A DNA stretch of 64,000 nucleotides, from assembly GCA_045589515.1 (NCBI GenBank), contig JAZNPH010000090.1:5631-69630 (forward strand), given 5' to 3'. The position numbers were made by a program, and so were the translations under genes. Source of the stretch: Eubacteriales bacterium. Lineage in GTDB: Bacteria; Bacillota; Clostridia; Oscillospirales; CAG-382. The notes under the pieces are model-generated. The model was not told the origin of the DNA. It ran no database searches and saw nothing but the letters and a program-made list of their open reading frames with translations. Below, piece by piece: positions 1-64,000 of the stretch (positions within the stretch are counted from its first letter, which is position 1; each line of letters starts with the position of its first letter).

Positions 1-1011
1 CACGGAATGTACAAGAACATCCTTTTGGAGGCGTACAACAACCCTTCCACCGCAGAGGAGCTGGCGTTGGAGCTGGGAATAGCCCTGCCCTACATGGAAG
101 AGGAATTGGAGTATCTGGTAAAAGAAACGTTGCTGGTAAAAAACAAAGACAAGTACGAAACGGATTTCCCCATCATCAGCAGAGAAGCCCAAGAAAAGCT
201 CACAGAGAAAAACGCCGCCTTGACTGCTGAGATCACTTCCCTGTTGGAGAAGCTGCTGGATACGTTCCACGACGCTTGCGGAAAGGCGGGTGTGAACTAC
301 TTCGGCGGATATATCCCTTACGAGGATGCCAAGTGGAGTCTGTTGATGATCGCGTTTGATCACTATCGCTGGTATGAAAGGCCGCGGTGTGAATACCGCG
401 ATCGTCCGAACAACGGAAAGTGGGAGGTGGTGGGCTGTCAAACCACCCGAATCCCTCATCTCCCCTTTGTGGGTCAGCACGGCTGTTTCTCTACCCGTGA
501 GGATCTTCCCGGTATTGCGTTTCACCAATTCAAGTTTATGCACGGTGATATTTACTCCCGTACGCCGGAATATCTTTCTCACGAGGAAGGGTACGTTTTG
601 AAGCTGGTTGCAGAAGGCAAGTGGCAGGAATGTAACAAAGCCATTCTGGAAAAGCTGGCGGGCTACGGCTACGTTCGTGCAGAAGGCGACGGCTACCTGC
701 CCAACGTTCTCGTATTCAACGGCCACGGCTGCGGAAAATATTGGGATTTGCTTGACAAGGAAGCGCAGGAGGAGGTCGACAGGCTTTCGACACAACTGAA
801 GGCCTCGTTTGGGGAGCTTGCGGCGTATTCCGATCGGGTCATCAAGAAGGATCTTCCCGCTCGGTTCCGCGAGGATAAAAACCTTTTTGAATTGGTATGC
901 GGAAGTACGGGGTTCGACCGTTCGGACGTTTTGGAGCAGGCCATCAAGGACGGCTGGCTCAAAGACGACGAGAACACCGGGAAGACGGTGGGCGCGCACC
1001 TGTATTTGTAA
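1..1011 (+). CDS. C-terminal part of a probable ECF-type sigma-70 factor with long C-terminal extension (5'-truncated by the window)
   Basis: Frame is open from base 1. The HTH-like segment KNILLEAYNNPSTAEELALELGIALPYMEEELEYL resembles extensions of clostridial ECF sigma factors; the sigma core lies outside the window. Confidence 0.5.
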   Translation, partial: HGMYKNILLEAYNNPSTAEELALELGIALPYMEEELEYLVKETLLVKNKDKYETDFPIISREAQEKLTEKNAALTAEITSLLEKLLDTFHDACGKAGVNYFGGYIPYEDAKWSLLMIAFDHYRWYERPRCEYRDRPNNGKWEVVGCQTTRIPHLPFVGQHGCFSTREDLPGIAFHQFKFMHGDIYSRTPEYLSHEEGYVLKLVAEGKWQECNKAILEKLAGYGYVRAEGDGYLPNVLVFNGHGCGKYWDLLDKEAQEEVDRLSTQLKASFGELAAYSDRVIKKDLPARFREDKNLFELVCGSTGFDRSDVLEQAIKDGWLKDDENTGKTVGAHLYL

Positions 1012-1037
1012 GAGAGAAAACAGGAACCTCATCCACC

Positions 1038-1135
1038 ATTGCGGGATCTGGGAAAATCTGTTTTACCCAATTGAGAAATTCCCGCAATAGTCCCCCTTCC
1101 CCAGAGGGGAAGGCAAGAAACTCCCTTCGGGAGTT
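1038..1135. repeat. Cluster of palindromes (REP-like hairpins)
   Basis: ATTGCGGGA...TCCCGCAAT (1038-1088), CCTTCCCC-AGA-GGGGAAGG (1095-1113), AACTCCC-TTC-GGGAGTT (1119-1135). Confidence 0.6.
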
Positions 1136-1190
1136 GGAAATTGTCATATGCCACTTCTGGGGGCGGAAATTGGTGGGGCTTGGTTTTCAA

Positions 1191-1288
1191 CTTCCGAAAA
1201 CGGCAGTTTTCGGAAGGGAAAGTTTTTGAGGAGATATACCTCGCCGAGGCGAGCTAAAAGGGGAACTTTTTTCAAGAAGTTCCCCTTT
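1191..1288 (-). repeat. Dispersed two-hairpin element, copy A (3' of htpG)
   Basis: CTTCCGAAAAC-GGCA-GTTTTCGGAAG plus AAAGGGGAACTT-loop-AAGTTCCCCTTT; same layout as five other copies. Confidence 0.7.
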
Positions 1289-1308
1289 GTCGTTCTTATT
1301 ATTCGGTT

Positions 1309-3090
1309 TTACAGCTCCATGAGGATCTCACGGTTGAGGGCTACGTAGGCGCGGAGCTCCTCGGGGGTGAGGGGGCGGGCAAGCATCACGGCGGAGAGGT
1401 AGATATGCTTGGCGATGCGGGAAGCCTTTTCGTCTCCTTCGGGGAGGGTTTGGAGCTTCTGCACCAGGGAGCTGCCCACGTTGACGGTGAGGACCTCCTC
1501 CACGGGGAAGGAGAAGTCGCCTTCACCCTGCATACTGTACATTCTCATCATTTCTGCCATACGGCGGCTCTCCTCGCTGACGGAGAGGAGCGCAGGGGCA
1601 TCCTCCTCGCCCAGGGTGACGAAGGATACCTTGGCGTCTTCCTTGCCCACGGCGGCCTTAAAGAGGGCCTCCAGGGATGCGGTGTCCGTCTCCCCTTCTC
1701 CCTTGATGGCATCCAGGTCAGAATCGATGCGGCGGAACTTCACCTTGTCGTTTTTGCTCTCACAGAACTGTGCGTAGTTGGTGTCCATGATGGTATCGAA
1801 CACCAGCACGGGAATGTTCTTTGCGGCATAGAGATCCAGATAGTAGCTCTGGGCCTTGGGATCGGTGGTGTAGTAAACGGTGCCTTCTTCCTTGTCCTCC
1901 AGGTATTCGGACAGGGTGCTCCAGCCGCCGGTTGCCTTCTCGAACAGGATCACGCCGTGAGCACGGTCGTTAAACTTGCTATCCTTGATACAGCCGTACT
2001 GAATGTAGGGCTTGAGGCCTTCCCAATTCTTCTCGAACTCCTCGCGGTTGTCGTTAAAGAGGAAGTTGAGACGGTCGGAGACCTTCTTGACGATGTGGGC
2101 GGAGACCTTGCGGACGTAGGCGTCGTTCTGCAGGTAACTGCGGGAGACGTTCAGCGGCAGATCGGGGCAATCCAGAACGCCCTTCAGGTTGATCAAGAAC
2201 TCGGGGCAGACCTCCTTGATATTGTCCGCCACGAACACGGAGTTATAGAAAAGACGGATCTCACTCTCCTGGGTGTCGAAGGCGTTCTTGCGGCGGGGGA
2301 AGTACAGGATGCCCTTGAAGTCCGGGGGGTAACCGGCGTTGATATGCACCCAGAACAGAGGGACGGTGTAATCGTGGAATTGCTTGCGGTAGAATTCCTT
2401 GTACTCCTCGTCGGTGCAATCGGCGGGGTTCTTCTGCCAAAGAGGGGTAGTCTCGTTGATCAGCTCTTCCTTTTCGCCGTCGTGGAGGTAGATCTCCACG
2501 GGCATGAAAGAGCAGTATTTTTCCAGAATGGGCTTTAAGGCCTCAGCGGAAAGGTAGACTTCCTCGTCCTCCATGAGGTACATGGTGATCTCGGTGCCCC
2601 GTTCGGTACGGGTACCGGGCTGCATTTCGTAGGCGCCTGCCTCGGTGCATTCCCACAGCACGGCGGGGGCGTCGGTGTAGGACTTGGTCTCCATGGTGAC
2701 CTTATCCGCCACCATGAACATGGAATAGAAGCCCAGACCGAAGTGGCCGATGATGCCGCTTCCTCCCTCTCCCTCGTATTTGGAGATGAAGTCCACAGCC
2801 CCGGAAAGGGCGATGTTGTTGATGTATTTCTCTACCTCGGCTTCCGACATACCGATACCGTTGTCGGAGACGGTGATGGTGCGGGCTTCCTTGTCTACCC
2901 TTACGTCGATGCGGTAGGGAGTCTCGCTTTCCGCCGCCTCCCCCAGGGAGACTAACCGTTTATGCTTGGTGACTGCGTCGCAGGAATTGGACAGCACCTC
3001 ACGGAGGTAGATGTCCTTCTCGGAATACAGCCATTTTTTGATGATGGGAAAAAGATGCTCGGTATCCACCGACAATGCACCGTTTGCCAT
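1309..3090 (-). CDS. htpG: Molecular chaperone HtpG (Hsp90), 593 aa
   Basis: LYSEKDIYLREVLSNSCDA, DNGIGM, IGHFGLGFYS and DLPLNVSRS motifs. Start moved to ATG 3090 after a GGAG RBS. Confidence 0.97.
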   Translation of the reverse strand: MANGALSVDTEHLFPIIKKWLYSEKDIYLREVLSNSCDAVTKHKRLVSLGEAAESETPYRIDVRVDKEARTITVSDNGIGMSEAEVEKYINNIALSGAVDFISKYEGEGGSGIIGHFGLGFYSMFMVADKVTMETKSYTDAPAVLWECTEAGAYEMQPGTRTERGTEITMYLMEDEEVYLSAEALKPILEKYCSFMPVEIYLHDGEKEELINETTPLWQKNPADCTDEEYKEFYRKQFHDYTVPLFWVHINAGYPPDFKGILYFPRRKNAFDTQESEIRLFYNSVFVADNIKEVCPEFLINLKGVLDCPDLPLNVSRSYLQNDAYVRKVSAHIVKKVSDRLNFLFNDNREEFEKNWEGLKPYIQYGCIKDSKFNDRAHGVILFEKATGGWSTLSEYLEDKEEGTVYYTTDPKAQSYYLDLYAAKNIPVLVFDTIMDTNYAQFCESKNDKVKFRRIDSDLDAIKGEGETDTASLEALFKAAVGKEDAKVSFVTLGEEDAPALLSVSEESRRMAEMMRMYSMQGEGDFSFPVEEVLTVNVGSSLVQKLQTLPEGDEKASRIAKHIYLSAVMLARPLTPEELRAYVALNREILMEL

Positions 3091-3181
3091 ATGATTCACA
3101 CTCCTTTGTTTGATCTGACAATTGCAGTATACCCCCGTGTTGTGAAAGAACTTCGGGGTATTTGTGACAAAAATGTTAAAA

Positions 3182-3208
3182 TCAGCACTCCCATATAGAG
3201 AGTGCTGA
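3182..3208. promoter_or_regulatory. CIRCE element (HrcA operator) upstream of htpG
   Basis: TCAGCACTC-CCATATAGA-GAGTGCTGA versus consensus TTAGCACTC-N9-GAGTGCTAA; one symmetric substitution, 9-bp spacer. Confidence 0.9.
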
Positions 3209-3223
3209 TTCTTGTTTTTGGCT

Positions 3224-3511
3224 TTAGTCTTCTCCGAAGGCGCACTCGATATCGCCGTCGAAAATGTCCTCAAGATCCTCGATGAAATCCACGTCGTAAT
3301 CCTCGAAGTCCTCCTCCATAGCCCGGGAGATCTTTTGGTTACGAAGCTCATTGAACACCAGGTAAGCACCTGCCACGCCGCCTACCGCGGAGAACACGGC
3401 AAGGGTGCGGGAAAGGCTCTTGGATTTGTTCCAGTACACCAAGAACAGGATGAAAAAGAGGATGGATTGACCGATGAGGCAAAGGCCTGCGATGAATTTT
3501 GCTTTTTTCAT
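3224..3511 (-). CDS. Small membrane protein, two hydrophobic segments and acidic C-terminal tail
   Basis: 95-aa ORF with GGAAAGGA RBS, co-directional between prfB and htpG. Confidence 0.75.
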   Translation of the reverse strand: MKKAKFIAGLCLIGQSILFFILFLVYWNKSKSLSRTLAVFSAVGGVAGAYLVFNELRNQKISRAMEEDFEDYDVDFIEDLEDIFDGDIECAFGED

Positions 3512-3543
3512 GTGTGTGTTTTCCTTTCCGTATGTGGTTATGA

Positions 3544-4665
3544 TCAGCTCTCGGTTCCCTTGCAGGAAAGCTTGAGAAATTCGTTGATAAAGTCGTCCAG
3601 TTCGCCGTCCATCACTGCCTGGATGTTACCCGTCTCACAGGAGGTGCGGTTGTCCTTCACCAGGGTATAGGGCATGAAGACGTAGGAACGGATCTGGCTG
3701 CCCCATTCGATCTTCATCTTGTTACCGGTGATGTCCTCGATGCGCTCCAGATGCTCGCGCTCCTTGATCTCCAATAGCTTACTCTTCAGCATACGCATGG
3801 CAGTCTCTTTGTTCTGCACCTGGCTACGCTCCGTCTGACAGCCTACCACGATGCCCGTGGGAATGTGGGTGATACGGATGGCGGAGTCGGTCTTGTTGAC
3901 GTGCTGACCGCCTGCACCGCTGGAGCGGTGGGCAACGATGAGCAGATCCTCGTCGCGGATCTCGATGCCCTCATTCTGATCGGTGAACTCGGGAAGCACT
4001 TCAACGGAGGCAAAGGAGGTCTGCCGTCTGCCGCCTGCATCGAAGGGAGAGACGCGGACCAGACGGTGAACGCCGGATTCGCTCTTGAGGTAGCCGTAGG
4101 CGTTGGTACCTTCCACCAGGAAGGAAACGGATTTAATACCAGCTTCGTCGCCGTCCAGGTAATCCAGCACCTTGACCTTGAACTTCTTGCGCTCCGCATA
4201 GCGGAGGTACATTCTGTAAAGCATCTGTGCCCAGTCCTGGGCCTCGGTGCCGCCTGCGCCGGGGTGGATGCTGATGATGGCGTTGTTGCCATCGTATTCC
4301 CCGCAGAGAAGCACCTCGATGCGCTGTTCTTCATATTCCTTGCGAACGGCTTCCAGATCTGCCAGAACGTCGTCCACCATGGATTCGTCATCCTCCTCGA
4401 TGGTCATATCGATGAGGACGGAAACATCGTCAAACACGCGGCGGAGGTGGAGATAGTTTTCCATAAGGGATTTCTTCACCTTCAGGACCTTCAAGATCTT
4501 CTGGGATTCCTGGGGATCGTCCCAAAAGCCTGCCTCGCCGGTCTTCATTTCCAGGGCGGCAACCTCCTGCTGTAAGGTATCGAATTTGATGGAAGCCTTG
4601 AGATCGTTGATCCCCGCCTCCAGGTCGCGAAGGGATAATTTTGCCTGTTCCAATTGAATCAGCAC
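3544..4665 (-). CDS. prfB: Peptide chain release factor 2 (no programmed frameshift)
   Basis: SPF motif (VRVSPFD), GAGGQHVN, GAGGTEAQDW, WGSQIRSY. Continuous ORF from GTG with GAGG RBS. Confidence 0.97.
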   Translation of the reverse strand: MLIQLEQAKLSLRDLEAGINDLKASIKFDTLQQEVAALEMKTGEAGFWDDPQESQKILKVLKVKKSLMENYLHLRRVFDDVSVLIDMTIEEDDESMVDDVLADLEAVRKEYEEQRIEVLLCGEYDGNNAIISIHPGAGGTEAQDWAQMLYRMYLRYAERKKFKVKVLDYLDGDEAGIKSVSFLVEGTNAYGYLKSESGVHRLVRVSPFDAGGRRQTSFASVEVLPEFTDQNEGIEIRDEDLLIVAHRSSGAGGQHVNKTDSAIRITHIPTGIVVGCQTERSQVQNKETAMRMLKSKLLEIKEREHLERIEDITGNKMKIEWGSQIRSYVFMPYTLVKDNRTSCETGNIQAVMDGELDDFINEFLKLSCKGTES

Positions 4666-4775
4666 TGTCGTTTACCTCTGATGTTCATATTCATTCAAGG
4701 ATATTATACTAAGAAAGGGTATTTTTGTCAAGAGAGTATTTGGGGAAATCCTTTCTTTTTATGCCGCAACAGGAG

Positions 4776-4802
4776 AAAAACAAAAGATCCCCGAGGGGAC
4801 CC
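4776..4802 (-). terminator. Intrinsic terminator after RNase P RNA
   Basis: Minus strand GGTCCCC-TC-GGGGATC followed by TTTTGTTTTT. Confidence 0.65.
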
Positions 4803-4807
4803 TTGTT

Positions 4808-5144
4808 CCATCACTTCTGTAAGCCGGGTTCTGTATTGGACAGTCATCTATCTTGGACGTACGTCGCCATACGCCTCTTTGCCACCCGTGAAGCTGCCGA
4901 GCAAGCTTAAAACGCTTCGGTGGGTGTTGCTCCGGATAGGGTTTACATGGCCGCACGGTCTCCCGCACGCCGGTGAGCTCTTACCTCGCCTTTCCACCCT
5001 TACCGCAAAAATGCGGCGGTATCTCTCTGTTGCACTGGCCCTGAAGTCACCTTCGGCAGACGTTATCTGTTATCCTGCTCTATGGAGCCCGGACTTTCCT
5101 CACTTTGCGGTCGCCCGCATTTGCGCGACTGTCTGGAGTGGTGG
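4808..5144 (-). ncRNA. rnpB: Bacterial RNase P RNA, class A
   Basis: Minus strand has CCAGACAGTCGC, GAGGAAAGTCCGGGCTCC, AGTGCAACAGAGAG and ACAGAACCCGGCTTA in canonical order. Confidence 0.97.
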
Positions 5145-5150
5145 ATTTTT

Positions 5151-5179
5151 ATCTTAACACAGAAATTTTATTTTGTCAA
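5151..5179 (-). promoter_or_regulatory. Sigma-70 promoter of rnpB
   Basis: TTGACA-N17-TAAGAT just upstream of the RNA 5' end. Confidence 0.75.
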
Positions 5180-5223
5180 CCTATTGATTATTTTTTGTTT
5201 TGAAGATATAATGTATAGGATAT

Positions 5224-6591
5224 ATGTTTATTGAAAGGGAGGACTTGACCTTGCTTTTGGAATATGCGAAAACCTTCCGCGGAAAAAAGGTGGGCTTTAT
5301 CGGTCTCGGGGTGAGCAACACCCCCATTCTCCGTTTGCTGTTGCAGGCGGGTGCCATCTGCCGCGTACGGGATATGAAGGACATTTCCCGGGATGAAGCC
5401 TTTGCGCCTCTGACGGCGGAAGGGGTTGAATTCATCTGCGGAGAAGGCTATCTGGAAAACATCGACGAGGACGTTTTGTTCCTCTCCCCCGCCGTGCGGG
5501 AGGATCTGCCCGGGCTTTTGAAGGCAAAAGAGCGGGGTACGGTGCTGACCAACGAGATGGAGGAGTTCTTCCGTTTGTGTCCCTGCCCGATCATCGGGGT
5601 GACGGGAAGCGACGGGAAAACCACCACCACCACCCTCATCGCCAAGCTTCTGGAGGCGGAGGGAAGGACGGTGCATCTGGGGGGCAACATCGGCAGAAAT
5701 CTGCTGTGCGAGCTGGATGCCATGGAAAAGGATCATTTTGCGGTGGTGGAGCTTTCCTCCTTTCAGCTGATGAAGATGACGAGGTCTCCCCATATTGCGG
5801 TGGTGACCAATCTTTCCCCTAACCATCTCAACTGGCATATCGACATGGAGGAATACGTCACCGCAAAGGAGAACATCTTCCTGTTCCAGCAAGAGGCGGA
5901 CACTCTGATCTTAAACGCCGACGACGGGTACGCCAAGCGGTGTGCTTCCAAGGCGAAGGGAAATTTGAAATTCACCTCCGGTAAGGAAAAGGCTCACGTT
6001 TGGTTCGATCAAACCGGGATCTACCTGGGCGACACCTTGGTGGTGAAGGACGAGGAGATCCGTTTGGTGGGGATCCACAACCGATATAACTACGCCCAGG
6101 CCATCTGTGCCACGGAGGGGCTTGTTTCCCACGAGACCGTTCGGAAGGTGGCAAGAGAATTCGGCGGTGTAGAGCATCGCTGTGAATTTGTCAGAGAGAA
6201 GGACGGAGTGAAGTATTACAACTCCTCCATCGATTCCAGCCCCACCCGTACCGCGGCCTGTGTCAACAGCTTCAAGGTGCCCTTGGTGGTGATCTGCGGC
6301 GGGTACGACAAGAACATTCCCTTAGAGCCCTTGGGCGAGCTGTTCCCCGGGCGGGTGAAGCACGCCATTCTTTGCGGGGCTACCTCTGCAAAGATCGAGA
6401 AGGTGCTGACAGACGTGGGGTACACGGACTTCACACGTGTGGAACGATTTGAGGATGCGGTGAAGCTGGCTTCCCAAAAGGCGGTTTCGGGAGACTGCGT
6501 GGTACTTTCCCCTGCGGCGGCAAGCTTTGATATGTTCAAGAACTTTGCCGTGCGGGGAGAGACCTTCAAGAAATTGGTACGTGAATTGTAA
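5224..6591 (+). CDS. murD: UDP-N-acetylmuramoyl-L-alanine--D-glutamate ligase
   Basis: GLGVSN, GVTGSDGKTTTT, GGNIG, ELSSFQL, NHLNWH, VEHRCE and SPAAASFD motifs. Confidence 0.96.
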   Translation: MFIEREDLTLLLEYAKTFRGKKVGFIGLGVSNTPILRLLLQAGAICRVRDMKDISRDEAFAPLTAEGVEFICGEGYLENIDEDVLFLSPAVREDLPGLLKAKERGTVLTNEMEEFFRLCPCPIIGVTGSDGKTTTTTLIAKLLEAEGRTVHLGGNIGRNLLCELDAMEKDHFAVVELSSFQLMKMTRSPHIAVVTNLSPNHLNWHIDMEEYVTAKENIFLFQQEADTLILNADDGYAKRCASKAKGNLKFTSGKEKAHVWFDQTGIYLGDTLVVKDEEIRLVGIHNRYNYAQAICATEGLVSHETVRKVAREFGGVEHRCEFVREKDGVKYYNSSIDSSPTRTAACVNSFKVPLVVICGGYDKNIPLEPLGELFPGRVKHAILCGATSAKIEKVLTDVGYTDFTRVERFEDAVKLASQKAVSGDCVVLSPAAASFDMFKNFAVRGETFKKLVREL

Positions 6592-6617
6592 TCGTTACAG
6601 AAAGGATATACGGAATT

Positions 6618-7661
6618 ATGGATCGCATTTACGACTTGGCGAAGACGCTGATCGCTCTGCCCGGTGTATCCGGGGATGAGGACCGCGCTCTTCCCGATCT
6701 GGAAAAGCTGTTCGGGCATTATTTTGACGAGACGGGAATTACCCCCGTGGCTTCCTTCTACGGCATCCGCAAGAGCAAGAAGCCCGGCGCCAAAACCGTG
6801 CTGTTGGACGCTCATCTGGATACCATCGGGTTCATCGTGACCCAGATCTGCGAGGGAGGATTTTTGAAAGTTGCCGGTATCGGCAGGACCTCGGAAAAGA
6901 ATCTTTCCGCATCGGAGGTCTGGATCTACGGTAAGAAGATCATTCCCGGTGTGTTCGCTTCCAAGCCTCCCCATCTCCAGGAGCCGGGTGAAAGCGAGAA
7001 GAAGATGGAGCTTTCCTCCTTCTCCATTGACACGGGACTTTCCAAGGAGGAATTGGAGGAGATCGTCCGCGTGGGTACTTACGTGGGCTTCAAGTCCGAG
7101 ACGGAGAGATTGAACGAGCACGTTGCCGTTAGCCCCTCCTTTGACGACCGTATCTGTGCCGCGGCACATTTGCGGGTGTTGGAGCTTTTGGGGGAGGAGG
7201 ACCTCGGCATCAACATCGCCGTACAGTTCTCCGCAAGAGAGGAGCAGGGCTATAAGGGTGCCATGACCACGGCGTACCGCTTGAACCCCGATCTGGCCAT
7301 CGTCATGGACGTGGGTCACGCTTACGTTCCCGGTGCGCCGGAAAAGAGAAAGTGCGTACAGATGGGCAAGGGCTGTATTCTGTCCTACGCGCCCCAGACC
7401 ACCCGCAGGTTCACCGCTTTGGCGGAGCAGCTTGCGGAGGAAAAGGACATTCCCATTCAGCTGTTGGCGGAGCCCGGCAGAACCGGTACCAACTCCAACG
7501 CAGTGCAGACGGTAAGAGGCGGCGTACCCGTTTGTCTGATCTCCGTGCCTTTGAAGAATATGCACACGGCAAACGAGATCGTGGATCTGCGGGACGTGAT
7601 GGCCGCTTCCCGTTTGGTGGAGGCATTGCTCCGCAAGATCGGGGAACAGGAGGGCATTTGA
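6618..7661 (+). CDS. M42 family metallopeptidase (paralog 1)
   Basis: GVSGDE, DAHLD, FDDR, REEQG and NMHT metal/catalytic motifs. Confidence 0.9.
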   Translation: MDRIYDLAKTLIALPGVSGDEDRALPDLEKLFGHYFDETGITPVASFYGIRKSKKPGAKTVLLDAHLDTIGFIVTQICEGGFLKVAGIGRTSEKNLSASEVWIYGKKIIPGVFASKPPHLQEPGESEKKMELSSFSIDTGLSKEELEEIVRVGTYVGFKSETERLNEHVAVSPSFDDRICAAAHLRVLELLGEEDLGINIAVQFSAREEQGYKGAMTTAYRLNPDLAIVMDVGHAYVPGAPEKRKCVQMGKGCILSYAPQTTRRFTALAEQLAEEKDIPIQLLAEPGRTGTNSNAVQTVRGGVPVCLISVPLKNMHTANEIVDLRDVMAASRLVEALLRKIGEQEGI

Positions 7662-7662
7662 G

Positions 7663-8685
7663 ATGGAATTTTTTGCAAGACTGAAGGAATACTGTGACAT
7701 CCTCGGGCCTTCCGGCATGGAGGATCTTGTCAGAGAAAGAATCATCGAAGACATCAAGGATTCCGGGGCGGAATACGAAGTGGACGCCGTTGGCAACCTA
7801 ATCGTCTTTAAGAAAGGCAGACAGCGCCGCGACAAGAAGCTGTTGGTTGCCGCTCACATGGACGAGGTGGGCTTTATGGTCACCTACGTGGGAGAGGACG
7901 GCTATTTGTGGTTTGACGCTGTGGGCGGCATCGACCGCCGTGTGGTCAGCGGACGGAGACTGCAGTTCTGTAAGAACGGCATCATTGGCGTGGTGGCTTC
8001 CAAGGCCATTCACATTCAGAAGCCCTCCGAGTTCGGCATTTGCGAGCCTGTTTCCGAGATGAATATTGATATCGGCTGTTACGACAGAGAGAGCGCTTCC
8101 AAGCTTGCCAAGGTGGGCGACTGCGCTACCTTCTGCCCCAACTACGAGGACTTCGGAGACGGGTTGATCAAGTCCAAGGCCTTGGACGACCGTTTCGGCT
8201 GTGCCTTGATGGTGGATATGATCAATTCCGACTTGGAATACGACACCTATTTTGCCTTCAACACCTGCGAGGAGATCGGGTGCGACGGTGCGGCTGAGGT
8301 CTGCTACCGCATCCGTCCCGATATTGCGGTAATCCTGGAATCCACCACCGCAGGAGATATCTGCGGTACACCCGAAGGCAGACGTGCCTGCGAGGTTCGC
8401 AAGGGTGCCGTGATCTCCCACATGGACGGCGGTACCATCTACGATAAGGAGCTGGTGGCTCTGGCGCTGGAGGTGGGCAAGGAGCAGGACATTCCCTGCC
8501 AGCTGAAGAACATCGTAGCGGGAGGTAACGAGGCAAAGGCCTTCCAGAGAGAGGCGCTTGGGGCAAGAGTGCTTGCCATTTCCGCACCTACAAGATACAT
8601 CCATTCCGCCTGCAGTGTTGCCGCCAAGGAGGATCTGATCTCCGTGGGCAAGCTGGCAAGAGCGATCATTGAAAGGAAGATTTGA
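7663..8685 (+). CDS. M42 family metallopeptidase (paralog 2)
   Basis: AAHMDEVG, KALDDR, CEEIG, RYIHS. Confidence 0.92.
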   Translation: MEFFARLKEYCDILGPSGMEDLVRERIIEDIKDSGAEYEVDAVGNLIVFKKGRQRRDKKLLVAAHMDEVGFMVTYVGEDGYLWFDAVGGIDRRVVSGRRLQFCKNGIIGVVASKAIHIQKPSEFGICEPVSEMNIDIGCYDRESASKLAKVGDCATFCPNYEDFGDGLIKSKALDDRFGCALMVDMINSDLEYDTYFAFNTCEEIGCDGAAEVCYRIRPDIAVILESTTAGDICGTPEGRRACEVRKGAVISHMDGGTIYDKELVALALEVGKEQDIPCQLKNIVAGGNEAKAFQREALGARVLAISAPTRYIHSACSVAAKEDLISVGKLARAIIERKI

Positions 8686-8687
8686 GT

Positions 8688-9674
8688 ATGTTGACGTTGA
8701 CTAAGAAATTCACCTCCGCTTTTTCCGTGTCCGGCATGGAAAAGCCCTTGGCGGAGATCATCAAAAAGGAATTGGCTTCCGTGGCGGACGCCATTGAAAC
8801 CGATCCCATGGGCAACCTTTTGGTTTTGAAAAAGGGTAAAGACTCCTCCCGCAAGGTCATGATCGCCGCTCACATGGATGAGATCGGCTTCGTGGTCACC
8901 TCCATCGACGGGGACGGCTATATTCACGTTTCCAACATCGGCGGCATTCACGCCGTGGCTTCCTCCTATCAGAAGGTGAAGTTTGCAAACGGTGTTACCG
9001 GTGTGATCGTTTTGGAGAACGGCACCAAGGCGGCGGATATCTCCGTGAAGAAGATGGTGATCGATATCGGCGCTAAGGACAAGAAGGCGGCAGAGAAGCG
9101 TGTGAAGATCGGCGACGTATGCGCGGTGGTTCCCATGCTTCAGAAGCTGGGTGGCTCCCGCTATGCGGCAAAGGCCTTTGACGACCGTATCGGTTGCGTT
9201 GTGGCGGCCTACGCGGCGTTGCATTGCGACACCCCCGCTTACGACACCTGGTTCGTGTTCACCGTGCAGGAAGAGGTTGGCTGCAGAGGCTCCCGTCCTG
9301 CGGCGTTCCGTATTATGCCCGATTACGGCATTGCTTTGGACGTGACCTCCGCAGGAGAGTGCGGCGGGTCTGCGGTGACCAAGCTGGGGGACGGAGCGGC
9401 CATTAAGATCAAGGACTCCTCCGTGCTTTGCTCTCCCATGATCATCGACCGTCTCACCGAGCTGGCAAAGGAAGGGGATATTCCTTATCAGTACGAGGTT
9501 CTCACCGCAGGCGGCACGGACACCTCCTCCATGCAGATGGCCGGTGCAGGCTGTGCCGCAGGATGCATTTCCATCCCCACCCGTTACATCCACTCCCCCG
9601 TTGAGACCATCGATATGAAGGATCTGGACGCTTGCGCCAAGCTGTTGACCGCCTTCATTGAAAAAGGAGTATAA
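8688..9674 (+). CDS. M42 family metallopeptidase (paralog 3)
   Basis: AAHMDEIG, KAFDDR, QEEVG, GGTD, RYIHSP. Confidence 0.92.
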   Translation: MLTLTKKFTSAFSVSGMEKPLAEIIKKELASVADAIETDPMGNLLVLKKGKDSSRKVMIAAHMDEIGFVVTSIDGDGYIHVSNIGGIHAVASSYQKVKFANGVTGVIVLENGTKAADISVKKMVIDIGAKDKKAAEKRVKIGDVCAVVPMLQKLGGSRYAAKAFDDRIGCVVAAYAALHCDTPAYDTWFVFTVQEEVGCRGSRPAAFRIMPDYGIALDVTSAGECGGSAVTKLGDGAAIKIKDSSVLCSPMIIDRLTELAKEGDIPYQYEVLTAGGTDTSSMQMAGAGCAAGCISIPTRYIHSPVETIDMKDLDACAKLLTAFIEKGV

Positions 9675-9680
9675 CTTACC

Positions 9681-10913
9681 GTGAAGGAATTTTCTAAAGC
9701 GCTACTTGACCGTGCGGCGGAATGTGAAAAAGCGTTGGCGGGTACCTTTGCCCGTCTGGAGGAAACTGCCTTTTACAACACCCGCAAGGTGATGGGTGTG
9801 TTTGCGGACAATCAGCTTTCCGAGCGGCATTTCAACGGCACGGTGGGCTACGGCTACAATGACGACGGACGGGATCTTTGCGACAAGCTGTTTGCAGAGT
9901 CCTTCGGGTGCGAGGCGGGGTTTGCCCGCGCCTCCATCATTTCCGGTACCCACGCACTTGCCATTGGCTTGCAGGGGCTGTTGCGCCCGGGAGACGTGAT
10001 GGTCTCCGTGACGGGCAGGCCCTACGACACCCTAAGCGGTGTCATCGGGTTGACCCCTTGCGCCGGGTCTTTGGCAGAGTTCGGGGTGAAGTACGAGCAG
10101 ATTGACATGATCGGCGAATCTACCCTTGATCTCCCCGCTATCAAAGAACGGTTGGACAAGGGAAACGTGAAGATGATCTACGCCCAGCGTTCCAAGGGCT
10201 ATTCCGCCCGCAGGACGTTGACGGCGGCGGAGCTTACCCAATTGGGAGAATTGGTGAAGCAGTATCCCGGCGTGTTCTTCGTGGTGGACAACTGCTACGG
10301 GGAATTCGTGGAGAAGGAAGAGCCCAAGGCTGACCTTCTCATCGGCTCTCTCATCAAAAATCCCGGCGGCGGCATGGCTGAGTCCGGCGGCTACTTAGTG
10401 GGCTCTGCAGAGGCTGTGGAGCTGGCCTCTTACCGTTTGACGGTACCCGGAATCGGGCTGGAGGCAGGGGCTTCCCTGGGAACCACCAAGCAGTTGATCA
10501 AGGGCTTGTTCTACGCGCCCCACACGGTATTGCAGGCCATGAAGACGGCACATTTTGCGGCAGCTATGTTTGAAAGCTTCGGCTATCACTGCAATCCTTC
10601 CGCGTTGGAGGAAAGAAGCGATATCATTCAGACGGTGGACTGCAAGACCAGAGAGCTGCTGTTGGCCTTCTGCGGCGGTATTCAGGCGGGGTCTCCCGTG
10701 GACAGCTACGTCACCCCCGAGGGCTGGGCCATGCCCGGCTACAACGACGAGGTGGTAATGGCGGCAGGTGCTTTCGTACAAGGGGCTTCCATTGAGCTTT
10801 CTGCAGACGCGCCCATTCGGCCTCCCTACCGCGTGTATATGCAGGGCGGTTTGACCTACGAATCCGGCAAGTACGGCATTTTGACCGCGCTGGAAAAGAT
10901 GGGGCACGCATAA
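9681..10913 (+). CDS. PLP-dependent methionine gamma-lyase family / aluminium-resistance (YnbB-like) protein
   Basis: GYGYNDDGRD, SGTHAL, DNCYGEF, GSLIKNPGGG, MAAGAFVQGASIELSAD. Confidence 0.9.
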   Translation: MKEFSKALLDRAAECEKALAGTFARLEETAFYNTRKVMGVFADNQLSERHFNGTVGYGYNDDGRDLCDKLFAESFGCEAGFARASIISGTHALAIGLQGLLRPGDVMVSVTGRPYDTLSGVIGLTPCAGSLAEFGVKYEQIDMIGESTLDLPAIKERLDKGNVKMIYAQRSKGYSARRTLTAAELTQLGELVKQYPGVFFVVDNCYGEFVEKEEPKADLLIGSLIKNPGGGMAESGGYLVGSAEAVELASYRLTVPGIGLEAGASLGTTKQLIKGLFYAPHTVLQAMKTAHFAAAMFESFGYHCNPSALEERSDIIQTVDCKTRELLLAFCGGIQAGSPVDSYVTPEGWAMPGYNDEVVMAAGAFVQGASIELSADAPIRPPYRVYMQGGLTYESGKYGILTALEKMGHA

Positions 10914-10929
10914 AGAATACGAGAGAATG

Positions 10930-11007
10930 TTTAAGGGGTCTTTCTTGAAAGAAAGGCCCCTTAAAAATCCCCAAAGAACTTGAAATGTCGAAAGCTGTCG
11001 CTTTCGG
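10930..11007 (+). repeat. Dispersed two-hairpin element, copy B
   Basis: TTTAAGGGGTCTTTC-loop-GAAAGGCCCCTTAAA, linker CCCCAAAGAAC, then CGAAAGC-TGTC-GCTTTCG. Confidence 0.7.
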
Positions 11008-11014
11008 GAAAAGG

Positions 11015-11049
11015 AAAAGCCGATACGGAATGATCCGTATCGGCCTTTT
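11015..11049. terminator. Probable bidirectional terminator between convergent genes
   Basis: AAAAGCCGATACGGA-ATGA-TCCGTATCGGCCTTTT. Confidence 0.7.
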
Positions 11050-11062
11050 GATTATGGGAGAA

Positions 11063-14000
11063 TTACTTCTTGCGCTTGATGAGGATGATTACCACCACAG
11101 CGGCAACCACGACTACCACTACCACGATCAGAATGATGGGCAGAGCGGAGCTTTCGTCTTCAGCGGGAGCGGAAGATTCCGCAGGAGTGGAAGTTGCGGG
11201 AGTAGAGGTAACTTCCTCAGAGGATTCCTCAGGCTCTTCGGAGGACTCGTCGGGTTCTTCGGAGGACTCGTCGGAGGGAGTGGAGGATTCCTCGGGATCC
11301 TCGGAAGGAGGATCAACGGGATCGTCTGCGGGAATCACAGCCTTTACTGCTTCCATATCGCCGATGATCTCGAAAACGTCGCCCTTCTTGACGGACATAG
11401 CGACTACCTTGCCCATCCAGTTGGAGTAAGCGGGGTTATCGTCGTTGGAGGCAGAGGAGTGAACAACCAGAGCGATCTGATTCTCGCCGATGGTAATGGC
11501 GTCGGCGTTGCCGGGAGTTACAATAGCGTTCTGCAAAGCCACGTAGGTGCCGTCCTCCTGCTTCTCCAGGAAGATGGTGATAGCCCAGTTGGGGTTACAA
11601 GCCTTATAGGCCTCGTCGGTGGTGCAAACGGTGATATCCTCGCCAACAATCTTGCCGTCCACGTAGTTCAGGATCCATGCGTAACCGTAGGGAACGTCCG
11701 CGGTATAGTTGCCATCAGCGCCCTTCTCTGCGGTACCGATCCAATCGGCGGTGGGATCTACGGGCTCTACGGGATCGTCGGAAGGAGGATCCACGGGATC
11801 ATCGGAGGGAGGATCTACAGGATCATCGGAGGGAGGATCCACGGGATCGTCGGGGATATCCACAGGTTCGCCCACGGTGAAGCCTGCATTGGTCAGCTTC
11901 ATGTTGCCTTCCAGACCGCGGAATACGTCCACGTCCAGATTGATCAGGGTCACCTGCTGGCCAACCTGAACCTTCTTCAGATCGGCGTAACCGGTCTTGT
12001 TGCCGTTGTAGGAGATGATGTAGCCGCCTTCGGGGCAGACCACGTCGGACTTTGCAACCGCAAGCTCGCACCAGGACTGAATGACGATGCCCTTGCCGTC
12101 TACGACGATGATGTAGGCGTAGTTCATGTCTCTGGAGGTGCCGTTGTTGCCCAGAGCGGTCAGCTCTGCAACGGTCATGTTGTCGCCTGCCACGATGGAG
12201 AATTCACCTGCGTGCTTATAGCCTGCATAGTCCAGACCGAATGCGCCGGAGGGCAGTGCCGCGGGCTTTTCGGGCTGTACGGGAAGCTTGTAGGAAACGA
12301 TTTCGTCATAGCCGCAGGAACACGCCATCTTCTTGGTACCGGGGGTAGAGAAGGTAGCCTTGACGATGATCTCCTCGTCATAGGAGTGGGTATGCTTGGA
12401 AGCATCGGAAACGGTAATACCGGTGAGGGCCACGAATTCCCAGTTCACCTTACCGTCTGCAGGAGAGGAGCCCAGAACGGGTCTGCTGCTGCCGGAGTAG
12501 AACTTAAACTGCACGTACTTAGCCTCGACCTCGTCAAAGACGAAGACGCTCTTTACGGTGCCATAGTTGTCGGTCTTCATTTCGGCTTCCTTCAGCTCGA
12601 AGGTGCCAACCTCGGTGTAGGTCTTACCGTCCTTGGAAACCAGAACGGTCACGTCGCCCTCGGGGTAGCCGATCATTACGCCTGCGCAGTGGTAGAAGCC
12701 AAGCGCCGCGCCGTTGATCTTCTTGGTGCCGCCCAGAGCCAGATCCACGGTAACGTCCATACCGGTATGGGTGCAGTTGGGGTTCTGGATGAGAGTGATC
12801 TTATCGGTGCCGTCGCCCCAATTCTTATTGATCACGGGGACGTCCTTGGTGTTCACGTCGTCCTTGTCCAAGGAAACCTCGGGAACAACGTAGTTGGGTG
12901 CGATCTCGTGGCGGATAACCTCGATCTCGCTCCAGAAGAAGAAGCTGATACGCTTGGGAGTGATACGGACGTAGCGCGCCTTCACGCCCTTCTCCAGCTC
13001 CAGAGACAGGGTATAAGCAGAGCCCTCTTCCTTACGGGTCAGTCCTTCGGGATCGGGGAAATCACCCACGTCGGTGAAGGTCTTGCCGTCCTCGGAAACA
13101 GCCACGGTGATCTTGGAAGGAACGTTGATGCCCCAGGAGGTCAGCTGCAGGGCGTGGATCTTGAACAGGGTGATGTCGTCGTAGACCTCGCCCAGGTCGA
13201 TGGTGAATACGTTGTCGCTGTTCCAGCCGGCCCAAGCGGGATCGTATGCGCTGGAGGCGGATCCGTAGAAACCGTCGGTCATTTCGGAATTGTCGATATC
13301 TACGTAGGTGGGGTTGGATGCCTTGCTGGAGGTATATTTCTTACCGAGAGCCAGGTTGTTCTCGTAAGGACCGTTGGAGCTGAGGGCGCTGCGGAGAGCG
13401 GTGCCCACCTTTTCCATCTCTTCCAGAGTGGGGTCACCCTTCAGGAGGGCGTCCGCTTCCTTCTTGAGAGCCTGGATGGAGTTCCAAACGGTAATGGCGT
13501 AGTCGTCCTTGACTGCAGTCTTGGCATCAGCTGCCGCAGCGGTGAGAACCGCCTCTGCGGTTGCAACGCTCTGCAGTGCGCAGTATGCACGGTAGAAGTC
13601 GCCGGTGACGGCGGTCTTGCTCTTCAGGACTTCCTTTGCTTCAGCAACGGCGGTCTTGTACGCCTTACCGGTCTTGCTTTCGAATTCGGAGGTCAAAGTC
13701 TGCAGCTCGGTCTTACCCTTCTGCAGAGCAGGGCTGGAACGCTTAACAATGAGCAAGCAGTCTGCGATGGAACGGCCGGAATACTGCTTGAAGCCTGCCT
13801 CGCCGGTACCGTCGTCGCAAACGTACATACCGGAGGATCCGCCGCCGTCCAGACGGAGAACGTCCACACAGCCCATCTCCATCATTGCCTTGGCAACGTC
13901 CTGGAGGGTCACGGAGCCGTCGGAGCCGGTGGAAGCACCCTCGGTGGTGAAGAAGACGTAAGAGCCGTCTGCCTTGATACCGAATGCGGTCCAACGAGCC

Positions 14001-15070
14001 TTGGTCTTGTTATCGTGAGCTGCGCCGCTGTTGAAGGAGGCGCTGGTGGTCAGGTTCTTGCCGTCCTTTACCAGATAGCCGCAGATGCCGATAACGGAGT
14101 CTGCCTCGGAGGTAACGCCGGAAGCCTTACTGCCCAGCTCGGTAGCGGTAACGTCGATGGGATCCCCTGCCGCCAAGCCCTTCACGTAGGAAACGTTGGG
14201 AGAGCCTTCTTTAACGAACAGGATGAATTCATCCTCCGCAAGCTTGGTGCGGTAAGCATTGTTGGAAACGGAGATGACCTCACCTCTCAGAGTGCTGTCA
14301 ACGGAAAGACGGGAGCCGTCTACCTTGCGGCAGAGCACCTGATAGCCGGGGATGTTCTCGAAGGTCAGCGCCTGGGAAACCATCTCGCCGTAGACCTTAC
14401 CGGTGCTGTCGGCGGAGGTGTCGTAATACAGGTCACCGGAGTGGGTATCGAAATAGTAGAAGCCGTTGCCCCAGTTGTCGGGGTTGAATCTGCCGCCGTA
14501 CTTGTTCACGTGACCCAAGCCGCCGGGAACGGACTGACCGTTGATGTACAGGCCGAAGGACAGGCAGGAATCCGCCACGTTGACAAAGGTGCCGTCGGAC
14601 ATAAAGGCCACAGCGCCGCCGAACTCGGAAGCGGTATTGCCGTTATCTGCAGAGTAGATCTCGCCGCCGGAGATCAGATACTCGTTCAGGTAACCGTAGT
14701 TACCGTGGCCGGAGGTATCCATGGAGAAGAAGGAGCCGTTGATGGCGCCCACTACCTCATATCCGTCCTCGGTGGCCAGACGGTACTGGTTGGCCAGATA
14801 AGCCGCACCGCCTGCGGCACCGCCGTAAGCAACCACCATGTAATCGTCGGTGTTAAATTCCAGAGCGGATGCGGAAACGTAAACGTTTTCGTAGATACCG
14901 CTGGAGAGGGTGTACTCGCTGTAGAAAACGCCGTCGGTAACCTCGTAAGCCTTGGAGGAATCTTCCTTAAAGGAATATTCCGCAGCCGCAGAGGTGAGCA
15001 GACCGCCAAAGGCGGGCATAACCATCAGCGCAATCAGCAGGAAGCACAGAACTTTCTTTGTGCATTTCAT
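11063..15070 (-). CDS. Secreted, C-terminally membrane-anchored phosphodiester glycosidase (NAGPA/DUF2233-like) with two discoidin (F5/8)-like modules, a Cys/His module, two uncharacterised modules and Pro/Asp/Ser/Glu linkers
   Basis: Signal peptide from MKCTKK; GAINGSFF, ARWTAFGI and LRLDGGGSSGM motifs; NLALGKKY...MTDG...IDLG...ARYVRI discoidin pattern; poly-Val TM helix followed by KRKK. Confidence 0.85.
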   Translation of the reverse strand: MKCTKKVLCFLLIALMVMPAFGGLLTSAAAEYSFKEDSSKAYEVTDGVFYSEYTLSSGIYENVYVSASALEFNTDDYMVVAYGGAAGGAAYLANQYRLATEDGYEVVGAINGSFFSMDTSGHGNYGYLNEYLISGGEIYSADNGNTASEFGGAVAFMSDGTFVNVADSCLSFGLYINGQSVPGGLGHVNKYGGRFNPDNWGNGFYYFDTHSGDLYYDTSADSTGKVYGEMVSQALTFENIPGYQVLCRKVDGSRLSVDSTLRGEVISVSNNAYRTKLAEDEFILFVKEGSPNVSYVKGLAAGDPIDVTATELGSKASGVTSEADSVIGICGYLVKDGKNLTTSASFNSGAAHDNKTKARWTAFGIKADGSYVFFTTEGASTGSDGSVTLQDVAKAMMEMGCVDVLRLDGGGSSGMYVCDDGTGEAGFKQYSGRSIADCLLIVKRSSPALQKGKTELQTLTSEFESKTGKAYKTAVAEAKEVLKSKTAVTGDFYRAYCALQSVATAEAVLTAAAADAKTAVKDDYAITVWNSIQALKKEADALLKGDPTLEEMEKVGTALRSALSSNGPYENNLALGKKYTSSKASNPTYVDIDNSEMTDGFYGSASSAYDPAWAGWNSDNVFTIDLGEVYDDITLFKIHALQLTSWGINVPSKITVAVSEDGKTFTDVGDFPDPEGLTRKEEGSAYTLSLELEKGVKARYVRITPKRISFFFWSEIEVIRHEIAPNYVVPEVSLDKDDVNTKDVPVINKNWGDGTDKITLIQNPNCTHTGMDVTVDLALGGTKKINGAALGFYHCAGVMIGYPEGDVTVLVSKDGKTYTEVGTFELKEAEMKTDNYGTVKSVFVFDEVEAKYVQFKFYSGSSRPVLGSSPADGKVNWEFVALTGITVSDASKHTHSYDEEIIVKATFSTPGTKKMACSCGYDEIVSYKLPVQPEKPAALPSGAFGLDYAGYKHAGEFSIVAGDNMTVAELTALGNNGTSRDMNYAYIIVVDGKGIVIQSWCELAVAKSDVVCPEGGYIISYNGNKTGYADLKKVQVGQQVTLINLDVDVFRGLEGNMKLTNAGFTVGEPVDIPDDPVDPPSDDPVDPPSDDPVDPPSDDPVEPVDPTADWIGTAEKGADGNYTADVPYGYAWILNYVDGKIVGEDITVCTTDEAYKACNPNWAITIFLEKQEDGTYVALQNAIVTPGNADAITIGENQIALVVHSSASNDDNPAYSNWMGKVVAMSVKKGDVFEIIGDMEAVKAVIPADDPVDPPSEDPEESSTPSDESSEEPDESSEEPEESSEEVTSTPATSTPAESSAPAEDESSALPIILIVVVVVVVAAVVVIILIKRKK
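11771..11863 (-). repeat. Coding tandem repeat, 24-bp unit encoding (DPVDPPSD)n
   Basis: About four imperfect copies of GGGATCRTCGGARGGAGGATCYAC inside the 11063-15070 CDS. Confidence 0.9.
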
Positions 15071-15271
15071 AAGAAAATCTCCTTTTTTGCGTTTCTTATT
15101 TATGCTTTTATGATACTCCATTTCCGACAAAAAGTCAACAGAAATCCCAACGGCAAAATGAACTAAAAAACTCTCTCAAATTTGTATAAATGTTTGCATT
15201 GGCTTCATAATTTATTAGTATTTCGTTTGGTATGATATGGTAGACGTTTATCGCAAAGGAGATTGATCAAT

Positions 15272-15688
15272 ATGTTTCGAAGCAGACCTCCCTTCCGTCA
15301 GCGGCTTGCGGGCTTTCTGATGGGAAGAAACGGACCGGATACCATTTACAACGTATGCATCTGGTCTTCCCTGGTTCTTGCCGTTTTGGGAATGTTCTGG
15401 GACAGTCTCATCTGTACCCTGCTGTACGCGGGCTTATTCGGATATGCGCTGTTCCGTTTCTTCTCCCGCAACGTGGCAAAGAGACGGGCGGAGAACCAAG
15501 CCTTCCGCAATTTCTTCGGAAAATTCCGCAGGAATTCTCAAATGCGCAAGAGACAGAAGGCGGATAAAGATCACGTTTACAAGAAGTGTCCTTTGTGCAA
15601 CGCACAGCTTCGTCTGCCCTATTCCAAGGGGGAGCACACGGTACGCTGTCCTCGCTGCAAAGGGGAATTTTCTGTCAAAATCCGATAA
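15272..15688 (+). CDS. Small membrane protein with C-terminal zinc ribbon
   Basis: GRNGPD motif, two TM segments, CPLC...LRLP...CPRC; AAAGGAG RBS. Confidence 0.85.
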   Translation: MFRSRPPFRQRLAGFLMGRNGPDTIYNVCIWSSLVLAVLGMFWDSLICTLLYAGLFGYALFRFFSRNVAKRRAENQAFRNFFGKFRRNSQMRKRQKADKDHVYKKCPLCNAQLRLPYSKGEHTVRCPRCKGEFSVKIR

Positions 15689-15730
15689 AAGCCGTACCCA
15701 TCGCCCCCAAAACTTTATCGGGGCGTACTA

Positions 15731-15759
15731 TTGACAAACAGCGGTTTTTTTGGTAATAT
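15731..15759 (+). promoter_or_regulatory. Sigma-70 promoter of the DAK2 gene
   Basis: TTGACA-N17-TAATAT. Confidence 0.65.
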
Positions 15760-15878
15760 ATTGGGTGTATGTATACTCGCATACTGTGTGCCGTCCCGGC
15801 ACCAATCATGATTCTTTGCACCGCGGAAGGTGGTTTCGGGGTGTAAAATGAAGATCAAGAAAGGAACCCGATATACGT

Positions 15879-17519
15879 ATGAATGAAGTAGCGAACGTTC
15901 CTACCGTGATCAGCGGAGCCGAATACGCGGGCATGGTCCGCTCCGGTGCAAACGCTTTGACCAATCAGAAGGATCTGATCAACCGGTTGAACGTATACCC
16001 CGTTCCCGACGGAGACACCGGCAGTAACATGAGCATGACCATGAAGCCCGCCGGAGATCTGAACGGGTTTACGGGCAGTCTTTCCGAATGCGCCGACAAG
16101 GCGGCAAGTCTTTTCTTGCGTGCCGCACGAGGCAATTCCGGTGTTATTCTTTCGCTGTTTTTCCGCGGTTTGGCAAAGGGGTTTAAAGGGGTACCGGAGG
16201 CAGGCGTTCCCGAAGTGGTGACTGCATTCCAAAAAGGTGTTAAAGAGGCTTACAAAGCGGTGCAGTATCCCAGAGAGGGTACCATCCTCACCGTCATGAG
16301 AAGCTGTACGGAAATTGAAACCGAAGGGCTGGATCTGTTGGGGCTGTTCGACCGTATGTACGACGTGGCGGCAGACACCCTGGAGAAGACCCCCGATATG
16401 CTTCCCGTTCTGAAGCAGGCAGGCGTGGTTGACTCCGGCGGACGGGGCTTTTTGGAGATCCTGGGCGGTATGCGCGCTTATTTGTTGGGTTCCCCTGTGG
16501 AATCTACCGGGAAGACCGAGACTAAGGCAAGTGCGGATTTTGCAAGCTTCGATACCGAAAGCATCGAAAATCCTTACTGTACCGAGTGTATCGTCACTAA
16601 GAGCAAGGAATTCAGCCGTGAGGGCAGTGTGGAAAAGTTCCGCAAGTTCGTGCTCTCCATGGGCGACTCCGTGGTCTTTGCGGAGGACAGCGAGATCATC
16701 AAGATCCACGTCCACACCAAGGATCCCGGCAGAGTGCTTTCCGAAGCCCTGAAATACGGCTCTCTCTATACCGTCAAGGTAGAGAATATGAGAAATCAGC
16801 ACAGCGAGCTCATCGAGTCTCAGCCTGCCGAAGAGGAACAGGCACCCGCTGTGGCTACTCCCGAGGAGGAATACGGGTTCGTTGCCGTCACCATGGGGGA
16901 CGGCATGAAGGGCGTATTTGCGGATCTGGGCGTTACAAGCTTTGTCAGCGGCGGCCAGACCATGAATCCTTCCACCGATCAGCTGGTGGAGGCGGTTCTG
17001 CAGACCCCTGCAAAGAACGTGTTCATCTTCCCCAATAACTCCAACATCTGTTTGGTGGCGGAGCAGGTCTATAAGTTCGTGGAGGACAGAAACGTATTCG
17101 TCATCCCCACCAAGAGCGTGCCTCAAGGGATCACCGCTCTGATGCAGTTTGATCCCGATGCTCCCGCAGAGGATAATAAGCAGGCGATGTTGGAGGCGCT
17201 GAAGTCTGTGAAGACTTTGGACATGACCTACGCGGCTCACGATTCCACCGTGGACGGCGAGGCTGTGACCTGCGGACAGATCCTTGGTCTGGTGGAGCAT
17301 AAGGTTCGCTACGTTGCGGACAGCAGAACGGAATGTCTTGAGAAAATGCTTCCCGAGCTGGACGGAGCGTCCTTCATCACCGTTTTCTACGGCAGCGACG
17401 TGGAAGAAGAGGAAGCAAACGAAACCCTTGCATTCCTGCAAAGCAAGGCTCCCGAGGCGGAGATTGCATTGCTTTCCGGCGGACAGCCGTTGTATTACTA
17501 CGTGATCTCTGTTGAATAA
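15879..17519 (+). CDS. fakA: DAK2-domain fatty acid kinase catalytic subunit (FakA/YloV family)
   Basis: LNVYPVPDGDTGSNM, ARGNSGVILS, VDSGG, YCTE, GGQTMNPS, C-terminal GGQPLYYYVISVE. Confidence 0.92.
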   Translation: MNEVANVPTVISGAEYAGMVRSGANALTNQKDLINRLNVYPVPDGDTGSNMSMTMKPAGDLNGFTGSLSECADKAASLFLRAARGNSGVILSLFFRGLAKGFKGVPEAGVPEVVTAFQKGVKEAYKAVQYPREGTILTVMRSCTEIETEGLDLLGLFDRMYDVAADTLEKTPDMLPVLKQAGVVDSGGRGFLEILGGMRAYLLGSPVESTGKTETKASADFASFDTESIENPYCTECIVTKSKEFSREGSVEKFRKFVLSMGDSVVFAEDSEIIKIHVHTKDPGRVLSEALKYGSLYTVKVENMRNQHSELIESQPAEEEQAPAVATPEEEYGFVAVTMGDGMKGVFADLGVTSFVSGGQTMNPSTDQLVEAVLQTPAKNVFIFPNNSNICLVAEQVYKFVEDRNVFVIPTKSVPQGITALMQFDPDAPAEDNKQAMLEALKSVKTLDMTYAAHDSTVDGEAVTCGQILGLVEHKVRYVADSRTECLEKMLPELDGASFITVFYGSDVEEEEANETLAFLQSKAPEAEIALLSGGQPLYYYVISVE

Positions 17520-17524
17520 GAGGA

Positions 17525-17560
17525 AAAAGGGCACTACCGCGATAGCGGAGGTGTCCTTTT
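17525..17560 (+). terminator. Intrinsic terminator after fakA
   Basis: AAAAGGGCACTACCGC-GATA-GCGGAGGTGTCCTTTT. Confidence 0.65.
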
Positions 17561-17739
17561 GCCATTCACAATCTTTCCTTGTATTTTTCACGGGAAAGAG
17601 GTAGAATGATTGTATGCTTTTTTGACCTTTGAGGAAAAAGTTTGAAAAATCGATCCTTTTTCAAACATGGTTTTGCGGCTTCGCTCACAAAATCGTTATC
17701 GCCCGCCGGGGGCGGGCTACGAAAGGAATGTCCATAACT

Positions 17740-20712
17740 ATGGAAAACATGAAGGAATTACCTATTCAAAATACAGCCGTGGGCATTGATATCGGCTCCA
17801 CCACGGCCAAGCTGGTGATCGTGGAGAACGGACGGGTGCTTTACGCCAAATACGAGCGCCATTATTCCCAGGTACGTCAGAAGACGGTTGCCATGTTGGC
17901 GGATGCCGCCCATCTGCTGAAGGGAAAGACGGTCTCCGTGGCCATCGCAGGCTCTGCGGGATTGGGAACCGCCCTCTCCGCCGATCTGCCCTTCGTGCAG
18001 GAGGTTTTCGCCACGGCGGAAACGGTACGCACTCTGGCCCCCGAGACGGACGCCGTCATTGAGCTGGGAGGCGAGGACGCTAAGATCATCTTTTTCGACG
18101 GCGGGTTGGACGAGCGCATGAACGGCTCCTGTGCCGGCGGCACCGGTGCGTTTATCGATCAGATGGCCACTCTGCTGGACGTGACCAACGACGAGATGGA
18201 CGAGCTGAGCCTTTCGTACAGCCGTATCTACCCCATCGCCTCCCGTTGCGGCGTGTTTGCCAAGACGGATATCCAGCCCCTTTTGAACCAAGGAGCACGG
18301 AAGGAGGATATCTCCGCCAGCATTTATCAGGCGGTGGTAAACCAGACCATTGCCGGCCTTGCCCAGGGCAGAAAGATTAGGGGCAACGTGATGTTTTTGG
18401 GCGGCCCTCTCTACTACTGCAAGGGCTTGCGGGCGCGGTTTATGAAGACCTTGAAGCTGGACGAGGAGCACGCGTCCTTCCCGCCCTACGCGTTGTACGC
18501 CGTTTCTTTGGGGGCGGCTCTTTACGGGGACAAGCAGAAGAAGCCCCTGGCCTTTGAGGAGCTGTTCCAAAGGTTGCAAAACAGCATTGGGGAAAAGGAG
18601 GAGCTTTCCACCACCCCGCCTTTGTTTGCAAACGAGGAGGAATACGAAGCCTTCTCCACCCGCCACGGAAAGGCTACCGCAGAGTTCGGTGTGCTGGAAG
18701 ACTACCGCGGAAAAGCTTATTTGGGCATTGACTGCGGGTCCACCACTACGAAATTGGTGCTGATCTCCGAAAACAACGAAATTCTATATACCTATTACGA
18801 TTCCAACAAGGGCAATCCCGTACAGATCGTCAAAGAACAGCTGGGGATCATTTATTCCCGCATGCATAAAGACGCAAGGATCTGCGGCAGCGGCGTGACC
18901 GGGTACGGCGAAGAGCTGATCTGCCACGCCTTCCACACCGATGCGGGGCTGGTGGAAACCATGGCGCACTACTCCGCCGCCAAGTATTTTAATCCCAAGG
19001 TGGATTTTATTCTGGACATCGGCGGGCAGGACATCAAATGCTTTAAAGTACACAACGATTCCATTGACAGCATCATCTTAAACGAGGCCTGCTCCTCGGG
19101 ATGCGGCTCCTTTATCGAAACCTTCGCAAGATCCATGGGATATTCCGTGGAGGAGTTTGCAAAGAAGGGGTTGTTCGGTAACGCTCCCGTTGATCTGGGC
19201 ACCCGTTGCACGGTGTTTATGAATTCTTCGGTGAAGCAGGCTCAGAAGGACGGCGCTTCCGTGGAGAACATTTCCGCGGGGCTTTCTGTCAGCGTGGTGA
19301 AGAACGCCATTTACAAGGTAATCCGCGCCGCCAACGCCGACGAATTGGGCAAGGAGATCGTGGTGCAGGGCGGCACCTTTATGAACGATGCGGTGTTGCG
19401 TTCTTTTGAAAAAGAGATCGGCAGAAACGTGATCCGCCCGAAGATCGCCCCTTTGATGGGTGCTTTCGGTGCGGCGCTTCACGCCAAGTCATTGAAGCTT
19501 GAGACCTCTTCCCTGCTTTCCAAGGAGGAGATCGAAAGCTTTACCCATACCGCCAAGGGCATCACCTGCGGCGGATGCGGCAACCGCTGCCATATGACGG
19601 TGAACACCTTTGGCACGGGAAAAAAATACATTTCCGGCAACCAGTGCGAAAAGGGTGCGGGCATCCGTACAGAGGGAGAGCCTCTCCCCAACCTGTATGC
19701 AAGAAAACGAGAGCTTCTGGTCTCCCGGGAAAGCACGCCCGGCAGAAAGAAGCTGGGTCTGCCTATGGCATTGGGAACCTTTGAGCTGTTGCCGCTGTGG
19801 CACGGAATCTTCACCTCCCTGGGGTATGAGGTGGTGGTGTCCGATTTCTCCACCAGAAAGACTTATATGAAGGGGCAGTATTCCATCCCCTCGGATACCG
19901 CCTGCTACCCCGCCAAGATCATGCACGGCCACATGGAGGAGCTGATCGAAAAGGGGTGCGACATTCTGTTCTACCCTGCTCTGACCTACAACATGGACGA
20001 ACATAACAGTGATAATCACTACAACTGTCCCGTGGTGGCTTACTACGCAGAGCTGTTGAACGGGAATATGGAGTCCCTGAAGGACGTGAAGTTCTTCTAC
20101 CCCTATCTCAACGTCAACGACGAAAAGGCCTGTGCCAAGGAGCTTTACGCCTACCTGCAAAAGCACGCGCCCGAAGAGAACCACTCGAAGAAGGATTGCA
20201 GAATTGCCGTTGCCAAGGGGATGGCGGATTACCGCGCCCACATGGCGGCGGTGAGAGCAGAGGGCGAGAGGGCCGTTCGCTTTGCCAGAGAGCATGGAAA
20301 GAAGATTTTGATTCTGGCGGGACGTCCCTATCACATCGATCCCGAGATCTGCCACGGTATCGACAAGCTGGCAGTCTCCCTGGGCTTCGTGGTGGTTTCC
20401 GAGGACAGCGTTGCCCATATGGCAAAGGTGCCTCCCGTACAAGTATTGAACCAATGGACCTATCACTCCCGTCTTTACGCGGCGGCGCAGTTTGCCGCGG
20501 AAAACAAGGACGTGGAGCTGGTACAGATGGTGTCCTTCGGTTGCGGTGTGGACGCCATCACCACCGACGAGGTGCGGGCGATCTTGGAAAAGCAGGGCAA
20601 GCTTTACACGCAATTGAAGATCGACGAGATCACCAACCTTGGTGCGGTACGCATCCGTCTGCGCAGTATGCTGGGCGCTCTTGAGGAGCGGGCAAGAAAG
20701 GGGGAAAGCTGA
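17740..20712 (+). CDS. 2-hydroxyacyl-CoA dehydratase activator (two BadF/BadG/BcrA/BcrD ATPase domains plus DUF2229-like region)
   Basis: Duplicated GIDIGSTT/GIDCGSTT, ELGGEDAK/DIGGQDIK, CAGGTGAF/CSSGCGSF; CGGCGNRC; SFGCGVD. Exact start uncertain. Confidence 0.92.
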   Translation: MENMKELPIQNTAVGIDIGSTTAKLVIVENGRVLYAKYERHYSQVRQKTVAMLADAAHLLKGKTVSVAIAGSAGLGTALSADLPFVQEVFATAETVRTLAPETDAVIELGGEDAKIIFFDGGLDERMNGSCAGGTGAFIDQMATLLDVTNDEMDELSLSYSRIYPIASRCGVFAKTDIQPLLNQGARKEDISASIYQAVVNQTIAGLAQGRKIRGNVMFLGGPLYYCKGLRARFMKTLKLDEEHASFPPYALYAVSLGAALYGDKQKKPLAFEELFQRLQNSIGEKEELSTTPPLFANEEEYEAFSTRHGKATAEFGVLEDYRGKAYLGIDCGSTTTKLVLISENNEILYTYYDSNKGNPVQIVKEQLGIIYSRMHKDARICGSGVTGYGEELICHAFHTDAGLVETMAHYSAAKYFNPKVDFILDIGGQDIKCFKVHNDSIDSIILNEACSSGCGSFIETFARSMGYSVEEFAKKGLFGNAPVDLGTRCTVFMNSSVKQAQKDGASVENISAGLSVSVVKNAIYKVIRAANADELGKEIVVQGGTFMNDAVLRSFEKEIGRNVIRPKIAPLMGAFGAALHAKSLKLETSSLLSKEEIESFTHTAKGITCGGCGNRCHMTVNTFGTGKKYISGNQCEKGAGIRTEGEPLPNLYARKRELLVSRESTPGRKKLGLPMALGTFELLPLWHGIFTSLGYEVVVSDFSTRKTYMKGQYSIPSDTACYPAKIMHGHMEELIEKGCDILFYPALTYNMDEHNSDNHYNCPVVAYYAELLNGNMESLKDVKFFYPYLNVNDEKACAKELYAYLQKHAPEENHSKKDCRIAVAKGMADYRAHMAAVRAEGERAVRFAREHGKKILILAGRPYHIDPEICHGIDKLAVSLGFVVVSEDSVAHMAKVPPVQVLNQWTYHSRLYAAAQFAAENKDVELVQMVSFGCGVDAITTDEVRAILEKQGKLYTQLKIDEITNLGAVRIRLRSMLGALEERARKGES

Positions 20713-20713
20713 A

Positions 20714-21991
20714 ATGGAAGATAAGAAGCGGGTTCTCTTTACCGAGGAGATGCGGAAGGATTACACCATTTTGGTGCCCACCATGCTTCCCATTCATTTC
20801 CGTCTGATTTGCCGTGTTCTGAACCATTACGGCTACAAGACGGAGGTGATGGACGGCAAAAGCGAGAAGATCAAGGAATACGGGCTGAAATACGTACATA
20901 ACGACGCTTGCTACCCTGCCCTTCTGGTCATCGGGCAGATGATCGACGCCTTGGAAAGCGGAAAATACGATCCTCACAAGGTGGCTTTCCTGTACTTTCA
21001 GACCGGGGGCGGCTGTCGTGCCTCCAACTACATCTTTTTGATGCGAAAAGCCTTTGAGAAAGCGGGCTATCCCTACGTGCCCATCATCTCCATGAGCCTT
21101 ACGGGTTTGGAATCCAATCCCGGTTTCAAGCTGACCCTGCCCATGCTGGTCAAGGGAATCTCCGGGGTGCTTTACGGCGATCTGCTGATGGAGCTGCGGA
21201 ACCAATGCCGTCCTTATGAGATAGTTCCCGGGGCCACCGAGGCCTTGGTACAGGAATGGGAGGACAAGCTTTACGACGATATTGTAAACAAACGGTTCAG
21301 CTACCGCAGGATCAAGAAGAACTACCGCAGGATCGCTAAGTCCTTTGCAGAGCTTCCCATGGATCGCTCCGTGAAGAAGCCCAAGGTGGGTATCGTGGGT
21401 GAGATCTTCGTGAAGTTCTCTCCTCTCGGAAACAACAATCTGGAGGAGTTTCTCATTTCCGAGGGGGCACAGCCCGTTCTGCCGGGATTGATGGAGTTTT
21501 GTCTGTACTGCATTTACAACATGGTGGCGGACGTGGATCTTTACGGCGGCAGTAAGTTCAAGCGCGGGATCATGAATTTCGTTTATAAATTCCTGGTGAA
21601 GAAGCAGGGAGATATGAACCGCATCATCGCCGAGGAGGGCTTTGATCCGCCCTTGGATTTCGAGGAAGCGCGAAAGGGCGTGCAGGAGATCATCGGCATC
21701 GGCGTGAAGATGGGCGAGGGCTGGCTGTTGACGGCAGAGATGCTCTCTCTGATCAAGGACGGAGTGAACAACATCATCTGCACACAGCCTTTTGGGTGCC
21801 TGCCCAACCACATCTGCGGCAAGGGGATGATGAAGCCCTTGAAGGAGAAGTATCCTCAGGTGAATCTGGTGGCGGTGGACTACGATCCCGGCGCTACCAA
21901 GATCAACCAGGAAAACCGCATCAAGCTGATGCTTTCCAACGCAAAGCCTCCCGAAGAGAAGGCGGCGGAAAAAGAGCCTGCGTTGGTATAA
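20714..21991 (+). CDS. 2-hydroxyacyl-CoA dehydratase family protein
   Basis: NDACYP, QTGGGCRASNY, GIVGEI, QPFGCLPNH; starts 1 bp after the activator stop. Confidence 0.9.
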   Translation: MEDKKRVLFTEEMRKDYTILVPTMLPIHFRLICRVLNHYGYKTEVMDGKSEKIKEYGLKYVHNDACYPALLVIGQMIDALESGKYDPHKVAFLYFQTGGGCRASNYIFLMRKAFEKAGYPYVPIISMSLTGLESNPGFKLTLPMLVKGISGVLYGDLLMELRNQCRPYEIVPGATEALVQEWEDKLYDDIVNKRFSYRRIKKNYRRIAKSFAELPMDRSVKKPKVGIVGEIFVKFSPLGNNNLEEFLISEGAQPVLPGLMEFCLYCIYNMVADVDLYGGSKFKRGIMNFVYKFLVKKQGDMNRIIAEEGFDPPLDFEEARKGVQEIIGIGVKMGEGWLLTAEMLSLIKDGVNNIICTQPFGCLPNHICGKGMMKPLKEKYPQVNLVAVDYDPGATKINQENRIKLMLSNAKPPEEKAAEKEPALV

Positions 21992-22003
21992 GGAAGAACG
22001 TTT

Positions 22004-22077
22004 TGCAGAACCTTTCTTTAGAAAAAGAAAGGTTCTGCACTCCAAAGAAACCCAATGCCGAAAACTTGCGTTTTCGG
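22004..22077 (+). repeat. Dispersed two-hairpin element, copy C
   Basis: TGCAGAACCTTTCTTT-AGAA-AAAGAAAGGTTCTGCA, linker CTCCAAAGAAACCCAATG, CCGAAAAC-TTGC-GTTTTCGG. Confidence 0.75.
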
Positions 22078-22161
22078 AAGAAATAAAATAGGTTTTCGCA
22101 GAAACTATATATTCCAAGCAATTGCACAAGCAATTGTTTTTTTGTTTTTTGCGCAAATCTC

Positions 22162-22190
22162 TTGACATAACAGAAATATTATGATATCAT
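22162..22190 (+). promoter_or_regulatory. Sigma-70 promoter of the aro operon
   Basis: TTGACA-N17-TATCAT with TG extension. Confidence 0.7.
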
Positions 22191-22229
22191 AACGAAAAAG
22201 TTTTAAAGCGATACAAGAAGGACACCGTT

Positions 22230-23231
22230 ATGATCATCGTATTGAAGAATCAGACCACCCTGCAAAAGCGGGAAGAATTGATAGATTGGCTTCGTTCCAA
22301 GGCGTTGGACGTACACATTTCCGAAGGGCAGTACCACACCGTTCTGGGGTTGGTGGGCGACACGGGAAGCATTGACACGGATATGCTGGAGGGGCTGGAG
22401 ATCGTGGAGAAGGTCCAGCGGATCTCCGAGCCCTTCAAGAAGGCCAACAGGAAATTCCACGAGGACGACACAGTGATCAAGGCGGAGTCCTTTACCGTAG
22501 GCGGCGGAGGCTTCACCCTGATGGCAGGGCCCTGCTCCGTGGAATCCAAAGAACAGCTGACAGGCATTGCCAAGGCGGTGAAGCAATCCGGGGCGACTCT
22601 GCTCCGCGGCGGAGCCTTCAAGCCCAGGACCTCTCCTTACGACTTCCAGGGACTGAGGGCTGACGGCATTGAACTTCTGTTGGAGGCAAAAAAAGAGACG
22701 GGGTTGCCCATCGTCACGGAGATCATGAACGCCCAGCACCTTCCCCTGTTTGAGCAGGTGGATATGATTCAGGTGGGGGCGCGGAATATGCAGAACTTTG
22801 AGCTTCTCAAGGAGCTGGGTAAGATCGACAAGCCCATTCTGCTGAAAAGTGGGCTTGCCAACACCATCAAGGAGCTTTTGATGTCTGCGGAATACATCAT
22901 GGCGGGAGGCAACGAGAAGGTGATCTTCTGCGAGCGGGGGATCAGAACCTTTGAGACCTACACCCGAAACACCTTGGATCTTTCTGCCGTGGCGGTGCTG
23001 AAGGAGCTTTCCCATCTGCCCGTCATCGTAGATCCCAGCCATGCCACCGGTGTTTCCCGCTACGTGAAGCCCATGGCCTTGGCGGCGGTGGCCGCAGGGG
23101 CGGACGGCTTGATGATCGAGGTACACAACGACCCCGGCCACGCCTTGTGCGACGGGCCCCAGTCCTTGACACCTGCCCAATTTGAAGATCTGGCGAAGGC
23201 CGTCTTTAAGGTAAGGGAGGCGTTGGCATGA
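22230..23231 (+). CDS. aroF: DAHP synthase (class I-beta, with N-terminal regulatory domain)
   Basis: AGPCSVES, GGAFKPRTSPY, GARNMQNF, CERGIRTF, DPSHATG. Confidence 0.95.
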   Translation: MIIVLKNQTTLQKREELIDWLRSKALDVHISEGQYHTVLGLVGDTGSIDTDMLEGLEIVEKVQRISEPFKKANRKFHEDDTVIKAESFTVGGGGFTLMAGPCSVESKEQLTGIAKAVKQSGATLLRGGAFKPRTSPYDFQGLRADGIELLLEAKKETGLPIVTEIMNAQHLPLFEQVDMIQVGARNMQNFELLKELGKIDKPILLKSGLANTIKELLMSAEYIMAGGNEKVIFCERGIRTFETYTRNTLDLSAVAVLKELSHLPVIVDPSHATGVSRYVKPMALAAVAAGADGLMIEVHNDPGHALCDGPQSLTPAQFEDLAKAVFKVREALA

Positions 23232-24064
23232 GGATCGGGATCGTAGGATTGGGAACCATCGGCGGTTCCTTTGCCAAGGCAATCAAAACCTACGGCAACC
23301 ACACGGTTTTGGGGCTGGATCGGAACGGCGACGCCGTGGCTTTTGCAAAGTTCACCGATTCTATCGACGGGGTGTTGACGGAAGAGAGCATGAAGGAGTG
23401 CGACGTTCTGCTCATCGCTTTGTATCCTAAAGCTTCTGCGGACTTTTTGAAGGAAAACGGGAAGTATCTTTCCGTAGATGCCGTGGTGGTGGATCTTTGC
23501 GGCGTAAAACGTGCCATTTTTGAGCAAATGAAGGAGACGGCAGCGGAATACGGCTTCACCTTCATCGGCGGGCATCCCATGGCGGGGGCGGTGGCCTCCG
23601 GCTTCCGTGCGGCCAAGGAAAAAATGTTCCGCGGGGCAAGCATGATCTTAGTCCCCGGAGATTGCGACGATCTGCCAAAATTGGATCGGATCTGCAGTCT
23701 GTTCCGCGAGGTGGGCTTTTCCAAGATCGTCACCTGCACCCCCGAGGAGCATGACAGGCGCATCGCCTTCACCTCACAGCTTCCCCACATCCTTTCCAAC
23801 GCTTACGTAAAGAATCCAACGGCGGCAGAGCACAGAGGATTTTCTGCGGGGAGCTTTCGGGATATGGCCAGAGTGGCCAAGGTGAACGTGCCCATGTGGA
23901 CAGAATTATTTTTGGAAAATGCAGATTTTCTTGCGGAAGAACTTGACATTATGATCCAAAATCTTGTATTATATAGGAAGGCGTTGGAAGAACGCGACGA
24001 AAAGACCCTTACCGCCCTTTTGGAAGAAGGGGCTTTGCGTAAGGGTGAATTGGAAACCATTTGA
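23228..24064 (+). CDS. tyrA: Prephenate dehydrogenase
   Basis: GLGTIGGS, GGHPMAG, HDRRIAFTSQLPH, GSFRDMARVA. Confidence 0.92.
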   Translation: MRIGIVGLGTIGGSFAKAIKTYGNHTVLGLDRNGDAVAFAKFTDSIDGVLTEESMKECDVLLIALYPKASADFLKENGKYLSVDAVVVDLCGVKRAIFEQMKETAAEYGFTFIGGHPMAGAVASGFRAAKEKMFRGASMILVPGDCDDLPKLDRICSLFREVGFSKIVTCTPEEHDRRIAFTSQLPHILSNAYVKNPTAAEHRGFSAGSFRDMARVAKVNVPMWTELFLENADFLAEELDIMIQNLVLYRKALEERDEKTLTALLEEGALRKGELETI

Positions 24065-24083
24065 TAACAAACGAGGCGTTTTC

Positions 24084-25133
24084 ATGTCAATCGTAAAAGT
24101 GAAGGCTTCAACGGAATATGAGGTTCTGGTGGAAGAAGGGCTTCTGGATCGCGTGGGGGTTCTTGCAAGAGAACTGCTCCCGGGAAAGACGGCGGCCTTG
24201 ATCACCGAGGAACGAGTGAATGCTCTTTACGGTGACAGAGTGGAAAAGAACCTGAAAGACGCGGGATTCACCGTGTTTCGCTTGGTATTGCCCGAGGGGG
24301 AACAGACCAAGTGTCTTACCCGTTTGGGGGAAGTTTTGGAATTTCTGGCTTCTCGCAAGTTGACCCGTACGGATACGGTGTTTGCTTTGGGCGGCGGTGT
24401 CATGGGAGATCTGGCGGGGTTTGCATCCGCTATCTATCTCCGCGGTATTCGTTACGTGCAGATCCCCACCACTCTGCTGGCGGCGGTGGATTCCTCCGTG
24501 GGAGGAAAGACGGCCATCGACTTAGAGGGCGGGAAGAATCTGGCAGGTGCTTTTCATCAGCCTGCGGCGGTGTATTGCGATCCTTTGGTGTTAAAGACCC
24601 TTTCCCCGGAGGTATTCTCCGACGGGTGCGCCGAGGTGATCAAGTACGCCGTATTGAAGGGCGAGCCCTTGCTTTCCATGCTGAAAAATCCCGAGACTGC
24701 GGATTGGACCGCTATCATCACCCAATGCGTCTCCGTCAAGCGGGACATGGTGGAAGAGGATGAATTCGACACCGGAGTGCGGATGTTCTTGAATTTGGGG
24801 CATACCGTAGGGCACGCCATTGAGAAGCGTTCCTGCTTCGCCCTTTCCCACGGGAAGTGTGTCGCCATGGGGATGGTGATCGCCGCAAGACTTTCGGTCA
24901 AGCTGGGGCTGTGCGGAGAAGATTTGGTGCAGGAGACCGTGAAGCTTTTGAAGACTTACGGGTTGCCCGTGGAATCTCCTTACGAAGGAAACGTACTGCT
25001 TGACACCATGCTTTCCGACAAAAAGCGGGCGGGTGATACCCTGCGGTTGATCTTGCCCAAAGGGATGGGAGATTGCGTTCTCTACCCTGTGGACGTGAAG
25101 GAGCTCCCCGACTTGTTTGCACAAATCATCTGA
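24084..25133 (+). CDS. aroB: 3-dehydroquinate synthase
   Basis: GGGVMGDLAGF, PTTLLAAVDSSVGGKT, LNLGHTVGHAIE. Confidence 0.95.
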   Translation: MSIVKVKASTEYEVLVEEGLLDRVGVLARELLPGKTAALITEERVNALYGDRVEKNLKDAGFTVFRLVLPEGEQTKCLTRLGEVLEFLASRKLTRTDTVFALGGGVMGDLAGFASAIYLRGIRYVQIPTTLLAAVDSSVGGKTAIDLEGGKNLAGAFHQPAAVYCDPLVLKTLSPEVFSDGCAEVIKYAVLKGEPLLSMLKNPETADWTAIITQCVSVKRDMVEEDEFDTGVRMFLNLGHTVGHAIEKRSCFALSHGKCVAMGMVIAARLSVKLGLCGEDLVQETVKLLKTYGLPVESPYEGNVLLDTMLSDKKRAGDTLRLILPKGMGDCVLYPVDVKELPDLFAQII

Positions 25134-25147
25134 ACCGAGTATCAAAC

Positions 25148-26404
25148 ATGAACGTATTACTGACTCCCTCCCATTTAGAGGGAGATTTGAGGGTGATCCC
25201 CTCCAAATCCTACATGCACCGCGCATTGATCTGCGCATCCCTGGCTGACAAACCGACGGTTTTGCATTGCCCCCAGTCCAATCGGGACATTTGGGCTACC
25301 GCCGGTTGTCTTTCTGCTTTGGGGGCGGAGATCCGTGAGGAAAAGGGCGTTTATACCGTGTTTCCCATTGCAAATAAAGAGGGAACGGCTGATCTTTGCT
25401 GTGAAGAAAGCGGCTCTACCCTACGCTTTATGTTGCCCGTCACGGCGGCTTTGGGACGGAAAGCTGTCTTCCACGCCAAGGGAAGGCTGTCGGCAAGACC
25501 CCTTTCCCCGTTGTACGAGGAATTGGTTCGCCACGGTGTGACCCTATCGCCAAACGGAAGCTTTCCCCTATCCATGGAAGGGCAGTTAACGGCGGGAGAC
25601 TTTGTTTTGGACGGCTCCGTCAGCTCCCAGTTTTTCACGGGGCTGCTTTTGGGATTGCCTTTGCTTCCCGAGGAAAGCAGGATCACCGTGTCGGGCAGGC
25701 TGGAGTCTGCGCCTTACGTAGCTTTGACCTGTGCGGTGATGAGGGAATTCGGTGTAGAGCCTGTGGTGACGGAGAGAGAAATGATCGTCCCCCCTGCCCC
25801 CTTCCGTTCCCCCGGCGAGCTTTACGCGGAGGGCGACTGGTCCAACGCCGCCTTTTGGCTGGTGGCAGGCGTTATTGGCGGAAAAATCCGCTTGACGGGC
25901 TTGCAAAAGGATTCCACCCAGGGGGATAAGGCCATCGTCTCCATCCTGCGGGAAATGGGAGGCGACGTCCGGGAAGAGAACGGCAGCCTCCTTGCCCAAA
26001 AGTCTGTACTGCACGGTGTGACCATCGACGCTACGGATATTCCCGATCTGGTGCCCGTTTTGGCTATTGCGGCGGCTTACGCCGAGGGCGAGACGGTGAT
26101 CAAAGGAGCGGCAAGGCTTCGCTTGAAGGAAAGCGACCGCATTGCCAGCGTTTGCGGGATGCTGAAGGCCTTGGGAGTCTCCTGCAAAGAAACGGCAGAG
26201 GGTATGGTCATTCAAGGAGGCGGATTGAAGGGCGGCGTGGTGGATGCTTGTAACGACCACCGCATTGCCATGAGTGCCGCTGTGGCCTCTTTGGTCTGCC
26301 AAGAGCCTGTGACCATTGTGGGCGCACAGGCTGTGGAGAAATCCTACCCCGACTTTTTCCGCCATCTGGAAAGCCTTGGCGGTGTTTATAAGGAACTTAA
26401 CTGA
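25148..26404 (+). CDS. aroA: 3-phosphoshikimate 1-carboxyvinyltransferase (EPSP synthase)
   Basis: PSKSYMHR, ESGSTLRF, SSQF, LRLKESDR, DHRIAM, KSYP. Confidence 0.95.
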   Translation: MNVLLTPSHLEGDLRVIPSKSYMHRALICASLADKPTVLHCPQSNRDIWATAGCLSALGAEIREEKGVYTVFPIANKEGTADLCCEESGSTLRFMLPVTAALGRKAVFHAKGRLSARPLSPLYEELVRHGVTLSPNGSFPLSMEGQLTAGDFVLDGSVSSQFFTGLLLGLPLLPEESRITVSGRLESAPYVALTCAVMREFGVEPVVTEREMIVPPAPFRSPGELYAEGDWSNAAFWLVAGVIGGKIRLTGLQKDSTQGDKAIVSILREMGGDVREENGSLLAQKSVLHGVTIDATDIPDLVPVLAIAAAYAEGETVIKGAARLRLKESDRIASVCGMLKALGVSCKETAEGMVIQGGGLKGGVVDACNDHRIAMSAAVASLVCQEPVTIVGAQAVEKSYPDFFRHLESLGGVYKELN

Positions 26405-26418
26405 GAGAAGGTAGTTTG

Positions 26419-27486
26419 ATGTTTACCTACGGAAATCGCCTGCGGGTGCAGGTATTCGGACAATCCCACTCTGCGGGAATGGGGGTTGTCATAGACGGCT
26501 TCCCCGCCGGCATTGCTGTGAACGCGGAAGGACTTGCCGCTTTTATGGAGCGCCGTGCTCCCGGGCGGAACGCTTTTTCCACCGCGAGAAAAGAACCCGA
26601 CAAAGTGGAGTTTCTTTCCGGCGTTGTGAACGGTATCACCACAGGTGCGCCCATCTCTGCCGTGATCATGAATACGGATACCCGAAGTAAGGATTACGCA
26701 AAGCTTGCGGATATACCCCGTCCCTCCCACGCTGACTTAGCGGCGTATTTCAAATACGGCTCCCATCGGGATCATCGGGGTGGCGGCGAGTTTTCCGGGC
26801 GGTTGACCGCGCCTCTTTGCGTGGCGGGATATCTTTGCATGACCTATTTGGAGACCCTGGGTATTCACATAGGGGCTCATATCGCTTCCGTGGGAGGCGT
26901 ATCGGACGATCAGTTCTCAATAGAGCCTGCCGCAGAGGAATTGCTTGCCCCCGGGAAGAAGGACTTCCCCGTTTTGAACGAAGAAAAAGGCAAGACTATG
27001 CAGGAGGTCATTCTGCAAGCCAAGAGCGAGGCGGATTCCGTGGGCGGCAGTATCGAATGTGCCGTGACGGGGATCCCCGCAGGTACGGGGGGCAGCTCCT
27101 TCGGTGGTATGGAGGGCAGGATCGCCCTGGCTATGTTCGGCATTCCCGCCGTGAAGGGGATCGAGTTCGGCAGCGGTTTTGCGGGCTGTGAAAAGAGAGG
27201 CTCGGAAAACAACGATCCCATCCGCACCGACGGAAACAGGATCTACACCGAGACCAACAACGCAGGCGGACTGATGGGTGGGATCGCCAACGGGATGCCC
27301 GTGGTATTCCGCGTGGGGATCAAGCCTACCCCCTCTATCGGGAAGGAACAGAAGAGCGTTTCCCTTTCCCGTATGGAGAACGCCGATCTGGTGATCGAGG
27401 GACGTCACGATCCCTGTATCGTTCAAAGAGCCGTTCCCGTGGTGGAGGCGGTGGCCGCCTTGGCGGTGGCAGACAGTTTGCTTTGA
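26419..27486 (+). CDS. aroC: Chorismate synthase
   Basis: GQSH, RPSHAD, SGRLTA, IPAVKG, KPTPSI, GRHDPC. Confidence 0.95.
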   Translation: MFTYGNRLRVQVFGQSHSAGMGVVIDGFPAGIAVNAEGLAAFMERRAPGRNAFSTARKEPDKVEFLSGVVNGITTGAPISAVIMNTDTRSKDYAKLADIPRPSHADLAAYFKYGSHRDHRGGGEFSGRLTAPLCVAGYLCMTYLETLGIHIGAHIASVGGVSDDQFSIEPAAEELLAPGKKDFPVLNEEKGKTMQEVILQAKSEADSVGGSIECAVTGIPAGTGGSSFGGMEGRIALAMFGIPAVKGIEFGSGFAGCEKRGSENNDPIRTDGNRIYTETNNAGGLMGGIANGMPVVFRVGIKPTPSIGKEQKSVSLSRMENADLVIEGRHDPCIVQRAVPVVEAVAALAVADSLL

Positions 27487-27504
27487 GTTTTTAGAGGTTA
27501 TATC

Positions 27505-28647
27505 ATGGATATCAAGGATTACAGAGATCAATTGGACGTGCTGGATGCACAGCTTGTGGAGCTGTTCTGCAAGCGTATGGAGATCTGCGGAGACGTGGCC
27601 AGATGGAAGAAGGAAAACGGTAAGCCCATCTTTGACCGCACCCGTGAACGGGACAAGCTGAACACCGTTGGGGAGCTTTCCAAGGAGGAATTTGAGCCCT
27701 ACGTACGGTGTATGTTCCGCTCCTTGTTCGGCTACAGCCGTTCCTACCAGCACAAGCTGTTGGATCCCCCCTCCGCGTTGGCAGAGGAGATCAATCGTGC
27801 ACGGCTGGAGACTCCCGAGCTATTCCCCACGGAGGCTGCCGTGGCTTGTCAGGGGGTAGAGGGTGCTTACTCCTCCTTGGCCTGCGAGAAGCTATTCCGC
27901 GACCCGGAGATCAAGTTCTGTCCCACCTTTGAGGACGTGTTCCAAGCAGTGGACAGCGGAGAGTGCCGCTATGGCATTTTGCCCATCGAAAACAGCACCG
28001 CAGGATCGGTCAAGGCAAATTACGACCTTTTGGTCAAATATCAGTGTAATATCGTCCGCAGTACCCGTTTGCTGGTGAGCCATTGCCTGCTGGCAAAGCC
28101 GGGCGTAAAGCTGCAGGATATCAAAGTCATCTATTCCCACGAGCAGGCCATCGGGCAGTGCTCCAAGTTCCTCTCTTCCCTGTCCGGGGTGGAGGTAAAG
28201 GCCTGCGCCAACACCGCCATGGCTGCACAGATGGTGTCTGCAAGCGAGGATCCCTCCATTGCCGCCATTTCCTCCCGTGCTTGTGCGGAGCTTTACGGGC
28301 TTTCCATTCTAGCGGAAACCATTCAGGATACCGGGGCAAACCGCACACGGTTTATCTGCATTTCCAAAAAGAAGGAGATCTACCCCGGGGCTAATCGTAC
28401 CACACTGATCCTGGTCCTGAAGCACAAGCCCGGCGCTTTGTTCTCCGTTTTGGAACGTTGCAACGAGCTGGGGGTAAATCTGGTGAAGCTGGAAAGCCGA
28501 CCCCTTCCCGAGAGAGATTTTGAGTTTTTGTTCTATCTGGATCTGGACATTCCCGCCGCATCTCCCGCGCTGTACGAGTTGATCGCACTTTTGGAGGCGG
28601 AGACGGAGGAGCTTCGGTATCTGGGCAGTTACCTTGAGGTGGTTTGA
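27505..28647 (+). CDS. pheA: Bifunctional chorismate mutase / prephenate dehydratase
   Basis: N-terminal AroQ-type mutase domain; QGVEGAYS, PIENSTAG, NRTRF; ACT domain with ESRP. Confidence 0.93.
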   Translation: MDIKDYRDQLDVLDAQLVELFCKRMEICGDVARWKKENGKPIFDRTRERDKLNTVGELSKEEFEPYVRCMFRSLFGYSRSYQHKLLDPPSALAEEINRARLETPELFPTEAAVACQGVEGAYSSLACEKLFRDPEIKFCPTFEDVFQAVDSGECRYGILPIENSTAGSVKANYDLLVKYQCNIVRSTRLLVSHCLLAKPGVKLQDIKVIYSHEQAIGQCSKFLSSLSGVEVKACANTAMAAQMVSASEDPSIAAISSRACAELYGLSILAETIQDTGANRTRFICISKKKEIYPGANRTTLILVLKHKPGALFSVLERCNELGVNLVKLESRPLPERDFEFLFYLDLDIPAASPALYELIALLEAETEELRYLGSYLEVV

Positions 28648-29867
28648 TGAAGCCTTTCGGTCTTTTGGGTGAGAAGCTGGGTCACAGCTTTTCTCCCCTG
28701 ATCCATTCCCGCTTTGGGAACTACGAATACCGTTTGTTCCCCACTCCGAAGGAGGAGCTTGGCGCATTTTTAACAAGCGGAAGCTTTGGGAATCTGAACG
28801 TAACCATCCCTTATAAGAAGGCAGTGATCCCCTACTGCAAATCTCTTTCTCCATTGGCGGAGGAAATCGGCAGCGTAAACACCGTCAAGGTGAAGGATGG
28901 GGAGCTTTTCGGCTTCAACACGGATTATTACGGTTTCTGCTATATGCTGGCGGAGGGAAACATTTCCGTCTCGGGCGAGAAATGTGCGGTGATCGGCAAC
29001 GGGGGGGTCGCTCCCACGGTGTGCAAGGCGCTAAAGGATCTTGGCGCACGGGAGATCACGGTGGTGACCAGAGCGCTGAACAACCCCGAGTTTATCGAGA
29101 CCATAGCCGACCACACGGTGGTGGTGAACACCTCTCCCGTTGGGATGTACCCGAACAACGGCCAATCTCCTGTGAACCTGAGACAGTTCAAGGCGTTGAA
29201 GGGTGTGGCGGATCTGATCTACAACCCTTTGAAAACGGCTTTGATGCTCCAAGCAGAGCAATTGGGAGTGCCTTGCGTGGGCGGTTTGCCCATGCTGGTT
29301 GCCCAAGCCAAGCAGGCATCGGAGATCTTCCAAGACGTTAAAATTGACGATGATAAAATTGCTCCTGTTCACAAGGAGATCCATGATCTGTGCGAGACGC
29401 TCTGCCTGATCGGCATGCCGGGGAGCGGAAAGTCCACCTTGGGCAAGCTGCTGGCGGAATCGTTGGGAAAGCAATTTGTGGATACAGACGAATTGATCAT
29501 AGAGATGGCAGGCAAATCCATTCCCGAGATCTTTGCGGAGGATGGCGAAGACGCTTTCCGTGCTTTGGAAACAAGGGCATTGGCGGAAGCTACCGCAAAA
29601 AGCGGCTACGTGGTCGCAACAGGCGGCGGCGTGGTGAAGAGAGCGGAGAACCATCCCCTGCTGAAGCAAAACGGACGGATCATTCTTGTGGAGCGTGGGC
29701 TGGATGAGCTATCCACAGGGGGCAGACCCTTGTCCTCCTCCAGAGAAGCCCTTGAGAAGCTCTACAAGGAGCGCCAGCCGCTTTACGAGGCGTTGGCAGA
29801 TATCGTTGTGCATAACGATAAATCCCCCAAAGAGGGCATTACAGAGCTTCTTGAGAAGCTGTCATAA
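28647..29867 (+). CDS. aroE: Fused shikimate dehydrogenase / shikimate kinase (AroE-AroK)
   Basis: HSFSP, NVTIPYK, NTDYYG, DLIYNP, followed by kinase P-loop GMPGSGKST, FRALE and TGGG. Confidence 0.93.
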   Translation: MKPFGLLGEKLGHSFSPLIHSRFGNYEYRLFPTPKEELGAFLTSGSFGNLNVTIPYKKAVIPYCKSLSPLAEEIGSVNTVKVKDGELFGFNTDYYGFCYMLAEGNISVSGEKCAVIGNGGVAPTVCKALKDLGAREITVVTRALNNPEFIETIADHTVVVNTSPVGMYPNNGQSPVNLRQFKALKGVADLIYNPLKTALMLQAEQLGVPCVGGLPMLVAQAKQASEIFQDVKIDDDKIAPVHKEIHDLCETLCLIGMPGSGKSTLGKLLAESLGKQFVDTDELIIEMAGKSIPEIFAEDGEDAFRALETRALAEATAKSGYVVATGGGVVKRAENHPLLKQNGRIILVERGLDELSTGGRPLSSSREALEKLYKERQPLYEALADIVVHNDKSPKEGITELLEKLS

Positions 29868-29877
29868 TCGGAATACG

Positions 29878-29944
29878 AAAGCCACCCGTTGGGGTGGCTT
29901 TTTTGGATCAAAAAAATCCTCCGCAGATTTCTCTGCGGAGGATC
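29878..29944. terminator. Back-to-back terminators for the aro operon (+) and the convergent large gene (-)
   Basis: AAAGCCACCC-GTTG-GGGTGGCTTTTTT and AAAAAAATCCTCCGCAGA-TTTC-TCTGCGGAGGAT. Confidence 0.8.
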
Positions 29945-29958
29945 TTGCTTTTTGGGAA

Positions 29959-32900
29959 TTAGCCGAGCTCAGGAGCGGGCACGTAGAAGATCATGTTGTT
30001 GATGGATTCCCATGCGGGGAAGTTCTCGTAGATGTGATAACGGAACATTACATGAGCCTTCAGACGAGCGTAGTCCAGAGCACTAACCTTGCAGTCAACG
30101 TTCACGTCAGCAGCAGCCAGCTTCACACCTTCCAGAGTGTAGGTGCCAAGCACGTGGCGCTTCACGTACATGTAGTCGATAGAGTTAACCTTACCGTCGC
30201 CGTTGATATCAGCGATGACAGCAACGTTGAACTCGGTGCCGCAAGCGTCGCATACGAAGGTACAACCGGTACCAACGTACTCGTGGTCAGCCAGCTCCTG
30301 GCCGTTTCTGTAAACGGTGATGGAACCGGAGAAGTTGTTCTTGAATTCGCCAACGGTCATTCTGTCGATCTTAACAACCAGGATGTTGTTGATGAAGGCC
30401 ATGTTCAGAGCGTTGGGCTTCAAAGTGGGATAGTAAACGAAGGTGGAGGTAGTGTTACCTTCCGCGCCGCAGTTGATGCAAACCTCAACGTCGGTGGTGG
30501 GGTTGCAGCAGTTGATGCCCTCGGTGTGAACGTTCTTGTAAACGTGGCCGGAGGTGGGGATGGTAACTACCAGAGTATCGCCGCAAGCAACGCAGGTGTA
30601 GGTCCAGGTGCCTTCGGTGGTGCAGGTGGGAGCAACAAATACGCCGTTCACCAGGTCATATGCATGGCCGGTAGCGGGGATGGTCTCAACAACCTTTTCG
30701 CCGCAGAAGATGCAGACGTAGGTAGCGGAGCCGTCCTTATCGCAGGTTGCATACTCCATATCGATGAGCTCGTAGCTGTGTGCATCGGGGTTGGGATCGG
30801 TGTATCTCTCTTCGTAGGAATCGCATCCTGCGCAGTAGTAGAGATCCAGACCGGGATGCTCACAGGTAGCATCGTGGATGATGTCAACGAACTGATAATC
30901 ATGTGCGCCGGTAGCGTACAGAATCTCGGTGTAGGTATGGCCGCAGTTGTTACACATGTAGGTAACGTAGCCGTCTGCGCCGCAGGTGTTGTCAACGCGA
31001 TCGATCTCAACGTAGTCGTGGCCGAGAGCGGGAACGAAGGCGATCTTGTGGGTCTCACCGCAACCGTACTTACAGGTTACCAGAACGTAGCCCTCTTCAT
31101 CACAGGTGGGATCAACAACGTCGATGATCACAAACAAGTGGTCGGTAGCGGGAGTGTATTCTTCAGAGTAGGAATATCCGCAACGAGAGCAGTAGAAGAT
31201 GAACAGACCGGGAGTAGAGCAGGTGGGCTCTACGATGTCATAGATGAAATCATGCATCAGAGGCTCGCCTACAGTCTCAGTATAGGTAGCACCGCAATCG
31301 GTACAGATGTAGGTGTAGTAGCCTGCTTCGGTACAGGTGGGATCGGTCCAGGAGAGGATGGTCCAAGTATGCACACCGGTGGGAGCGATGTCACGATATT
31401 CTACGCAACCGCAGGTAGCACAGATTCTGTACTCCTTGCCTGCTTCATACTCGGTAGCAGCCTTCTCAACGATCCATTCGCCCCAAGTGTGGCCGAATGC
31501 CTTGTAGATCTTGTCGATTCTGTGCAGGTCGCAACGTACGCACTGAACCAGTCTGAAGCCGTCCTGATCGCAGGTAGCGGGTCTTTCAACCACGTTACCG
31601 CTGAAGTCATGGCCCAAAGCGGGAAGGTCTACAGTATACCAAGCACCACATTCACAGGTATAAGTTTCAATACCGGGTGCAAAGCAGGTGGGTTCGGTAA
31701 CTACGCACTTATAGTCGTGGGGGATCTCAACGTCCCATTCAACGATATAGCAGACCTGGCAACGTCTGGTCAGCTTACCGGTATGACCATTTTCATGCTT
31801 AACAGTGATAACCTCTTCCCAGGTATGGCCAACAGGATCTACAAAATTATCCTTGTAAGAATGATGGCAGATAGAACAGGTATAGGTGGTGTAACCTTCG
31901 TCATCACAATCGGGAGGAGTTACCACGCCACCGTCATAGTCATGATCGTGAGCGGGGATCACAACACCATTTTCAACATAGTCACAGCCGGGGATGGTAC
32001 ACCAGCCGTTCTTCAGACCGTCGGTATCGCAGGTGGGCTCGGTAACGATATCCCACTCCATGATATGGTTAACGGGAGTCAGAACAACGGTGAGGTCGCT
32101 CATAACGTTCTCGTAAGAAACGCTTGCGATGTAGTTCTCGGTGATTGCGGAACCGCCGTGGAAGTAAGGATCCTCAGCGCCGTCGCCTGCAACTACCTTC
32201 TGGGTATCGATCACGTTACCCTTGTCGTCTACGAAGGTAACGGTGTAGGTCTTGAACACTACCAGAGTCAGGGTAACGTCCAGATCGTACTTACCGGTGT
32301 AGATCTTGTTGTACTTAGTCTTAACTGCGTCTACGTAGGTCTCGATGGAGGAGAAGCCGAAAGCCTTGAGAGCCTTGGAGATTCTGTCCTCCAGCTTGGT
32401 GGAGAGAAGCTTGTTCAGAGCAGCGTCAACATAGGACTGGAAGCCCTTGGGGGAGATGCCGTTGCCCAGGATGACAGTGTAGGAACCGTCGCCATTGTAC
32501 AGCTCGCCAATGGTAACGTTCAGTCTCTCGTCAACCTCCAGAATGGAGTAAGCCTTCTTGAGGGCATCCTTCAGCTCTACGGGAAGCTTAGCCTTTGCTT
32601 CCAGGGAGAGGAGCAGCTCCTTCAGCTTGGCGGGCTTGATAGCAGCCAAGTTGAAGTCAACGCCGTATTCCTCTGCCATAGCAGCAAGAACGTAAGCGGG
32701 GATCATAGCGTTTGCATCCAGAGAAAGGATCATGGACTTCAGCTTGTCTGCGCCAACCTTAGCAAGGTCGAAGGAAACAGTCTTAGCCTTCTGGATAGCA
32801 GCCTTTACGTAAACGGAGAACAGGTTTCTCTCGTCGATCACGCGGATCATAGCCTTCAGGTCGTTGGGCTCTGCAAGATCCAGATTGAAGTGATCTGCAA

Positions 32901-34020
32901 TCTTGTTTACCAGAGACTCGAACTGAGCCTCGTAACCCAGTTTCTTTGCAACGTACTCAAGTCTCTCCAGCTTGATCTGGTCGACCAGGTCGCCCAAGGT
33001 CATAGTGTGAAGCTTGTCGCGGAGAACACCGTAGTCGTCGGTAACGTCGGAAGGCAGGAGGTACCCGAGGATCTCGTCGGTATAATCGGAGATGTCCAAG
33101 GTGCCTTCCAGATCAGCGGAGAAGATACCGTCGATCTCGGTAAAGTCGCCGTTGACCTCGACCATGTCAGCCAGCTTCTTAGCGGCGGACTTGATCTTGT
33201 TCAGAGTTGCCTCGGAGCAGTTGATCACGAAGTTCACGGGAACGTCGATCTCAACGCCGCGGCAAGAGAGGGAGAAGTTATAGGTGGCAAGGGTGTTGCC
33301 TTCCATGTTGGCGATGGTAGAGAACTCGATGGGGTTAGCCTTGTAGATCTTAACCAGCGTGCTCCAAATCTCGGAAGGATCTGCCAGATCGTAGATGGTG
33401 TAGCCGTTCACGGTTACTTCATCATACAGAAGCACTGCGCCTGCCAGCAGCTTCAAAGCGCCGAGCACGTCGTAATTCTTAACGATGCTCTTAACAGCCT
33501 CCAAAACGTTGACGTCGTCAGCTGCCTTCAGCACGAAGTTCACGCCTGCAAGGTTGCCCTGCTCATCATATACACGGTTCAGATCGAAGGGGTTCTTAAC
33601 GGTAACGCCCTCCATAGCCTCCAGAACACGGTTCAGAACGTCCTTTGCAGCCTTCTTCATGGTTGCAATGAACATTTCCTTGGCAAATTTCTTAGCTACT
33701 TCGCCGCCGGTTTCGCCCAGGTCGGGAAGCTCGCCGGTCTCAATGGATTCCTTAACGGTCTCCTTGAGCTCTTCCTGTTCCTCGGGAGGCAGGGATTCGT
33801 AGTAGTCTTCGACGGCGTCAACCTGCTCTTTAGTCAGGCCAAGCTCGTCAGCGATGTCTTTGGCTGCATCGATCTGCTCTTCGGTCAGGCCATACTTGTC
33901 CTTCAAATAGTCCCAGTCGATATCATCCGCAGCGGCGGAGACAAGAGACGCGGGAACTGCTGCAACAAGCATCACGACCAAAAGCAGAGAGCTGATCAGT
34001 CTTTTGAATACTGTCTTCAT
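29959..34020 (-). CDS. Large secreted protein: unrecognised N-terminal region, 14 His/Cys repeats, X-module and C-terminal dockerin
   Basis: Signal peptide ending in AAA; repeats H-x(8-11)-TC-x3-G-x5-CxxC; duplicated Ca-binding loops DINGDGKVNSIDY and DVNVDCKVSALDY. Confidence 0.88.
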   Translation of the reverse strand: MKTVFKRLISSLLLVVMLVAAVPASLVSAAADDIDWDYLKDKYGLTEEQIDAAKDIADELGLTKEQVDAVEDYYESLPPEEQEELKETVKESIETGELPDLGETGGEVAKKFAKEMFIATMKKAAKDVLNRVLEAMEGVTVKNPFDLNRVYDEQGNLAGVNFVLKAADDVNVLEAVKSIVKNYDVLGALKLLAGAVLLYDEVTVNGYTIYDLADPSEIWSTLVKIYKANPIEFSTIANMEGNTLATYNFSLSCRGVEIDVPVNFVINCSEATLNKIKSAAKKLADMVEVNGDFTEIDGIFSADLEGTLDISDYTDEILGYLLPSDVTDDYGVLRDKLHTMTLGDLVDQIKLERLEYVAKKLGYEAQFESLVNKIADHFNLDLAEPNDLKAMIRVIDERNLFSVYVKAAIQKAKTVSFDLAKVGADKLKSMILSLDANAMIPAYVLAAMAEEYGVDFNLAAIKPAKLKELLLSLEAKAKLPVELKDALKKAYSILEVDERLNVTIGELYNGDGSYTVILGNGISPKGFQSYVDAALNKLLSTKLEDRISKALKAFGFSSIETYVDAVKTKYNKIYTGKYDLDVTLTLVVFKTYTVTFVDDKGNVIDTQKVVAGDGAEDPYFHGGSAITENYIASVSYENVMSDLTVVLTPVNHIMEWDIVTEPTCDTDGLKNGWCTIPGCDYVENGVVIPAHDHDYDGGVVTPPDCDDEGYTTYTCSICHHSYKDNFVDPVGHTWEEVITVKHENGHTGKLTRRCQVCYIVEWDVEIPHDYKCVVTEPTCFAPGIETYTCECGAWYTVDLPALGHDFSGNVVERPATCDQDGFRLVQCVRCDLHRIDKIYKAFGHTWGEWIVEKAATEYEAGKEYRICATCGCVEYRDIAPTGVHTWTILSWTDPTCTEAGYYTYICTDCGATYTETVGEPLMHDFIYDIVEPTCSTPGLFIFYCSRCGYSYSEEYTPATDHLFVIIDVVDPTCDEEGYVLVTCKYGCGETHKIAFVPALGHDYVEIDRVDNTCGADGYVTYMCNNCGHTYTEILYATGAHDYQFVDIIHDATCEHPGLDLYYCAGCDSYEERYTDPNPDAHSYELIDMEYATCDKDGSATYVCIFCGEKVVETIPATGHAYDLVNGVFVAPTCTTEGTWTYTCVACGDTLVVTIPTSGHVYKNVHTEGINCCNPTTDVEVCINCGAEGNTTSTFVYYPTLKPNALNMAFINNILVVKIDRMTVGEFKNNFSGSITVYRNGQELADHEYVGTGCTFVCDACGTEFNVAVIADINGDGKVNSIDYMYVKRHVLGTYTLEGVKLAAADVNVDCKVSALDYARLKAHVMFRYHIYENFPAWESINNMIFYVPAPELG
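30440..32067 (-). repeat. Array of 14 degenerate ~38-aa His/Cys (putative Zn-binding) protein repeats
   Basis: Counted in the translation from HIMEWDIVTEPTC to HVYKNVHTEGINC. Confidence 0.85.
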
Positions 34021-34108
34021 AGCATCCTCACTTATATAAATTAATTTTTTTGCATAAGTTAAACCTGACCTTGTACCCCCAAAGTAAGGTCATCCTAATA
34101 CATACTCC

Positions 34109-34137
34109 ATTATATACCCTTTTTCAAAGATTGTCAA
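34109..34137 (-). promoter_or_regulatory. Perfect consensus sigma-70 promoter of the 1353-aa dockerin protein
   Basis: Minus strand TTGACA-N17-TATAAT; the leader has a TGACCTT...AAGGTCA stem. Confidence 0.85.
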
Positions 34138-34303
34138 CCTCTTTTCTAAGATTTCTTTCTTGCAAACTCGGAAATAATTACCAAAGGTTTTACCGTTTTT
34201 TTGTCAAATTCGTCATATACTCTCTTTTGCATTGCATAAACGCAGAAAAAGAACGGACGGAGCGTATCTCCATCCGTTCGTGAATTTTTTTATGCGTTTC
34301 GGG

Positions 34304-35272
34304 TTATACCCACCACATACCGGTGGGCTTGGGATCCTTGATAATAGCCTGCTTCAGGAAGTAAGCGGCCTTCTCCAAACCCTCCACGTTGGTCATAATG
34401 CTGTCCTCATGCTCGATGGACAGGATATCGTCATATCCCACAAGGCGAAGATTGCTGATGAAGTCTCTCCAATACTGCATATCATTGCCATAGCCCACGG
34501 AGCGGAACACCCAAGAGCGGTGAAGCTCGTCTGCATAGGGCTTGGTATCCAGCACGCCGTTGACAGCGGTGTTCAGGCCGTCCACCTTGGTGTCCTTGGC
34601 GTGAACGTGGTAAATCGCGTCGCCCAGAGTGCGGATGGCGGCAACGGGGTCGATCCCCTGCCAGATCAGGTGAGAGGGGTCCATGTTGGCGCCGATGAGG
34701 TTGCCCACCTCGCTGCGCAGGTGCAACAGGGTCTCGGGGTTATACACGCAGAAGCCGGGATGCATCTCCAAAGCGATCTTCTCAATGCCGTGGGCTTCGG
34801 CAAACTGCACCTCTTCCTTCCAATAAGGAACCAGCACTTCCTCCCACTGCCATTTCAGCAGATCGGAGAAATCGTTGGGCCAGGGGCAGGTAACCCAGTT
34901 GGGATACTTGGCATCCAGACTGTCGCCGGGACAGCCGGAGAAGCCGATGATCTTCTTGATCCCCAGTTTTTCGCAAAGGAGGATGGTATTTCGGAAATCC
35001 TCACGATAGCTCTCGCGAGTGGCCTTGTCGGGATGGACGGGGTTGCCGTGGCAGCTGAGGGTGTTGATGGGCAGACCGTGGGCGGCGATGGTCTCTTTGA
35101 AGGATTCCAAGGCCTTTTCGTCCTTCAGAAGAACGGCGGGGTCGCAATGGGCTTTGCCGGGATAACCGCCTGCGCCGATCTCCAATTCCTCAATACCGAT
35201 GGATTTCAGATAAGGAAGCACCTTGTCCAGCGGTTGATCGCCGAACAAAACTGCACATACACCTAATTTCAT
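34304..35272 (-). CDS. Sugar phosphate isomerase/epimerase (xylose-isomerase-like TIM barrel)
   Basis: SCHGNPVHP, ALEMHPG, DPSHLIWQG, HVHAKD, SIEHED. Confidence 0.9.
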   Translation of the reverse strand: MKLGVCAVLFGDQPLDKVLPYLKSIGIEELEIGAGGYPGKAHCDPAVLLKDEKALESFKETIAAHGLPINTLSCHGNPVHPDKATRESYREDFRNTILLCEKLGIKKIIGFSGCPGDSLDAKYPNWVTCPWPNDFSDLLKWQWEEVLVPYWKEEVQFAEAHGIEKIALEMHPGFCVYNPETLLHLRSEVGNLIGANMDPSHLIWQGIDPVAAIRTLGDAIYHVHAKDTKVDGLNTAVNGVLDTKPYADELHRSWVFRSVGYGNDMQYWRDFISNLRLVGYDDILSIEHEDSIMTNVEGLEKAAYFLKQAIIKDPKPTGMWWV

Positions 35273-35289
35273 GGAGCATTTCCTTCCTA

Positions 35290-36378
35290 TTAATTAAAGT
35301 AGTAGGGCTCACCGGTCTTGGCGGAGACGTAGATACCCTCCAGAATGCGGCTGACAACCAATGCCTGCTCGGGAAGAACGAAGGGATCGGTGTCGTTGAT
35401 CACGGCGTTGAGCCACAGACGTGCCTCGTTGTCATGGGGAGAGCCTGCGCCTGCGCCCTCGTAGAAGGCTACGCCGCCTGCGGACAGGTCGGGCTTCAGA
35501 ACGTACTGTCTGCCGTTGCGGATGCCGTTGATACGTACGCCGCCCTCCATGTCAGCACCGCCGTCGGTGCCGCAAAGGGTGGTAACAGCCTCGCGAACAT
35601 CCAGAGAGTTCAACGCCCAGCTGGATTCCAAAACCACGGTAGCGCCGTTTTCCATGACGATGAAGCCGAAGGCGGAATCCTCAACGGTAAGCTCGCCGGG
35701 CTTCCAGTCGCCCCAAGCGTTGCCGGTGGGGAACTTATCGCCCAGCTTGTGGTATACGGTACCAACGCAATACTTGGGCTTGTAGTTATCCATGCACCAC
35801 AGGGTCAAGTCAAGAGCATGGGTGCCGATATCGATGAGGGGACCGCCGCCCTGCTCGTATTCGTTCATGAACACGCCCCAAGTGGGAACGGCTCTGCGAC
35901 GAATGGCGGTAGCTTTGGCGTAGTAGATCTCGCCGAGAGTGCCGTCCTCGCATTCCTTCTTGATATACATGGAATCGGGGCGGTGGCGGTTCTGGTAGCC
36001 GATGGTCAGCTTCTTGCCGGTGCGCTTTGCGGCATCCAGCATCTTCTGTGCTTCCTCGGAGTTGATGGCCATGGGCTTTTCGCACATAACGTGCTTCCCT
36101 GCTTCCAGAGCATCTACGGTGATGAAGCTGTGGGAGCGGTTGGGGGTACAAACGTGAACCACGTCGATGGTCTCGTCCGCTAAAAGCTCCTTATAGTCAG
36201 TGCAGACCTTGGCGTCGGGGGTGCCGTACTTCTTGGCGGCCTCTTCAGCGCGGGAAAGCACCACGTCACAGAAATATACCATTTCCGCCAGGTCAGAGCA
36301 GTTCTTCAATGCGGGCATATGCTTGCCGTTGGCAATGCCGCCGCAACCGATGATACCGATTCTCAATTTCTTATCCAT
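35290..36378 (-). CDS. Gfo/Idh/MocA family oxidoreductase
   Basis: IGIIGCGGIA, CTPNRSH, HVMCEKPM, GGGPLIDIGTH. Confidence 0.93.
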   Translation of the reverse strand: MDKKLRIGIIGCGGIANGKHMPALKNCSDLAEMVYFCDVVLSRAEEAAKKYGTPDAKVCTDYKELLADETIDVVHVCTPNRSHSFITVDALEAGKHVMCEKPMAINSEEAQKMLDAAKRTGKKLTIGYQNRHRPDSMYIKKECEDGTLGEIYYAKATAIRRRAVPTWGVFMNEYEQGGGPLIDIGTHALDLTLWCMDNYKPKYCVGTVYHKLGDKFPTGNAWGDWKPGELTVEDSAFGFIVMENGATVVLESSWALNSLDVREAVTTLCGTDGGADMEGGVRINGIRNGRQYVLKPDLSAGGVAFYEGAGAGSPHDNEARLWLNAVINDTDPFVLPEQALVVSRILEGIYVSAKTGEPYYFN

Positions 36379-36399
36379 TGTAAATCTCCTTTGGATTAT

Positions 36400-36738
36400 T
36401 TAATCGCGGTAATATTTATAGTAAGCAAGGATGGTTCTTTCCTTACCTTCTACCTTATCAAAGCCCGTGAGGGTGGCTCCCTCCAAGGAAAGGAACTCCC
36501 ATGCGTGCAGTTCCGAGGCGGTGGTGACAAACAGAGTCTTGTCCCCCGAGATCACGCTGAACTCCCCTTCGAAATAGCTGAGCACGCCGCCCTTGCCGAT
36601 GACCCGCTCCACACCGTTCTCTTCCCTCTCCAGAATGTAGCGGAGAGAGCGGCCGTCCAGTTTCTTTGCCATCCACAGACGGAATTCCACACTATCGGTG
36701 TTCTTGGGCGGTTTATCTTTTTTCTTCCAGCCGAACAT
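36400..36738 (-). CDS. Conserved hypothetical protein (112 aa)
   Basis: Co-directional ORF overlapping the glycosyltransferase stop; AGGAG RBS; typical codon usage. Confidence 0.7.
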   Translation of the reverse strand: MFGWKKKDKPPKNTDSVEFRLWMAKKLDGRSLRYILEREENGVERVIGKGGVLSYFEGEFSVISGDKTLFVTTASELHAWEFLSLEGATLTGFDKVEGKERTILAYYKYYRD

Positions 36739-37684
36739 CTTTCTTCTCCTTCAGGTCGTTTTCCGTCTCCTTGGACAGGTAAATGGGACGGTGCTTGCTT
36801 TCCAGATAGGTTTTGGACAGATAGCCCCCCAAAATACCGATGGAAAACTCCAAAGCACCACCCACAAACAGGATAACGCACATCATGGACGCCCAACCGA
36901 AGGCGGAATCCACACCCAAAAGGGCGCGGATAATGACCACCAAAATGCCAATGAAGGCGGCAAAGCAGAACATAAAGCCCATCACCGAAGCGATGGCCAG
37001 GGGTGCGGTGGAGAAAGCAATGATACATTCCAGGGAATACTTGAACAGCTTCCAGAAGGAGAACTTGGTCTTCCCCGCACTGCGCTCCACGTTCTCGTAG
37101 GAGATCCACTCCGTCTCGTAGCCCACCCACTCGAAGATGCCCTTGGAGAAGCGGTTGTACTCGCAAAGGGACATGATGGAATCCGCCATACGACGGGACA
37201 TGAGACGGTAGTCTCTTGCCGCGGGCACCAATCGCACGTTGGAGATGCGGTTGATCATTTTATAAAAAACGTTTGCAAAAAAGCTTCTGATGGGAGGTTC
37301 CCCCTTGCGGGAGGAACGACGGGTACCGATGCTGTCGCACCCCTTCTCCTTCAAAAGAGCCATCATACGGGGCAGGAGGGAGGGGGGATCCTGGAGATCC
37401 GCATCCATATACACAACGTAGTCCCCGCGGGAGGCCTGCAAAAGGGCGTACATGGCGGCTTCCTTGCCGAAATTGCGGGTAAAGGAAACGTAACGGAAGC
37501 GCTCGTCCGCGGCGGCGTATTCCCGCAACAGCTTCAGAGTACCGTCCTTAGAGCCGTCGTCCGCAAAAATCACCTCAAAGGCGTATTCCGGCATGGTGTC
37601 CATCACCCGTAAGATCTCATCACGGAAAAGAGGCAGGGATTCTTCCTCGTTAAAACAAGGAACCATAACGCTGATCAGTTCCAT
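36713..37684 (-). CDS. GT2 glycosyltransferase (GtrB/CsbB-like polyprenol-phosphate glycosyltransferase)
   Basis: VPCFNEE, DDGSKD, RNFGKEAA, MDADLQDPP, two C-terminal TM helices. Confidence 0.92.
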   Translation of the reverse strand: MELISVMVPCFNEEESLPLFRDEILRVMDTMPEYAFEVIFADDGSKDGTLKLLREYAAADERFRYVSFTRNFGKEAAMYALLQASRGDYVVYMDADLQDPPSLLPRMMALLKEKGCDSIGTRRSSRKGEPPIRSFFANVFYKMINRISNVRLVPAARDYRLMSRRMADSIMSLCEYNRFSKGIFEWVGYETEWISYENVERSAGKTKFSFWKLFKYSLECIIAFSTAPLAIASVMGFMFCFAAFIGILVVIIRALLGVDSAFGWASMMCVILFVGGALEFSIGILGGYLSKTYLESKHRPIYLSKETENDLKEKKDVRLEEKR

Positions 37685-37792
37685 ATAAATCCTCCCTCTT
37701 TACGGCAAATTTCTCTTGTTCAATAGTACCATATGTTCCCTTTTTTGTCAACGGGTTTTGAGACTTTTTTCCGAAAAGACGCACAAAAATGA

Positions 37793-37821
37793 TTGACAAA
37801 GAATGCTTGCTATGTTAGAAT
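37793..37821 (+). promoter_or_regulatory. Sigma-70 promoter of the murQ - GDPD unit
   Basis: TTGACA-N17-TAGAAT with TG extension. Confidence 0.75.
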
Positions 37822-37863
37822 AAAACCAAGAAAATTCCATTTGGCAAGAGAGGCTTTGACAGC

Positions 37864-38703
37864 ATGGCTGAATTTCATACGCTGACCACGGAGCAAAAGA
37901 ATGCTTCCTCGTCACAGATCGACAAAATGAGCGCCCTTGAGATCGCAAGGTGCATCAACGAAGAGGATAAGACAGTAGCCTTTGCGGTGGAAAAGTGTCT
38001 GCCGGAGATCGGCGAAGCCATTGACTTGCTGGCAGAGGTTCTGCAGGCCGACGGACGCATCTTCTACTGCGGCGCGGGCACCTCCGGCAGACTGGGAGTG
38101 GTAGATGCCTCCGAGATCCCCCCTACCTACGGGCTGTACGGCAGAGTCATCGGGCTGATGGCGGGGGGCTACAGCGCCATCATCAATCCCGCGGAGGATG
38201 CGGAGGACAGCTTCCACAGCATCGCGGATCTGATGAAGGAGGAATACGGCTACAGTGAGAAGGATATTTTAGTGGCTGTTTCCGCCAGCGGGTCCGCAAA
38301 CTGCGTGAAGGGTGCTTTGGCCTACGCCAAGGAGCTGGGCACCAAGACCATCTGCGTCACCTGCAACAAAAACAGCGATCTGATCCCGCTGTGTGATCTT
38401 GCCATCGCGGCGGAGGTTGGTCCCGAGGTGATCAACGGCTCCACCCGCATGAAGGCGGGCACGGCGCAAAAAATGATCCTGAATATGCTGTCCACCGGCG
38501 CCATGGTGCGGTACGGCAGAGTCCGTGGGAATTACATGGCCTATATGATCCCTTCCAACCGCAAGCTGGTGGCAAGAGCCATCCGCATGATCTGCCAGAA
38601 AACGGGCTGCACTCCCGAAAAGGCAGAGGAAGCCCTGAAGCGGGCGGATAACGTCATTGCAGACGCCATGGACGCCATCGAAGCAGAAAATATATCATTA
38701 TAA
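37864..38703 (+). CDS. murQ: N-acetylmuramic acid 6-phosphate etherase
   Basis: TTEQKN, GAGTSGRLGVVDASEIPPTYG, AED, GPEVINGSTRMKAGTAQKMILNMLST. Confidence 0.92.
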   Translation: MAEFHTLTTEQKNASSSQIDKMSALEIARCINEEDKTVAFAVEKCLPEIGEAIDLLAEVLQADGRIFYCGAGTSGRLGVVDASEIPPTYGLYGRVIGLMAGGYSAIINPAEDAEDSFHSIADLMKEEYGYSEKDILVAVSASGSANCVKGALAYAKELGTKTICVTCNKNSDLIPLCDLAIAAEVGPEVINGSTRMKAGTAQKMILNMLSTGAMVRYGRVRGNYMAYMIPSNRKLVARAIRMICQKTGCTPEKAEEALKRADNVIADAMDAIEAENISL

Positions 38704-38719
38704 TATAGGGGGTACACCG

Positions 38720-41700
38720 ATGAAAATTAAAAGATTCCTTTCCGCGTTACTTACCGCCGTCATGCTTTTTGCCGTAATCGCGGCTACGCCCTTGACAAGC
38801 TCTGCGGCAGGTAACGACGACCTGATCACCATCACCTACACCAATCCCGTTATTACCGCAAACGTAGGCGATACGGTGGATCTTTCCCGCTATGCGGTGG
38901 TTACCGAGGACGGCACGGTCCTCTCTCCCGATGAGATCGATTGGAGACTACGTGACATCGTGCCGGAAACCATCGAGGTGACCGAAAAAGGAGTTCAAAC
39001 CCTTTACGCTTACTACGGAGAAATCCGTCGGGAGATCTATCTGGTCTCAAAGCTTCCGGAAGAGACGGAATACGTGCTGTATGAAAACGATTTCGACTGC
39101 ACGGTGGACGACCTCAGAGAAGAAGGCTGGAAGCTTCTGAACGCAAGCGCCATCAGCATCAGCGACGGCGTTTTCCACATGGGCAACAAGAACGGAGACT
39201 ACTACCGCGCCATTCTGCCCGAGTGGCTGGGGAACTTCGGCGATTACGCCATCTCCATGCAGGCCAGCCAAACGGACGTGCTTAACGGCTCCAGATGGTG
39301 CTCCATCGCCTACCGTATCGAAAACGCCAACAAGAATTATTATCCCTACTACCATATGTGCGTTCGCGCCAACACCACCAGCAGTACGGTGGAGTTCGCA
39401 GAGCGTACCAAGGCCAATGGGTGGAACGTGATCTATAAGACCTCTGCCAACCTGAACATGACGGATGCGGGGTACCACAACATCACGGTCAAAGCCTTTG
39501 AAAACACGGTGCAATACCTGATCGACGGTGAATCCATGCTGTTCGTCAGCGATGCAAAGGCTCATCCCAAGGGATACGTGGGCTTGATCTCCAACTACGG
39601 CTCCATGAACGTGGATTCTATCCGCATCACCGTGCAGGAGGCGGCTCCCGAGCGTCCCAAGGTAGTTCCCAAGCTGCTCAACACTGCGGAAAACCGCGGC
39701 GAGACCAATATCACAAACTACGTTTCCAACCAGGCTTACGTGGGCTTCTCCCGTCTGGAGGAGATCCTGCAAAACGAGGAGCTTCCCGCGGCAGTCTATA
39801 TCGATCTGGACGGCCACTCTCCCACCCAAGGTGATTTTGAGAGAATGCTGACGCTTTGCGCGGAAAAGAACGTGATCCCCCAGTTCAAGCTGACCGCCAA
39901 GGAACAGGTGGATAAGCTCAACGACGCCCTGAAGGCAACCAAGGTGCCCGAGGCTCTGGTGGGCTCCGCAGACGCCGAGGTGGTAAAATACGCCCGCACC
40001 AAGAACAAGGCTGTGATCCGCGGCGCATTGGATCTCACCGAGATCTCCTGGGACGTTCCCACCTCCGATGCCGATATTCACAAATATTACGATATGGCCG
40101 CAGGCGCATACGCACAGGCCATCATCCTCCCCTATCACGCCGCCACCAAGGAAGCGGTTGCCAAGCTTCAGGAATACGAGCTTGCGGTCTGGGCCTTTGG
40201 CGAGAACATCCAATCCGTTACCGAGGGTGCTCATCTGGTGGCATCCGGTGCCAACGCCGTGGTGAGCAACGATTACCAGCTGATCGCTTCCGTTCAGAAG
40301 GAGATCTTCACCGCGGCCGACTCTCTCACCCGCACTCCCGTGTGGACCGCGCACAGAGGCTATTCCACCAAGTACCCCGAAAACTCCATGGCGGCCTGTA
40401 TCGGTGCTTACGAGGTAGGCGCGGATTGCATTGAGATCGACGTACACCTCAGCGCCGACGGCGTGGTGATGGTGATGCACGACGGTTCCATCGACCGTAC
40501 CACCAACGGCACGGGTAATATCGCAAGCATGACCTGCGACCAGCTCAAGCAGTACCGCTTGAAAAACGCCAGCGGCGTTCTCACCCAGGAGGTGATCCCC
40601 ACCTTCGAGGAGATCCTGCAGGAGTTCCAAGGCAAAGACGTGAAGTTCCTCTGCGAGATCAAATCCGGCCAGGCAGGCCTTCCCAAGGCTTGCGTGGATC
40701 TGATCAAGAAGTATGAGATGGAAGACCAGGTGGTGTTCATCAGCTTCTACGCCGATCAGCTTACCGAAGCCAAGAAGCATATGAACATTTCCACCGGCTA
40801 CCTCATCGGCGCCACCGGCTTCTCCGACGGGGCAGACTATGCGGGAACCCTCAACGCTTATTACGAAAAGCAGCTGGACATTCTGAATTACCACGCCACC
40901 ATGGCCATCAACTACGGCAATCTGACGAGCGAGTTCCTGCGGGATGCCAACGACCGCGGTCTCACCCTTTGGACATGGACCTACAACCTGGGCTCTGCCG
41001 CTCAAGTCTGCAAGATGTTCTTGGCAGGTGTGAACGGCATGACCACCGACGATCCCCAATATCTGAAGCACACCGTAAAGACGATTTCCGCTCCTACGGA
41101 ATTGAAGGTGAACGTGGATAAGAAGACCCGCTTTGAGATCAACTCCCTGACCTACGGCGGCAAAGAAAAAGCCGTGACGGAGGATGCAGAGATCATTCTG
41201 CTGGAAAATGACGGCGTGATCCGCGTGGAAACGGACGGCTCCGTTTGGGGCTTGAAGCAAGGGACCGCCTCCTTCATGGTAGCCTACCAAACCAAGCTTC
41301 CCGACGGACAGACCTACACGCTTTACAGCCAGCCTATCGTGGTTGAGGTAGGCACCTTTGAGGGATTAACTCCCACGGAGGCCAGCGGCTTTACGGTAAA
41401 GGACGGGTTGCTCACCCGGGTTGAGTTAGGCTTACGGGTCTCCGATCTGGCCTCCCACTTTGTAGACTTTAAGTACGCGCAGATTTTTGACCAAAACGAA
41501 AGCTTCCTGGCTCCCGACGCGCAGATCTGCACCGGTACGCTGATCTCGCTGTACGGTGAGGTCACCCAAGTGGCAGTATCCGGCGACCTGAACGGCGATG
41601 GCAAGTGCAACGCCGTGGACTACATCCTCATGAAGCGCCATACCGCAGGGAACGAGCTTTCCAAGCTTCAAGCCGCTGCGGCCGATGTCAGCGGAGACGG

Positions 41701-41770
41701 CGAAATCCGTTCCGTGGATTACATCCGTATGAAGCGTTATTTGCTGAAAAAAGCCGACTCCCTGATGTAA
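38720..41770 (+). CDS. Secreted multidomain glycerophosphodiester phosphodiesterase with lectin-like beta-sandwich, degenerate and intact GDPD barrels, Ig-like module, X-module and C-terminal dockerin
   Basis: Signal peptide from MKIKRF; AHRG...PENS...IEIDVH...MHD...EIK catalytic set; dockerin GDLNGDGKCNAVDY...ADVSGDGEIRSVDY. Confidence 0.9.
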   Translation: MKIKRFLSALLTAVMLFAVIAATPLTSSAAGNDDLITITYTNPVITANVGDTVDLSRYAVVTEDGTVLSPDEIDWRLRDIVPETIEVTEKGVQTLYAYYGEIRREIYLVSKLPEETEYVLYENDFDCTVDDLREEGWKLLNASAISISDGVFHMGNKNGDYYRAILPEWLGNFGDYAISMQASQTDVLNGSRWCSIAYRIENANKNYYPYYHMCVRANTTSSTVEFAERTKANGWNVIYKTSANLNMTDAGYHNITVKAFENTVQYLIDGESMLFVSDAKAHPKGYVGLISNYGSMNVDSIRITVQEAAPERPKVVPKLLNTAENRGETNITNYVSNQAYVGFSRLEEILQNEELPAAVYIDLDGHSPTQGDFERMLTLCAEKNVIPQFKLTAKEQVDKLNDALKATKVPEALVGSADAEVVKYARTKNKAVIRGALDLTEISWDVPTSDADIHKYYDMAAGAYAQAIILPYHAATKEAVAKLQEYELAVWAFGENIQSVTEGAHLVASGANAVVSNDYQLIASVQKEIFTAADSLTRTPVWTAHRGYSTKYPENSMAACIGAYEVGADCIEIDVHLSADGVVMVMHDGSIDRTTNGTGNIASMTCDQLKQYRLKNASGVLTQEVIPTFEEILQEFQGKDVKFLCEIKSGQAGLPKACVDLIKKYEMEDQVVFISFYADQLTEAKKHMNISTGYLIGATGFSDGADYAGTLNAYYEKQLDILNYHATMAINYGNLTSEFLRDANDRGLTLWTWTYNLGSAAQVCKMFLAGVNGMTTDDPQYLKHTVKTISAPTELKVNVDKKTRFEINSLTYGGKEKAVTEDAEIILLENDGVIRVETDGSVWGLKQGTASFMVAYQTKLPDGQTYTLYSQPIVVEVGTFEGLTPTEASGFTVKDGLLTRVELGLRVSDLASHFVDFKYAQIFDQNESFLAPDAQICTGTLISLYGEVTQVAVSGDLNGDGKCNAVDYILMKRHTAGNELSKLQAAAADVSGDGEIRSVDYIRMKRYLLKKADSLM

Positions 41771-41780
41771 AATCACTCTC

Positions 41781-41810
41781 AAGAGAGAGCCTGCGGGCTC
41801 TCTCTTTTTT
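41781..41810 (+). terminator. Intrinsic terminator
   Basis: AAGAGAGAGCC-TGCG-GGCTCTCTCTTTTTT. Confidence 0.85.
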
Positions 41811-41862
41811 GACGGTTCATGATAAAATCCGGGCTTCATTTGGACTTTTTGTGAAAAAGCCC

Positions 41863-41891
41863 TTGCATTCCGCCGAAAGGTATTGTATAAT
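41863..41891 (+). promoter_or_regulatory. Sigma-70 promoter of the cohesin/OB-fold gene
   Basis: TTGCAT-N17-TATAAT. Confidence 0.75.
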
Positions 41892-41940
41892 GTAGTCACA
41901 AATCAATGCAAAAAAATAGCAGAAAGGAATCTTTACTTTC

Positions 41941-44496
41941 ATGAAAAGACTTACTTCTCTCATGCTGGCAGTCTTTATGGTAGTTACCATGGTGTCTGCT
42001 TCCCTTCTTACGGTTTCGGCCGCTGAGACCACTTCTGTCTCTCTGTCCGCTCCCGCTGAGGTGGAATTCACCGGGGATGCCGTAGAAGACTCCTTCCAGG
42101 TAGAAGCAAACCTGAATCTTGCCGACGGTCTCACCGCCATTGCAGGTTACGAGGTCAAGCTTACCTGGGATCCCGCTTGTCTCACCCTGTTGGAGACCGT
42201 GTTCTCCGGCGAAGGCATCACTGACCAGAAACCTGGCGAAGGCTCTCTTACTCTGGCAGCGGTCAACGCTACCGACGTGCTTTCCGGCAGACTGTTCTAC
42301 GTTTCCTTCGCGCCCATCGCGGAAGGCAACACCACCGTCTCCGTAGAGGTTCTCAGCATTGCTACCTCCACCGGTCTGATCGATGCAGAGGGCAGCGAGG
42401 TTGCCATCACCGCGGCGAAGCCCGTAGTGATCTACGAGACTCCCGAAGAGATCGTCAACGCAGCTTACGAGCTGGAGAACGGCGAGTATCTCTCCGACGG
42501 CTATAAGTACGCCCTGACCGGTGAGATCATCTCCTTCGAGTCCGTTTACAGCGAGCAGTACAAGAACGTTTCCCCCATCATCGCCGTTGAAGGCGTAGAC
42601 GGCAAGCCCATCCTGTGCTTCCGCATGAAGGGCGAGGGCGCTGACGTGATCAAGATCGGCGACACCATCACCGTTACCGGTAAGATCAAGAATTACAACG
42701 GCAAGATCGAGTTCGATTCCGGCTGTACGCTGGATTCCTACGTTCCCGGTGAGCCCGAGGTCATCATTTACGATACCCCCGAGGCAATCCTGAACGCCGC
42801 TTACCAGCTGGATACCGGCGCTACCCTTTCTGCAGGCCATCTCTACGAGCTGACCGGCGTGATCACCTCTGTCGATACCGAATACAGCGAGCAGTATGGC
42901 AACGTTACCGTTACCATTCAGGTTGGCGATATGGCCGACAAGCCGATGAAGTGCTTCCGCATGAAGGGCGAAGGCGCCGATATCATCAAGGTTGGTGACA
43001 CCATTACCGTTAAGGGTGTGATCAAGAATTACAACGGTACCGTTGAGTTCGACGCAGGTTGTACCTTGGAGGCCTACACGCAGGCTCCCGGCCACAATCA
43101 CAATTACGTTGAAGAGATCACCGTACAGCCCACCCTTTCCACCGAAGGCTCCGCTACCTACACCTGCGAATGCGGCGAATCCTACACCGAGGCTATCCCC
43201 GCTGTAAAGGTTCAGCCCAATGAGCTCGTAGCCCTTCCCGAAGGCGCTCTGGTTCTGGACTATGCAGGCTATAAGCACGATTCCTTCCACTGCATCATCG
43301 CCGGTGACAACCTGACCGTCAACGATCTGACCGCTTTGGGTAACAACGGCGCAGGCAAGGATATGAACTACTTCTACATCATCGTCGTGGATGCAGACGG
43401 CGTGGTGGCAGACTCCTGGTTTGACCTTGGCAGACCCAACGCAGTCAAGAGCGACGTGGTTTGCCCCGCAGGCGGTTACATCATCGGCTTCAACGGCAAC
43501 AAGGAAAACTACGCAGAGCTTGCCAAGATCGAAAAGGGCGCTAAGATCACCCTTTACAACGTAGACGTGGAAGCTCTCCGCGGTGTGGCAGGCAACGTAA
43601 CCGTTGAAAATGCTGGCTTCACCTACAAAAATCCCGCTAAGATCTACGAGACCGCAGAGGATATCATCAACGCGGCTTACGAGCTGGAAAACGGCGAGTA
43701 TCTGTCCGACGGCCATAAGTACACCTTGACCGGCGAGATCCTCTCCGTTGATACTGTCTACAACCCCAACTACAGCAACGTCACCGTTACCATGACCGTC
43801 GAAGGCAAGAACATCCAGTGCTACCGCATGAAGGGTGAGGGCGCCGACGTGATCAAGATCGGCGATACCATCACCGTCACCGGTAAGATCAAGAACTACA
43901 ACGGCACCATCGAGTTTGATACCGGCTGTACGCTGGAATCCTACGTTCCCGGCACCCCCGAGTTCGTGATCTACGAAACTCCCGAAGAGATCCTGCAGGA
44001 GGCATACAAGCTGGCAGACGGTGCGGTTCTTTCCGGCGGCCACAAGTATGAGCTCACCGGCGTGATCCTCTCTATCGATACCGCTTACGACGAAAAGTAC
44101 GGCAATATCTCCGTTACCATTCAGGTTGGCAATATGAGCGAGATGCCCATTCAGTGCTTCCGTTTGGCAGGCGAAGGTGCGGCAGAGCTTCAGGTTGGCG
44201 ATACCATCACCGCTAAGGGCGAGATCAAGAACTACCACGGCAAGATCGAGTTCAACACCTGCGAGCTGCTGAACGTTGTGAAGAAGCCCTCCTTTGCATT
44301 CGGCGACGTGGACGGCAACGGCAAACCCGCTATGGCCGACTACTTCAAGCTGAAGTCCTATCTGTTGGGCAAGAACGATTCCTTTGACGATGGCATGCTG
44401 GAAAGAAGCGACATCGACGGCAACGGAAAGGTCAACAAGCAGGATTACTTCAAGCTGAAATCCTTCCTGCTGGGCAAGTGGGATCCCAACGCATAA
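41941..44496 (+). CDS. Secreted scaffoldin-like protein: cohesin-like domain, four OB-fold-like repeats, Cys/His module plus shared uncharacterised module, C-terminal dockerin
   Basis: Signal peptide; cohesin-like IAGYEVKLTWDPACLTL...GRLFYVSFAP...EG; repeats LTGxI...GDTITVxGxIKNYNGxxEF; dockerin GDVDGNGK...DY / SDIDGNGKVNKQDY. Confidence 0.82.
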   Translation: MKRLTSLMLAVFMVVTMVSASLLTVSAAETTSVSLSAPAEVEFTGDAVEDSFQVEANLNLADGLTAIAGYEVKLTWDPACLTLLETVFSGEGITDQKPGEGSLTLAAVNATDVLSGRLFYVSFAPIAEGNTTVSVEVLSIATSTGLIDAEGSEVAITAAKPVVIYETPEEIVNAAYELENGEYLSDGYKYALTGEIISFESVYSEQYKNVSPIIAVEGVDGKPILCFRMKGEGADVIKIGDTITVTGKIKNYNGKIEFDSGCTLDSYVPGEPEVIIYDTPEAILNAAYQLDTGATLSAGHLYELTGVITSVDTEYSEQYGNVTVTIQVGDMADKPMKCFRMKGEGADIIKVGDTITVKGVIKNYNGTVEFDAGCTLEAYTQAPGHNHNYVEEITVQPTLSTEGSATYTCECGESYTEAIPAVKVQPNELVALPEGALVLDYAGYKHDSFHCIIAGDNLTVNDLTALGNNGAGKDMNYFYIIVVDADGVVADSWFDLGRPNAVKSDVVCPAGGYIIGFNGNKENYAELAKIEKGAKITLYNVDVEALRGVAGNVTVENAGFTYKNPAKIYETAEDIINAAYELENGEYLSDGHKYTLTGEILSVDTVYNPNYSNVTVTMTVEGKNIQCYRMKGEGADVIKIGDTITVTGKIKNYNGTIEFDTGCTLESYVPGTPEFVIYETPEEILQEAYKLADGAVLSGGHKYELTGVILSIDTAYDEKYGNISVTIQVGNMSEMPIQCFRLAGEGAAELQVGDTITAKGEIKNYHGKIEFNTCELLNVVKKPSFAFGDVDGNGKPAMADYFKLKSYLLGKNDSFDDGMLERSDIDGNGKVNKQDYFKLKSFLLGKWDPNA
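42430..44280 (+). repeat. Four ~310-bp coding repeats (start about 42430, 42766, 43642, 43969) arranged A-B-insert-A'-B'
   Basis: Near-identical DNA such as CGCATGAAGGGCGAGGGCGCTGACGTGATCAAGATCGGCGA recurs; repeats 1 and 3 share YELENGEYLSDG, repeats 2 and 4 share GHxYELTGVI...TIQVG. Confidence 0.92.
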
Positions 44497-44586
44497 AGAT
44501 CATTTACAAATAGTCCAAATGGGGCTGTTGCCATGGCTGTGCCATTTGCAGCAGCCCCTCTTTGATACAAAAAGGAGATTTCCCAT

Positions 44587-46107
44587 ATGAAAGCAAAAAG
44601 AACCCTTTGTTTCTGTCTGCTGTTCACCTTCGCCCTGCTGATGCTGGCGGGTTGCAACACGCAAGGTGCGGAAAGCTCCGGCGAGCCATCCGCTACCCCC
44701 TCCGCTCCCGAGGTGAGTGACGAGGTTTCGAAGAACGACGACAGATTTGTGGAGACGGATGAATTCCAAGGCAAGACCATCAAGGTGTTCACCGCGGCCT
44801 TCAACGATGCTTACGTCACCGAGATCGGAGACAATTCTCAAAACGAAAACTGTGCAGAAGCGCTTTCCGTGGCCATCAAGGAGCGCACCGAGGCGGTGGA
44901 GGATTCCTACGGCGTCACCATCGAAGAAGAGATCATGATCGATCCCAAGCGTTACGGCGGTACCTTCCTGGCGGCGGTCCGTGAATTCGGATACTCCGGC
45001 ACAGGGGATTACGACATTCTGTATCCCTGTCTTCTGGACGCAGGTACCATGGCGGCGGAAGGGCTGTTGATCGACCTTTCCAACGCTCCCGGTATCCGCA
45101 TCCAAAACTCCTGGTGGGATCAGACCTTTATTTCCGACACCGCCATTGGCAACTGCACCTATTACCTCACCGGCGACATCGGCTTACGTGCCAAGAATGC
45201 CGCAGGCTGTCTGTACTTCAACAAGAAGCTGATGGACGACGCGGGGATGGAATATCCCTACGAATTGGTCCGCAACAAGCAGTGGACCATCGAAAAGATC
45301 CTTGAGCTGATCAAGCAGGCGGATCTCAGCGAGGACTTGGACAAGGACGGCCAGATCACCTACCATGATATGTACGGCTGGGCGGGCCAGAACGGCGATA
45401 TGCAGAAGCTGTTCTACGCCGCAGGGGAACGCATTGCCACGGTTGACGATGCGGGCGTGCCCTATATTTCCATTTACAACGAAAGAAGCGCCAAGGTGAT
45501 AGATTCCATTTTGGATCTTCTGCAGGACAGCGAGGATTACGTTTGCGGCGACGATTACTTCAACGAATCCTCCACTCCCATGACGTTGCTTTTGGATTCC
45601 TTCAAGGCGGATCAATGTCTGTTCTATTCCGGCGGTATGGAGGACGCATTGAAGCTGGGAGATATGCAGAGCGATTTCGGTATCCTGCCCTCTCCCCTGT
45701 TCGATGAGACCCAGGAGCAGTATTACACCCAGGTTGGTGCTTGGTCTGCCAACGCTTACTGCATCCCCTACGGACTGGATGAGGAAAGATCCTACCGTGC
45801 ACAGGTGATTCTGGATGCACTGGGCGCTTACTCCGTGGAATCCGTGGCCACCGCTTATTACGACGTGGTTCTGCAGTATCAGAAGCTCCGTACCGACGAC
45901 GACGTGGAAATGCTGGAGCTGATCTTCGATTGCGCCGGTGCTGATCTCGGTGCGGTTTACCGCGTGGGCGGATTGTCCAACATGCTCACTCAGCTCATCG
46001 CAAAGCCCAAGGGCTCCTTTGCTTCCAGCTACGATGCATTGGAAAGTGCCGCCAAGGCAGAGATGGATGCGTTGATCGAGACCTTCAATCAGAGAGAACA
46101 AGAATAA
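44587..46107 (+). CDS. Extracellular solute-binding lipoprotein (orphan, no permease alongside)
   Basis: Lipobox LAGC; WWDQ, YFNKKL...PYELVRNKQWT, DLDKDG loop, DFGILPSP, as in clostridial family-1-like SBPs. Confidence 0.82.
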   Translation: MKAKRTLCFCLLFTFALLMLAGCNTQGAESSGEPSATPSAPEVSDEVSKNDDRFVETDEFQGKTIKVFTAAFNDAYVTEIGDNSQNENCAEALSVAIKERTEAVEDSYGVTIEEEIMIDPKRYGGTFLAAVREFGYSGTGDYDILYPCLLDAGTMAAEGLLIDLSNAPGIRIQNSWWDQTFISDTAIGNCTYYLTGDIGLRAKNAAGCLYFNKKLMDDAGMEYPYELVRNKQWTIEKILELIKQADLSEDLDKDGQITYHDMYGWAGQNGDMQKLFYAAGERIATVDDAGVPYISIYNERSAKVIDSILDLLQDSEDYVCGDDYFNESSTPMTLLLDSFKADQCLFYSGGMEDALKLGDMQSDFGILPSPLFDETQEQYYTQVGAWSANAYCIPYGLDEERSYRAQVILDALGAYSVESVATAYYDVVLQYQKLRTDDDVEMLELIFDCAGADLGAVYRVGGLSNMLTQLIAKPKGSFASSYDALESAAKAEMDALIETFNQREQE

Positions 46108-46114
46108 TGCATCG

Positions 46115-46143
46115 AAAGGACTCTTGCAAAAGGGTCCTTTTTT
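46115..46143 (+). terminator. Intrinsic terminator
   Basis: AAAGGACTCTT-GCAA-AAGGGTCCTTTTTT. Confidence 0.8.
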
Positions 46144-46149
46144 ACGGGA

Positions 46150-46237
46150 GAACGCTTAAACCTTTTTCTTTTCTTGCAAAGAAAAAGATTTAAGCATTCA
46201 AAATGAAAAACGCATTGCCGAAAACGATCGTTTTCGG
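46150..46237 (+). repeat. Dispersed two-hairpin element, copy D
   Basis: GCTTAAACCTTTTTCTTT-loop-AAAGAAAAAGATTTAAGC, A-rich linker ending CATTG, CCGAAAAC-GATC-GTTTTCGG. Confidence 0.7.
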
Positions 46238-46311
46238 AGGTGTTTTCATTGACAAAACCAAAAGTCTTGTGATATACTTAAAGAAATGATAAGACAAAGA
46301 GGTAACGGATT

Positions 46312-48231
46312 ATGACGGAGCAGATCTGGAAGATCGACGGGGAACGTTTGGTTTGGGAGATCAAAAAAGGGCAGGTACATACCGACGACATTGAAATGAG
46401 CGGCTTTTACGCCGACGAGATCATTTCCTACGGGGTGAAGGAGGACGGCAGTCTTCATTTGGAGCAGAGCTTTTACTTCCCCACCCTGCGTACCATTCCC
46501 AACCACACCCACGCCACCTATCATTTTGACGTGGCAAGGGAACAGACCCCCTGTCTTTTGAAGGACGGCGCTCCCGTGAAGGAATTCCCCATTCAGGCGG
46601 AGCTGGACGGCACCCTTTGCATCACCTGCGATACCGACGAAGGCGTTCTGGTGGTGCGCCGTTTTTACCCTGCCCAAAACGCACTTTGCTGTGTGGAGCA
46701 GGTCTCCTTGATCGCCATGGAGGACGGGGAGTTTACCCTTTCCCTGCCCGCTACCCATCTACACGAGCACGGGAGAGGTACCAAGGGCGTTTACCTTGCG
46801 GAGATCCGCCACGACGCTCCGGAGGTGATCAAGCTTGCCTCGGGGGACATGTTGACCTATTACGTTTACTACTCCGCACGGATCGCCAATCAGCCCCGCC
46901 CCGAGGTAGACGGCGGGCAAGAGCTTTTGGCACGTCTTGTGCGTGTGGAGGAGCTTTGCGGCACCATGGTTCTCCGCACCGCAAACCCCGTGTTGGACGG
47001 TATGTTCCGTTTTTCCAAGCTCCGTGCAGGGGAAAGCATTTTCGAGACCCTCACCGGGAAGTATCACAGCCCCGGGGGACGCTCCTACTATGCCGCCACC
47101 TGGTGCAACGACCAAGCGGAATACGCAGGCCCTCATTTCGCCATGACAGGGGACAAGGCTGCCATGGAGGCTTCCCTGAACGCTTACCGCTCCTACACGG
47201 CTTTTATGTCCGACAGCTTCCACAAGCTTCCCTGCTCCATCATTGCGGAGGGGCTTGACATCTGGGAGGGTGCGGGTGACAGAGGCGACGCGGCCATGTA
47301 TCTTTACGGTGCTTCCCTGTTCTGCCTTTACACGGGAGACAAGACCATCGCCAAGGAGCTTTACCCTGCCATCAAGTGGTGCGCGGAGTACTGCCGCCGT
47401 CAGACCCTGCCGGAGGGTGTGATCCGCTCCGATTCCGACGAATTGGAGGGCCGTTTCCCCACGGACAGGAAGGCCAATCTTTCCACCTCCTGCTTATGCT
47501 ATGGCGGGTTGGTATTTGCTTCCAAGCTGGCAGAGTCCTTGGGAGATACGGACACGGCAGAGGATTACAAAAAGAGGGCCGCCGCGTTGGCGGAGGCCAT
47601 TGACAGCTATTTCGGTGCGGTGCTTCACGGGTTTGAGACCTACCGCTACTCCAAGGGGTACGACACCTTGCGGGCGTGGATCTGCCTGCCCTTGTGCATG
47701 GAGATGGGAAAACGGAAGGAGGGCACTTTGGATGCCATGCTTTCCTCCTATCTGTGGACGGAGGAAGGGATGCTCACTTGCGAAATCTCCGACGAGAACC
47801 GTTCCAGCACCATTTGGGATCGTTCCACGTTGTACGGCATGAAGGCGGCCTTCCTTGCCGGTGCGGGGGATCGGATCATGGCGCCCTTTTTGGGGTACTG
47901 CCGCAAGCGGTTGTTGTGCGACCGTGTTCCCTACGCGGTGGAGGCGTATCCGGAGGGCGGGAAGCGCCATCTTTCCGGGGAGAGTGCGTTGTTTGCCCGG
48001 GTGGTCACGGAGGGGCTTTTCGGTATTCGGCCGGAGGGGCTTACGGCCTTCTCCTTTGTGCCTGTCTACTTTGAGGAGCTGGGTGAGATCAGCCTGGAGA
48101 AGCTCCCCATCTGCGGCGGGTGCTACGGCATTCGCGTAGGCAGGGACGGCTGGGTGGTCTCCGACGGCGGCAAAGAGGTTGCCCGCGGGGAGACGGACGG
48201 CAAGAGAGTGGAGATACGCAAAGGGGCTTAA
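46312..48231 (+). CDS. Six-hairpin glycosidase-like protein, cytoplasmic
   Basis: HSPGGRSYYAATWCNDQAEY, GDRGDAAM, SDSDELEGRFP, WDRSTLY, PYAVEAYPEG motifs; no signal peptide. Confidence 0.75.
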   Translation: MTEQIWKIDGERLVWEIKKGQVHTDDIEMSGFYADEIISYGVKEDGSLHLEQSFYFPTLRTIPNHTHATYHFDVAREQTPCLLKDGAPVKEFPIQAELDGTLCITCDTDEGVLVVRRFYPAQNALCCVEQVSLIAMEDGEFTLSLPATHLHEHGRGTKGVYLAEIRHDAPEVIKLASGDMLTYYVYYSARIANQPRPEVDGGQELLARLVRVEELCGTMVLRTANPVLDGMFRFSKLRAGESIFETLTGKYHSPGGRSYYAATWCNDQAEYAGPHFAMTGDKAAMEASLNAYRSYTAFMSDSFHKLPCSIIAEGLDIWEGAGDRGDAAMYLYGASLFCLYTGDKTIAKELYPAIKWCAEYCRRQTLPEGVIRSDSDELEGRFPTDRKANLSTSCLCYGGLVFASKLAESLGDTDTAEDYKKRAAALAEAIDSYFGAVLHGFETYRYSKGYDTLRAWICLPLCMEMGKRKEGTLDAMLSSYLWTEEGMLTCEISDENRSSTIWDRSTLYGMKAAFLAGAGDRIMAPFLGYCRKRLLCDRVPYAVEAYPEGGKRHLSGESALFARVVTEGLFGIRPEGLTAFSFVPVYFEELGEISLEKLPICGGCYGIRVGRDGWVVSDGGKEVARGETDGKRVEIRKGA

Positions 48232-48240
48232 TCCCCTGCC

Positions 48241-48360
48241 AAAGGGACCCGTCCCTTTGTAATCCCGTATGATTAAATAAAAATACCGAAACGCACTTGC
48301 GTTTCGGCAATAAGGTTTTCGGGGTTGTTAAGGGGGACTTTTTCCAAAAGTCCCCCTTAA
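48241..48360 (-). repeat. Dispersed two-hairpin element, copy E (left member of a ~110-bp direct repeat)
   Basis: CCGAAACGCA-CT-TGCGTTTCGG CAATAAGGTTTTCGGGGTTG TTAAGGGGGACTTTT-TCC-AAAAGTCCCCCTTAA, preceded by an AAAGGGAC-CC-GTCCCTTT hairpin. Confidence 0.9.
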
Positions 48361-48369
48361 AACGCACTT

Positions 48370-48792
48370 TTAGTCTTCCGTATTTCCCATAAACTTTTCG
48401 TTCATGGCTTGGAGTTTGCGTTTTTCTCTGCGGTCGGCGAGGATAAAGAGAGGGATACCGAAGGCAACATACACGGCCAACATCACGACGGTAGCCAGAA
48501 CAAGGATCTTCCAGGAATTGTAGATCCCGAAAGCGGAATAACTGCCTAAGGTGCAAAGGATCGCCGCCACTCCGTAGGAAGCACGATTGAGCCATAGCTC
48601 CGCTTTAGACTGATGTTTGCAAAGCAAAAAGACGTTGAGAAAAGCGGGGATCACAAGAGCAACGGCAGTGGGCAGAATAAGGCGGTACACGCTTTCCGTG
48701 TGGCACCCCAAAAGCGCGAGCATCAATGCCGCCACGCCAAAAGAACCGAAATAGCTGTAAAACAAACGAACGAGCTTAGAGTTAGAGTTCAT
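48370..48792 (-). CDS. Four-TM membrane protein (DUF3021-like partner of a LytTR regulator)
   Basis: Four hydrophobic segments, C-terminal KLQAMNEKF, translationally adjacent to the LytTR gene. Confidence 0.75.
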   Translation of the reverse strand: MNSNSKLVRLFYSYFGSFGVAALMLALLGCHTESVYRLILPTAVALVIPAFLNVFLLCKHQSKAELWLNRASYGVAAILCTLGSYSAFGIYNSWKILVLATVVMLAVYVAFGIPLFILADRREKRKLQAMNEKFMGNTED

Positions 48793-48793
48793 A

Positions 48794-49231
48794 TTACACA
48801 CCTAACCTTTCTTTGATGGTGTTCAGGTACTGGCGGGAGACCATGAGCTTTTCCCCGTTCAGCAGGGTCATGATCAGCTTGCTGTGCTTTTCCGGGGTGA
48901 TGGAACGGACTTTTTTCAGGTTGACGATAGCGGATTTGGAGACTCTTGCAAAGGGGGTTCCGGAAAGCTTTTCCTCCAGCTGGTAGATGCGTGCTTTGGT
49001 CTCGAAGGTTTCCTTGGCAGTATATAGGAACACCTTGCCGTCCACCGTTTCGATATAGTAGAGGTCGGAAAGGTTCAAGAAATGGGTGGTGCCGTTCTTC
49101 TCCCCTGCTATGCGGTTGTCGGCCAGGCTGATCTCCGCCAGCAGAGCCTGCAGCTCCTCGGTGAGGTAGCCGTAGGTCACGGTGATCTGAGGCTCCTGTA
49201 CATCAGGGTCGTGGATGATGGTGATCTTCAT
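48794..49231 (-). CDS. Stand-alone LytTR-family transcriptional regulator
   Basis: IETVDGKVFLY...YQLEEKL...FARVSKSAIVN...VSRQY; no receiver domain; GAAAGGAGG RBS. Confidence 0.92.
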   Translation of the reverse strand: MKITIIHDPDVQEPQITVTYGYLTEELQALLAEISLADNRIAGEKNGTTHFLNLSDLYYIETVDGKVFLYTAKETFETKARIYQLEEKLSGTPFARVSKSAIVNLKKVRSITPEKHSKLIMTLLNGEKLMVSRQYLNTIKERLGV

Positions 49232-49255
49232 GGGCGTTGCCCTCCTTTCGAGGAT

Positions 49256-49327
49256 ATGGTACATCAAAAGAAATAAAAAAGCAACCCCCAAACGGGTTTG
49301 TTGCACCCCGGGGGATGTAAGTTGCAC
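49256..49327 (-). promoter_or_regulatory. LytTR-type direct repeats and promoter
   Basis: GTGCAAC twice with 21-bp period (49300-49306, 49321-49327) upstream of TTGCTT-N17-TACCAT. Confidence 0.75.
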
Positions 49328-49338
49328 GGAAGACGCTG

Positions 49339-49446
49339 AAAGGGACCCGTATGCATGAAATAAAAATACCGAAACGCTTCTTTGCGTTTCGGCAATAAGG
49401 TTTTCGGGGTTGTTAAGGGGGTCTTTTTTCCAAAAGACCCCCTTAA
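49339..49446 (-). repeat. Dispersed two-hairpin element, copy F (right member of the direct repeat)
   Basis: Nearly identical to copy E, with a compensatory A:T to T:A change in the long stem (GGGGGAC/GTCCCCC vs GGGGGTC/GACCCCC). Confidence 0.9.
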
Positions 49447-49459
49447 ACGTACTCCTAAA

Positions 49460-50728
49460 TCAAATCTGTTCCAGCGCCTGTTCGATGTCGGCGATGATGT
49501 CCTCTGCGCTCTCGATACCGCAGGAGAAGCGGATGAGGTCGGGAGAGACGCCGCAGGCTACCAGCTGTTCGTCGGTGAGCTGGCGGTGGGTGGTGGATGC
49601 CGGGTGGAGACAGCAGGTGCGGGCGTCAGCCACGTGGGTGACGATGGCCGCAAGACGGAGGCTGTCCATAAACTTGGTAGCCGCCTCTCTGCCGCCTTTG
49701 ACGCCGAAGGAAACCACGCCGCAGGTGCCCTGAGGCATATACTTCTGCGCCAGAGCGTACTGATCGTCCTCGGGCAGCATAGCGCACTTCACCCAGTTGA
49801 TCTTGGGATGGTTCTGGAGGTACTTGGCAACGGCCACGGCGTTCTCGCAATGGCGGGCCATGCGGAGATGAAGGGTCTCCAAACCTACGTTCAGAAGGAA
49901 TGCGTTCTGGGGTGCCTGTACGGAGCCCAGGTCACGCATGAGCTGAACCACGCACTTCAGAAGGTAAGCACCTCTGCCACGCTCTGCGTAGATGATGCCG
50001 TGATAGCTATCGTCGGGCTTGGTGAGACCGGGGAACTTGTCGTTTTGAGTCCAATCGAAATTACCGCTGTCCACGATGCAACCGCCGATGGTGGAGGCGT
50101 GGCCTTCCATATACTTGGTGGTGGAGTGGGTGACGATGTCCGCACCAAACTCAAAGGGACGGCAGTTGATGGGGGTTGCAAAGGTGTTGTCGATGATCAG
50201 GGGCACGCCGTTCTCGTGGGCAACCTTGGCGAACACGGAGATATCCATGATATCCAGGCTGGGGTTGGAGACGGTCTCGCCGAAGAAGGCCTTGGTGTTG
50301 GGCTTCACGGCGGCGCGAAGCTCCTCCTCCGTAGCATGGGGAGACACGAAGGTGAAATCGAAGCCCAGCTTACGCATGGTCACGTTGAACAGGTTGAAGG
50401 TGCCGCCGTAGATCGCGGAGGAGCAAACGATGTGATCCCCTGCCTGGGCAAGGTTGAACAGAGCGTAGAAGTTGGCGGACTGGCCGGAGCCTGTGAGCAT
50501 ACCTGCCACGCCACCCTCCAAAAGGGTGATCTTGGCGGCGGCGTAATCACAGGTGGGGTTCTGCAAACGGGAGTAGAAGTAGCCCTCGCTCTTCAGGTCG
50601 AAGAGATCTCCCATCTCCACGCTGGAGTCGTATTTGTAGGTGGTGCTTTGCACGATGGGGATGACACGGGGCTCCCCGTTTTTGGGTTGGTATGCGCCTT
50701 GGACGCAAATGGTATCAAGTGTGGGCAT
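49460..50728 (-). CDS. metY: O-acetylhomoserine aminocarboxypropyltransferase / sulfhydrylase
   Basis: YSRLQNPT, IYGGT, DNTFATP, HSTTKY (PLP lysine), HVADARTCCLHPASTTHRQL. Confidence 0.92.
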   Translation of the reverse strand: MPTLDTICVQGAYQPKNGEPRVIPIVQSTTYKYDSSVEMGDLFDLKSEGYFYSRLQNPTCDYAAAKITLLEGGVAGMLTGSGQSANFYALFNLAQAGDHIVCSSAIYGGTFNLFNVTMRKLGFDFTFVSPHATEEELRAAVKPNTKAFFGETVSNPSLDIMDISVFAKVAHENGVPLIIDNTFATPINCRPFEFGADIVTHSTTKYMEGHASTIGGCIVDSGNFDWTQNDKFPGLTKPDDSYHGIIYAERGRGAYLLKCVVQLMRDLGSVQAPQNAFLLNVGLETLHLRMARHCENAVAVAKYLQNHPKINWVKCAMLPEDDQYALAQKYMPQGTCGVVSFGVKGGREAATKFMDSLRLAAIVTHVADARTCCLHPASTTHRQLTDEQLVACGVSPDLIRFSCGIESAEDIIADIEQALEQI

Positions 50729-50746
50729 AATGGTCTTCCTTTCCGT

Positions 50747-51112
50747 TTAGCTGACTGTATCTGCTGCAGGCCCCTTTTCGCCGTATTGCAGGCGGAGGAT
50801 GGCTTCCATTTCTTCTGTGGTGGCTTCAAAAAAATTGGTGTAAAGCTCCGTGCCGTTCTTCACGGTGGGGACGGTAAGCTCCATGCTGTCGGAGATCTCG
50901 TACAGGCGGCAACAGACCAGCACGTCCCCCTGGGCGTAATCGCATTCGTATTCCAAGGCAAGCTCCTCGGCGGTGCGGTAGGAGGTATCCACGTTTTCCG
51001 AAAGGACGTAGAACATACGCTCCGCCCAGCTGACCCGGGGCAAGGGGTTGCCGCCCATTTCGTAATAGGTCATCTGGTAGAGGCATTTTACCACGAATCG
51101 CTTCTTTTGCAT
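50747..51112 (-). CDS. Hypothetical protein, DUF4288-like
   Basis: 121-aa ORF with GGAGGAGG RBS; GTELY motif reminiscent of DUF4288. Family call tentative. Confidence 0.6.
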   Translation of the reverse strand: MQKKRFVVKCLYQMTYYEMGGNPLPRVSWAERMFYVLSENVDTSYRTAEELALEYECDYAQGDVLVCCRLYEISDSMELTVPTVKNGTELYTNFFEATTEEMEAILRLQYGEKGPAADTVS

Positions 51113-51269
51113 CCTGCACCTCCTCCGTCCTTTGAAATCATACGGTGTGATTATATCACGGGAAAAGAAAAATGTCAATCGTTTGGAAAAATTTTTGGGA
51201 AACCTATTGCAATTTGGAAAAGAATGTGCTAAAATACGCTGATGCGCCATGAAAGAGGCGTAAAAAATT

Positions 51270-51350
51270 CACACACCGCTTCTGCGGCTGTACTTCGGGT
51301 TCGTCGAAACAGGCAGTCGTAAATTCCCAAGGCGGTGGCGGGTAAAACCC
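51270..51350 (+). promoter_or_regulatory. rpsB leader (S2 autoregulatory RNA structure)
   Basis: CACACACCGC...GCGGTG stem followed by a GGGT-AAA-ACCC hairpin before the rpsB RBS. Confidence 0.7.
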
Positions 51351-51367
51351 GAAAGAAGGAGACAAAC

Positions 51368-52099
51368 ATGTCAGTCGTATCCATGAAGCAGCTGCTTGAA
51401 GCAGGCGTACACTTCGGTCACCAGACCAGAAGATGGAACCCCAAAATGGCGGAGTATATCTTCACCGAGCGTAACGGGATCTATATCATCGACCTGCAGA
51501 AGACCGTTAAGAAGATCGAGGAAGCCTACATGGTAATCCGTCAGATCGCTCAGGACGGCGGTCACATCCTGTTCGTCGGCACCAAGAAGCAGGCACAGGA
51601 CGCTATTAAGGAAGAGGCTCTCCGTTGCGAGCAGTACTACGTAAACACCCGTTGGCTGGGCGGTATGATGACCAACTTCAAGACCATCAAGAAGTCCATC
51701 GCCAAGCTGAACAACCTCCAGAAGATGGCCGAGGACGGCACCTTCGATCTGCTTCCCAAGAAGGAAGTTGCAGTTCTGCAGAAGCAGACCGCTGACCTGG
51801 AGAAGAACCTGGGCGGTATCAAGAACATGAAGACCCTGCCCTCCGCTATCTTCGTTGTTGACCCCAAGAAGGAAAACAACGCCGTTGAAGAAGCAAGAAA
51901 GCTGGGCATCCCCGTAATCGCTATCGTTGACACCAACTGCGATCCCGACGTGATCGACTACGTGATCCCCGGTAACGACGACGCGATCCGCGCCATCAAG
52001 CTCATCGCTTCCGTTATGGCAGACGCCGTTCTGGAAGGCAAGCAGGGCGAGCAGTTCACCGATTCCACCGAAGAGGCTCCCGTCGAGGCAGCTGAATAA
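51368..52099 (+). CDS. rpsB: 30S ribosomal protein S2
   Basis: [41 protein letters not shown]. Confidence 0.99.
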
Positions 52100-52133
52100 G
52101 CTTTTTGAGAAAGATTTTTAGGAGGAACTAAAA

Positions 52134-53060
52134 ATGGCAGAGATTTCCGCAAAATTGGTTATGGAGCTGCGCAAGAAGACCGGCGCAGGTATGATGGAGT
52201 GCAAGAAGGCTCTCGTTTCCGCTAACGGCGATTTCGACGAGGCTATCAAGATCCTTCGCGAGAAGGGCGTTGCAGTTGCCGCTAAGAAGGCAGACCGTAT
52301 TGCTGCAGAGGGCGTTGTTGACACCCTGACCGTAGACGGCGTGACCGCTATGGTTGAAGTTAACGCTGAGACCGACTTCGTTGCTAAGAATGCTTCCTTC
52401 CGCGAGTTCGTACAGGGCATTCTCCGCACCATCGTTGCTAACAAGCCCGCTACCAACGAAGAACTGTTGGCTCTCCCCTTCGACGGCGGCGAGCTCACCG
52501 TTGAAGGCGCTCTGAAGGACAAGATCTTCACCATCGGTGAGAATATGTCCATCCGTCGCTTCGTCATCGTTGAGGGTGCTTGCGGCACTTATATCCACGG
52601 TAACGGCGCTATCGCTTGCGTTACCAAGTTCGACACCGAGGGTGTTGACGTAAACGGCGAGGCTTTTGCTGACTACGCTAAGAACATCTGCATGCAGATC
52701 GTTGCTATGAACCCCACCTACGTTTGCAGACATTGCGTTCCCGAGTCCGTACTGGCAAGCGAGAAAGAGATCGCTCTGACTCAGATCAACAACGATCCCA
52801 AGAACGCTTCCAAGCCCGAAAACATCAAAGAGAAGATGATCGAAGGCCGTATCAACAAGTTCTACGAGAGCGCTTGTCTGGTTGACCAGGGCTACGTTAA
52901 GGAAGACAAGATCTCCGTTGGTCAGTACACCGAGAACACCGGCAAGGAGCTGGGCGGTACCATCAAGATCAACTCTTTCGTGAAGTTCGAGAGAGGCGAG
53001 GGTCTGGAGAAGAGAGAAGACGATTTCGCAAGCGAGATCGAAAAGCTGGTCAACGGCTAA
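52134..53060 (+). CDS. tsf: Translation elongation factor Ts
   Basis: ELRKKTGAGMMECKKAL, EVNAETDFVAKN, IGEN; follows rpsB. Confidence 0.99.
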   Translation: MAEISAKLVMELRKKTGAGMMECKKALVSANGDFDEAIKILREKGVAVAAKKADRIAAEGVVDTLTVDGVTAMVEVNAETDFVAKNASFREFVQGILRTIVANKPATNEELLALPFDGGELTVEGALKDKIFTIGENMSIRRFVIVEGACGTYIHGNGAIACVTKFDTEGVDVNGEAFADYAKNICMQIVAMNPTYVCRHCVPESVLASEKEIALTQINNDPKNASKPENIKEKMIEGRINKFYESACLVDQGYVKEDKISVGQYTENTGKELGGTIKINSFVKFERGEGLEKREDDFASEIEKLVNG

Positions 53061-53074
53061 TTCTCCCCTACTAC

Positions 53075-53113
53075 AAAAAAATTCTGCACGGAGAAAACTC
53101 CGTGCAGTTTTTT
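53075..53113. terminator. Terminator after tsf (probably bidirectional)
   Basis: A-run, CTGCACGGAG-AAAA-CTCCGTGCAG, T-run. Confidence 0.85.
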
Positions 53114-53115
53114 GT

Positions 53116-54279
53116 TTATTCGAAAAGGGATGCGCAGGTCTCGTCCTGCCGCAGGAGGGTCAGCAATTCCTCCGGGAGGTTTTCCAAGTGCTGTTTCCAG
53201 AAGTCTTCTGCCACGGGGGGAAGCTTTTCCCCGGTGAGTTCGGGGATATAGGAAAGCAGAGGCGCCGTATAACGGCAGGAGCCCTCCGAAACAAGCTGTT
53301 CGTAGGCGCGGCAATGGAGGAAGCCTTTGCGGAAGCAGTTCAACGCTTCCGGCAGGTTATCGTGATGGCTGTGGTAGTCCGCCAGGGAAAAATACAGCCC
53401 GCCGATGTTGAAATGCAGGGCGCCGCAGTTTCCGTCCCCGCAGAGGGTCTCGTACAGGTTTGCCAGGACGTATCCCACCTCCACGCTGTGCTTTGCCACC
53501 GCGGGGGAACAGTTTTGAGACCAAGCACTCAGCAAAACGTGCTGTGTCTCGCGTAAAAGTGTAACCAGGGCTTCTCCGTAATAGCCTGCCATCTCTTCCC
53601 CTTCGGCAGCTTCCGGCAGCAACAGTTCTTTGCTGTTATACAGGGAGGGTTGACCGGTGGCAATCTTCTTTGCCTTTTCGGTCTGCCCCATGTTCTTACA
53701 AAGCACGAGCATGGGCTGCAGAGCCGTCTCCCGCTCCAAAACGGTACTGTCCATGGACAGGATCTTATCGTAGACCTGCAAGGCCTCCTGCCAATAGGGA
53801 TTTTTGGAATTGTGTTCTGCATCACGGTAAAAGAAATCCGAGCCTTCGGGGCGGTGCGCTCTTGCGCCGTATTTGTTCCAACCCAGCATATATAAGGCTT
53901 TCGCCAGCTTCAGCAGAATACGGGGTTCGTTAGGAAATTCCTCCACAGCCGTGCGTAAACGCTCCACGCAGGATTCCAGTTCCGGTGAGGCAATACCTTC
54001 TCGCACAGTAAAGCCGGTCATATTCAGGGTTTCGTCGGCTTCCCGCAGGATGGCGTTGATCTTCTCTTCCCTGTCGCCGTGGTAGCCGAACAGCTCGTCG
54101 ATGGCTACGTGGAAGTAGTTTGCGATGGCGGGCAGGAGCTCCAAGTCGGGGTAGCCGCCTCCTGCTTCCCAGCGGGAGATGGCTTGGCAGGTGACGCCAA
54201 GGGTCTTGGCAAGGTCTTCCTGGGTTCGTCCGTCGCGGTGACGGAGGGATCTGATGGTTTCTCCTATTTTCAATTGCAT
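53116..54279 (-). CDS. XRE-family HTH regulator with long helical (TPR-like) C-terminus
   Basis: TQEDLAKTLGVTCQAISRWEAGGGYPD...IDELFG. Confidence 0.88.
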   Translation of the reverse strand: MQLKIGETIRSLRHRDGRTQEDLAKTLGVTCQAISRWEAGGGYPDLELLPAIANYFHVAIDELFGYHGDREEKINAILREADETLNMTGFTVREGIASPELESCVERLRTAVEEFPNEPRILLKLAKALYMLGWNKYGARAHRPEGSDFFYRDAEHNSKNPYWQEALQVYDKILSMDSTVLERETALQPMLVLCKNMGQTEKAKKIATGQPSLYNSKELLLPEAAEGEEMAGYYGEALVTLLRETQHVLLSAWSQNCSPAVAKHSVEVGYVLANLYETLCGDGNCGALHFNIGGLYFSLADYHSHHDNLPEALNCFRKGFLHCRAYEQLVSEGSCRYTAPLLSYIPELTGEKLPPVAEDFWKQHLENLPEELLTLLRQDETCASLFE

Positions 54280-54499
54280 ATGAATATCTCCATTTCGTAG
54301 TATTCACCGGTGTGCCTTTATGGTAACACAGGAGAAGGAAAAAGTCAATTATCAATTCCTTGTAGAGTTGTCAAGGATGCGTTGATGTACGGCGCGAAAA
54401 TACACGCAGATCCGTTTACCGAAAGTGTTGATTTCCTTCCGTTTTTGTTGTATAATCATAGCATCGAATTCGATATTACATTTTTGAAGGAGAATAGTT

Positions 54500-55276
54500 A
54501 TGTTTATAGAAGAACGTCACGAGAAGATTTTGAGAATCCTGGAGGAAAAAGGAAAGATCACCATCGGGGAGATCACCGAAGCCTTTGAGATCTCTGACGA
54601 ATCCGCACGGAGAGATCTGCGGATGCTGGAGCAGAGAGGGCTTTGCAAACGGACCCACGGCGGTGCCATCGTCCCCAGGCAGGTGGGTATGCGGCCCCCT
54701 GCGGACAGGGACTTTGAGACCATGCCTGTGTTTGACACCTATCGGGAGATCGCACGGGCGGGGGCAAAGAGGATTCAAGCAGATGACACGGTATACCTCA
54801 CGGGAGGCTCCCTGGGGTATCTGATGCTGGAATTTCTGCCGCGGGATATTTCCTATACCCTGGTGATCAATTCCGTGGACTTGGGAAAAGCACTCAGATC
54901 CTTCGACAACGTTGAGGTGTATCTGGCGGGAGGGAAAATGCGGCAAAGCGGCTCTCTGGTGGACAGTATGGCCACGGAATTTGTGAGCAGACTGCATTTT
55001 GATCTGTGTCTGATCACCGGGGCGGGGCTGACGGCGGAGTTCGGGCTTTCCAACGGAACGGGAGAAACGGCGGCATTCCAGCAGGCGGTGATCCAAAACA
55101 GCCGAAAGAAATGTCTTTTGATGCCCGGGGTCAAGGTTGGCACGGATGCTTTCGTGAAGGTGTGCGACGCGGAAGCCTTTGACGAGGTGATCACCGATTG
55201 GGAGTGTGTGGAGGAACACATCCTTGGGCTTACGGAAAGGGGCTTGCACGTTACTGTGGTCGAGGAAGTCAAATGA
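54500..55276 (+). CDS. DeoR/GlpR family transcriptional regulator
   Basis: EERHEKIL...SARRDLRMLE...RTHGGA; C-terminal sugar-phosphate sensor domain. Confidence 0.93.
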   Translation: MFIEERHEKILRILEEKGKITIGEITEAFEISDESARRDLRMLEQRGLCKRTHGGAIVPRQVGMRPPADRDFETMPVFDTYREIARAGAKRIQADDTVYLTGGSLGYLMLEFLPRDISYTLVINSVDLGKALRSFDNVEVYLAGGKMRQSGSLVDSMATEFVSRLHFDLCLITGAGLTAEFGLSNGTGETAAFQQAVIQNSRKKCLLMPGVKVGTDAFVKVCDAEAFDEVITDWECVEEHILGLTERGLHVTVVEEVK

Positions 55277-55470
55277 GTCGGGAACAACTGCTTCGCAATC
55301 TGATTCTGGACAGATATCAAAGCCTCAGAAGGTTTGCCATAGAGGCGGATATCCCCTACAGCACGTTGATGACTCTTTTATCCAGAGATCTGGGCGGTGC
55401 TTCCTTTGACGTGGTGATGAAGATCTGCAGGGCTTTGGAGATCGATCCTATGGAGCTGTATGGTAATTAG
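55273..55470 (+). CDS. Small Cro/CI-type HTH protein (65 aa)
   Basis: SLRRFAIEADIPYSTL...VMKICRALEI; ATGA overlap with the DeoR stop. Confidence 0.85.
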   Translation: MSREQLLRNLILDRYQSLRRFAIEADIPYSTLMTLLSRDLGGASFDVVMKICRALEIDPMELYGN

Positions 55471-55646
55471 ACTCCCCCTCCCATGTTGGTCTTTTTCAAC
55501 TCAAACGGGTAAAAATCCACTTGCAGTGGAGGAACTCGCAAAAATGCGGTTGTTGACTGTCGGGATTGATCGTGATAGAATCATGATAACGACAGGGCCC
55601 GTCGTTCAGAGTAGATGATGATCGTTTACAGAAAGGAGAATATCGT

Positions 55647-56756
55647 ATGGATCTATTGATTGGAGAAAGAATCAAAAAATACCGCAAGGATAAGGAAATG
55701 ACCCAGGATGCTTTGGCACAGGCATTGTCAGTATCCCCGCAATCGGTTTCCAAATGGGAATGCGGAGACGGGTATCCCGATATCACCCTGCTACCCGCAA
55801 TCGCCAACTTCTTTGAGGTGACCGTTGACGAGCTGATGGGAAACGACGAGATCAGTGCCAGAGAAGATATTGACAAGAATTTTTTCGGATGCTATCATAC
55901 CCTTCCCCCCGACGAGCAACTGGAATTGGCGTTGAAGTATCACAAAAAATACCCTCGCAATTGGCATATCGCAACCTCTCTCCTGCACACCATCGCCCAC
56001 CATCACAGAAACAAGGAAGGGTATCGGAAGCTGTGCAGTGAGCTTTGCGAGAGGATCTTGAAGGAATGCACCGATGCCGTCAGCCGAAAAAGGGCGGTGG
56101 AAGCCATGTGTATCATGTGCCGCGAGGACGAGGTAGGCGAATGGCTGAGCAAGTATTCCGTCTTCTGGTTTGAAAACAGGCACGAAATCTTCGAAAAACG
56201 CTATAAGCTTTTGGGGGAGGAAGAAAAGTACCTGATGATGCGGCACGCGGGAAACTACCTGCGGACCTCCGCAACCATCGGAAGATTGTCGGTGCACAAA
56301 AGCTATATCGGCAAGCCCGAGGAGTCCGTGGCGTGGAACACCATGTATCTCGGTATCCTTGACGGCTTTACCCAAAACACCATCCCCGACGGCTGGATCT
56401 GCGAATACTATACGCAGTATCTTCGTTTGTCGGCGGCGTATTTCGGATCGGGCAATCGGGAGCAGGGCTATTCCCATTTGGAAAAGGCGCTTGCATTATG
56501 CAGGAAGTGGAAGGAGCTTCCAGAAAAGGCCCCGTTGGATCTGGGCAACCCCTTGTTCTTCGGGGAAACGAAGCTGATCAAAAACGATTGGCATATTCTG
56601 TTGCCCAACGGAGAAAGGCTGCCTTTGCTTCTGGGCATTCGGTACAACCTCATCAGCCTTCCCCGCATTATGGAGGCGGAACAGGGTTGGGAATGGTTTG
56701 ACGGCGTCAGAAAAGAAGAACGCTGGGCAACCATTCTTGCGGAAGCAAAAGCATAA
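55647..56756 (+). CDS. XRE-family HTH regulator with long helical (TPR-like) C-terminus
   Basis: TQDALAQALSVSPQSVSKWECGDGYPDITLLPAIANFFEVTVDELMG. Confidence 0.88.
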   Translation: MDLLIGERIKKYRKDKEMTQDALAQALSVSPQSVSKWECGDGYPDITLLPAIANFFEVTVDELMGNDEISAREDIDKNFFGCYHTLPPDEQLELALKYHKKYPRNWHIATSLLHTIAHHHRNKEGYRKLCSELCERILKECTDAVSRKRAVEAMCIMCREDEVGEWLSKYSVFWFENRHEIFEKRYKLLGEEEKYLMMRHAGNYLRTSATIGRLSVHKSYIGKPEESVAWNTMYLGILDGFTQNTIPDGWICEYYTQYLRLSAAYFGSGNREQGYSHLEKALALCRKWKELPEKAPLDLGNPLFFGETKLIKNDWHILLPNGERLPLLLGIRYNLISLPRIMEAEQGWEWFDGVRKEERWATILAEAKA

Positions 56757-56766
56757 ATAAAAAACG

Positions 56767-56794
56767 GAACCTCTTTCCCAAAAGAAAGAGGTTC
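56767..56794. terminator. Hairpin between convergent genes
   Basis: GAACCTCTTTC-CCAAAA-GAAAGAGGTTC with an upstream A-run. Confidence 0.65.
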
Positions 56795-56807
56795 TCTTAT
56801 ATTTGGT

Positions 56808-57344
56808 TCAGGCCAAGTCCTTCAGCTTGCCTTGGTAGACCACATCCACGCCGGGGAGAGCCATGAAGTCCACGGGATGGGTGATGGGGGCCAGTTCGTC
56901 TGCTCCCTCCACGTCGTGTTTTTTCAGCACGTCCTTCACGAAGGCGGAGCAATAATAGTGGTTCTCCCGATGGTATTTCAAACGGAAACCGGCACAGCAA
57001 AGACCGATGAAATCGTAGTGGAAATCCTTACTGCAAACGATCATATCCTCCAGCAGATCACCGATCCTGTGGTAAACCTCCTCGCTGACGGGAAGGGACA
57101 GCACCATCACGTCGGAATTGGGGAAACGCTTGAAGGTGCCGAAATGGGGAGACTCCCGCACGAAGCCTGCGCTGACGGGGTTGTAGGGATTTCTTCTGCC
57201 GAAGGAATACATACGGGTCAGCTCTCTGTTCAGGCTGATGGAGGAATGGTTATAGTCTTTTTTTGTAACGAAATGCAGGATCCTGGAAAGAATGGTGCCC
57301 GTTTGGCTGAGCACAATGTAGATCCGCTGTGTTTTCTCTTCCAT
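56808..57344 (-). CDS. Permuted papain-like (NlpC/P60, YiiX-like) protein
   Basis: N-terminal His (YNHSSIS) and C-terminal Cys (YYCSAFV) in permuted order. Confidence 0.7.
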   Translation of the reverse strand: MEEKTQRIYIVLSQTGTILSRILHFVTKKDYNHSSISLNRELTRMYSFGRRNPYNPVSAGFVRESPHFGTFKRFPNSDVMVLSLPVSEEVYHRIGDLLEDMIVCSKDFHYDFIGLCCAGFRLKYHRENHYYCSAFVKDVLKKHDVEGADELAPITHPVDFMALPGVDVVYQGKLKDLA

Positions 57345-57368
57345 AAGGGATACTCTCTTTTGGATGGT

Positions 57369-58037
57369 TTACAGGTCCTCGCCGTTGTCTTCCGCCTCGG
57401 CCAGGGAGATCTCCAAGTTGCCGTTGCGGACACGGAGATCGTCGATAAAGGCCTGGAGCTGGTTGCGATCCTTCATTCTAACCTTGTAAAACAGCTTGTA
57501 CAGACTGCCCATATTGGTGGTCTTGGTACGCACCAAGCGGCAGGAAGAAGTGTATTTTGCAAAAACGTCGGCAAAGGCATCGTGGAAATGCAGGGTCTCG
57601 GGGACGGTAATGGTGAGATCCATCACCTTCTGTACCCCCATGGGGATGAAGGAGAGCACCACCATGACGGCGCAGACCAACAGGGTGAACACCACGGCGA
57701 TGGCCACGTAGCCTGCGGCGCAGGCCAAGCCTGCGGTCATAGTCAGGAAGATAGCGGCGATGTCCTTGGCTTTGCCGGGGACGGAACGGAAACGCACCAA
57801 GGAGAAAGCGCCCATGACGGCTACGCCGGTGCCTACGTTGCCGTTGACCATCATGATCACGGTGGTGACGATCATTGGCAGCAGGATCAGACACACCATA
57901 AAGCTCTTGGTGGCGTAGGAGCGGAAGGAGGCCGCAAAGGCTGTGAGAGCCCCGCAGACGAGAGATACTGCCAGGGCGATGAAGTAGGCGTTCATCATGG
58001 TATTTGTTTCCAGGATGGATTCAAAGATGAATGGCAT
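57369..58037 (-). CDS. DUF4956-family membrane protein
   Basis: GAFSLVRFRS motif, several TM helices, adjacent to a VTC gene. Confidence 0.88.
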   Translation of the reverse strand: MPFIFESILETNTMMNAYFIALAVSLVCGALTAFAASFRSYATKSFMVCLILLPMIVTTVIMMVNGNVGTGVAVMGAFSLVRFRSVPGKAKDIAAIFLTMTAGLACAAGYVAIAVVFTLLVCAVMVVLSFIPMGVQKVMDLTITVPETLHFHDAFADVFAKYTSSCRLVRTKTTNMGSLYKLFYKVRMKDRNQLQAFIDDLRVRNGNLEISLAEAEDNGEDL

Positions 58038-58041
58038 GGTG

Positions 58042-58755
58042 TTATACTCCTTGTTGCATAATATCGCGGTAGGCGGTGGCGTATTTGGAGAATTTTCCGG
58101 GGTAGATCTTACAGTTGCCCAAGGCTTCCGCCAGCCAGATGGGCATGGCGCCGTCGGTCTTGATCTCCATCAAGGAAAGACTGTCGGGAAGGATCTGCTT
58201 GCCCGAGGAGCCCAGGGAATCGGTAAGGCCCTCCGAAGAAGACAGGCCGTAATTGCGGTAGCGGACGGCGGAATCGAAGGTGATCCGCAGGTTGGGGTGT
58301 TTTACGTCGAAGTAGGCCTCCCGCTCGCAGGCGATGAGCACACGGGGGATGGGGCGGCGGTAAAACTCCATGGCGTAGTGGATCTCCCGCATGATCTGGG
58401 AATCCTCCGAGGGGACGCCGCTTTGCAGGTAGGCTTCCGCCTTCGAAAGGGTGGTGGAAATACGGCGCTTATAGACCACGCCCTTGTACTTCTTTTTGAT
58501 CTCGAAGAAAACTTGTCCGTCCTCCTTGGGGACGCCGTAGCTGCGGATGCGGAGCTTTTCCTTGTAGGTAGTAGCGTCGATGGAGTTGCGGATCAGGAGA
58601 AAGTCGGGGGTGTCCAGATACAGACTGCAGATGGTACTTTTGCCGTGGGCGTCGGGGATGAGATGCTCCCCGATAACAGACAGAAGCTCCTCCTTTTTCT
58701 CCACGGGCAGGAGGTACTTTTTTTCCACGCGTTTGAAGATGCATATGTCTTTCAA
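58042..58755 (-). CDS. VTC-domain (polyphosphate polymerase-like, CYTH fold) protein
   Basis: RVEKKY, SLYLDT, KEKLRIRSY, EIKKK, RITFD, EIK, FSKY; TTG start after AAAGGAGG. Confidence 0.92.
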   Translation of the reverse strand: MKDICIFKRVEKKYLLPVEKKEELLSVIGEHLIPDAHGKSTICSLYLDTPDFLLIRNSIDATTYKEKLRIRSYGVPKEDGQVFFEIKKKYKGVVYKRRISTTLSKAEAYLQSGVPSEDSQIMREIHYAMEFYRRPIPRVLIACEREAYFDVKHPNLRITFDSAVRYRNYGLSSSEGLTDSLGSSGKQILPDSLSLMEIKTDGAMPIWLAEALGNCKIYPGKFSKYATAYRDIMQQGV

Positions 58756-58936
58756 CGGTAAAAGCCTCCTTTCCCTAACTGCTTTATTATAATATAGATT
58801 GAAAAGAATTGCAAGAGCCACAGGGAGAAAATTCAACATTTTACAAGCTTCTCCCCCGATTCCCGGGCTATTTTACAGGAAGAAGTTTAAGCAGAGTTAA
58901 AAAAGGAGGCACAAGGCCTCCTTTTTACGGACGGAA

Positions 58937-61219
58937 TTATTTGTGAAGGGTAATGTCGTAGATGGCATAAGAATGAGATCCATCGTCCTCGGGGCTGCAA
59001 TTGAGCCAGAACATCAATCTGTCGCAATCTTCGCCAAGCTCTACGGTATAAGTGGTGGGCTTCATATCTTTGGACAGGGTGATTTCTTTGACACACTCAT
59101 CATCCGCACCGATCATCAGCGTGCTCTCATCCTGAACGATGATGCTGCTGCAATCCTTTTGCATGGCAACCGTAAAGGTGACCGAAGTGTATCCGCTGTC
59201 TTTGATATTTGCCATGGCAAATGCAGATTCGTGTGCCTCTCCTGCGCTGGCAAGGGCAAGAACACAAAGTCCCCAGCCTCCCAACATACTGCCCAGGATC
59301 GAAGCGCCGCCTATGCCTGCCATATCAAGTTCCATATGAACGTTGGTTTTCAACAAAATTCCCTTGTTATAGGTTTTGTTGCCGATGGTAAAGGTATTTT
59401 TATCGGTGGTGCCGTCGTAGTATCCGTCTTCCACGCCAACGGCTCCGATCTGCTTGCTGATATGAGAATTGTACACGTCATAAAAACCGAAGGTATCGAT
59501 CAGATCGCAGGTTTTGCCGAAATCCTCGGGAGCCCGCGTCGGGAAGAGATCTGTTTCTGCGTAGCCGTTGGGATACGCCACGAGATTTGCAATGCCAAAT
59601 ACCGGGCGTTCCATCAGATCGTTTGTCAGCTTTCCGGAGACAAATTCAAGATGCTTACAGCCCTTCACTTCCACAACATACTCCTCGGGAATCTTATGGA
59701 AGATCAGATCAATGGTTTTGATCAATTCGCCGTCGGCATATATCTCCAACTGATCGTTTTCGTAAACGTTGCTGTTGGAAATGTGGCCTGCAACAAAGGA
59801 TACGGTGTCGTATTTGCCATCAAGATTGAAGGACGCATACGCCGGCTTTTTGGAGAGCATACTGTTGGTTGCGTGGAGCATGATGCCTTCGTTATATTTG
59901 ACACCGCCCATGGAGAAGGTCTTGTACTGCGTAGAACCGTCCAGTATCGCTTGATCCTGCATATTGCTGACAACGCCAAACGTACCAAGCTCGGAGATCA
60001 TTTTTACAGGTCTGTTGGGAAACTCCCGTGAAGAATAGGCGATCTTGTTCAACGCCTCTTCGGTTGTGGCAACGTACGCATCACCGATTCCATAGAAGGA
60101 TCCCGTTGAATTACCGTAGGCCTCGTTTCCCTCTGCAGACGCCCAGCCGAATTTGAGCTGATGGCACCCCGTTACGTCAAGCGTAACCTTCTTTTGCAGT
60201 TCATGGGAGGAATACAACGCCTCATGAAGGATCTTTCCGTCGGCATAAACGGTCATCCACGCCTCTCCCTCGTCGTAAGCGGTGGTTCTGTCCGCCGCTC
60301 CCGCGGTAAAGGTCAAGTACTTGTATTTCCCCTCCAGATTGAAATAGATATCTTCCTCGTCCACGCCGATCATAGCTTCTGAGACGAAGGTTGCAATGAC
60401 ATTTTCATATTTCACAGTGCCCATATTGATGTGCGATCGACCGTCGGACGCCTCATCAAGATTGGGGTAATACTGTGCTCCCGAGGTGCCGGGAATCAAG
60501 TAGGGCTTAAGATCCTTGACAAGCTGCACCGGCTCGCTTCCCGCAGGTGCGGGAATATGCCCCGTCTCGTGGGCTTCCCCATCCCAAACCGTCAATTCCA
60601 GCACAGGAATTCCGTTGGGTGAAAGGTCTCTGCCGCCCGCTACCATTTTAAAGGTGAACTTCTGCGCGCCCGCAACATTATAAGTGTATCGAACGGGCAC
60701 TTGATAGTTGGAAAACAGAACCTCCTCAACCATTTGATCATCTACCCAGAATTGAAGCCCGACCTTCACTTCTTTTGCCTGCCCCGGCAGCGTGGGAGGC
60801 GCACAAACGTAGGAACTGCTGTACATCGGTTCCTCGTTGCCGTTTTCGTCCACACGCATTTCGATCTTTCCGCATTGACCGCCGATCACGAAGCTGATAT
60901 TCTCGTAAAGGCCATCAAGGGGCAGATCTACTTGGGCGTTCTCATCGCCGGTCTGATTCGCTCTGAACACAAATCCCCCGTGGTATTCATAACCGCCCAT
61001 CCATAAGACATCGGCGGCCTTTTCGTACTTGTACACTTCGATCCCACCCACCACACTAACGGGTTCGTGCTTATTTACGTAGTAGTTTTCCAGATACGGA
61101 GGATCAAATTCATCTTCCGGCTCGTCTTCATTGCCGCCAAACGATACGCACCCCGAAAGGGTTGTCAGAAGCAGCGAAAAGCAAAGAATCATTGCGGTCA
61201 GTTTCATCATTTTTTTCAT
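58937..61219 (-). CDS. Lipoprotein with about four NPCBM/NEW2-like carbohydrate-binding modules
   Basis: Lipobox LSGC; recurring MGGxxYxxG...FNLxGKYxxxxFxAG...IYADG...VxGCxxLxF pattern. Confidence 0.8.
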   Translation of the reverse strand: MKKMMKLTAMILCFSLLLTTLSGCVSFGGNEDEPEDEFDPPYLENYYVNKHEPVSVVGGIEVYKYEKAADVLWMGGYEYHGGFVFRANQTGDENAQVDLPLDGLYENISFVIGGQCGKIEMRVDENGNEEPMYSSSYVCAPPTLPGQAKEVKVGLQFWVDDQMVEEVLFSNYQVPVRYTYNVAGAQKFTFKMVAGGRDLSPNGIPVLELTVWDGEAHETGHIPAPAGSEPVQLVKDLKPYLIPGTSGAQYYPNLDEASDGRSHINMGTVKYENVIATFVSEAMIGVDEEDIYFNLEGKYKYLTFTAGAADRTTAYDEGEAWMTVYADGKILHEALYSSHELQKKVTLDVTGCHQLKFGWASAEGNEAYGNSTGSFYGIGDAYVATTEEALNKIAYSSREFPNRPVKMISELGTFGVVSNMQDQAILDGSTQYKTFSMGGVKYNEGIMLHATNSMLSKKPAYASFNLDGKYDTVSFVAGHISNSNVYENDQLEIYADGELIKTIDLIFHKIPEEYVVEVKGCKHLEFVSGKLTNDLMERPVFGIANLVAYPNGYAETDLFPTRAPEDFGKTCDLIDTFGFYDVYNSHISKQIGAVGVEDGYYDGTTDKNTFTIGNKTYNKGILLKTNVHMELDMAGIGGASILGSMLGGWGLCVLALASAGEAHESAFAMANIKDSGYTSVTFTVAMQKDCSSIIVQDESTLMIGADDECVKEITLSKDMKPTTYTVELGEDCDRLMFWLNCSPEDDGSHSYAIYDITLHK

Positions 61220-61276
61220 TGCTGTATTCCTCCATTGACGTAATATTTTTAAAATTCATTTTTACGAGAGAAGCCT

Positions 61277-61618
61277 TCAGCAATCATTTCCCGATCGTTT
61301 TTCTAACGAGAACAGAAGGCTCAAGCTTTGGAAAACGCTGTCCCCGCAAACGGAATATGAATAGGAAGCGTGAGCAGGCACAGGTTCGCCCGCGCTTGAT
61401 ACGGTAAAGGTATGATGGTCCACATACAGCTCGGCGCAAACTGTCTCTCCGCACTTTGAAACAGAAAGGATATCAACACTTTTGTTGCTGATATGGGGCA
61501 AGGGATGCGAGACAGCTTCCTTCAGAACGTATCGTTCCACTCCATTTTCATGATCAAACCATGTGCCCTCTTTGTCGTATTCGTAATCCCATTTCATGAC
61601 CAAGCAGAACGTATCCAT
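61277..61618 (-). CDS. Hypothetical protein (113 aa)
   Basis: ATG with GAGGG RBS, 2 bp after the upstream ORF; no recognised motif. Confidence 0.6.
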   Translation of the reverse strand: MDTFCLVMKWDYEYDKEGTWFDHENGVERYVLKEAVSHPLPHISNKSVDILSVSKCGETVCAELYVDHHTFTVSSAGEPVPAHASYSYSVCGDSVFQSLSLLFSLEKRSGNDC

Positions 61619-61620
61619 GT

Positions 61621-61890
61621 TCACCCCTCGCAGTCCTTTAAGAGTTCTATCAAGCGAGAAACTTCCCACCTGTACTTGCAATCCAGGTCATGCTGTTCCG
61701 TTTCTCCGTTTTCCACACCGCCCATAAGAATCCCTGCAATATGATCGCAGTATCCGGCGTTATGGGAACGCCAATAGGATCGTTCTAAAGCGTTTTGCTT
61801 TTCCAAAAGCGTCATGCCGGGCTTGATCAGGTAATGCAGTACTTTCTCGAGTGCCTGTATTTCTTGCAAATTTTCGTCGCACATAGACAT
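61621..61890 (-). CDS. Hypothetical protein (89 aa)
   Basis: ATG with GGAAGGA RBS and an upstream TATAAT; no recognised motif. Confidence 0.6.
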   Translation of the reverse strand: MSMCDENLQEIQALEKVLHYLIKPGMTLLEKQNALERSYWRSHNAGYCDHIAGILMGGVENGETEQHDLDCKYRWEVSRLIELLKDCEG

Positions 61891-62122
61891 CACGTTCCTT
61901 CCCAAGCAACAAGAAAACCTTAAATTTTCATTTTCATGTTTATTATAACACGCCCAAAGCATCTTTTCAACCCTTTTGCACAAAAAATCAGCAAATTGAT
62001 ACCGCCTGCCGAAAAATGCACAAACAAAAAATCCTATGGCAGTACTTTCATTCTACCATAGGAATCTTTATAAATTGTCCGATTACAACGGGATTCTGCA
62101 AAGATTATCATTTTTCGGATGG

Positions 62123-62338
62123 TTATACAGGCTTGCAATAGATCCTGACGTCTGCGGGGATGGAACGGCCTTTCAACGGCTGCAATTTGTTCTCCTGGAG
62201 GCAGACGAACAGGTAGCCCTCCACAGGCTCCGTGGTGGCGTACAGTTGAACCTCGTGAAGCCATTCACGCACCCACTCCGTTTTGATCTTGGAAGCGCTT
62301 CCCAAGCAAACAAGTTGTTGTAATAAGGTTTCATTCAT
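62123..62338 (-). other. Short ORF or 3' remnant of an unknown gene at the insertion junction
   Basis: Frame is open from the VTC-fragment junction to a stop at 62123; no RBS before the ATG. Confidence 0.3.
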
Positions 62339-62369
62339 AGGGCTTGCCCGGCCTTTCGGAGCATTAGGA

Positions 62370-62573
62370 TCATGCACCCTGACGGGTGGTGGCATCAATG
62401 GAGTTGCGGATGAGAAGAAAGTCGGGGGTATCCAGATACAGACTGCAGATGGTGCTTTTTCCGTGGGCGTCGGGGATGAGATGCTCCCCGATGAGATCCA
62501 GAAGCTCCTGCTTCTTTTCCACGGGCAGGAGGTACTTTTTTTCCACACGCTTGAAGATGCAAATATCCTGCAC
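62370..62573 (-). pseudogene. Truncated 5' fragment (63 codons) of the VTC-domain gene
   Basis: MQDICIFKRVEKKY...IRNSIDATT matches the intact gene, then switches abruptly to RQGA-stop; own AAAGGAGG RBS. Confidence 0.9.
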
Positions 62574-62681
62574 CTCGGTCCGCCTCCTTTTTTTACGGAT
62601 TCCTCATTATACTATATATTACAAATAATTGTAAGTCTTGAGAATAGAAATTTCAAAATTTTACAAAGGCGGTAGTCGCAC

Positions 62682-62710
62682 TTGACAGAACAGGAGCCAT
62701 GTGCTAAAAT
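62682..62710 (+). promoter_or_regulatory. Sigma-70 promoter
   Basis: TTGACA-N17-TAAAAT with TG extension. Confidence 0.75.
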
Positions 62711-62743
62711 GAAAAAACTCAATGAAAAAGAGGATTTTTTGAT

Positions 62744-64000
62744 ATGAAAGCCTATCTTGTGCAACCCTACTATTCCTTCAAAGAAGCAGATCTGGAGACC
62801 TGCTTTGACGGCATGCTCCGCTTGCTGGACACGGTGGGCGAGGATGCTGATATCATTGTCCTGCCCGAATATACCGACGTCCCGGCCGCCTGCGGAAGCA
62901 AGAGTGCTTTTCACGATGCCATTCGGCGCTATAACACCCTTATCAAGGAAAAGGCAGCCGCAACAGCACGTCGCTGCCGCGCCATGGTCTTCTTCAACGC
63001 GGCAGATGAAACCTCCGGCGGCTGGCGAAACACTACCTACGCCCTGGACCGTGCAGGCAATGTAGTGGGTAAATATTACAAGGCGCACCCCGCCCCCAGC
63101 GAGGTCAAAGCTGAGAAGGACGGAGGCAATGAGCTGGACGTCTCCTACAGCTATACATTCCGTCAGCCGGACGTTATTGAGCTGGAGGGTATTCGCTTTG
63201 GCTTCATGACCTGCTATGATTTCTATTTTTACGAAAGCTTTGCGCCGTTGGCACGTCAGAAGGTGGATATCATCATCGGTTGCTCCCACCAACGCACCGA
63301 TACCCACGAAGCGCTTTCCATCATCAATCGCTTCCTTTGCTATAACACCAACGCCTATCTGCTTCGCTCCTCGGTTTCGCTTGGGGAAGATTCCGAGATC
63401 TGCGGGTGCAGCTGTGCCATCGCGCCGGACGGCAAGGTTCTCGCGGACATGAAGAGCAAGATCGGTGTTGCCTGCGTAGAATTCGAGCCCCACGCCAAGT
63501 ATGCAAAGCCGGCAGGCTTTCGCGGTGCACCCAAGGCGCATTATGAGTACATTGAGGAGGGACGCCGCCCCTGGCTCTACCGCAACGGCGGCGCAAGCGT
63601 GGTTCCTTTTGATCAGTACATGCCCTATCCCCGCATCTGCGCCCACCGCGGCTATAATACCGTAGCTCCCGAAAACACCATGCCCGCCTTTGGAGCGGCG
63701 ATTGCCATGGGTGCAGAGGAAATTGAATTTGACCTGTGGGCTACCAAGGACGGAAAGCTGGTCACGGCCCACGATGCCAACCTTGAGCGGGTATCCAACG
63801 GTCACGGCAATATTTGGGAGCATACTCTCGAAGAGCTGAAAAAACTGGATTTCGGCAGTCACTTCGGTGAAAAATACAAGGATCTCCGCCTGCCCACCTT
63901 TGAAGAGATTTTGGGAAAATTTGCCGGTCGTGTGATCATGAATATTCATGTCAAAATCTGGGATATGGGTGCGGCGGATGACAAGCTTGAGGAGATCGCT
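62744..64000 (+). CDS. Carbon-nitrogen hydrolase (nitrilase fold) fused to a glycerophosphodiester phosphodiesterase; 3'-truncated and absent from the ORF track
   Basis: Hand translation from ATG 62744: DIIVLPEY, KYYKAH and FMTCYD (E-K-C triad), then in frame CAHRG...PENT...IEFDLW...AHD from about 63640. Confidence 0.9.
   Translation, partial: MKAYLVQPYYSFKEADLETCFDGMLRLLDTVGEDADIIVLPEYTDVPAACGSKSAFHDAIRRYNTLIKEKAAATARRCRAMVFFNAADETSGGWRNTTYALDRAGNVVGKYYKAHPAPSEVKAEKDGGNELDVSYSYTFRQPDVIELEGIRFGFMTCYDFYFYESFAPLARQKVDIIIGCSHQRTDTHEALSIINRFLCYNTNAYLLRSSVSLGEDSEICGCSCAIAPDGKVLADMKSKIGVACVEFEPHAKYAKPAGFRGAPKAHYEYIEEGRRPWLYRNGGASVVPFDQYMPYPRICAHRGYNTVAPENTMPAFGAAIAMGAEEIEFDLWATKDGKLVTAHDANLERVSNGHGNIWEHTLEELKKLDFGSHFGEKYKDLRLPTFEEILGKFAGRVIMNIHVKIWDMGAADDKLEEIA

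Follow-up and report, generated by a model that had tools for sequence, protein, structure and literature searches.

Cohesin–dockerin assembly is commonly read as pointing to the breakdown of fibre or starch. ScaC is a type of monovalent adaptor scaffoldin of ruminococcal cellulosomes. In C. perfringens, cohesin modules form part of GH84/GH33 enzymes, and their partner is dockerin-like but distinct. Among secreted GDPD enzymes, Bacillus subtilis GlpQ is a teichoic-acid exo-hydrolase.

R. bromii is a gut species of the Clostridia that does not degrade cellulose; Ze et al. 2015 (PMC4611034) describe ∼26 dockerin proteins for it, along with a small number of small scaffoldins. Among the dockerin-bearing proteins they report peptidases, LRR proteins and others without known function; a cohesin and a dockerin occur together in one protein, and one cohesin anchors proteins to the surface in general. 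The same paper describes self-recognition of Amy4, for which head-to-tail chaining is proposed. In ruminococcal cellulosomes, monovalent adaptors are described as pairing a single cohesin with a single dockerin of a different type and are thought to switch dockerin types or to extend the complex; some ruminococcal cohesins are reported as too divergent for sequence models and were found by structure only (PMC13463774). For the cellulolytic R. flavefaciens FD-1, transglutaminase-like, LRR and peptidase dockerin proteins are described along with many that carry glycoside hydrolases, and dockerin groups correlate with cargo (PMC2930009); the terms ‘lysozyme’ and ‘phosphodiesterase’ are absent from the main text of the FD-1 paper.

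The window (the whole stretch of DNA analysed, 64 000 nt) comes from an uncultured gut lineage of Clostridia. We lean, with some reserve, to the view that it holds parts of a general non-cellulosomal cohesin–dockerin surface display, together with a conserved envelope scavenging or recycling enzyme and a monovalent adaptor, rather than a three-enzyme machine complete in itself. The analysis establishes the domains, the folds, the gene order with its conservation and the dockerin census; every binding pair and substrate named below is our inference. The features of the locus are as follows.

29959-34020, minus strand: dockerin protein P0002, 1353 aa, secreted (signal peptide, Pfam, repeats)
34109-34137, minus strand: predicted P0002 promoter, sigma-70-like, 12/12 to consensus (motif match)
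34251-34279, minus strand: terminator-like hairpin ending the upstream TIM-barrel gene
34304-35272, minus strand: xylose-isomerase-like TIM barrel, cytoplasmic
35290-36378, minus strand: GFO/IDH/MocA oxidoreductase, cytoplasmic
36713-37684, minus strand: GT2 polyprenyl-phosphate glycosyltransferase, cytoplasmic (PgfS-like, under cut-off)
37793-37821, plus strand: promoter-like site 5′ of murQ, 11/12 plus TG
37864-38703, plus strand: murQ, N-acetylmuramic acid 6-phosphate etherase, cytoplasmic (NCBIfam)
38720-41770 (ORF from 38657), plus strand: GDPD–dockerin protein, 1016 aa, secreted
41781-41812, plus strand: intrinsic terminator 3′ of the GDPD gene (stem 11 bp, loop 4 nt, U6)
41863-41891, plus strand: predicted promoter of the cohesin gene, TTGCAT-17-TATAAT, with TG (extended −10)
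41941-44496, plus strand: putative monovalent adaptor scaffoldin P0001, 851 aa, secreted
42415-42744, 42751-43080, 43627-43947 and 43954-44280, plus strand: OB repeats of the adaptor
44587-46107, plus strand: lipoprotein, 506 aa (lipobox)
46114-46141, plus strand: strong terminator hairpin with U-run, 3′ of the lipoprotein gene
46249-46278, plus strand: next promoter-like site after the lipoprotein terminator

The dockerin genes were considered as a single operon and this was rejected, because the terminator at 41781-41812(+) (−20.5 kcal/mol, z −4.2) and the promoter at 41863-41891(+), the only site of its kind within the window, intervene between the GDPD and cohesin genes, while P0002 is separately flanked, having its own promoter and flanking terminators by sequence prediction. 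Since terminator and promoter intervene, co-expression of the GDPD and cohesin genes is not required. The only tightly joined pair is murQ and the GDPD gene, apparently co-transcribed, with a gap of 16 nt and a GGGGG ribosome-binding site before the GDPD gene. The GT2 gene and murQ point away from each other, an arrangement conserved in relatives. An ORF of 1452 aa antisense to P0002, 29686-34044(+), has no Pfam match and is a shadow ORF.

An earlier note, made from the sequence of the window, had described three secreted dockerin proteins. All three were recovered with Dockerin_1 (PF00404, Pfam cut-off 22.9 bits), and the same three in a scan of the genome: P0002 at 54.6 bits (residues 1270-1324, 30049-30213), the GDPD protein at 50.2 bits (residues 976-1030, 41582-41746) and the adaptor at 32.1 bits (residues 788-844, 44302-44472). 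Each dockerin shows both D-x-[ND]-x-[DN]-G loops, and a typical Sec signal peptide was read by eye at the start of each protein. The dockerins belong to different sequence classes. Those of P0002 and the GDPD protein are class A, the latter of an ordinary type common to ∼15 other proteins; that of the adaptor is class A′, with two members only in the genome. We see no sequence feature that would mark the GDPD dockerin as the partner of the adaptor.

The genome encodes 26 dockerin ORFs. Six carry LRR_5 (BspA-type), two of these with Peptidase_S8; four are peptidoglycan hydrolases (Amidase_3, two GH73 and one GH25); the others include one transglutaminase, two MORN, one F5/8C, one CotH, one GDPD and one cohesin/OB protein, as well as two ORFs with Cys repeats only and seven without another domain. 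The earlier note had set its proposal of an envelope-directed complex against a dockerin set dominated by cellulases and hemicellulases; none of the 26 ORFs has a cellulase, hemicellulase or amylase domain. A cellulosome was rejected on this ground and because GH5 and GH9 have no match in the genome, which is 98% complete. An amylosome was likewise rejected, as all four GH13 genes of the genome lie outside the 26 dockerin ORFs. Pairs or triplets of dockerin genes also occur on contigs C4, C36, C43, C48, C50 and C69; the clustering is not peculiar to the window. Four scaffoldin-like proteins with Pfam Cohesin, some matches being under the cut-off, are encoded on contigs C45 and C46.

C45:4706-5938: scaffoldin-like protein, two cohesin matches and a C-terminal TM helix
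C45:35670-37619: scaffoldin-like protein, two cohesins and a C-terminal TM helix
C45:34436-35692: scaffoldin-like protein, weak cohesin match and a C-terminal TM helix
C46:1-867: scaffoldin-like protein, weak cohesin match, cut by the contig end

The anchored cohesin proteins that scaffoldin-based surface display calls for are thus predicted in the same genome.

As stated earlier, murQ lies directly upstream of the GDPD gene. Its product scores 331.7 with PRK12570 (cut-off 255) and 325.5 with PRK05441 (cut-off 168), and is marginally under the cut-off of the equivalog TIGR00274 (301.6 vs 302; all NCBIfam); it is confirmed as the MurQ etherase. From N to C terminus the GDPD protein consists of a signal peptide, a ConA/LamG-like region (PF06439 is matched in some orthologues), an alpha/beta region, the GDPD barrel, a beta region and the dockerin. 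The barrel (40352-41059; PF03009, 128 bits vs cut-off 23.6) has the motif H-R-G / E-x-D / H-D, which we take to hold the catalytic residues, and its N-terminal catalytic part aligns residue-for-residue with 2pz0; the phosphodiesterase barrel is apparently intact. Its PDB matches include 5t91, presumably B. subtilis GlpQ, and the phage GP-PDE tail protein 9euf. In agreement with the earlier observation, GDPD (PF03009) is the sole catalytic Pfam domain among the three window dockerin proteins, and none of them has a glycoside hydrolase domain.

By hand comparison of 86 genomes, murQ adjoins the GDPD core in 43, which represent five genera; in the other 43 the two are non-adjacent, many of these genomes being fragmented or having paralogues. 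The order GT2 (divergent), murQ, GDPD–dockerin gene, cohesin–X–dockerin gene was found in 5/5 genus mates fetched. A copy of the adaptor gene lies directly 3′ of the GDPD–dockerin gene in every one of the 14 genomes with this type of cohesin; at six loci sampled outside this set it is absent (6/6).

The N-terminal module of the adaptor (residues 28-165, 42022-42435) had been called cohesin-like. Pfam Cohesin (PF00963) gives no match for residues 28-170 even at E ≤ 10, and a PF00963 scan of the genome at E ≤ 1 lacks the module. Its AF2 model (pLDDT 92, pTM 0.83, 11 strands) shows what we take as the mark of a cohesin at fold level, a nine-stranded flattened beta-sandwich superposing on solved cohesins. 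A Foldseek search against PDB gave 141 matches with E ≤ 0.001, headed by solved cohesins. Of the matches listed, only that at rank 36 is not a cohesin but a CLIPPER adhesin domain; non-cellulosomal cohesins of C. perfringens match best (E ∼1e-8, TM 0.74-0.80). Against 1.84 billion representatives, phmmer returned only 25 matches; Pfam Cohesin (PF00963) is present in eight of nine distant matches checked, several of which are multi-cohesin scaffoldins. The top five matches of a PDB profile search are also cohesins, at weak significance (E 0.03-0.25). The module keeps 43 invariant residues over five orthologues and a constant N-terminal position, while the remaining protein is reshuffled. By its modelled fold and remote sequence links we regard it as a real cohesin.

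The cohesin of the adaptor, which follows the signal peptide, is succeeded by an OB pair, a Cys-rich repeat with a further domain, a second OB pair and the dockerin. One of the four OB repeats scores 53.2 bits with PF01336 (cut-off 27), and the AF2 model of the repeat (pLDDT 96) has the anticodon-binding OB domains of LysRS as its best PDB matches; the OB folds are predicted to be of the nucleic-acid type. Members of the PF01336 family bind nucleic acids in known proteins. The middle of the adaptor differs strongly among genomes, from none to 4-5 OB repeats, and because of this variability the OB folds are not essential to the conserved pairing.

P0002 has an N-terminal region of ∼600 aa that is lineage-restricted, followed by at least 10 Cys-rich repeats of ∼40 aa (residues 664-1146). 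The 506-aa lipoprotein was seen in all three of the five genus-mate stretches long enough to include its position, with 84-88% identity. It had been described as an orphan solute-binding lipoprotein; the lipobox, read by eye, bears out the second term. The first is weaker: the protein has no Pfam match and no PDB sequence match, and SBP_bac_1/8 occurs in just 10-14% of the members of its Atlas neighbours, a weak lead that it is possibly a divergent solute-binding protein.

On the general-display reading, murQ and a secreted GDPD protein of ∼1000 aa would be an old gene pair and the core of the locus. The GDPD protein ends in a dockerin in this and several related genera, and one genus subclade would have gained a separately promoted adaptor gene directly 3′ of the GDPD gene. 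All three dockerin proteins would be exported by Sec, and their Ca-binding dockerins would plug into the cohesins of the C45/C46 scaffoldins or of the adaptor. The adaptor itself would dock via its class-A′ dockerin and offer its cohesin as an extra socket to a class-A dockerin, the likeliest being that of the GDPD enzyme encoded next door. The OB folds of the adaptor may keep a polyanionic polymer near the cell (extracellular DNA/RNA, possibly a teichoic-acid-like polymer), and the GDPD enzyme would act on glycerol-phosphate polymers or deacylated phospholipids, cutting their glycerophosphodiester bonds. The constant murQ–GDPD pairing points to cell-envelope recycling or scavenging, of own or foreign material.

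The earlier note went further and proposed a multi-enzyme complex for envelope material. In its strongest form this would be a dedicated surface complex (‘murosome’) dismantling foreign envelopes, with peptidoglycan hydrolases, the GDPD enzyme and a DNA- or teichoic-acid-binding adaptor, whose products pass to MurQ; we consider this unlikely, if worth keeping in view. Part of the proposal stands: peptidoglycan hydrolases make up four of the 26 dockerin ORFs, the GDPD enzyme is itself dockerin-bearing and its gene is linked to murQ in 43/86 genomes, the OB folds of the adaptor are of the nucleic-acid type and plant-fibre enzymes are absent from the genome. A TagB/TagF-type glycerophosphotransferase (PF04464) is also absent from the genome, so that a poly-glycerol-phosphate wall teichoic acid, if used as substrate, would have to be foreign. 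However, the window genes lie in separate transcription units, with P0002 on its own and the GDPD and cohesin genes split by terminator and promoter, their dockerins are of different classes, and dockerin display is family-wide (Dockerin_1 in 147 of 151 genomes, including 81/81 high-quality ones). Most of the 26 ORFs are not envelope-degrading; the cargo is mostly LRR proteins, proteases and unknowns, nine ORFs having no other assigned domain. A dockerin-bearing nuclease was not seen among them, and the neighbourhood of the locus has neither a MurNAc transporter nor a MurNAc kinase. The genome has two GH73 enzymes, each with a dockerin, which suits housekeeping autolysins of the cell itself, tethered by dockerins, no less than it suits feeding on dead cells.

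We give rather little credence to the cohesin–OB–dockerin protein being an adhesin or matrix protein unrelated to GDPD, which would chain via its own or a sister dockerin and bind biofilm DNA with its OB folds, its place beside the GDPD gene being an insertion site retained by descent. Its own promoter and the terminator that precedes it agree with such a role, as do the small A′ dockerin class, the minimal cohesin–dockerin proteins of 235-300 aa that occupy the adaptor position in other genus members, and more than 1100 relatives of the OB repeat, mostly non-catalytic surface proteins (one named as LPXTG-anchored); Amy4 self-recognition offers a described precedent (PMC4611034). Yet the 14/14 adjacency is retained over a divergence of the GDPD proteins down to 44% identity, a long persistence for a neutral arrangement, although the genomes are kin and not independent. 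Equally doubtful is the idea that the murQ-paired GDPD is a new cell-wall phosphodiesterase acting on peptidoglycan-linked polymers or fragments within a scaffold-borne murosome that harvests bacterial walls; the bond cut may be the phosphodiester tying teichoic-type polymers to MurNAc C6, and the enzyme may sit on a scaffold beside the GH73, GH25 and amidase enzymes and the polyanion-binding OB adaptor. That the N-terminal module is a generic beta-sandwich without dockerin binding, and the protein merely dockerin-borne cargo, would suit the missing Pfam match and the scarcity of relatives but is very improbable given the cohesin fold matches, the remote cohesin sequence matches and the conserved N-terminal placement.

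With the general-display reading, an uncultured gut Clostridia family has a cohesin–dockerin assembly without fibre or starch cargo; the cargo includes both GH73 glucosaminidases, giant protease–LRR proteins and a phosphodiesterase. A cohesin class was overlooked by standard HMMs, and a monovalent adaptor gene is placed behind one particular cargo gene in every genome with this cohesin type. The murQ–GDPD pair ties an extracellular phosphodiesterase to MurNAc catabolism across genera; if the pairing reflects a shared pathway, this would be an extra step in cell-wall recycling or scavenging of anaerobic Firmicutes. If the murosome reading were true, cellulosome-like machines would have bacterial cell walls as a third class of substrate besides plant fibre and starch.

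Compared with the R. bromii amylosome as described, the window genome is also non-cellulolytic, with 26 dockerin ORFs, LRR and peptidase cargo and a cohesin-plus-dockerin protein; it differs in having no amylase with a dockerin and in the GDPD enzyme and both GH73 enzymes among its cargo. The C45 scaffoldins end in TM helices, whereas sortase-mediated attachment is described for an R. bromii scaffoldin (PMC4611034). Like R. flavefaciens FD-1, to judge by its published description, the window genome has transglutaminase, LRR and peptidase dockerin proteins; it differs from the cellulolytic FD-1, many of whose dockerin proteins bear glycoside hydrolases, in having no dockerin-borne cellulases. 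The GDPD protein shares with GlpQ and the phage GP-PDE tail proteins (9euf) the barrel, the conserved catalytic motif and an extracellular setting; in contrast to secreted GDPD enzymes such as GlpQ, it is ∼4 times larger, with ConA-like and other domains, is predicted to be dockerin-anchored and has its gene paired with murQ. As in the C. perfringens non-cellulosomal cohesins (2jh2, 2vo8, 2w1n, 2o4e), the window cohesin sits in a protein unrelated to cellulose; sequence identity to them is just 13-20%, and, unlike in C. perfringens, the partner domains in the window genome are ordinary Dockerin_1. In architecture the window adaptor resembles the ruminococcal monovalent adaptors as described: one cohesin, invisible to sequence models, and a dockerin of another type. 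It differs from these in belonging to an organism without fibre-degrading enzymes, in carrying four OB folds and in having its gene tied to a phosphodiesterase gene and not to a sca cluster.

An earlier note reported that three secreted proteins of the window end in dockerins. The Pfam family Dockerin_1 scored above cut-off at each of these C-termini, and a typical Sec signal peptide was recognized by eye at each N-terminus. The source genome is a draft of 2.40 Mb, 98% complete.

Dockerin proteins of the window
29959-34020 (-): P0002, 1353 aa, C-terminal Dockerin_1 (Pfam)
38720-41770 (+): GDPD-dockerin protein, 1016 aa from ATG, C-terminal Dockerin_1 (Pfam)
41941-44496 (+): P0001, 851 aa, C-terminal Dockerin_1 (Pfam)

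As had been proposed, the GDPD domain (128 bits) is the sole catalytic domain assigned by Pfam to these proteins, and family searches found no glycoside hydrolase domain in any of them. The murQ gene (37864-38703) does lie immediately upstream of the GDPD gene, with 16 nt between them. The lipoprotein described behind P0001 is a lipobox protein of 506 aa; its supposed solute-binding nature is a weak lead only. It had no match in Pfam or NCBIfam, and the PDB sequence search was also empty.

The N-terminal 600 residues of P0002 have relatives in 8 clusters only, seven of them with a dockerin, and are followed by at least 10 Cys-rich repeats of ~40 aa each. This repeat (C-x2-4-[DE]G-x-C-x-C, then GH), to which Pfam gives spurious zinc-finger-like matches only, recurs among dockerin proteins of the genome: in P0002 (residues 664-1146), in P0001 (residues ~385-420) and at G000:C68:42830-43705 (source genome, contig 68). 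Antisense to P0002 runs a 1452-aa open frame, longer than the gene it overlaps (29686-34044, +); we took it as a shadow ORF because it is without a family match.

Several other ORFs of the window were recorded. The 639-aa protein at 46312-48231 (+), preceded by a promoter-like site (46249-46278), has 93% identity in a near relative, and its Pfam and NCBIfam searches were empty save for six-hairpin glycosidase hints at E ~0.02. The 616-aa protein at 49382-51232 had no match in Pfam or NCBIfam, and the 1393-aa ORF at 10985-15166 (+) had no Pfam match at E<=1e-5. A 1027-aa protein (17629-20712) carries two BcrAD_BadFG stretches and DUF2229 (CoA-enzyme activase type).

Over its N-terminal catalytic motif, the GDPD barrel shows a residue-for-residue alignment with PDB 2pz0; its nearest relatives of solved structure are GDPDs of the ordinary kind and GP-PDE proteins of phages. 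About 30 protein-database clusters share the 1015-1040-aa GDPD-dockerin architecture, all unnamed or 'hypothetical' and all from Clostridia metagenome-assembled genomes. The source genome has four GDPD genes, with a dockerin on the 38720-41770 gene only; a TagB/TagF-type glycerophosphotransferase was not found in it. A second GDPD-family gene (543-aa ORF, 123 bits, no dockerin match reported) lies ~17 kb downstream of the GDPD-dockerin gene, at 63644-64000 and on past the right end of the window (G000:C90:69274-69948).

The N-terminal module of P0001 (residues 28-170) had no Pfam Cohesin match even at E<=10 and was absent when the genome was scanned with PF00963. Searched in full with phmmer, 1.84 billion representatives yielded 25 matches only. 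In the close ones the module is always N-terminal, at the same position behind a near-identical signal peptide; among the distant ones, eight of the nine tested contain Pfam Cohesin, several in 6-9 copies. An AF2 model of the module built from 12 sequences (pLDDT 92, pTM 0.83) gave 141 Foldseek matches in PDB at E<=0.001. Among the matches listed, all are cohesins except a CLIPPER adhesin domain at rank 36, and the best are non-cellulosomal C. perfringens cohesins (E ~1e-8, TM 0.74-0.80). A profile of ten orthologous modules against PDB placed cohesins at positions 1-5, weakly (E 0.03-0.25). On predicted fold and remote homology, then, the module called cohesin-like in the earlier note is a divergent cohesin, with dockerin binding putative. 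A complex prediction for this cohesin, two Ca ions and the GDPD dockerin (two runs, without controls) scored 0.00 in both runs, which speaks neither for nor against binding.

P0001 also has four OB repeats of ~108 aa, arranged in two pairs; a single repeat passes PF01336 (53 bits). The AF2 model of the repeat (pLDDT 96) matched best the anticodon-binding OB domain of lysyl-tRNA synthetases; its relatives number more than 1100, mainly secreted non-catalytic proteins of Clostridia. For the middle domain (residues 418-565) a protein Atlas search gave no usable match.

In agreement with the absence of a cellulase claimed for the window, none of the dockerin ORFs of the genome carries a cellulase, hemicellulase or amylase domain. 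The whole-genome census of dockerins and partner domains, proposed in the earlier note as a check, found 26 Dockerin_1 matches in 26 ORFs, three of them borderline.

Partner domains in dockerin ORFs of the source genome
BspA-type LRR_5: 6 ORFs, two of them giants (4507 and 3370 aa) with Peptidase_S8
Peptidoglycan hydrolases: 4 ORFs (Amidase_3, two GH73, GH25)
MORN: 2 ORFs
Cys-rich repeats only: 2 ORFs
Transglutaminase-like: 1 ORF
F5/8 type C: 1 ORF
CotH: 1 ORF
GDPD: 1 ORF
Cohesin/OB protein: 1 ORF
Without other domain: 7 ORFs

GH5 and GH9 had no match anywhere in the genome, its four GH13 genes are all outside the dockerin ORFs, and both of its GH73 enzymes carry dockerins. By sequence, three classes of dockerin were distinguished: to class A, with the motif DYxxLK, belong P0002, the GDPD protein, the amidase, GH25 and the two GH73 enzymes; class A' (DYFKLKSYLLGK) has P0001 and a 732-aa protein as its only members; the short class B dockerins are found in the S8-LRR giants, the transglutaminase and several LRR proteins. 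The two giants, both secreted (G000:C3:4067-17587, 4507 aa; G000:C36:15372-25481, 3370 aa), combine a subtilase with 19-24 LRR_5 units. The Amidase_3-dockerin protein (G000:C54:510-1280, 256 aa) has its amidase domain at the very start and no signal peptide; its gene is flanked by an amidohydrolase gene and a likely EF-P gene, not by phage genes.

Pfam-level cohesins were found in four scaffoldin-like proteins: two in each of C45:4706-5938 and C45:35670-37619, and a single one in C45:34436-35692 and in the contig 46 protein, some of these matches being below cut-off.

Scaffoldin-like proteins of the source genome
G000:C45:4706-5938: C-terminal transmembrane helix
G000:C45:34436-35692: C-terminal transmembrane helix
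G000:C45:35670-37619: C-terminal transmembrane helix
G000:C46:1-867: Pro/Ser/Glu repeat linker, gene cut by the contig end

Acidic Ser/Glu-rich linkers occur in the three contig 45 proteins and a cadherin-like domain in two of them. An Amidase_3 gene (C45:6782-7330) directly follows the first of the three genes.

Of 151 family genomes sampled, 147 contained dockerins (81 of the 81 high-quality ones), with mostly 10 to >39 in each; thus cohesin-dockerin display is a trait of the lineage, not a peculiarity of the locus. The GDPD core (residues 1-~880) occurs in 86 of the 151 genomes and 9 of 15 genera; only some of these genera have its dockerin part. Gain of this dockerin within the window's genus was rejected because genera g6, g8 and g12 have full-length, dockerin-bearing matches. 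In hand comparison, 43 of the 86 genomes had murQ directly upstream in the same orientation (18 in g1, 9 in g2, 9 in g6, 6 in g8 and 1 in g12), counts that are not independent events because the genomes are kin. The remaining 43 have murQ and the GDPD gene on separate contigs, a paralogue as their GDPD match, or no murQ match.

The whole layout of the locus is kept in a near relative. All five genus mates fetched have the GT2 gene divergent from murQ, GDPD-dockerin and Coh-X-Doc (cohesin, variable middle, dockerin) genes in this order, and the lipoprotein gene is present in the three stretches long enough to include its site. Identity to the window proteins is 79-96% for murQ, 54-78% for GDPD and 84-88% for the lipoprotein. 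The cohesin protein is reshuffled, with 797-1218 aa and 2-5 OB repeats, or with 271 aa as cohesin and dockerin only. The cohesin profile matched 14 of the 151 genomes, all of the window's genus, and each of the 14 has a match immediately behind its GDPD-dockerin orthologue, on the downstream side (coordinates compared by hand; in genome G094 the weaker match is the adjacent one). Outside this set, six of six sampled loci (from g6, g8, g12 and one genus mate) had no cohesin ORF after the GDPD gene, one being cut by a contig end.

Several genus members have, at the same site behind the GDPD gene, genes for minimal proteins (194-300 aa) that consist solely of a signal peptide, the cohesin type of P0001 and a dockerin.

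Minimal cohesin-dockerin proteins (genome:contig)
G120:C115:26939-27523
G119:C74:3605-4189
G080:C22
G111:C12
G132:C66
G147:C17
G138:C40
G094:C27
Protein P0124

Transcription signals were predicted across the locus. P0002 has a promoter at 34137-34109 (-) matching 12 of 12 consensus positions, and a terminator-like hairpin upstream parts it from the GT2-GFO-TIM genes. A promoter-like site (37793-37821) precedes murQ, with no hairpin between murQ and the GDPD gene. Past the GDPD stop codon we found, by reading the DNA, a strong intrinsic terminator at 41781-41812 (11-bp hairpin then U6, -20.5 kcal/mol, z -4.2) and a promoter at 41863-41891 (TTGCAT-17-TATAAT, TG extended -10, 11 of 12 consensus positions), both missed by the consensus scan. 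A hairpin also follows P0001, and a strong terminator the lipoprotein gene. A single operon from murQ to the lipoprotein gene was rejected in view of the predicted strong terminator and promoter after the GDPD gene; the predicted tight gene pair is murQ and GDPD only.

The three window proteins, taken in the earlier note as parts of one complex, are not a unit. The proposed complex for phosphodiester-rich envelope material may exist, and the data do not point to it in particular; tethered autolysins together with recycling of the cell's own envelope are also consistent with these facts. Taken together, the data fit a general surface-display system of the Ruminococcus bromii kind, with putative binding pairs.

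Three features are new: the GDPD enzyme and the two GH73 enzymes of the genome as dockerin cargo; an adaptor gene for a cohesin-dockerin protein that keeps a fixed place behind one cargo gene and has OB folds in the window's genome; and a murQ-GDPD pairing spanning genera. A literature search returned no paper linking dockerins with glycerophosphodiesterases and, judged by listing, none linking them with teichoic acid degradation. Similar cargo may be listed in the supplements of PMC4611034 and PMC13463774, since main-text passages alone were covered.

Known systems, as described in passages of the respective reports, offer close parallels. LRR, transglutaminase and peptidase dockerin cargo is known from R. 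flavefaciens FD-1 and is also present in the window's genome (PMC2930009). Monovalent adaptors and sequence-invisible cohesins have been reported in ruminococci, and P0001 fits this description (PMC13463774). In R. bromii, the dockerins of peptidases and those of LRR proteins are bound by one cohesin, and a cohesin and a dockerin occur together in one enzyme (PMC4611034); the window's genome resembles it, P0001 also having both modules.

Follow-up and report, generated by a model that had tools for sequence, protein, structure and literature searches.

A candidate ScaC-like adaptor scaffoldin with OB-fold repeats, encoded beside a dockerin-bearing phosphodiesterase gene in an uncultured gut bacterium

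What could be the role of a secreted protein that carries a cohesin near one end, a dockerin at the other and four OB folds in between? This question is raised by the open reading frame 41941-44496 (+) of the window, a stretch of 64,000 nucleotides from an uncultured animal-gut Oscillospiraceae/Eubacteriales bacterium. To our knowledge, what is understood of cohesin-dockerin machines concerns almost exclusively the degradation of plant fibre (and starch). A full-text search for dockerin, cohesin and OB-fold in combination gave two papers, neither of them related, and no account of a scaffoldin bearing OB folds was found in the literature covered.

The reading frame encodes an 851-aa protein whose modules follow one another in the order signal peptide, cohesin, OB-A, OB-B, Cys/His unit and a module of about 135 aa, OB-A', OB-B' and dockerin (Table 1). 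An earlier note, made from the letters alone, had proposed this layout, and translation and domain searches bore it out. It had also stated that there is no catalytic domain; indeed, no catalytic family appears among the Pfam and NCBIfam matches, and neither library found a nuclease domain in the 851-aa polypeptide. The central module of about 135 aa corresponds to no known family and may harbour a catalytic activity.

Table 1. Features of the adaptor gene and its surroundings (window coordinates).
Feature	Position	Strand	Basis
Upstream neighbour: secreted GDPD glycerophosphodiesterase with dockerin	38657..41770	+	Pfam GDPD E 7.9e-37, Dockerin_1 E 2.9e-13
Terminator-like hairpin and U-run between GDPD gene and adaptor gene	41775..41816	+	RNA fold -21.9 kcal/mol, z -3.96
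Promoter-like TTGCAT-17 nt-TATAAT 5' of the adaptor ORF	41863..41891	+	Direct reading
Sec-type signal peptide, aa 1-28	41941..42024	+	Translation read directly: basic (K/R) N-end, hydrophobic core, VSA-AE, without lipobox Cys
Divergent cohesin module, aa 29-160	42025..42420	+	
OB repeat A, aa 161-268	42421..42744	+	Pfam PF01336; repeat alignment; type A clade in repeat tree
OB repeat B, aa 269-385	42745..43095	+	
38-aa Cys/His beta-ribbon mini-unit and linker, aa 386-427; degenerate (His and CxC only)	43096..43221	+	
Uncharacterised 'central' module, aa 428-566	43222..43638	+	
OB repeat A', aa 567-668	43639..43944	+	Contains the best Pfam OB stretch (aa 595-658); 75% identity with repeat A
OB repeat B', aa 669-782, most divergent copy	43945..44286	+	54-59% identity with the remaining three copies
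Type I dockerin (two Ca-loop/helix segments) and stop codon	44287..44496	+	Pfam PF00404
Downstream conserved 506-aa lipoprotein	44587..46107	+	Without Pfam match

Looking at the N-terminal module, Pfam gave no cohesin match at E≤1, and the module is absent from the genome-wide Pfam listing too. When residues 29-164 were used as the query of an exhaustive search, 25 matches were obtained at E≤1e-3. Pfam Cohesin (PF00963) is present, in up to 9 copies, in 9 of the 19 matches that were scanned, and the remaining ones are module+dockerin or module+discoidin+dockerin proteins. This phmmer search reached multi-cohesin scaffoldins (E 2e-10 to 8e-4), and one protein with a Pfam-called cohesin (P0136) aligned with the module from end to end; sequence homology to bona fide cohesins is thus detectable despite the lack of a Pfam HMM match. 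The AF2 model (pLDDT 94.2) fits the fold by which cohesins are defined, a flattened beta-sandwich (jelly-roll) of about nine strands and about 135-150 aa, and it superposes on solved cohesins: Foldseek returned 139 PDB matches at E≤1e-3, the best being 2jh2_A (E 6e-9, TM 0.78/0.80), and the ScaC cohesin 5lxv is among them. The cohesin assignment, which the earlier note had itself put up for refutation by structure, therefore holds on both remote sequence matches and structural comparison. Compared by sequence with the PDB, the module gave a single match, to AhpD (E 0.36), which we judged to be due to chance. A family profile detected the module nowhere else in the genome and, at E≤10, did not match the cohesins of contig C45, so that the module is unique in this genome. 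Standard domain models thus miss a lineage of cohesins, and systems of this kind are under-counted.

The C-terminal dockerin is recognized by Pfam (Dockerin_1 at aa 788-844, E 1.3e-7, 32.1 bits for a cut-off of 22.9, covering positions 2-57 of the 57-position profile). It is built as a type I dockerin, from two segments of about 22 residues each made of an EF-hand-like calcium loop (D-x-D/N-x-D/N-G...D) and a helix, and both loops are visible. The two helices quoted in the earlier note (MADYFKLKSY and KQDYFKLKSF) are present and, as it claimed, differ from those of the other two dockerin proteins of the window. The genome contains 26 dockerin matches, and the helix class DYFKLKS is found in two proteins only, the adaptor and one 727-aa protein on contig C25. 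The Pfam cohesins of the genome, five in number, lie in three membrane-anchored proteins on contig C45; this genome possesses a cohesin-dockerin system. Its dockerins comprise three classes: the adaptor's own, the common class to which that of the GDPD belongs, and one found in giant proteins. The dockerins of the locus fall into two sequence classes, enzyme-borne and adaptor-borne, with 32% identity between the classes and 55% and 48% within them, and these are classes of sequence, not of binding specificity.

We then compared the locus with related genomes. With this query, the cohesin module was found in 9 of the 60 other genomes of the genus and in none of the 103 genomes of the family's other genera. 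A Coh...Doc gene lies at the same locus in the seven same-genus genomes fetched, and the seven contexts share the gene order MurQ-like, GDPD-Doc, Coh-[variable]-Doc, lipoprotein, GH-like. GDPD-Doc is directly upstream of Coh...Doc in 6/7 of them (and also in L042 and L048), and the 506-aa lipoprotein is syntenic at all seven related loci that extend that far. Two species have a cohesin and a dockerin alone, in proteins of 229 and 245 aa without OB repeats, which identifies the OB, discoidin and 'central' modules as variable inserts; in one orthologue, three 'central' modules take the place of the OB repeats. Across relatives the adaptor's dockerin also changes type, with both the cohesin and the neighbouring GDPD retained. 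No feature of the locus is better conserved than the cohesin, which persists in the orthologues lacking OB repeats. Together with the two dockerin sequence classes, this Coh+Doc core at a fixed place beside GDPD-Doc backs the comparison with the adaptor scaffoldin ScaC made in the earlier note.

The GDPD gene probably starts at the ATG at 38720. The terminator-like hairpin that follows it and the separate promoter-like site mean that the GDPD and adaptor genes need not be co-transcribed; the promoter-like site was absent from a consensus scan because its -35 hexamer matches at three of six positions only. The public sequencing runs that contain the adaptor stretch are mainly of DNA, with contigs of animal gut or faecal origin. 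A single run is declared as a metatranscriptome (X19), and it gave only contigs 90-95% alike, over 42344-44331, which show neither transcription of the adaptor gene nor operon structure; the joints listed in public runs, located between copies of the repeat and short-sided, were read as repeat artefacts or other strains. The downstream 506-aa lipoprotein is possibly a divergent ABC solute-binding protein, a lead only, SBP_bac_1/8 being found in 10-14% of the members of the Atlas clusters nearest to it.

On balance, we lean towards a monovalent adaptor scaffoldin, secreted and non-catalytic, belonging to a cohesin-dockerin system that is not cellulolytic, with a putative targeting of its OB repeats to a phosphodiester polyanion. 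The C-terminal dockerin, of the rare helix class, would plug the adaptor into a membrane-anchored cohesin protein of the same genome. The N-terminal cohesin would capture a dockerin-bearing enzyme, the prime candidate being the upstream GDPD, whose dockerin is of the other, common class. In a complex prediction, the cohesin and this GDPD dockerin scored 0.02 (compared with a mark of 0.32), the partner's own fold being uncertain; this result speaks neither for nor against the pairing. The OB repeats and the central module may hold the complex on a polymer substrate, like a CBM on a cellulosomal scaffoldin, and this substrate would most likely be a phosphodiester-linked polyanion, either extracellular nucleic acid or a teichoic-acid-like polymer. 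A GDPD enzyme, GlpQ, is described as degrading wall teichoic acid in the accessible text of PMC7086022.

The case for the substrate depends on the repeats. Pfam recognizes the tRNA_anti-codon OB family (PF01336) in four stretches (E 2.9e-14, 53.2 bits for a cut-off of 27), and the structure model (pLDDT 94.0) is a five-stranded closed beta-barrel; the repeats are therefore OB folds, as the earlier note had claimed, and they belong to the nucleic-acid-binding OB fold class of the tRNA-synthetase anticodon-binding type. A repeat profile matched only Stn1 among PDB sequences (E 0.67). The four copies are 54-75% identical pairwise, repeat alignments confirmed the two cysteines claimed for each, and the division into two alternating types, A and B, is backed by a tree of 56 repeats. 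Taken together, these data show that the 851-aa product combines a single genuine cohesin with a single genuine dockerin, separated by OB folds and two further modules.

The same repeat is otherwise dedicated to lipoproteins encoded beside surface SNase nucleases, and it is this neighbourhood that favours polyanion binding and makes a polyanion the likely substrate. An SNase homologue was found in the available flank at 46 of the 73 loci encoding the repeat, and at 36 of the 47 with at least 5 kb of upstream sequence; in 45/46 cases the SNase gene lies upstream in the same orientation, the gap having a median of 24 nt. The genome studied here has such a paralogue, a lipoprotein with six OB repeats whose operon also encodes two ABC permeases, a solute-binding protein and an SNase lipoprotein (PF00565, E 2e-9). 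OB-A of the adaptor is 55-67% identical to these six repeats, and in the tree the adaptor's repeats nest among those of the genus's own SNase-operon lipoproteins. A 403-aa lipoprotein encoded downstream of the OB lipoprotein was considered as an RNase, a reading that found no support, with Big_2 only in Pfam and weak Ig-like matches only in the PDB. No nuclease family was present in the precomputed Pfam domains of the homologues (0/120 among the matches listed), and no nuclease gene was found in the conserved adaptor locus.

The charge of the repeats points the other way. The four copies have a pI of 4.3-4.6 and a net charge of -8 to -10, and the six of the lipoprotein paralogue are likewise acidic (pI 4.1-4.7); such repeats are ill-suited to simple electrostatic capture of a polyanion. 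This makes a spacer role a live rival: the protein would still be an adaptor scaffoldin, with OB repeats forming an inert rigid stalk that sets its reach and spacing, and recognition would fall to the central module or to the discoidin domains of relatives. Several other properties agree with a stalk. The OB copy number ranges from 0 to 10 in the family, the repeats are joined by Pro/Glu-rich linkers that can be read directly in the sequence, and they are dispensable at the conserved locus since the two minimal orthologues have none. In relatives they occur together with binding domains of other, unrelated families (F5/8 type C or discoidin, starch-binding X25/CBM20, and LTD), and X25/CBM20 or discoidin partners are what is expected of a generic spacer, which argues against polyanion binding. 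What an inert stalk does not readily account for is the conservation of several polar and aromatic positions, not necessarily belonging to the core, across 273 unique repeats (N48 97%, R67 96%, Y91 93%, N90 90%; Y46 reaches 84%), nor the nucleic-acid-binding type of the fold, nor the fact that the main home of the family is directly downstream of SNase genes. Placed by means of the DSSP string, the conserved positions would sit on the loops and strands through which OB folds usually contact their ligand; they could instead be structural, for example in a salt bridge or a Cys pair. We regard the spacer as a possible explanation, but an unlikely one.

The modules lying between the two pairs of repeats gave few further clues. 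For the central module, no Pfam family was found, with weak LTD matches in 4 of 23 members (best E 0.015); there was no match below E 0.28 among PDB sequences and no usable match in the Atlas. The Cys/His mini-unit, modelled as three short strands (pLDDT 62-85), is present across the order, and giant surface proteins of the same genome carry as many as 22 copies of it; the Cys missing from the adaptor's copy was read directly from the alignment. In its available part, the 'Giant genes' preprint (10.1101/2023.11.21.568195) has no bearing on the adaptor protein.

A second rival concerns the partner of the cohesin, which might recognize the adaptor's own rare dockerin class and so lead to self-association, in chains or dimers, or recruit the 727-aa protein of contig C25 and not the GDPD. 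The restriction of this class to two proteins, the uniqueness of the cohesin module in the genome, which makes a private pair conceivable, and the terminator-like hairpin separating the adaptor and GDPD genes would all fit. We nevertheless consider it improbable: the GDPD-Doc gene order is kept in nearly all the related genomes, relatives exchange the type of the adaptor's dockerin without losing the cohesin or the GDPD neighbour, and known Coh+Doc adaptors use two specificities (available portion of PMC5429695). The weakest rival, a protein chiefly devoted to capturing extracellular DNA or RNA, or to a matrix, which cohesin and dockerin would merely tether, parallels the OB lipoproteins of SNase/ABC scavenging operons, finds some support in the tree, in the SNase association of the family and in the precedent of mycoplasma SNase/ABC scavenging operons (excerpt of PMC3585158), and is very improbable, since a tether needs a dockerin alone, while the cohesin is what the locus retains best, even without OB repeats, and a nuclease is what the conserved locus lacks.

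Returning to the adaptor scaffoldin that we favour, the locus would represent a genus-wide conserved Coh+Doc adaptor locus with a phosphodiesterase as candidate partner, into which nucleic-acid-type OB folds, discoidin and 'central' modules are inserted. If the OB repeats bind phosphodiester polymers, scaffoldin/CBM logic would extend to a new substrate class, and there would be a handle on the scavenging of teichoic acid or extracellular nucleic acid by uncultured gut Oscillospiraceae. The boldest form of this idea, the cellulosome principle turned by this genus to phosphodiester polyanions in a membrane-anchored assembly, with a teichoicase-like GDPD enzyme held by the adaptor and OB repeats as its putative 'CBM' for teichoic acid or extracellular nucleic acid, appears to us rather doubtful. 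Were it true, OB folds would constitute a novel type of substrate-targeting module on scaffoldins, and the assembly would be a surface machine that harvests phosphate or glycerol-phosphate from the envelopes of other bacteria or from extracellular DNA.

How does the adaptor compare with known systems? In the glycoside hydrolases of Clostridium perfringens, cohesins bind dockerin-like modules carried by other enzymes or by toxins. These non-cellulosomal cohesins (GH33 NanJ, 2vo8; GH84C, 2jh2/2w1n/2o4e) sit in large catalytic enzymes, whereas the adaptor is non-catalytic and bears a dockerin. With the extracellular nucleases Bacillus subtilis YhcR and Shewanella ExeM/NucH the adaptor shares the OB class PF01336, and a weak NCBIfam ExeM_NucH match, far below the cut-off, covers 28 residues at the OB beta4-beta5 hairpin (E 3.8e-4). 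In ExeM, deletion of the OB-fold region, with its two putative OB folds, is described as nearly abolishing activity (accessible section of PMC6085458). We rejected membership of this nuclease group, no nuclease family being present in the adaptor polypeptide; in addition its repeats are acidic, and its link to nucleases comes through the gene neighbourhood of paralogues and not through fusion. Operons combining an SNase with a sugar-like ABC importer are described in mycoplasma (MAG_5040, in the excerpt of PMC3585158). With the OB lipoproteins of the SNase/sugar-type ABC importer operons of gut Clostridia, the adaptor shares the repeat unit only. It has a Sec signal without lipobox and no SNase or ABC neighbours, and has acquired both cohesin and dockerin; with no Cys in its signal peptide and a GDPD-Doc gene upstream, we rejected this membership as well.

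The closest known system is the monovalent adaptor scaffoldin ScaC of Ruminococcus flavefaciens, which, as outlined in the available portion of PMC5429695, is a Coh+Doc adaptor working with two dockerin groups: its cohesin binds one set of groups, and its own dockerin, of another group, plugs into other scaffoldins. Like ScaC, the adaptor combines one cohesin and one dockerin in a single secreted protein without a detected catalytic domain, and two dockerin sequence classes meet at its locus, the partners here being candidates; the minimal orthologues (229-245 aa) are also ScaC-like in size. Unlike ScaC, it belongs to a non-cellulolytic setting, its neighbouring dockerin enzyme is a GDPD phosphodiesterase instead of a hemicellulase, four OB folds and a central module lie between cohesin and dockerin, and its cohesin is 15-22% identical to that of ScaC in structural alignments. 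Altogether, these comparisons point to a ScaC-like adaptor scaffoldin variant within a non-cellulolytic system, whose OB folds and phosphodiesterase neighbour hint at a surface complex aimed at phosphate-linked polymers.

Translation of the window gives an 851-aa protein whose N-terminus, by direct reading, looks like a Sec-type signal peptide; it has no lipobox Cys. Pfam recognizes its OB stretches and C-terminal dockerin (see the table) and gives no cohesin match in it at E≤1. We searched 1.84 billion representatives exhaustively by phmmer with the N-terminal module (aa 29–164), obtaining 25 matches at E≤1e-3. Pfam was run on 19 of them, leaving out the query, the close relatives P0010, P0012, P0030 and P0059, and the 108-aa fragment P0127 (P0010, P0012 and P0030 were scanned separately). 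Cohesin (PF00963) was present in nine of the 19, with up to nine copies each; three were small proteins made of the module and a dockerin (P0121, P0131, P0138), three combined module, discoidin and dockerin (P0050, P0122, P0123), and four had nothing relevant by Pfam (P0124, P0129, P0133, P0139). An AF2 model from a 17-row alignment (pLDDT 94.2, pTM 0.86) gave 139 Foldseek matches in the PDB at E≤1e-3, led by the C. perfringens cohesins 2jh2, 2vo8 and 2w1n (TM ~0.8) and followed by CaCohA2, the R. flavefaciens ScaC cohesin 5lxv and others. Its sequence relatives and its modelled fold identify the N-terminal module as a cohesin, one that escapes the Pfam model.

The four OB repeats are 54–75% identical to each other, and each keeps two Cys. 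At the DNA level the copies are 64–79% identical and are therefore old duplications. In a midpoint-rooted FastTree without support values (56 repeats from 12 hand-picked proteins), the first and third repeats of the closest orthologue grouped with OB-A and A', and its second and fourth with OB-B, which supports an A-B tandem unit. In the model of aa 274–566 (pLDDT 94.0) repeat B consists of an N-terminal helix and an OB barrel; Foldseek retrieved LysRS anticodon-binding domains, TiaS, POT1 and RPA32, with weak E-values (from 1.6e-3) and a probability of 1.0 in most rows. A PDB sequence search found no close solved relative of the repeat. The repeats are therefore genuine OB folds and belong to the nucleic-acid-binding superfamily. 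The earlier note had proposed both a cohesin and OB folds from the sequence alone, and both assignments hold in the models, the former also through its PF00963-bearing relatives and the latter also through its Pfam match.

Features of the window and of other contigs of the same genome
Feature	Position	Strand	Content or basis
1355-aa membrane-anchored protein	11063-15130	-	NAGPA phosphodiester glycosidase, two F5/8 type C (discoidin), Cys/His unit, central module
Equally long ORF opposite NAGPA gene	10985-15166	+	no family match
Aromatic amino-acid biosynthesis cluster	23228-29867	+	EPSP synthase, chorismate synthase, chorismate mutase/prephenate dehydratase, shikimate dehydrogenase-kinase fusion
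1353-aa secreted dockerin protein	29959-34020	-	several Cys/His units, no other recognisable family
Promoter-like site	37793-37821		before MurQ-like gene; consensus match only
MurQ-like SIS gene	37864-38703	+	weak family match only
851-aa ORF	41941..44496	+	translation of window
780-aa ORF	41896..44238	-	taken for a shadow frame
Four OB repeats	aa 161-268, 269-385, 567-668, 669-782 of 851-aa protein		tRNA_anti-codon OB, 4 stretches, Pfam E 2.9e-14
Dockerin_1	aa 788-844 of 851-aa protein		Pfam E 1.3e-7
Terminator-like site	46218-46237		after lipoprotein gene; consensus match only
Six-hairpin glycosidase-like gene	46312-48231	+	weak family match only
Three proteins, each bearing one or two Pfam cohesins and anchored by a C-terminal transmembrane segment	contig C45, 4745-5941; 34433-37616	+; -	
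Paralogue operon (locus L040)	contig C47, 21565-30583		

Between the two pairs of OB repeats lie a 38-aa Cys/His unit and a ~135-aa central module. The former occurs widely as a bead-like repeat, reaching 22 stretches in a single giant protein of the same genome, and in the alignment the copy in the 851-aa protein is without one Cys that other copies have. The latter is confidently folded in the model, and no family was found for it. It recurs in the window's NAGPA protein and in a 397-aa membrane protein. Of 26 genomes sampled from the family, 16 have it, in some cases as tandem copies, and it mostly accompanies discoidin domains and dockerins. The ORF opposite the NAGPA gene was taken for a shadow frame because it has no family match.

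We then looked at the locus in relatives. Searching with one sequence as query (E≤1e-3), we detected the cohesin module in 9 of 60 further genomes of its genus and in none of 103 genomes that represent 14 other genera of the family. Seven contexts display the order GT2 (opposite strand), MurQ-like SIS, glycerophosphodiesterase with dockerin (GDPD-Doc), a gene beginning with the cohesin and ending with a dockerin, 506-aa lipoprotein and six-hairpin GH-like gene. GDPD-Doc lies directly upstream of the cohesin–dockerin gene in six of them; the seventh has the lipoprotein downstream and no GDPD match in the 16.5 kb covered. The interior of the cohesin–dockerin protein (discoidin calls from Pfam) is OB, OB, Cys/His unit plus central, OB, OB in the 851-aa protein, and elsewhere OB, discoidin, central, OB; or OB, discoidin, OB, OB, discoidin, OB, OB; or OB, OB, discoidin, Cys/His unit plus central, OB, OB, discoidin; or three central modules and no OB; in two species there is nothing between the two modules (proteins of 229 and 245 aa). 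The interior varies while cohesin and dockerin stay; the invariant unit is thus cohesin plus dockerin, a putative ScaC-like adaptor in which the OB repeats are accessory inserts. In the orthologous adaptor genes of L042/L127 and L048/L131, whole OB-OB-discoidin blocks are duplicated almost exactly and the dockerin type differs between orthologues, which points to fast module shuffling. The MurQ-like and six-hairpin glycosidase-like genes flanking the dockerin genes are syntenic in related genomes, a hint that the locus may deal with cell-envelope-derived material. The related records are MAGs of uncultured Oscillospiraceae, Eubacteriales, Faecousia and Scatosoma, obtained from the guts of ruminants and other animals. 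Pieces of the locus occur at 95–99% identity in contigs of DNA metagenomes from animal gut or faeces (two runs, two studies).

A strong hairpin with a U-run follows the GDPD stop codon immediately (−21.9 kcal/mol, z −3.96), and direct reading places a TTGCAT-17-TATAAT promoter-like site before the 851-aa ORF; co-transcription of the two genes is therefore uncertain. As listed, the GDPD gene starts at a TTG (38657) and so runs over the last part of the MurQ-like gene, which stops at 38703; the true start looks like the ATG at 38720, which a signal-peptide-like stretch follows.

The genome itself (2.4 Mb, ~98% complete) contains 26 dockerin matches, and the three membrane-anchored cohesin proteins of contig C45 are likely the cell-surface anchors of the system. 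By inspection of one alignment, the dockerins fall into three sequence classes: a common one including the window's GDPD and 1353-aa proteins; a rare one limited to the 851-aa protein and a 727-aa protein on contig C25; and a third with eight copies at the C-termini of very large proteins (contigs C3, C8, C36, C43, C49 and C89; frames of 2546, 4497 and >5000 aa) packed with the Cys/His unit. The remark in the earlier note that the dockerin helices of the 851-aa protein are unlike those of the window's other two is thus correct, since the former belongs to the rare class and the latter to the common one. Across relatives, dockerin identity is 55% within six GDPD enzymes, 48% within seven adaptors and 32% between them; the adaptor dockerin in the genome without a GDPD neighbour resembles the common class.

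More than 1107 proteins share the OB repeat. Among the 120 homologues listed, 96 have a lipobox (by regex), nine a dockerin and seven the cohesin module, with 2–10 repeats each (one protein has none). The genome's own paralogue is a lipoprotein with six repeats, 55–67% identical to OB-A, in the L040 operon with two ABC permeases, a solute-binding lipoprotein, a staphylococcal nuclease (SNase) lipoprotein showing weak OB matches in its C-terminal half (E 0.0018) and a Big_2 lipoprotein. Many gut Clostridia conserve this operon type, a candidate locus for scavenging extracellular nucleic acid. From 308 stretches across species genomes encoding a relative we kept 73 loci; 46 had an SNase homologue in the flank covered (36 of 47 with ≥5 kb upstream covered, 10 of 26 with less), 43 of these also the binding-protein homologue. 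The SNase gene lay upstream on the same strand in 45 of the 46 (median gap 24 nt). The repeat shares a protein with a dockerin at only four loci (L042, L048, L065, L072), and only L042 and L048 add the cohesin module.

What the repeats do was considered in two ways. A putative role in binding or targeting a polyanion, nucleic acid or teichoic acid, is a tentative reading to which we give somewhat less than an even chance. It is favoured by the class of fold, the family's SNase gene neighbours, polar and aromatic positions conserved in 273 unique repeats, partners that share a phosphodiester theme (SNase, GDPD, NAGPA) and precedents from three papers: the ExeM nuclease requires its OB region (PMC6085458), the GDPD enzyme GlpQ breaks down wall teichoic acid (PMC7086022), and mycoplasmas have SNase/ABC operons (PMC3585158). 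Against it, every repeat is acidic (pI 4.1–4.7, net −5 to −11), as are the other secreted proteins checked (pI 4.1–4.9; median 5.55 for ORFs >400 aa); copy number varies and the repeats are dispensable; and some relatives pair them with starch-binding or discoidin domains. A pure spacer role is only slightly less likely in our estimate.

The closest known system, functionally and architecturally, is the ScaC adaptor scaffoldin (PMC5429695), and the non-cellulosomal C. perfringens cohesins are nearest by structure to the cohesin. The 851-aa protein is not a YhcR/ExeM nuclease because it is without a nuclease domain, nor an SNase-operon lipoprotein because it is without both lipobox and SNase neighbour. 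A full-text search found no description of OB folds on a cohesin/dockerin scaffoldin in the library covered, and the titles and abstract openings of the matches listed for cohesin–dockerin work on Oscillospiraceae mention no such adaptor. Three features are new compared with the systems named above: a scaffoldin bears OB folds and a module of no known family, the conserved partner is a phosphodiesterase, and the cohesin lineage is one that Pfam does not see.
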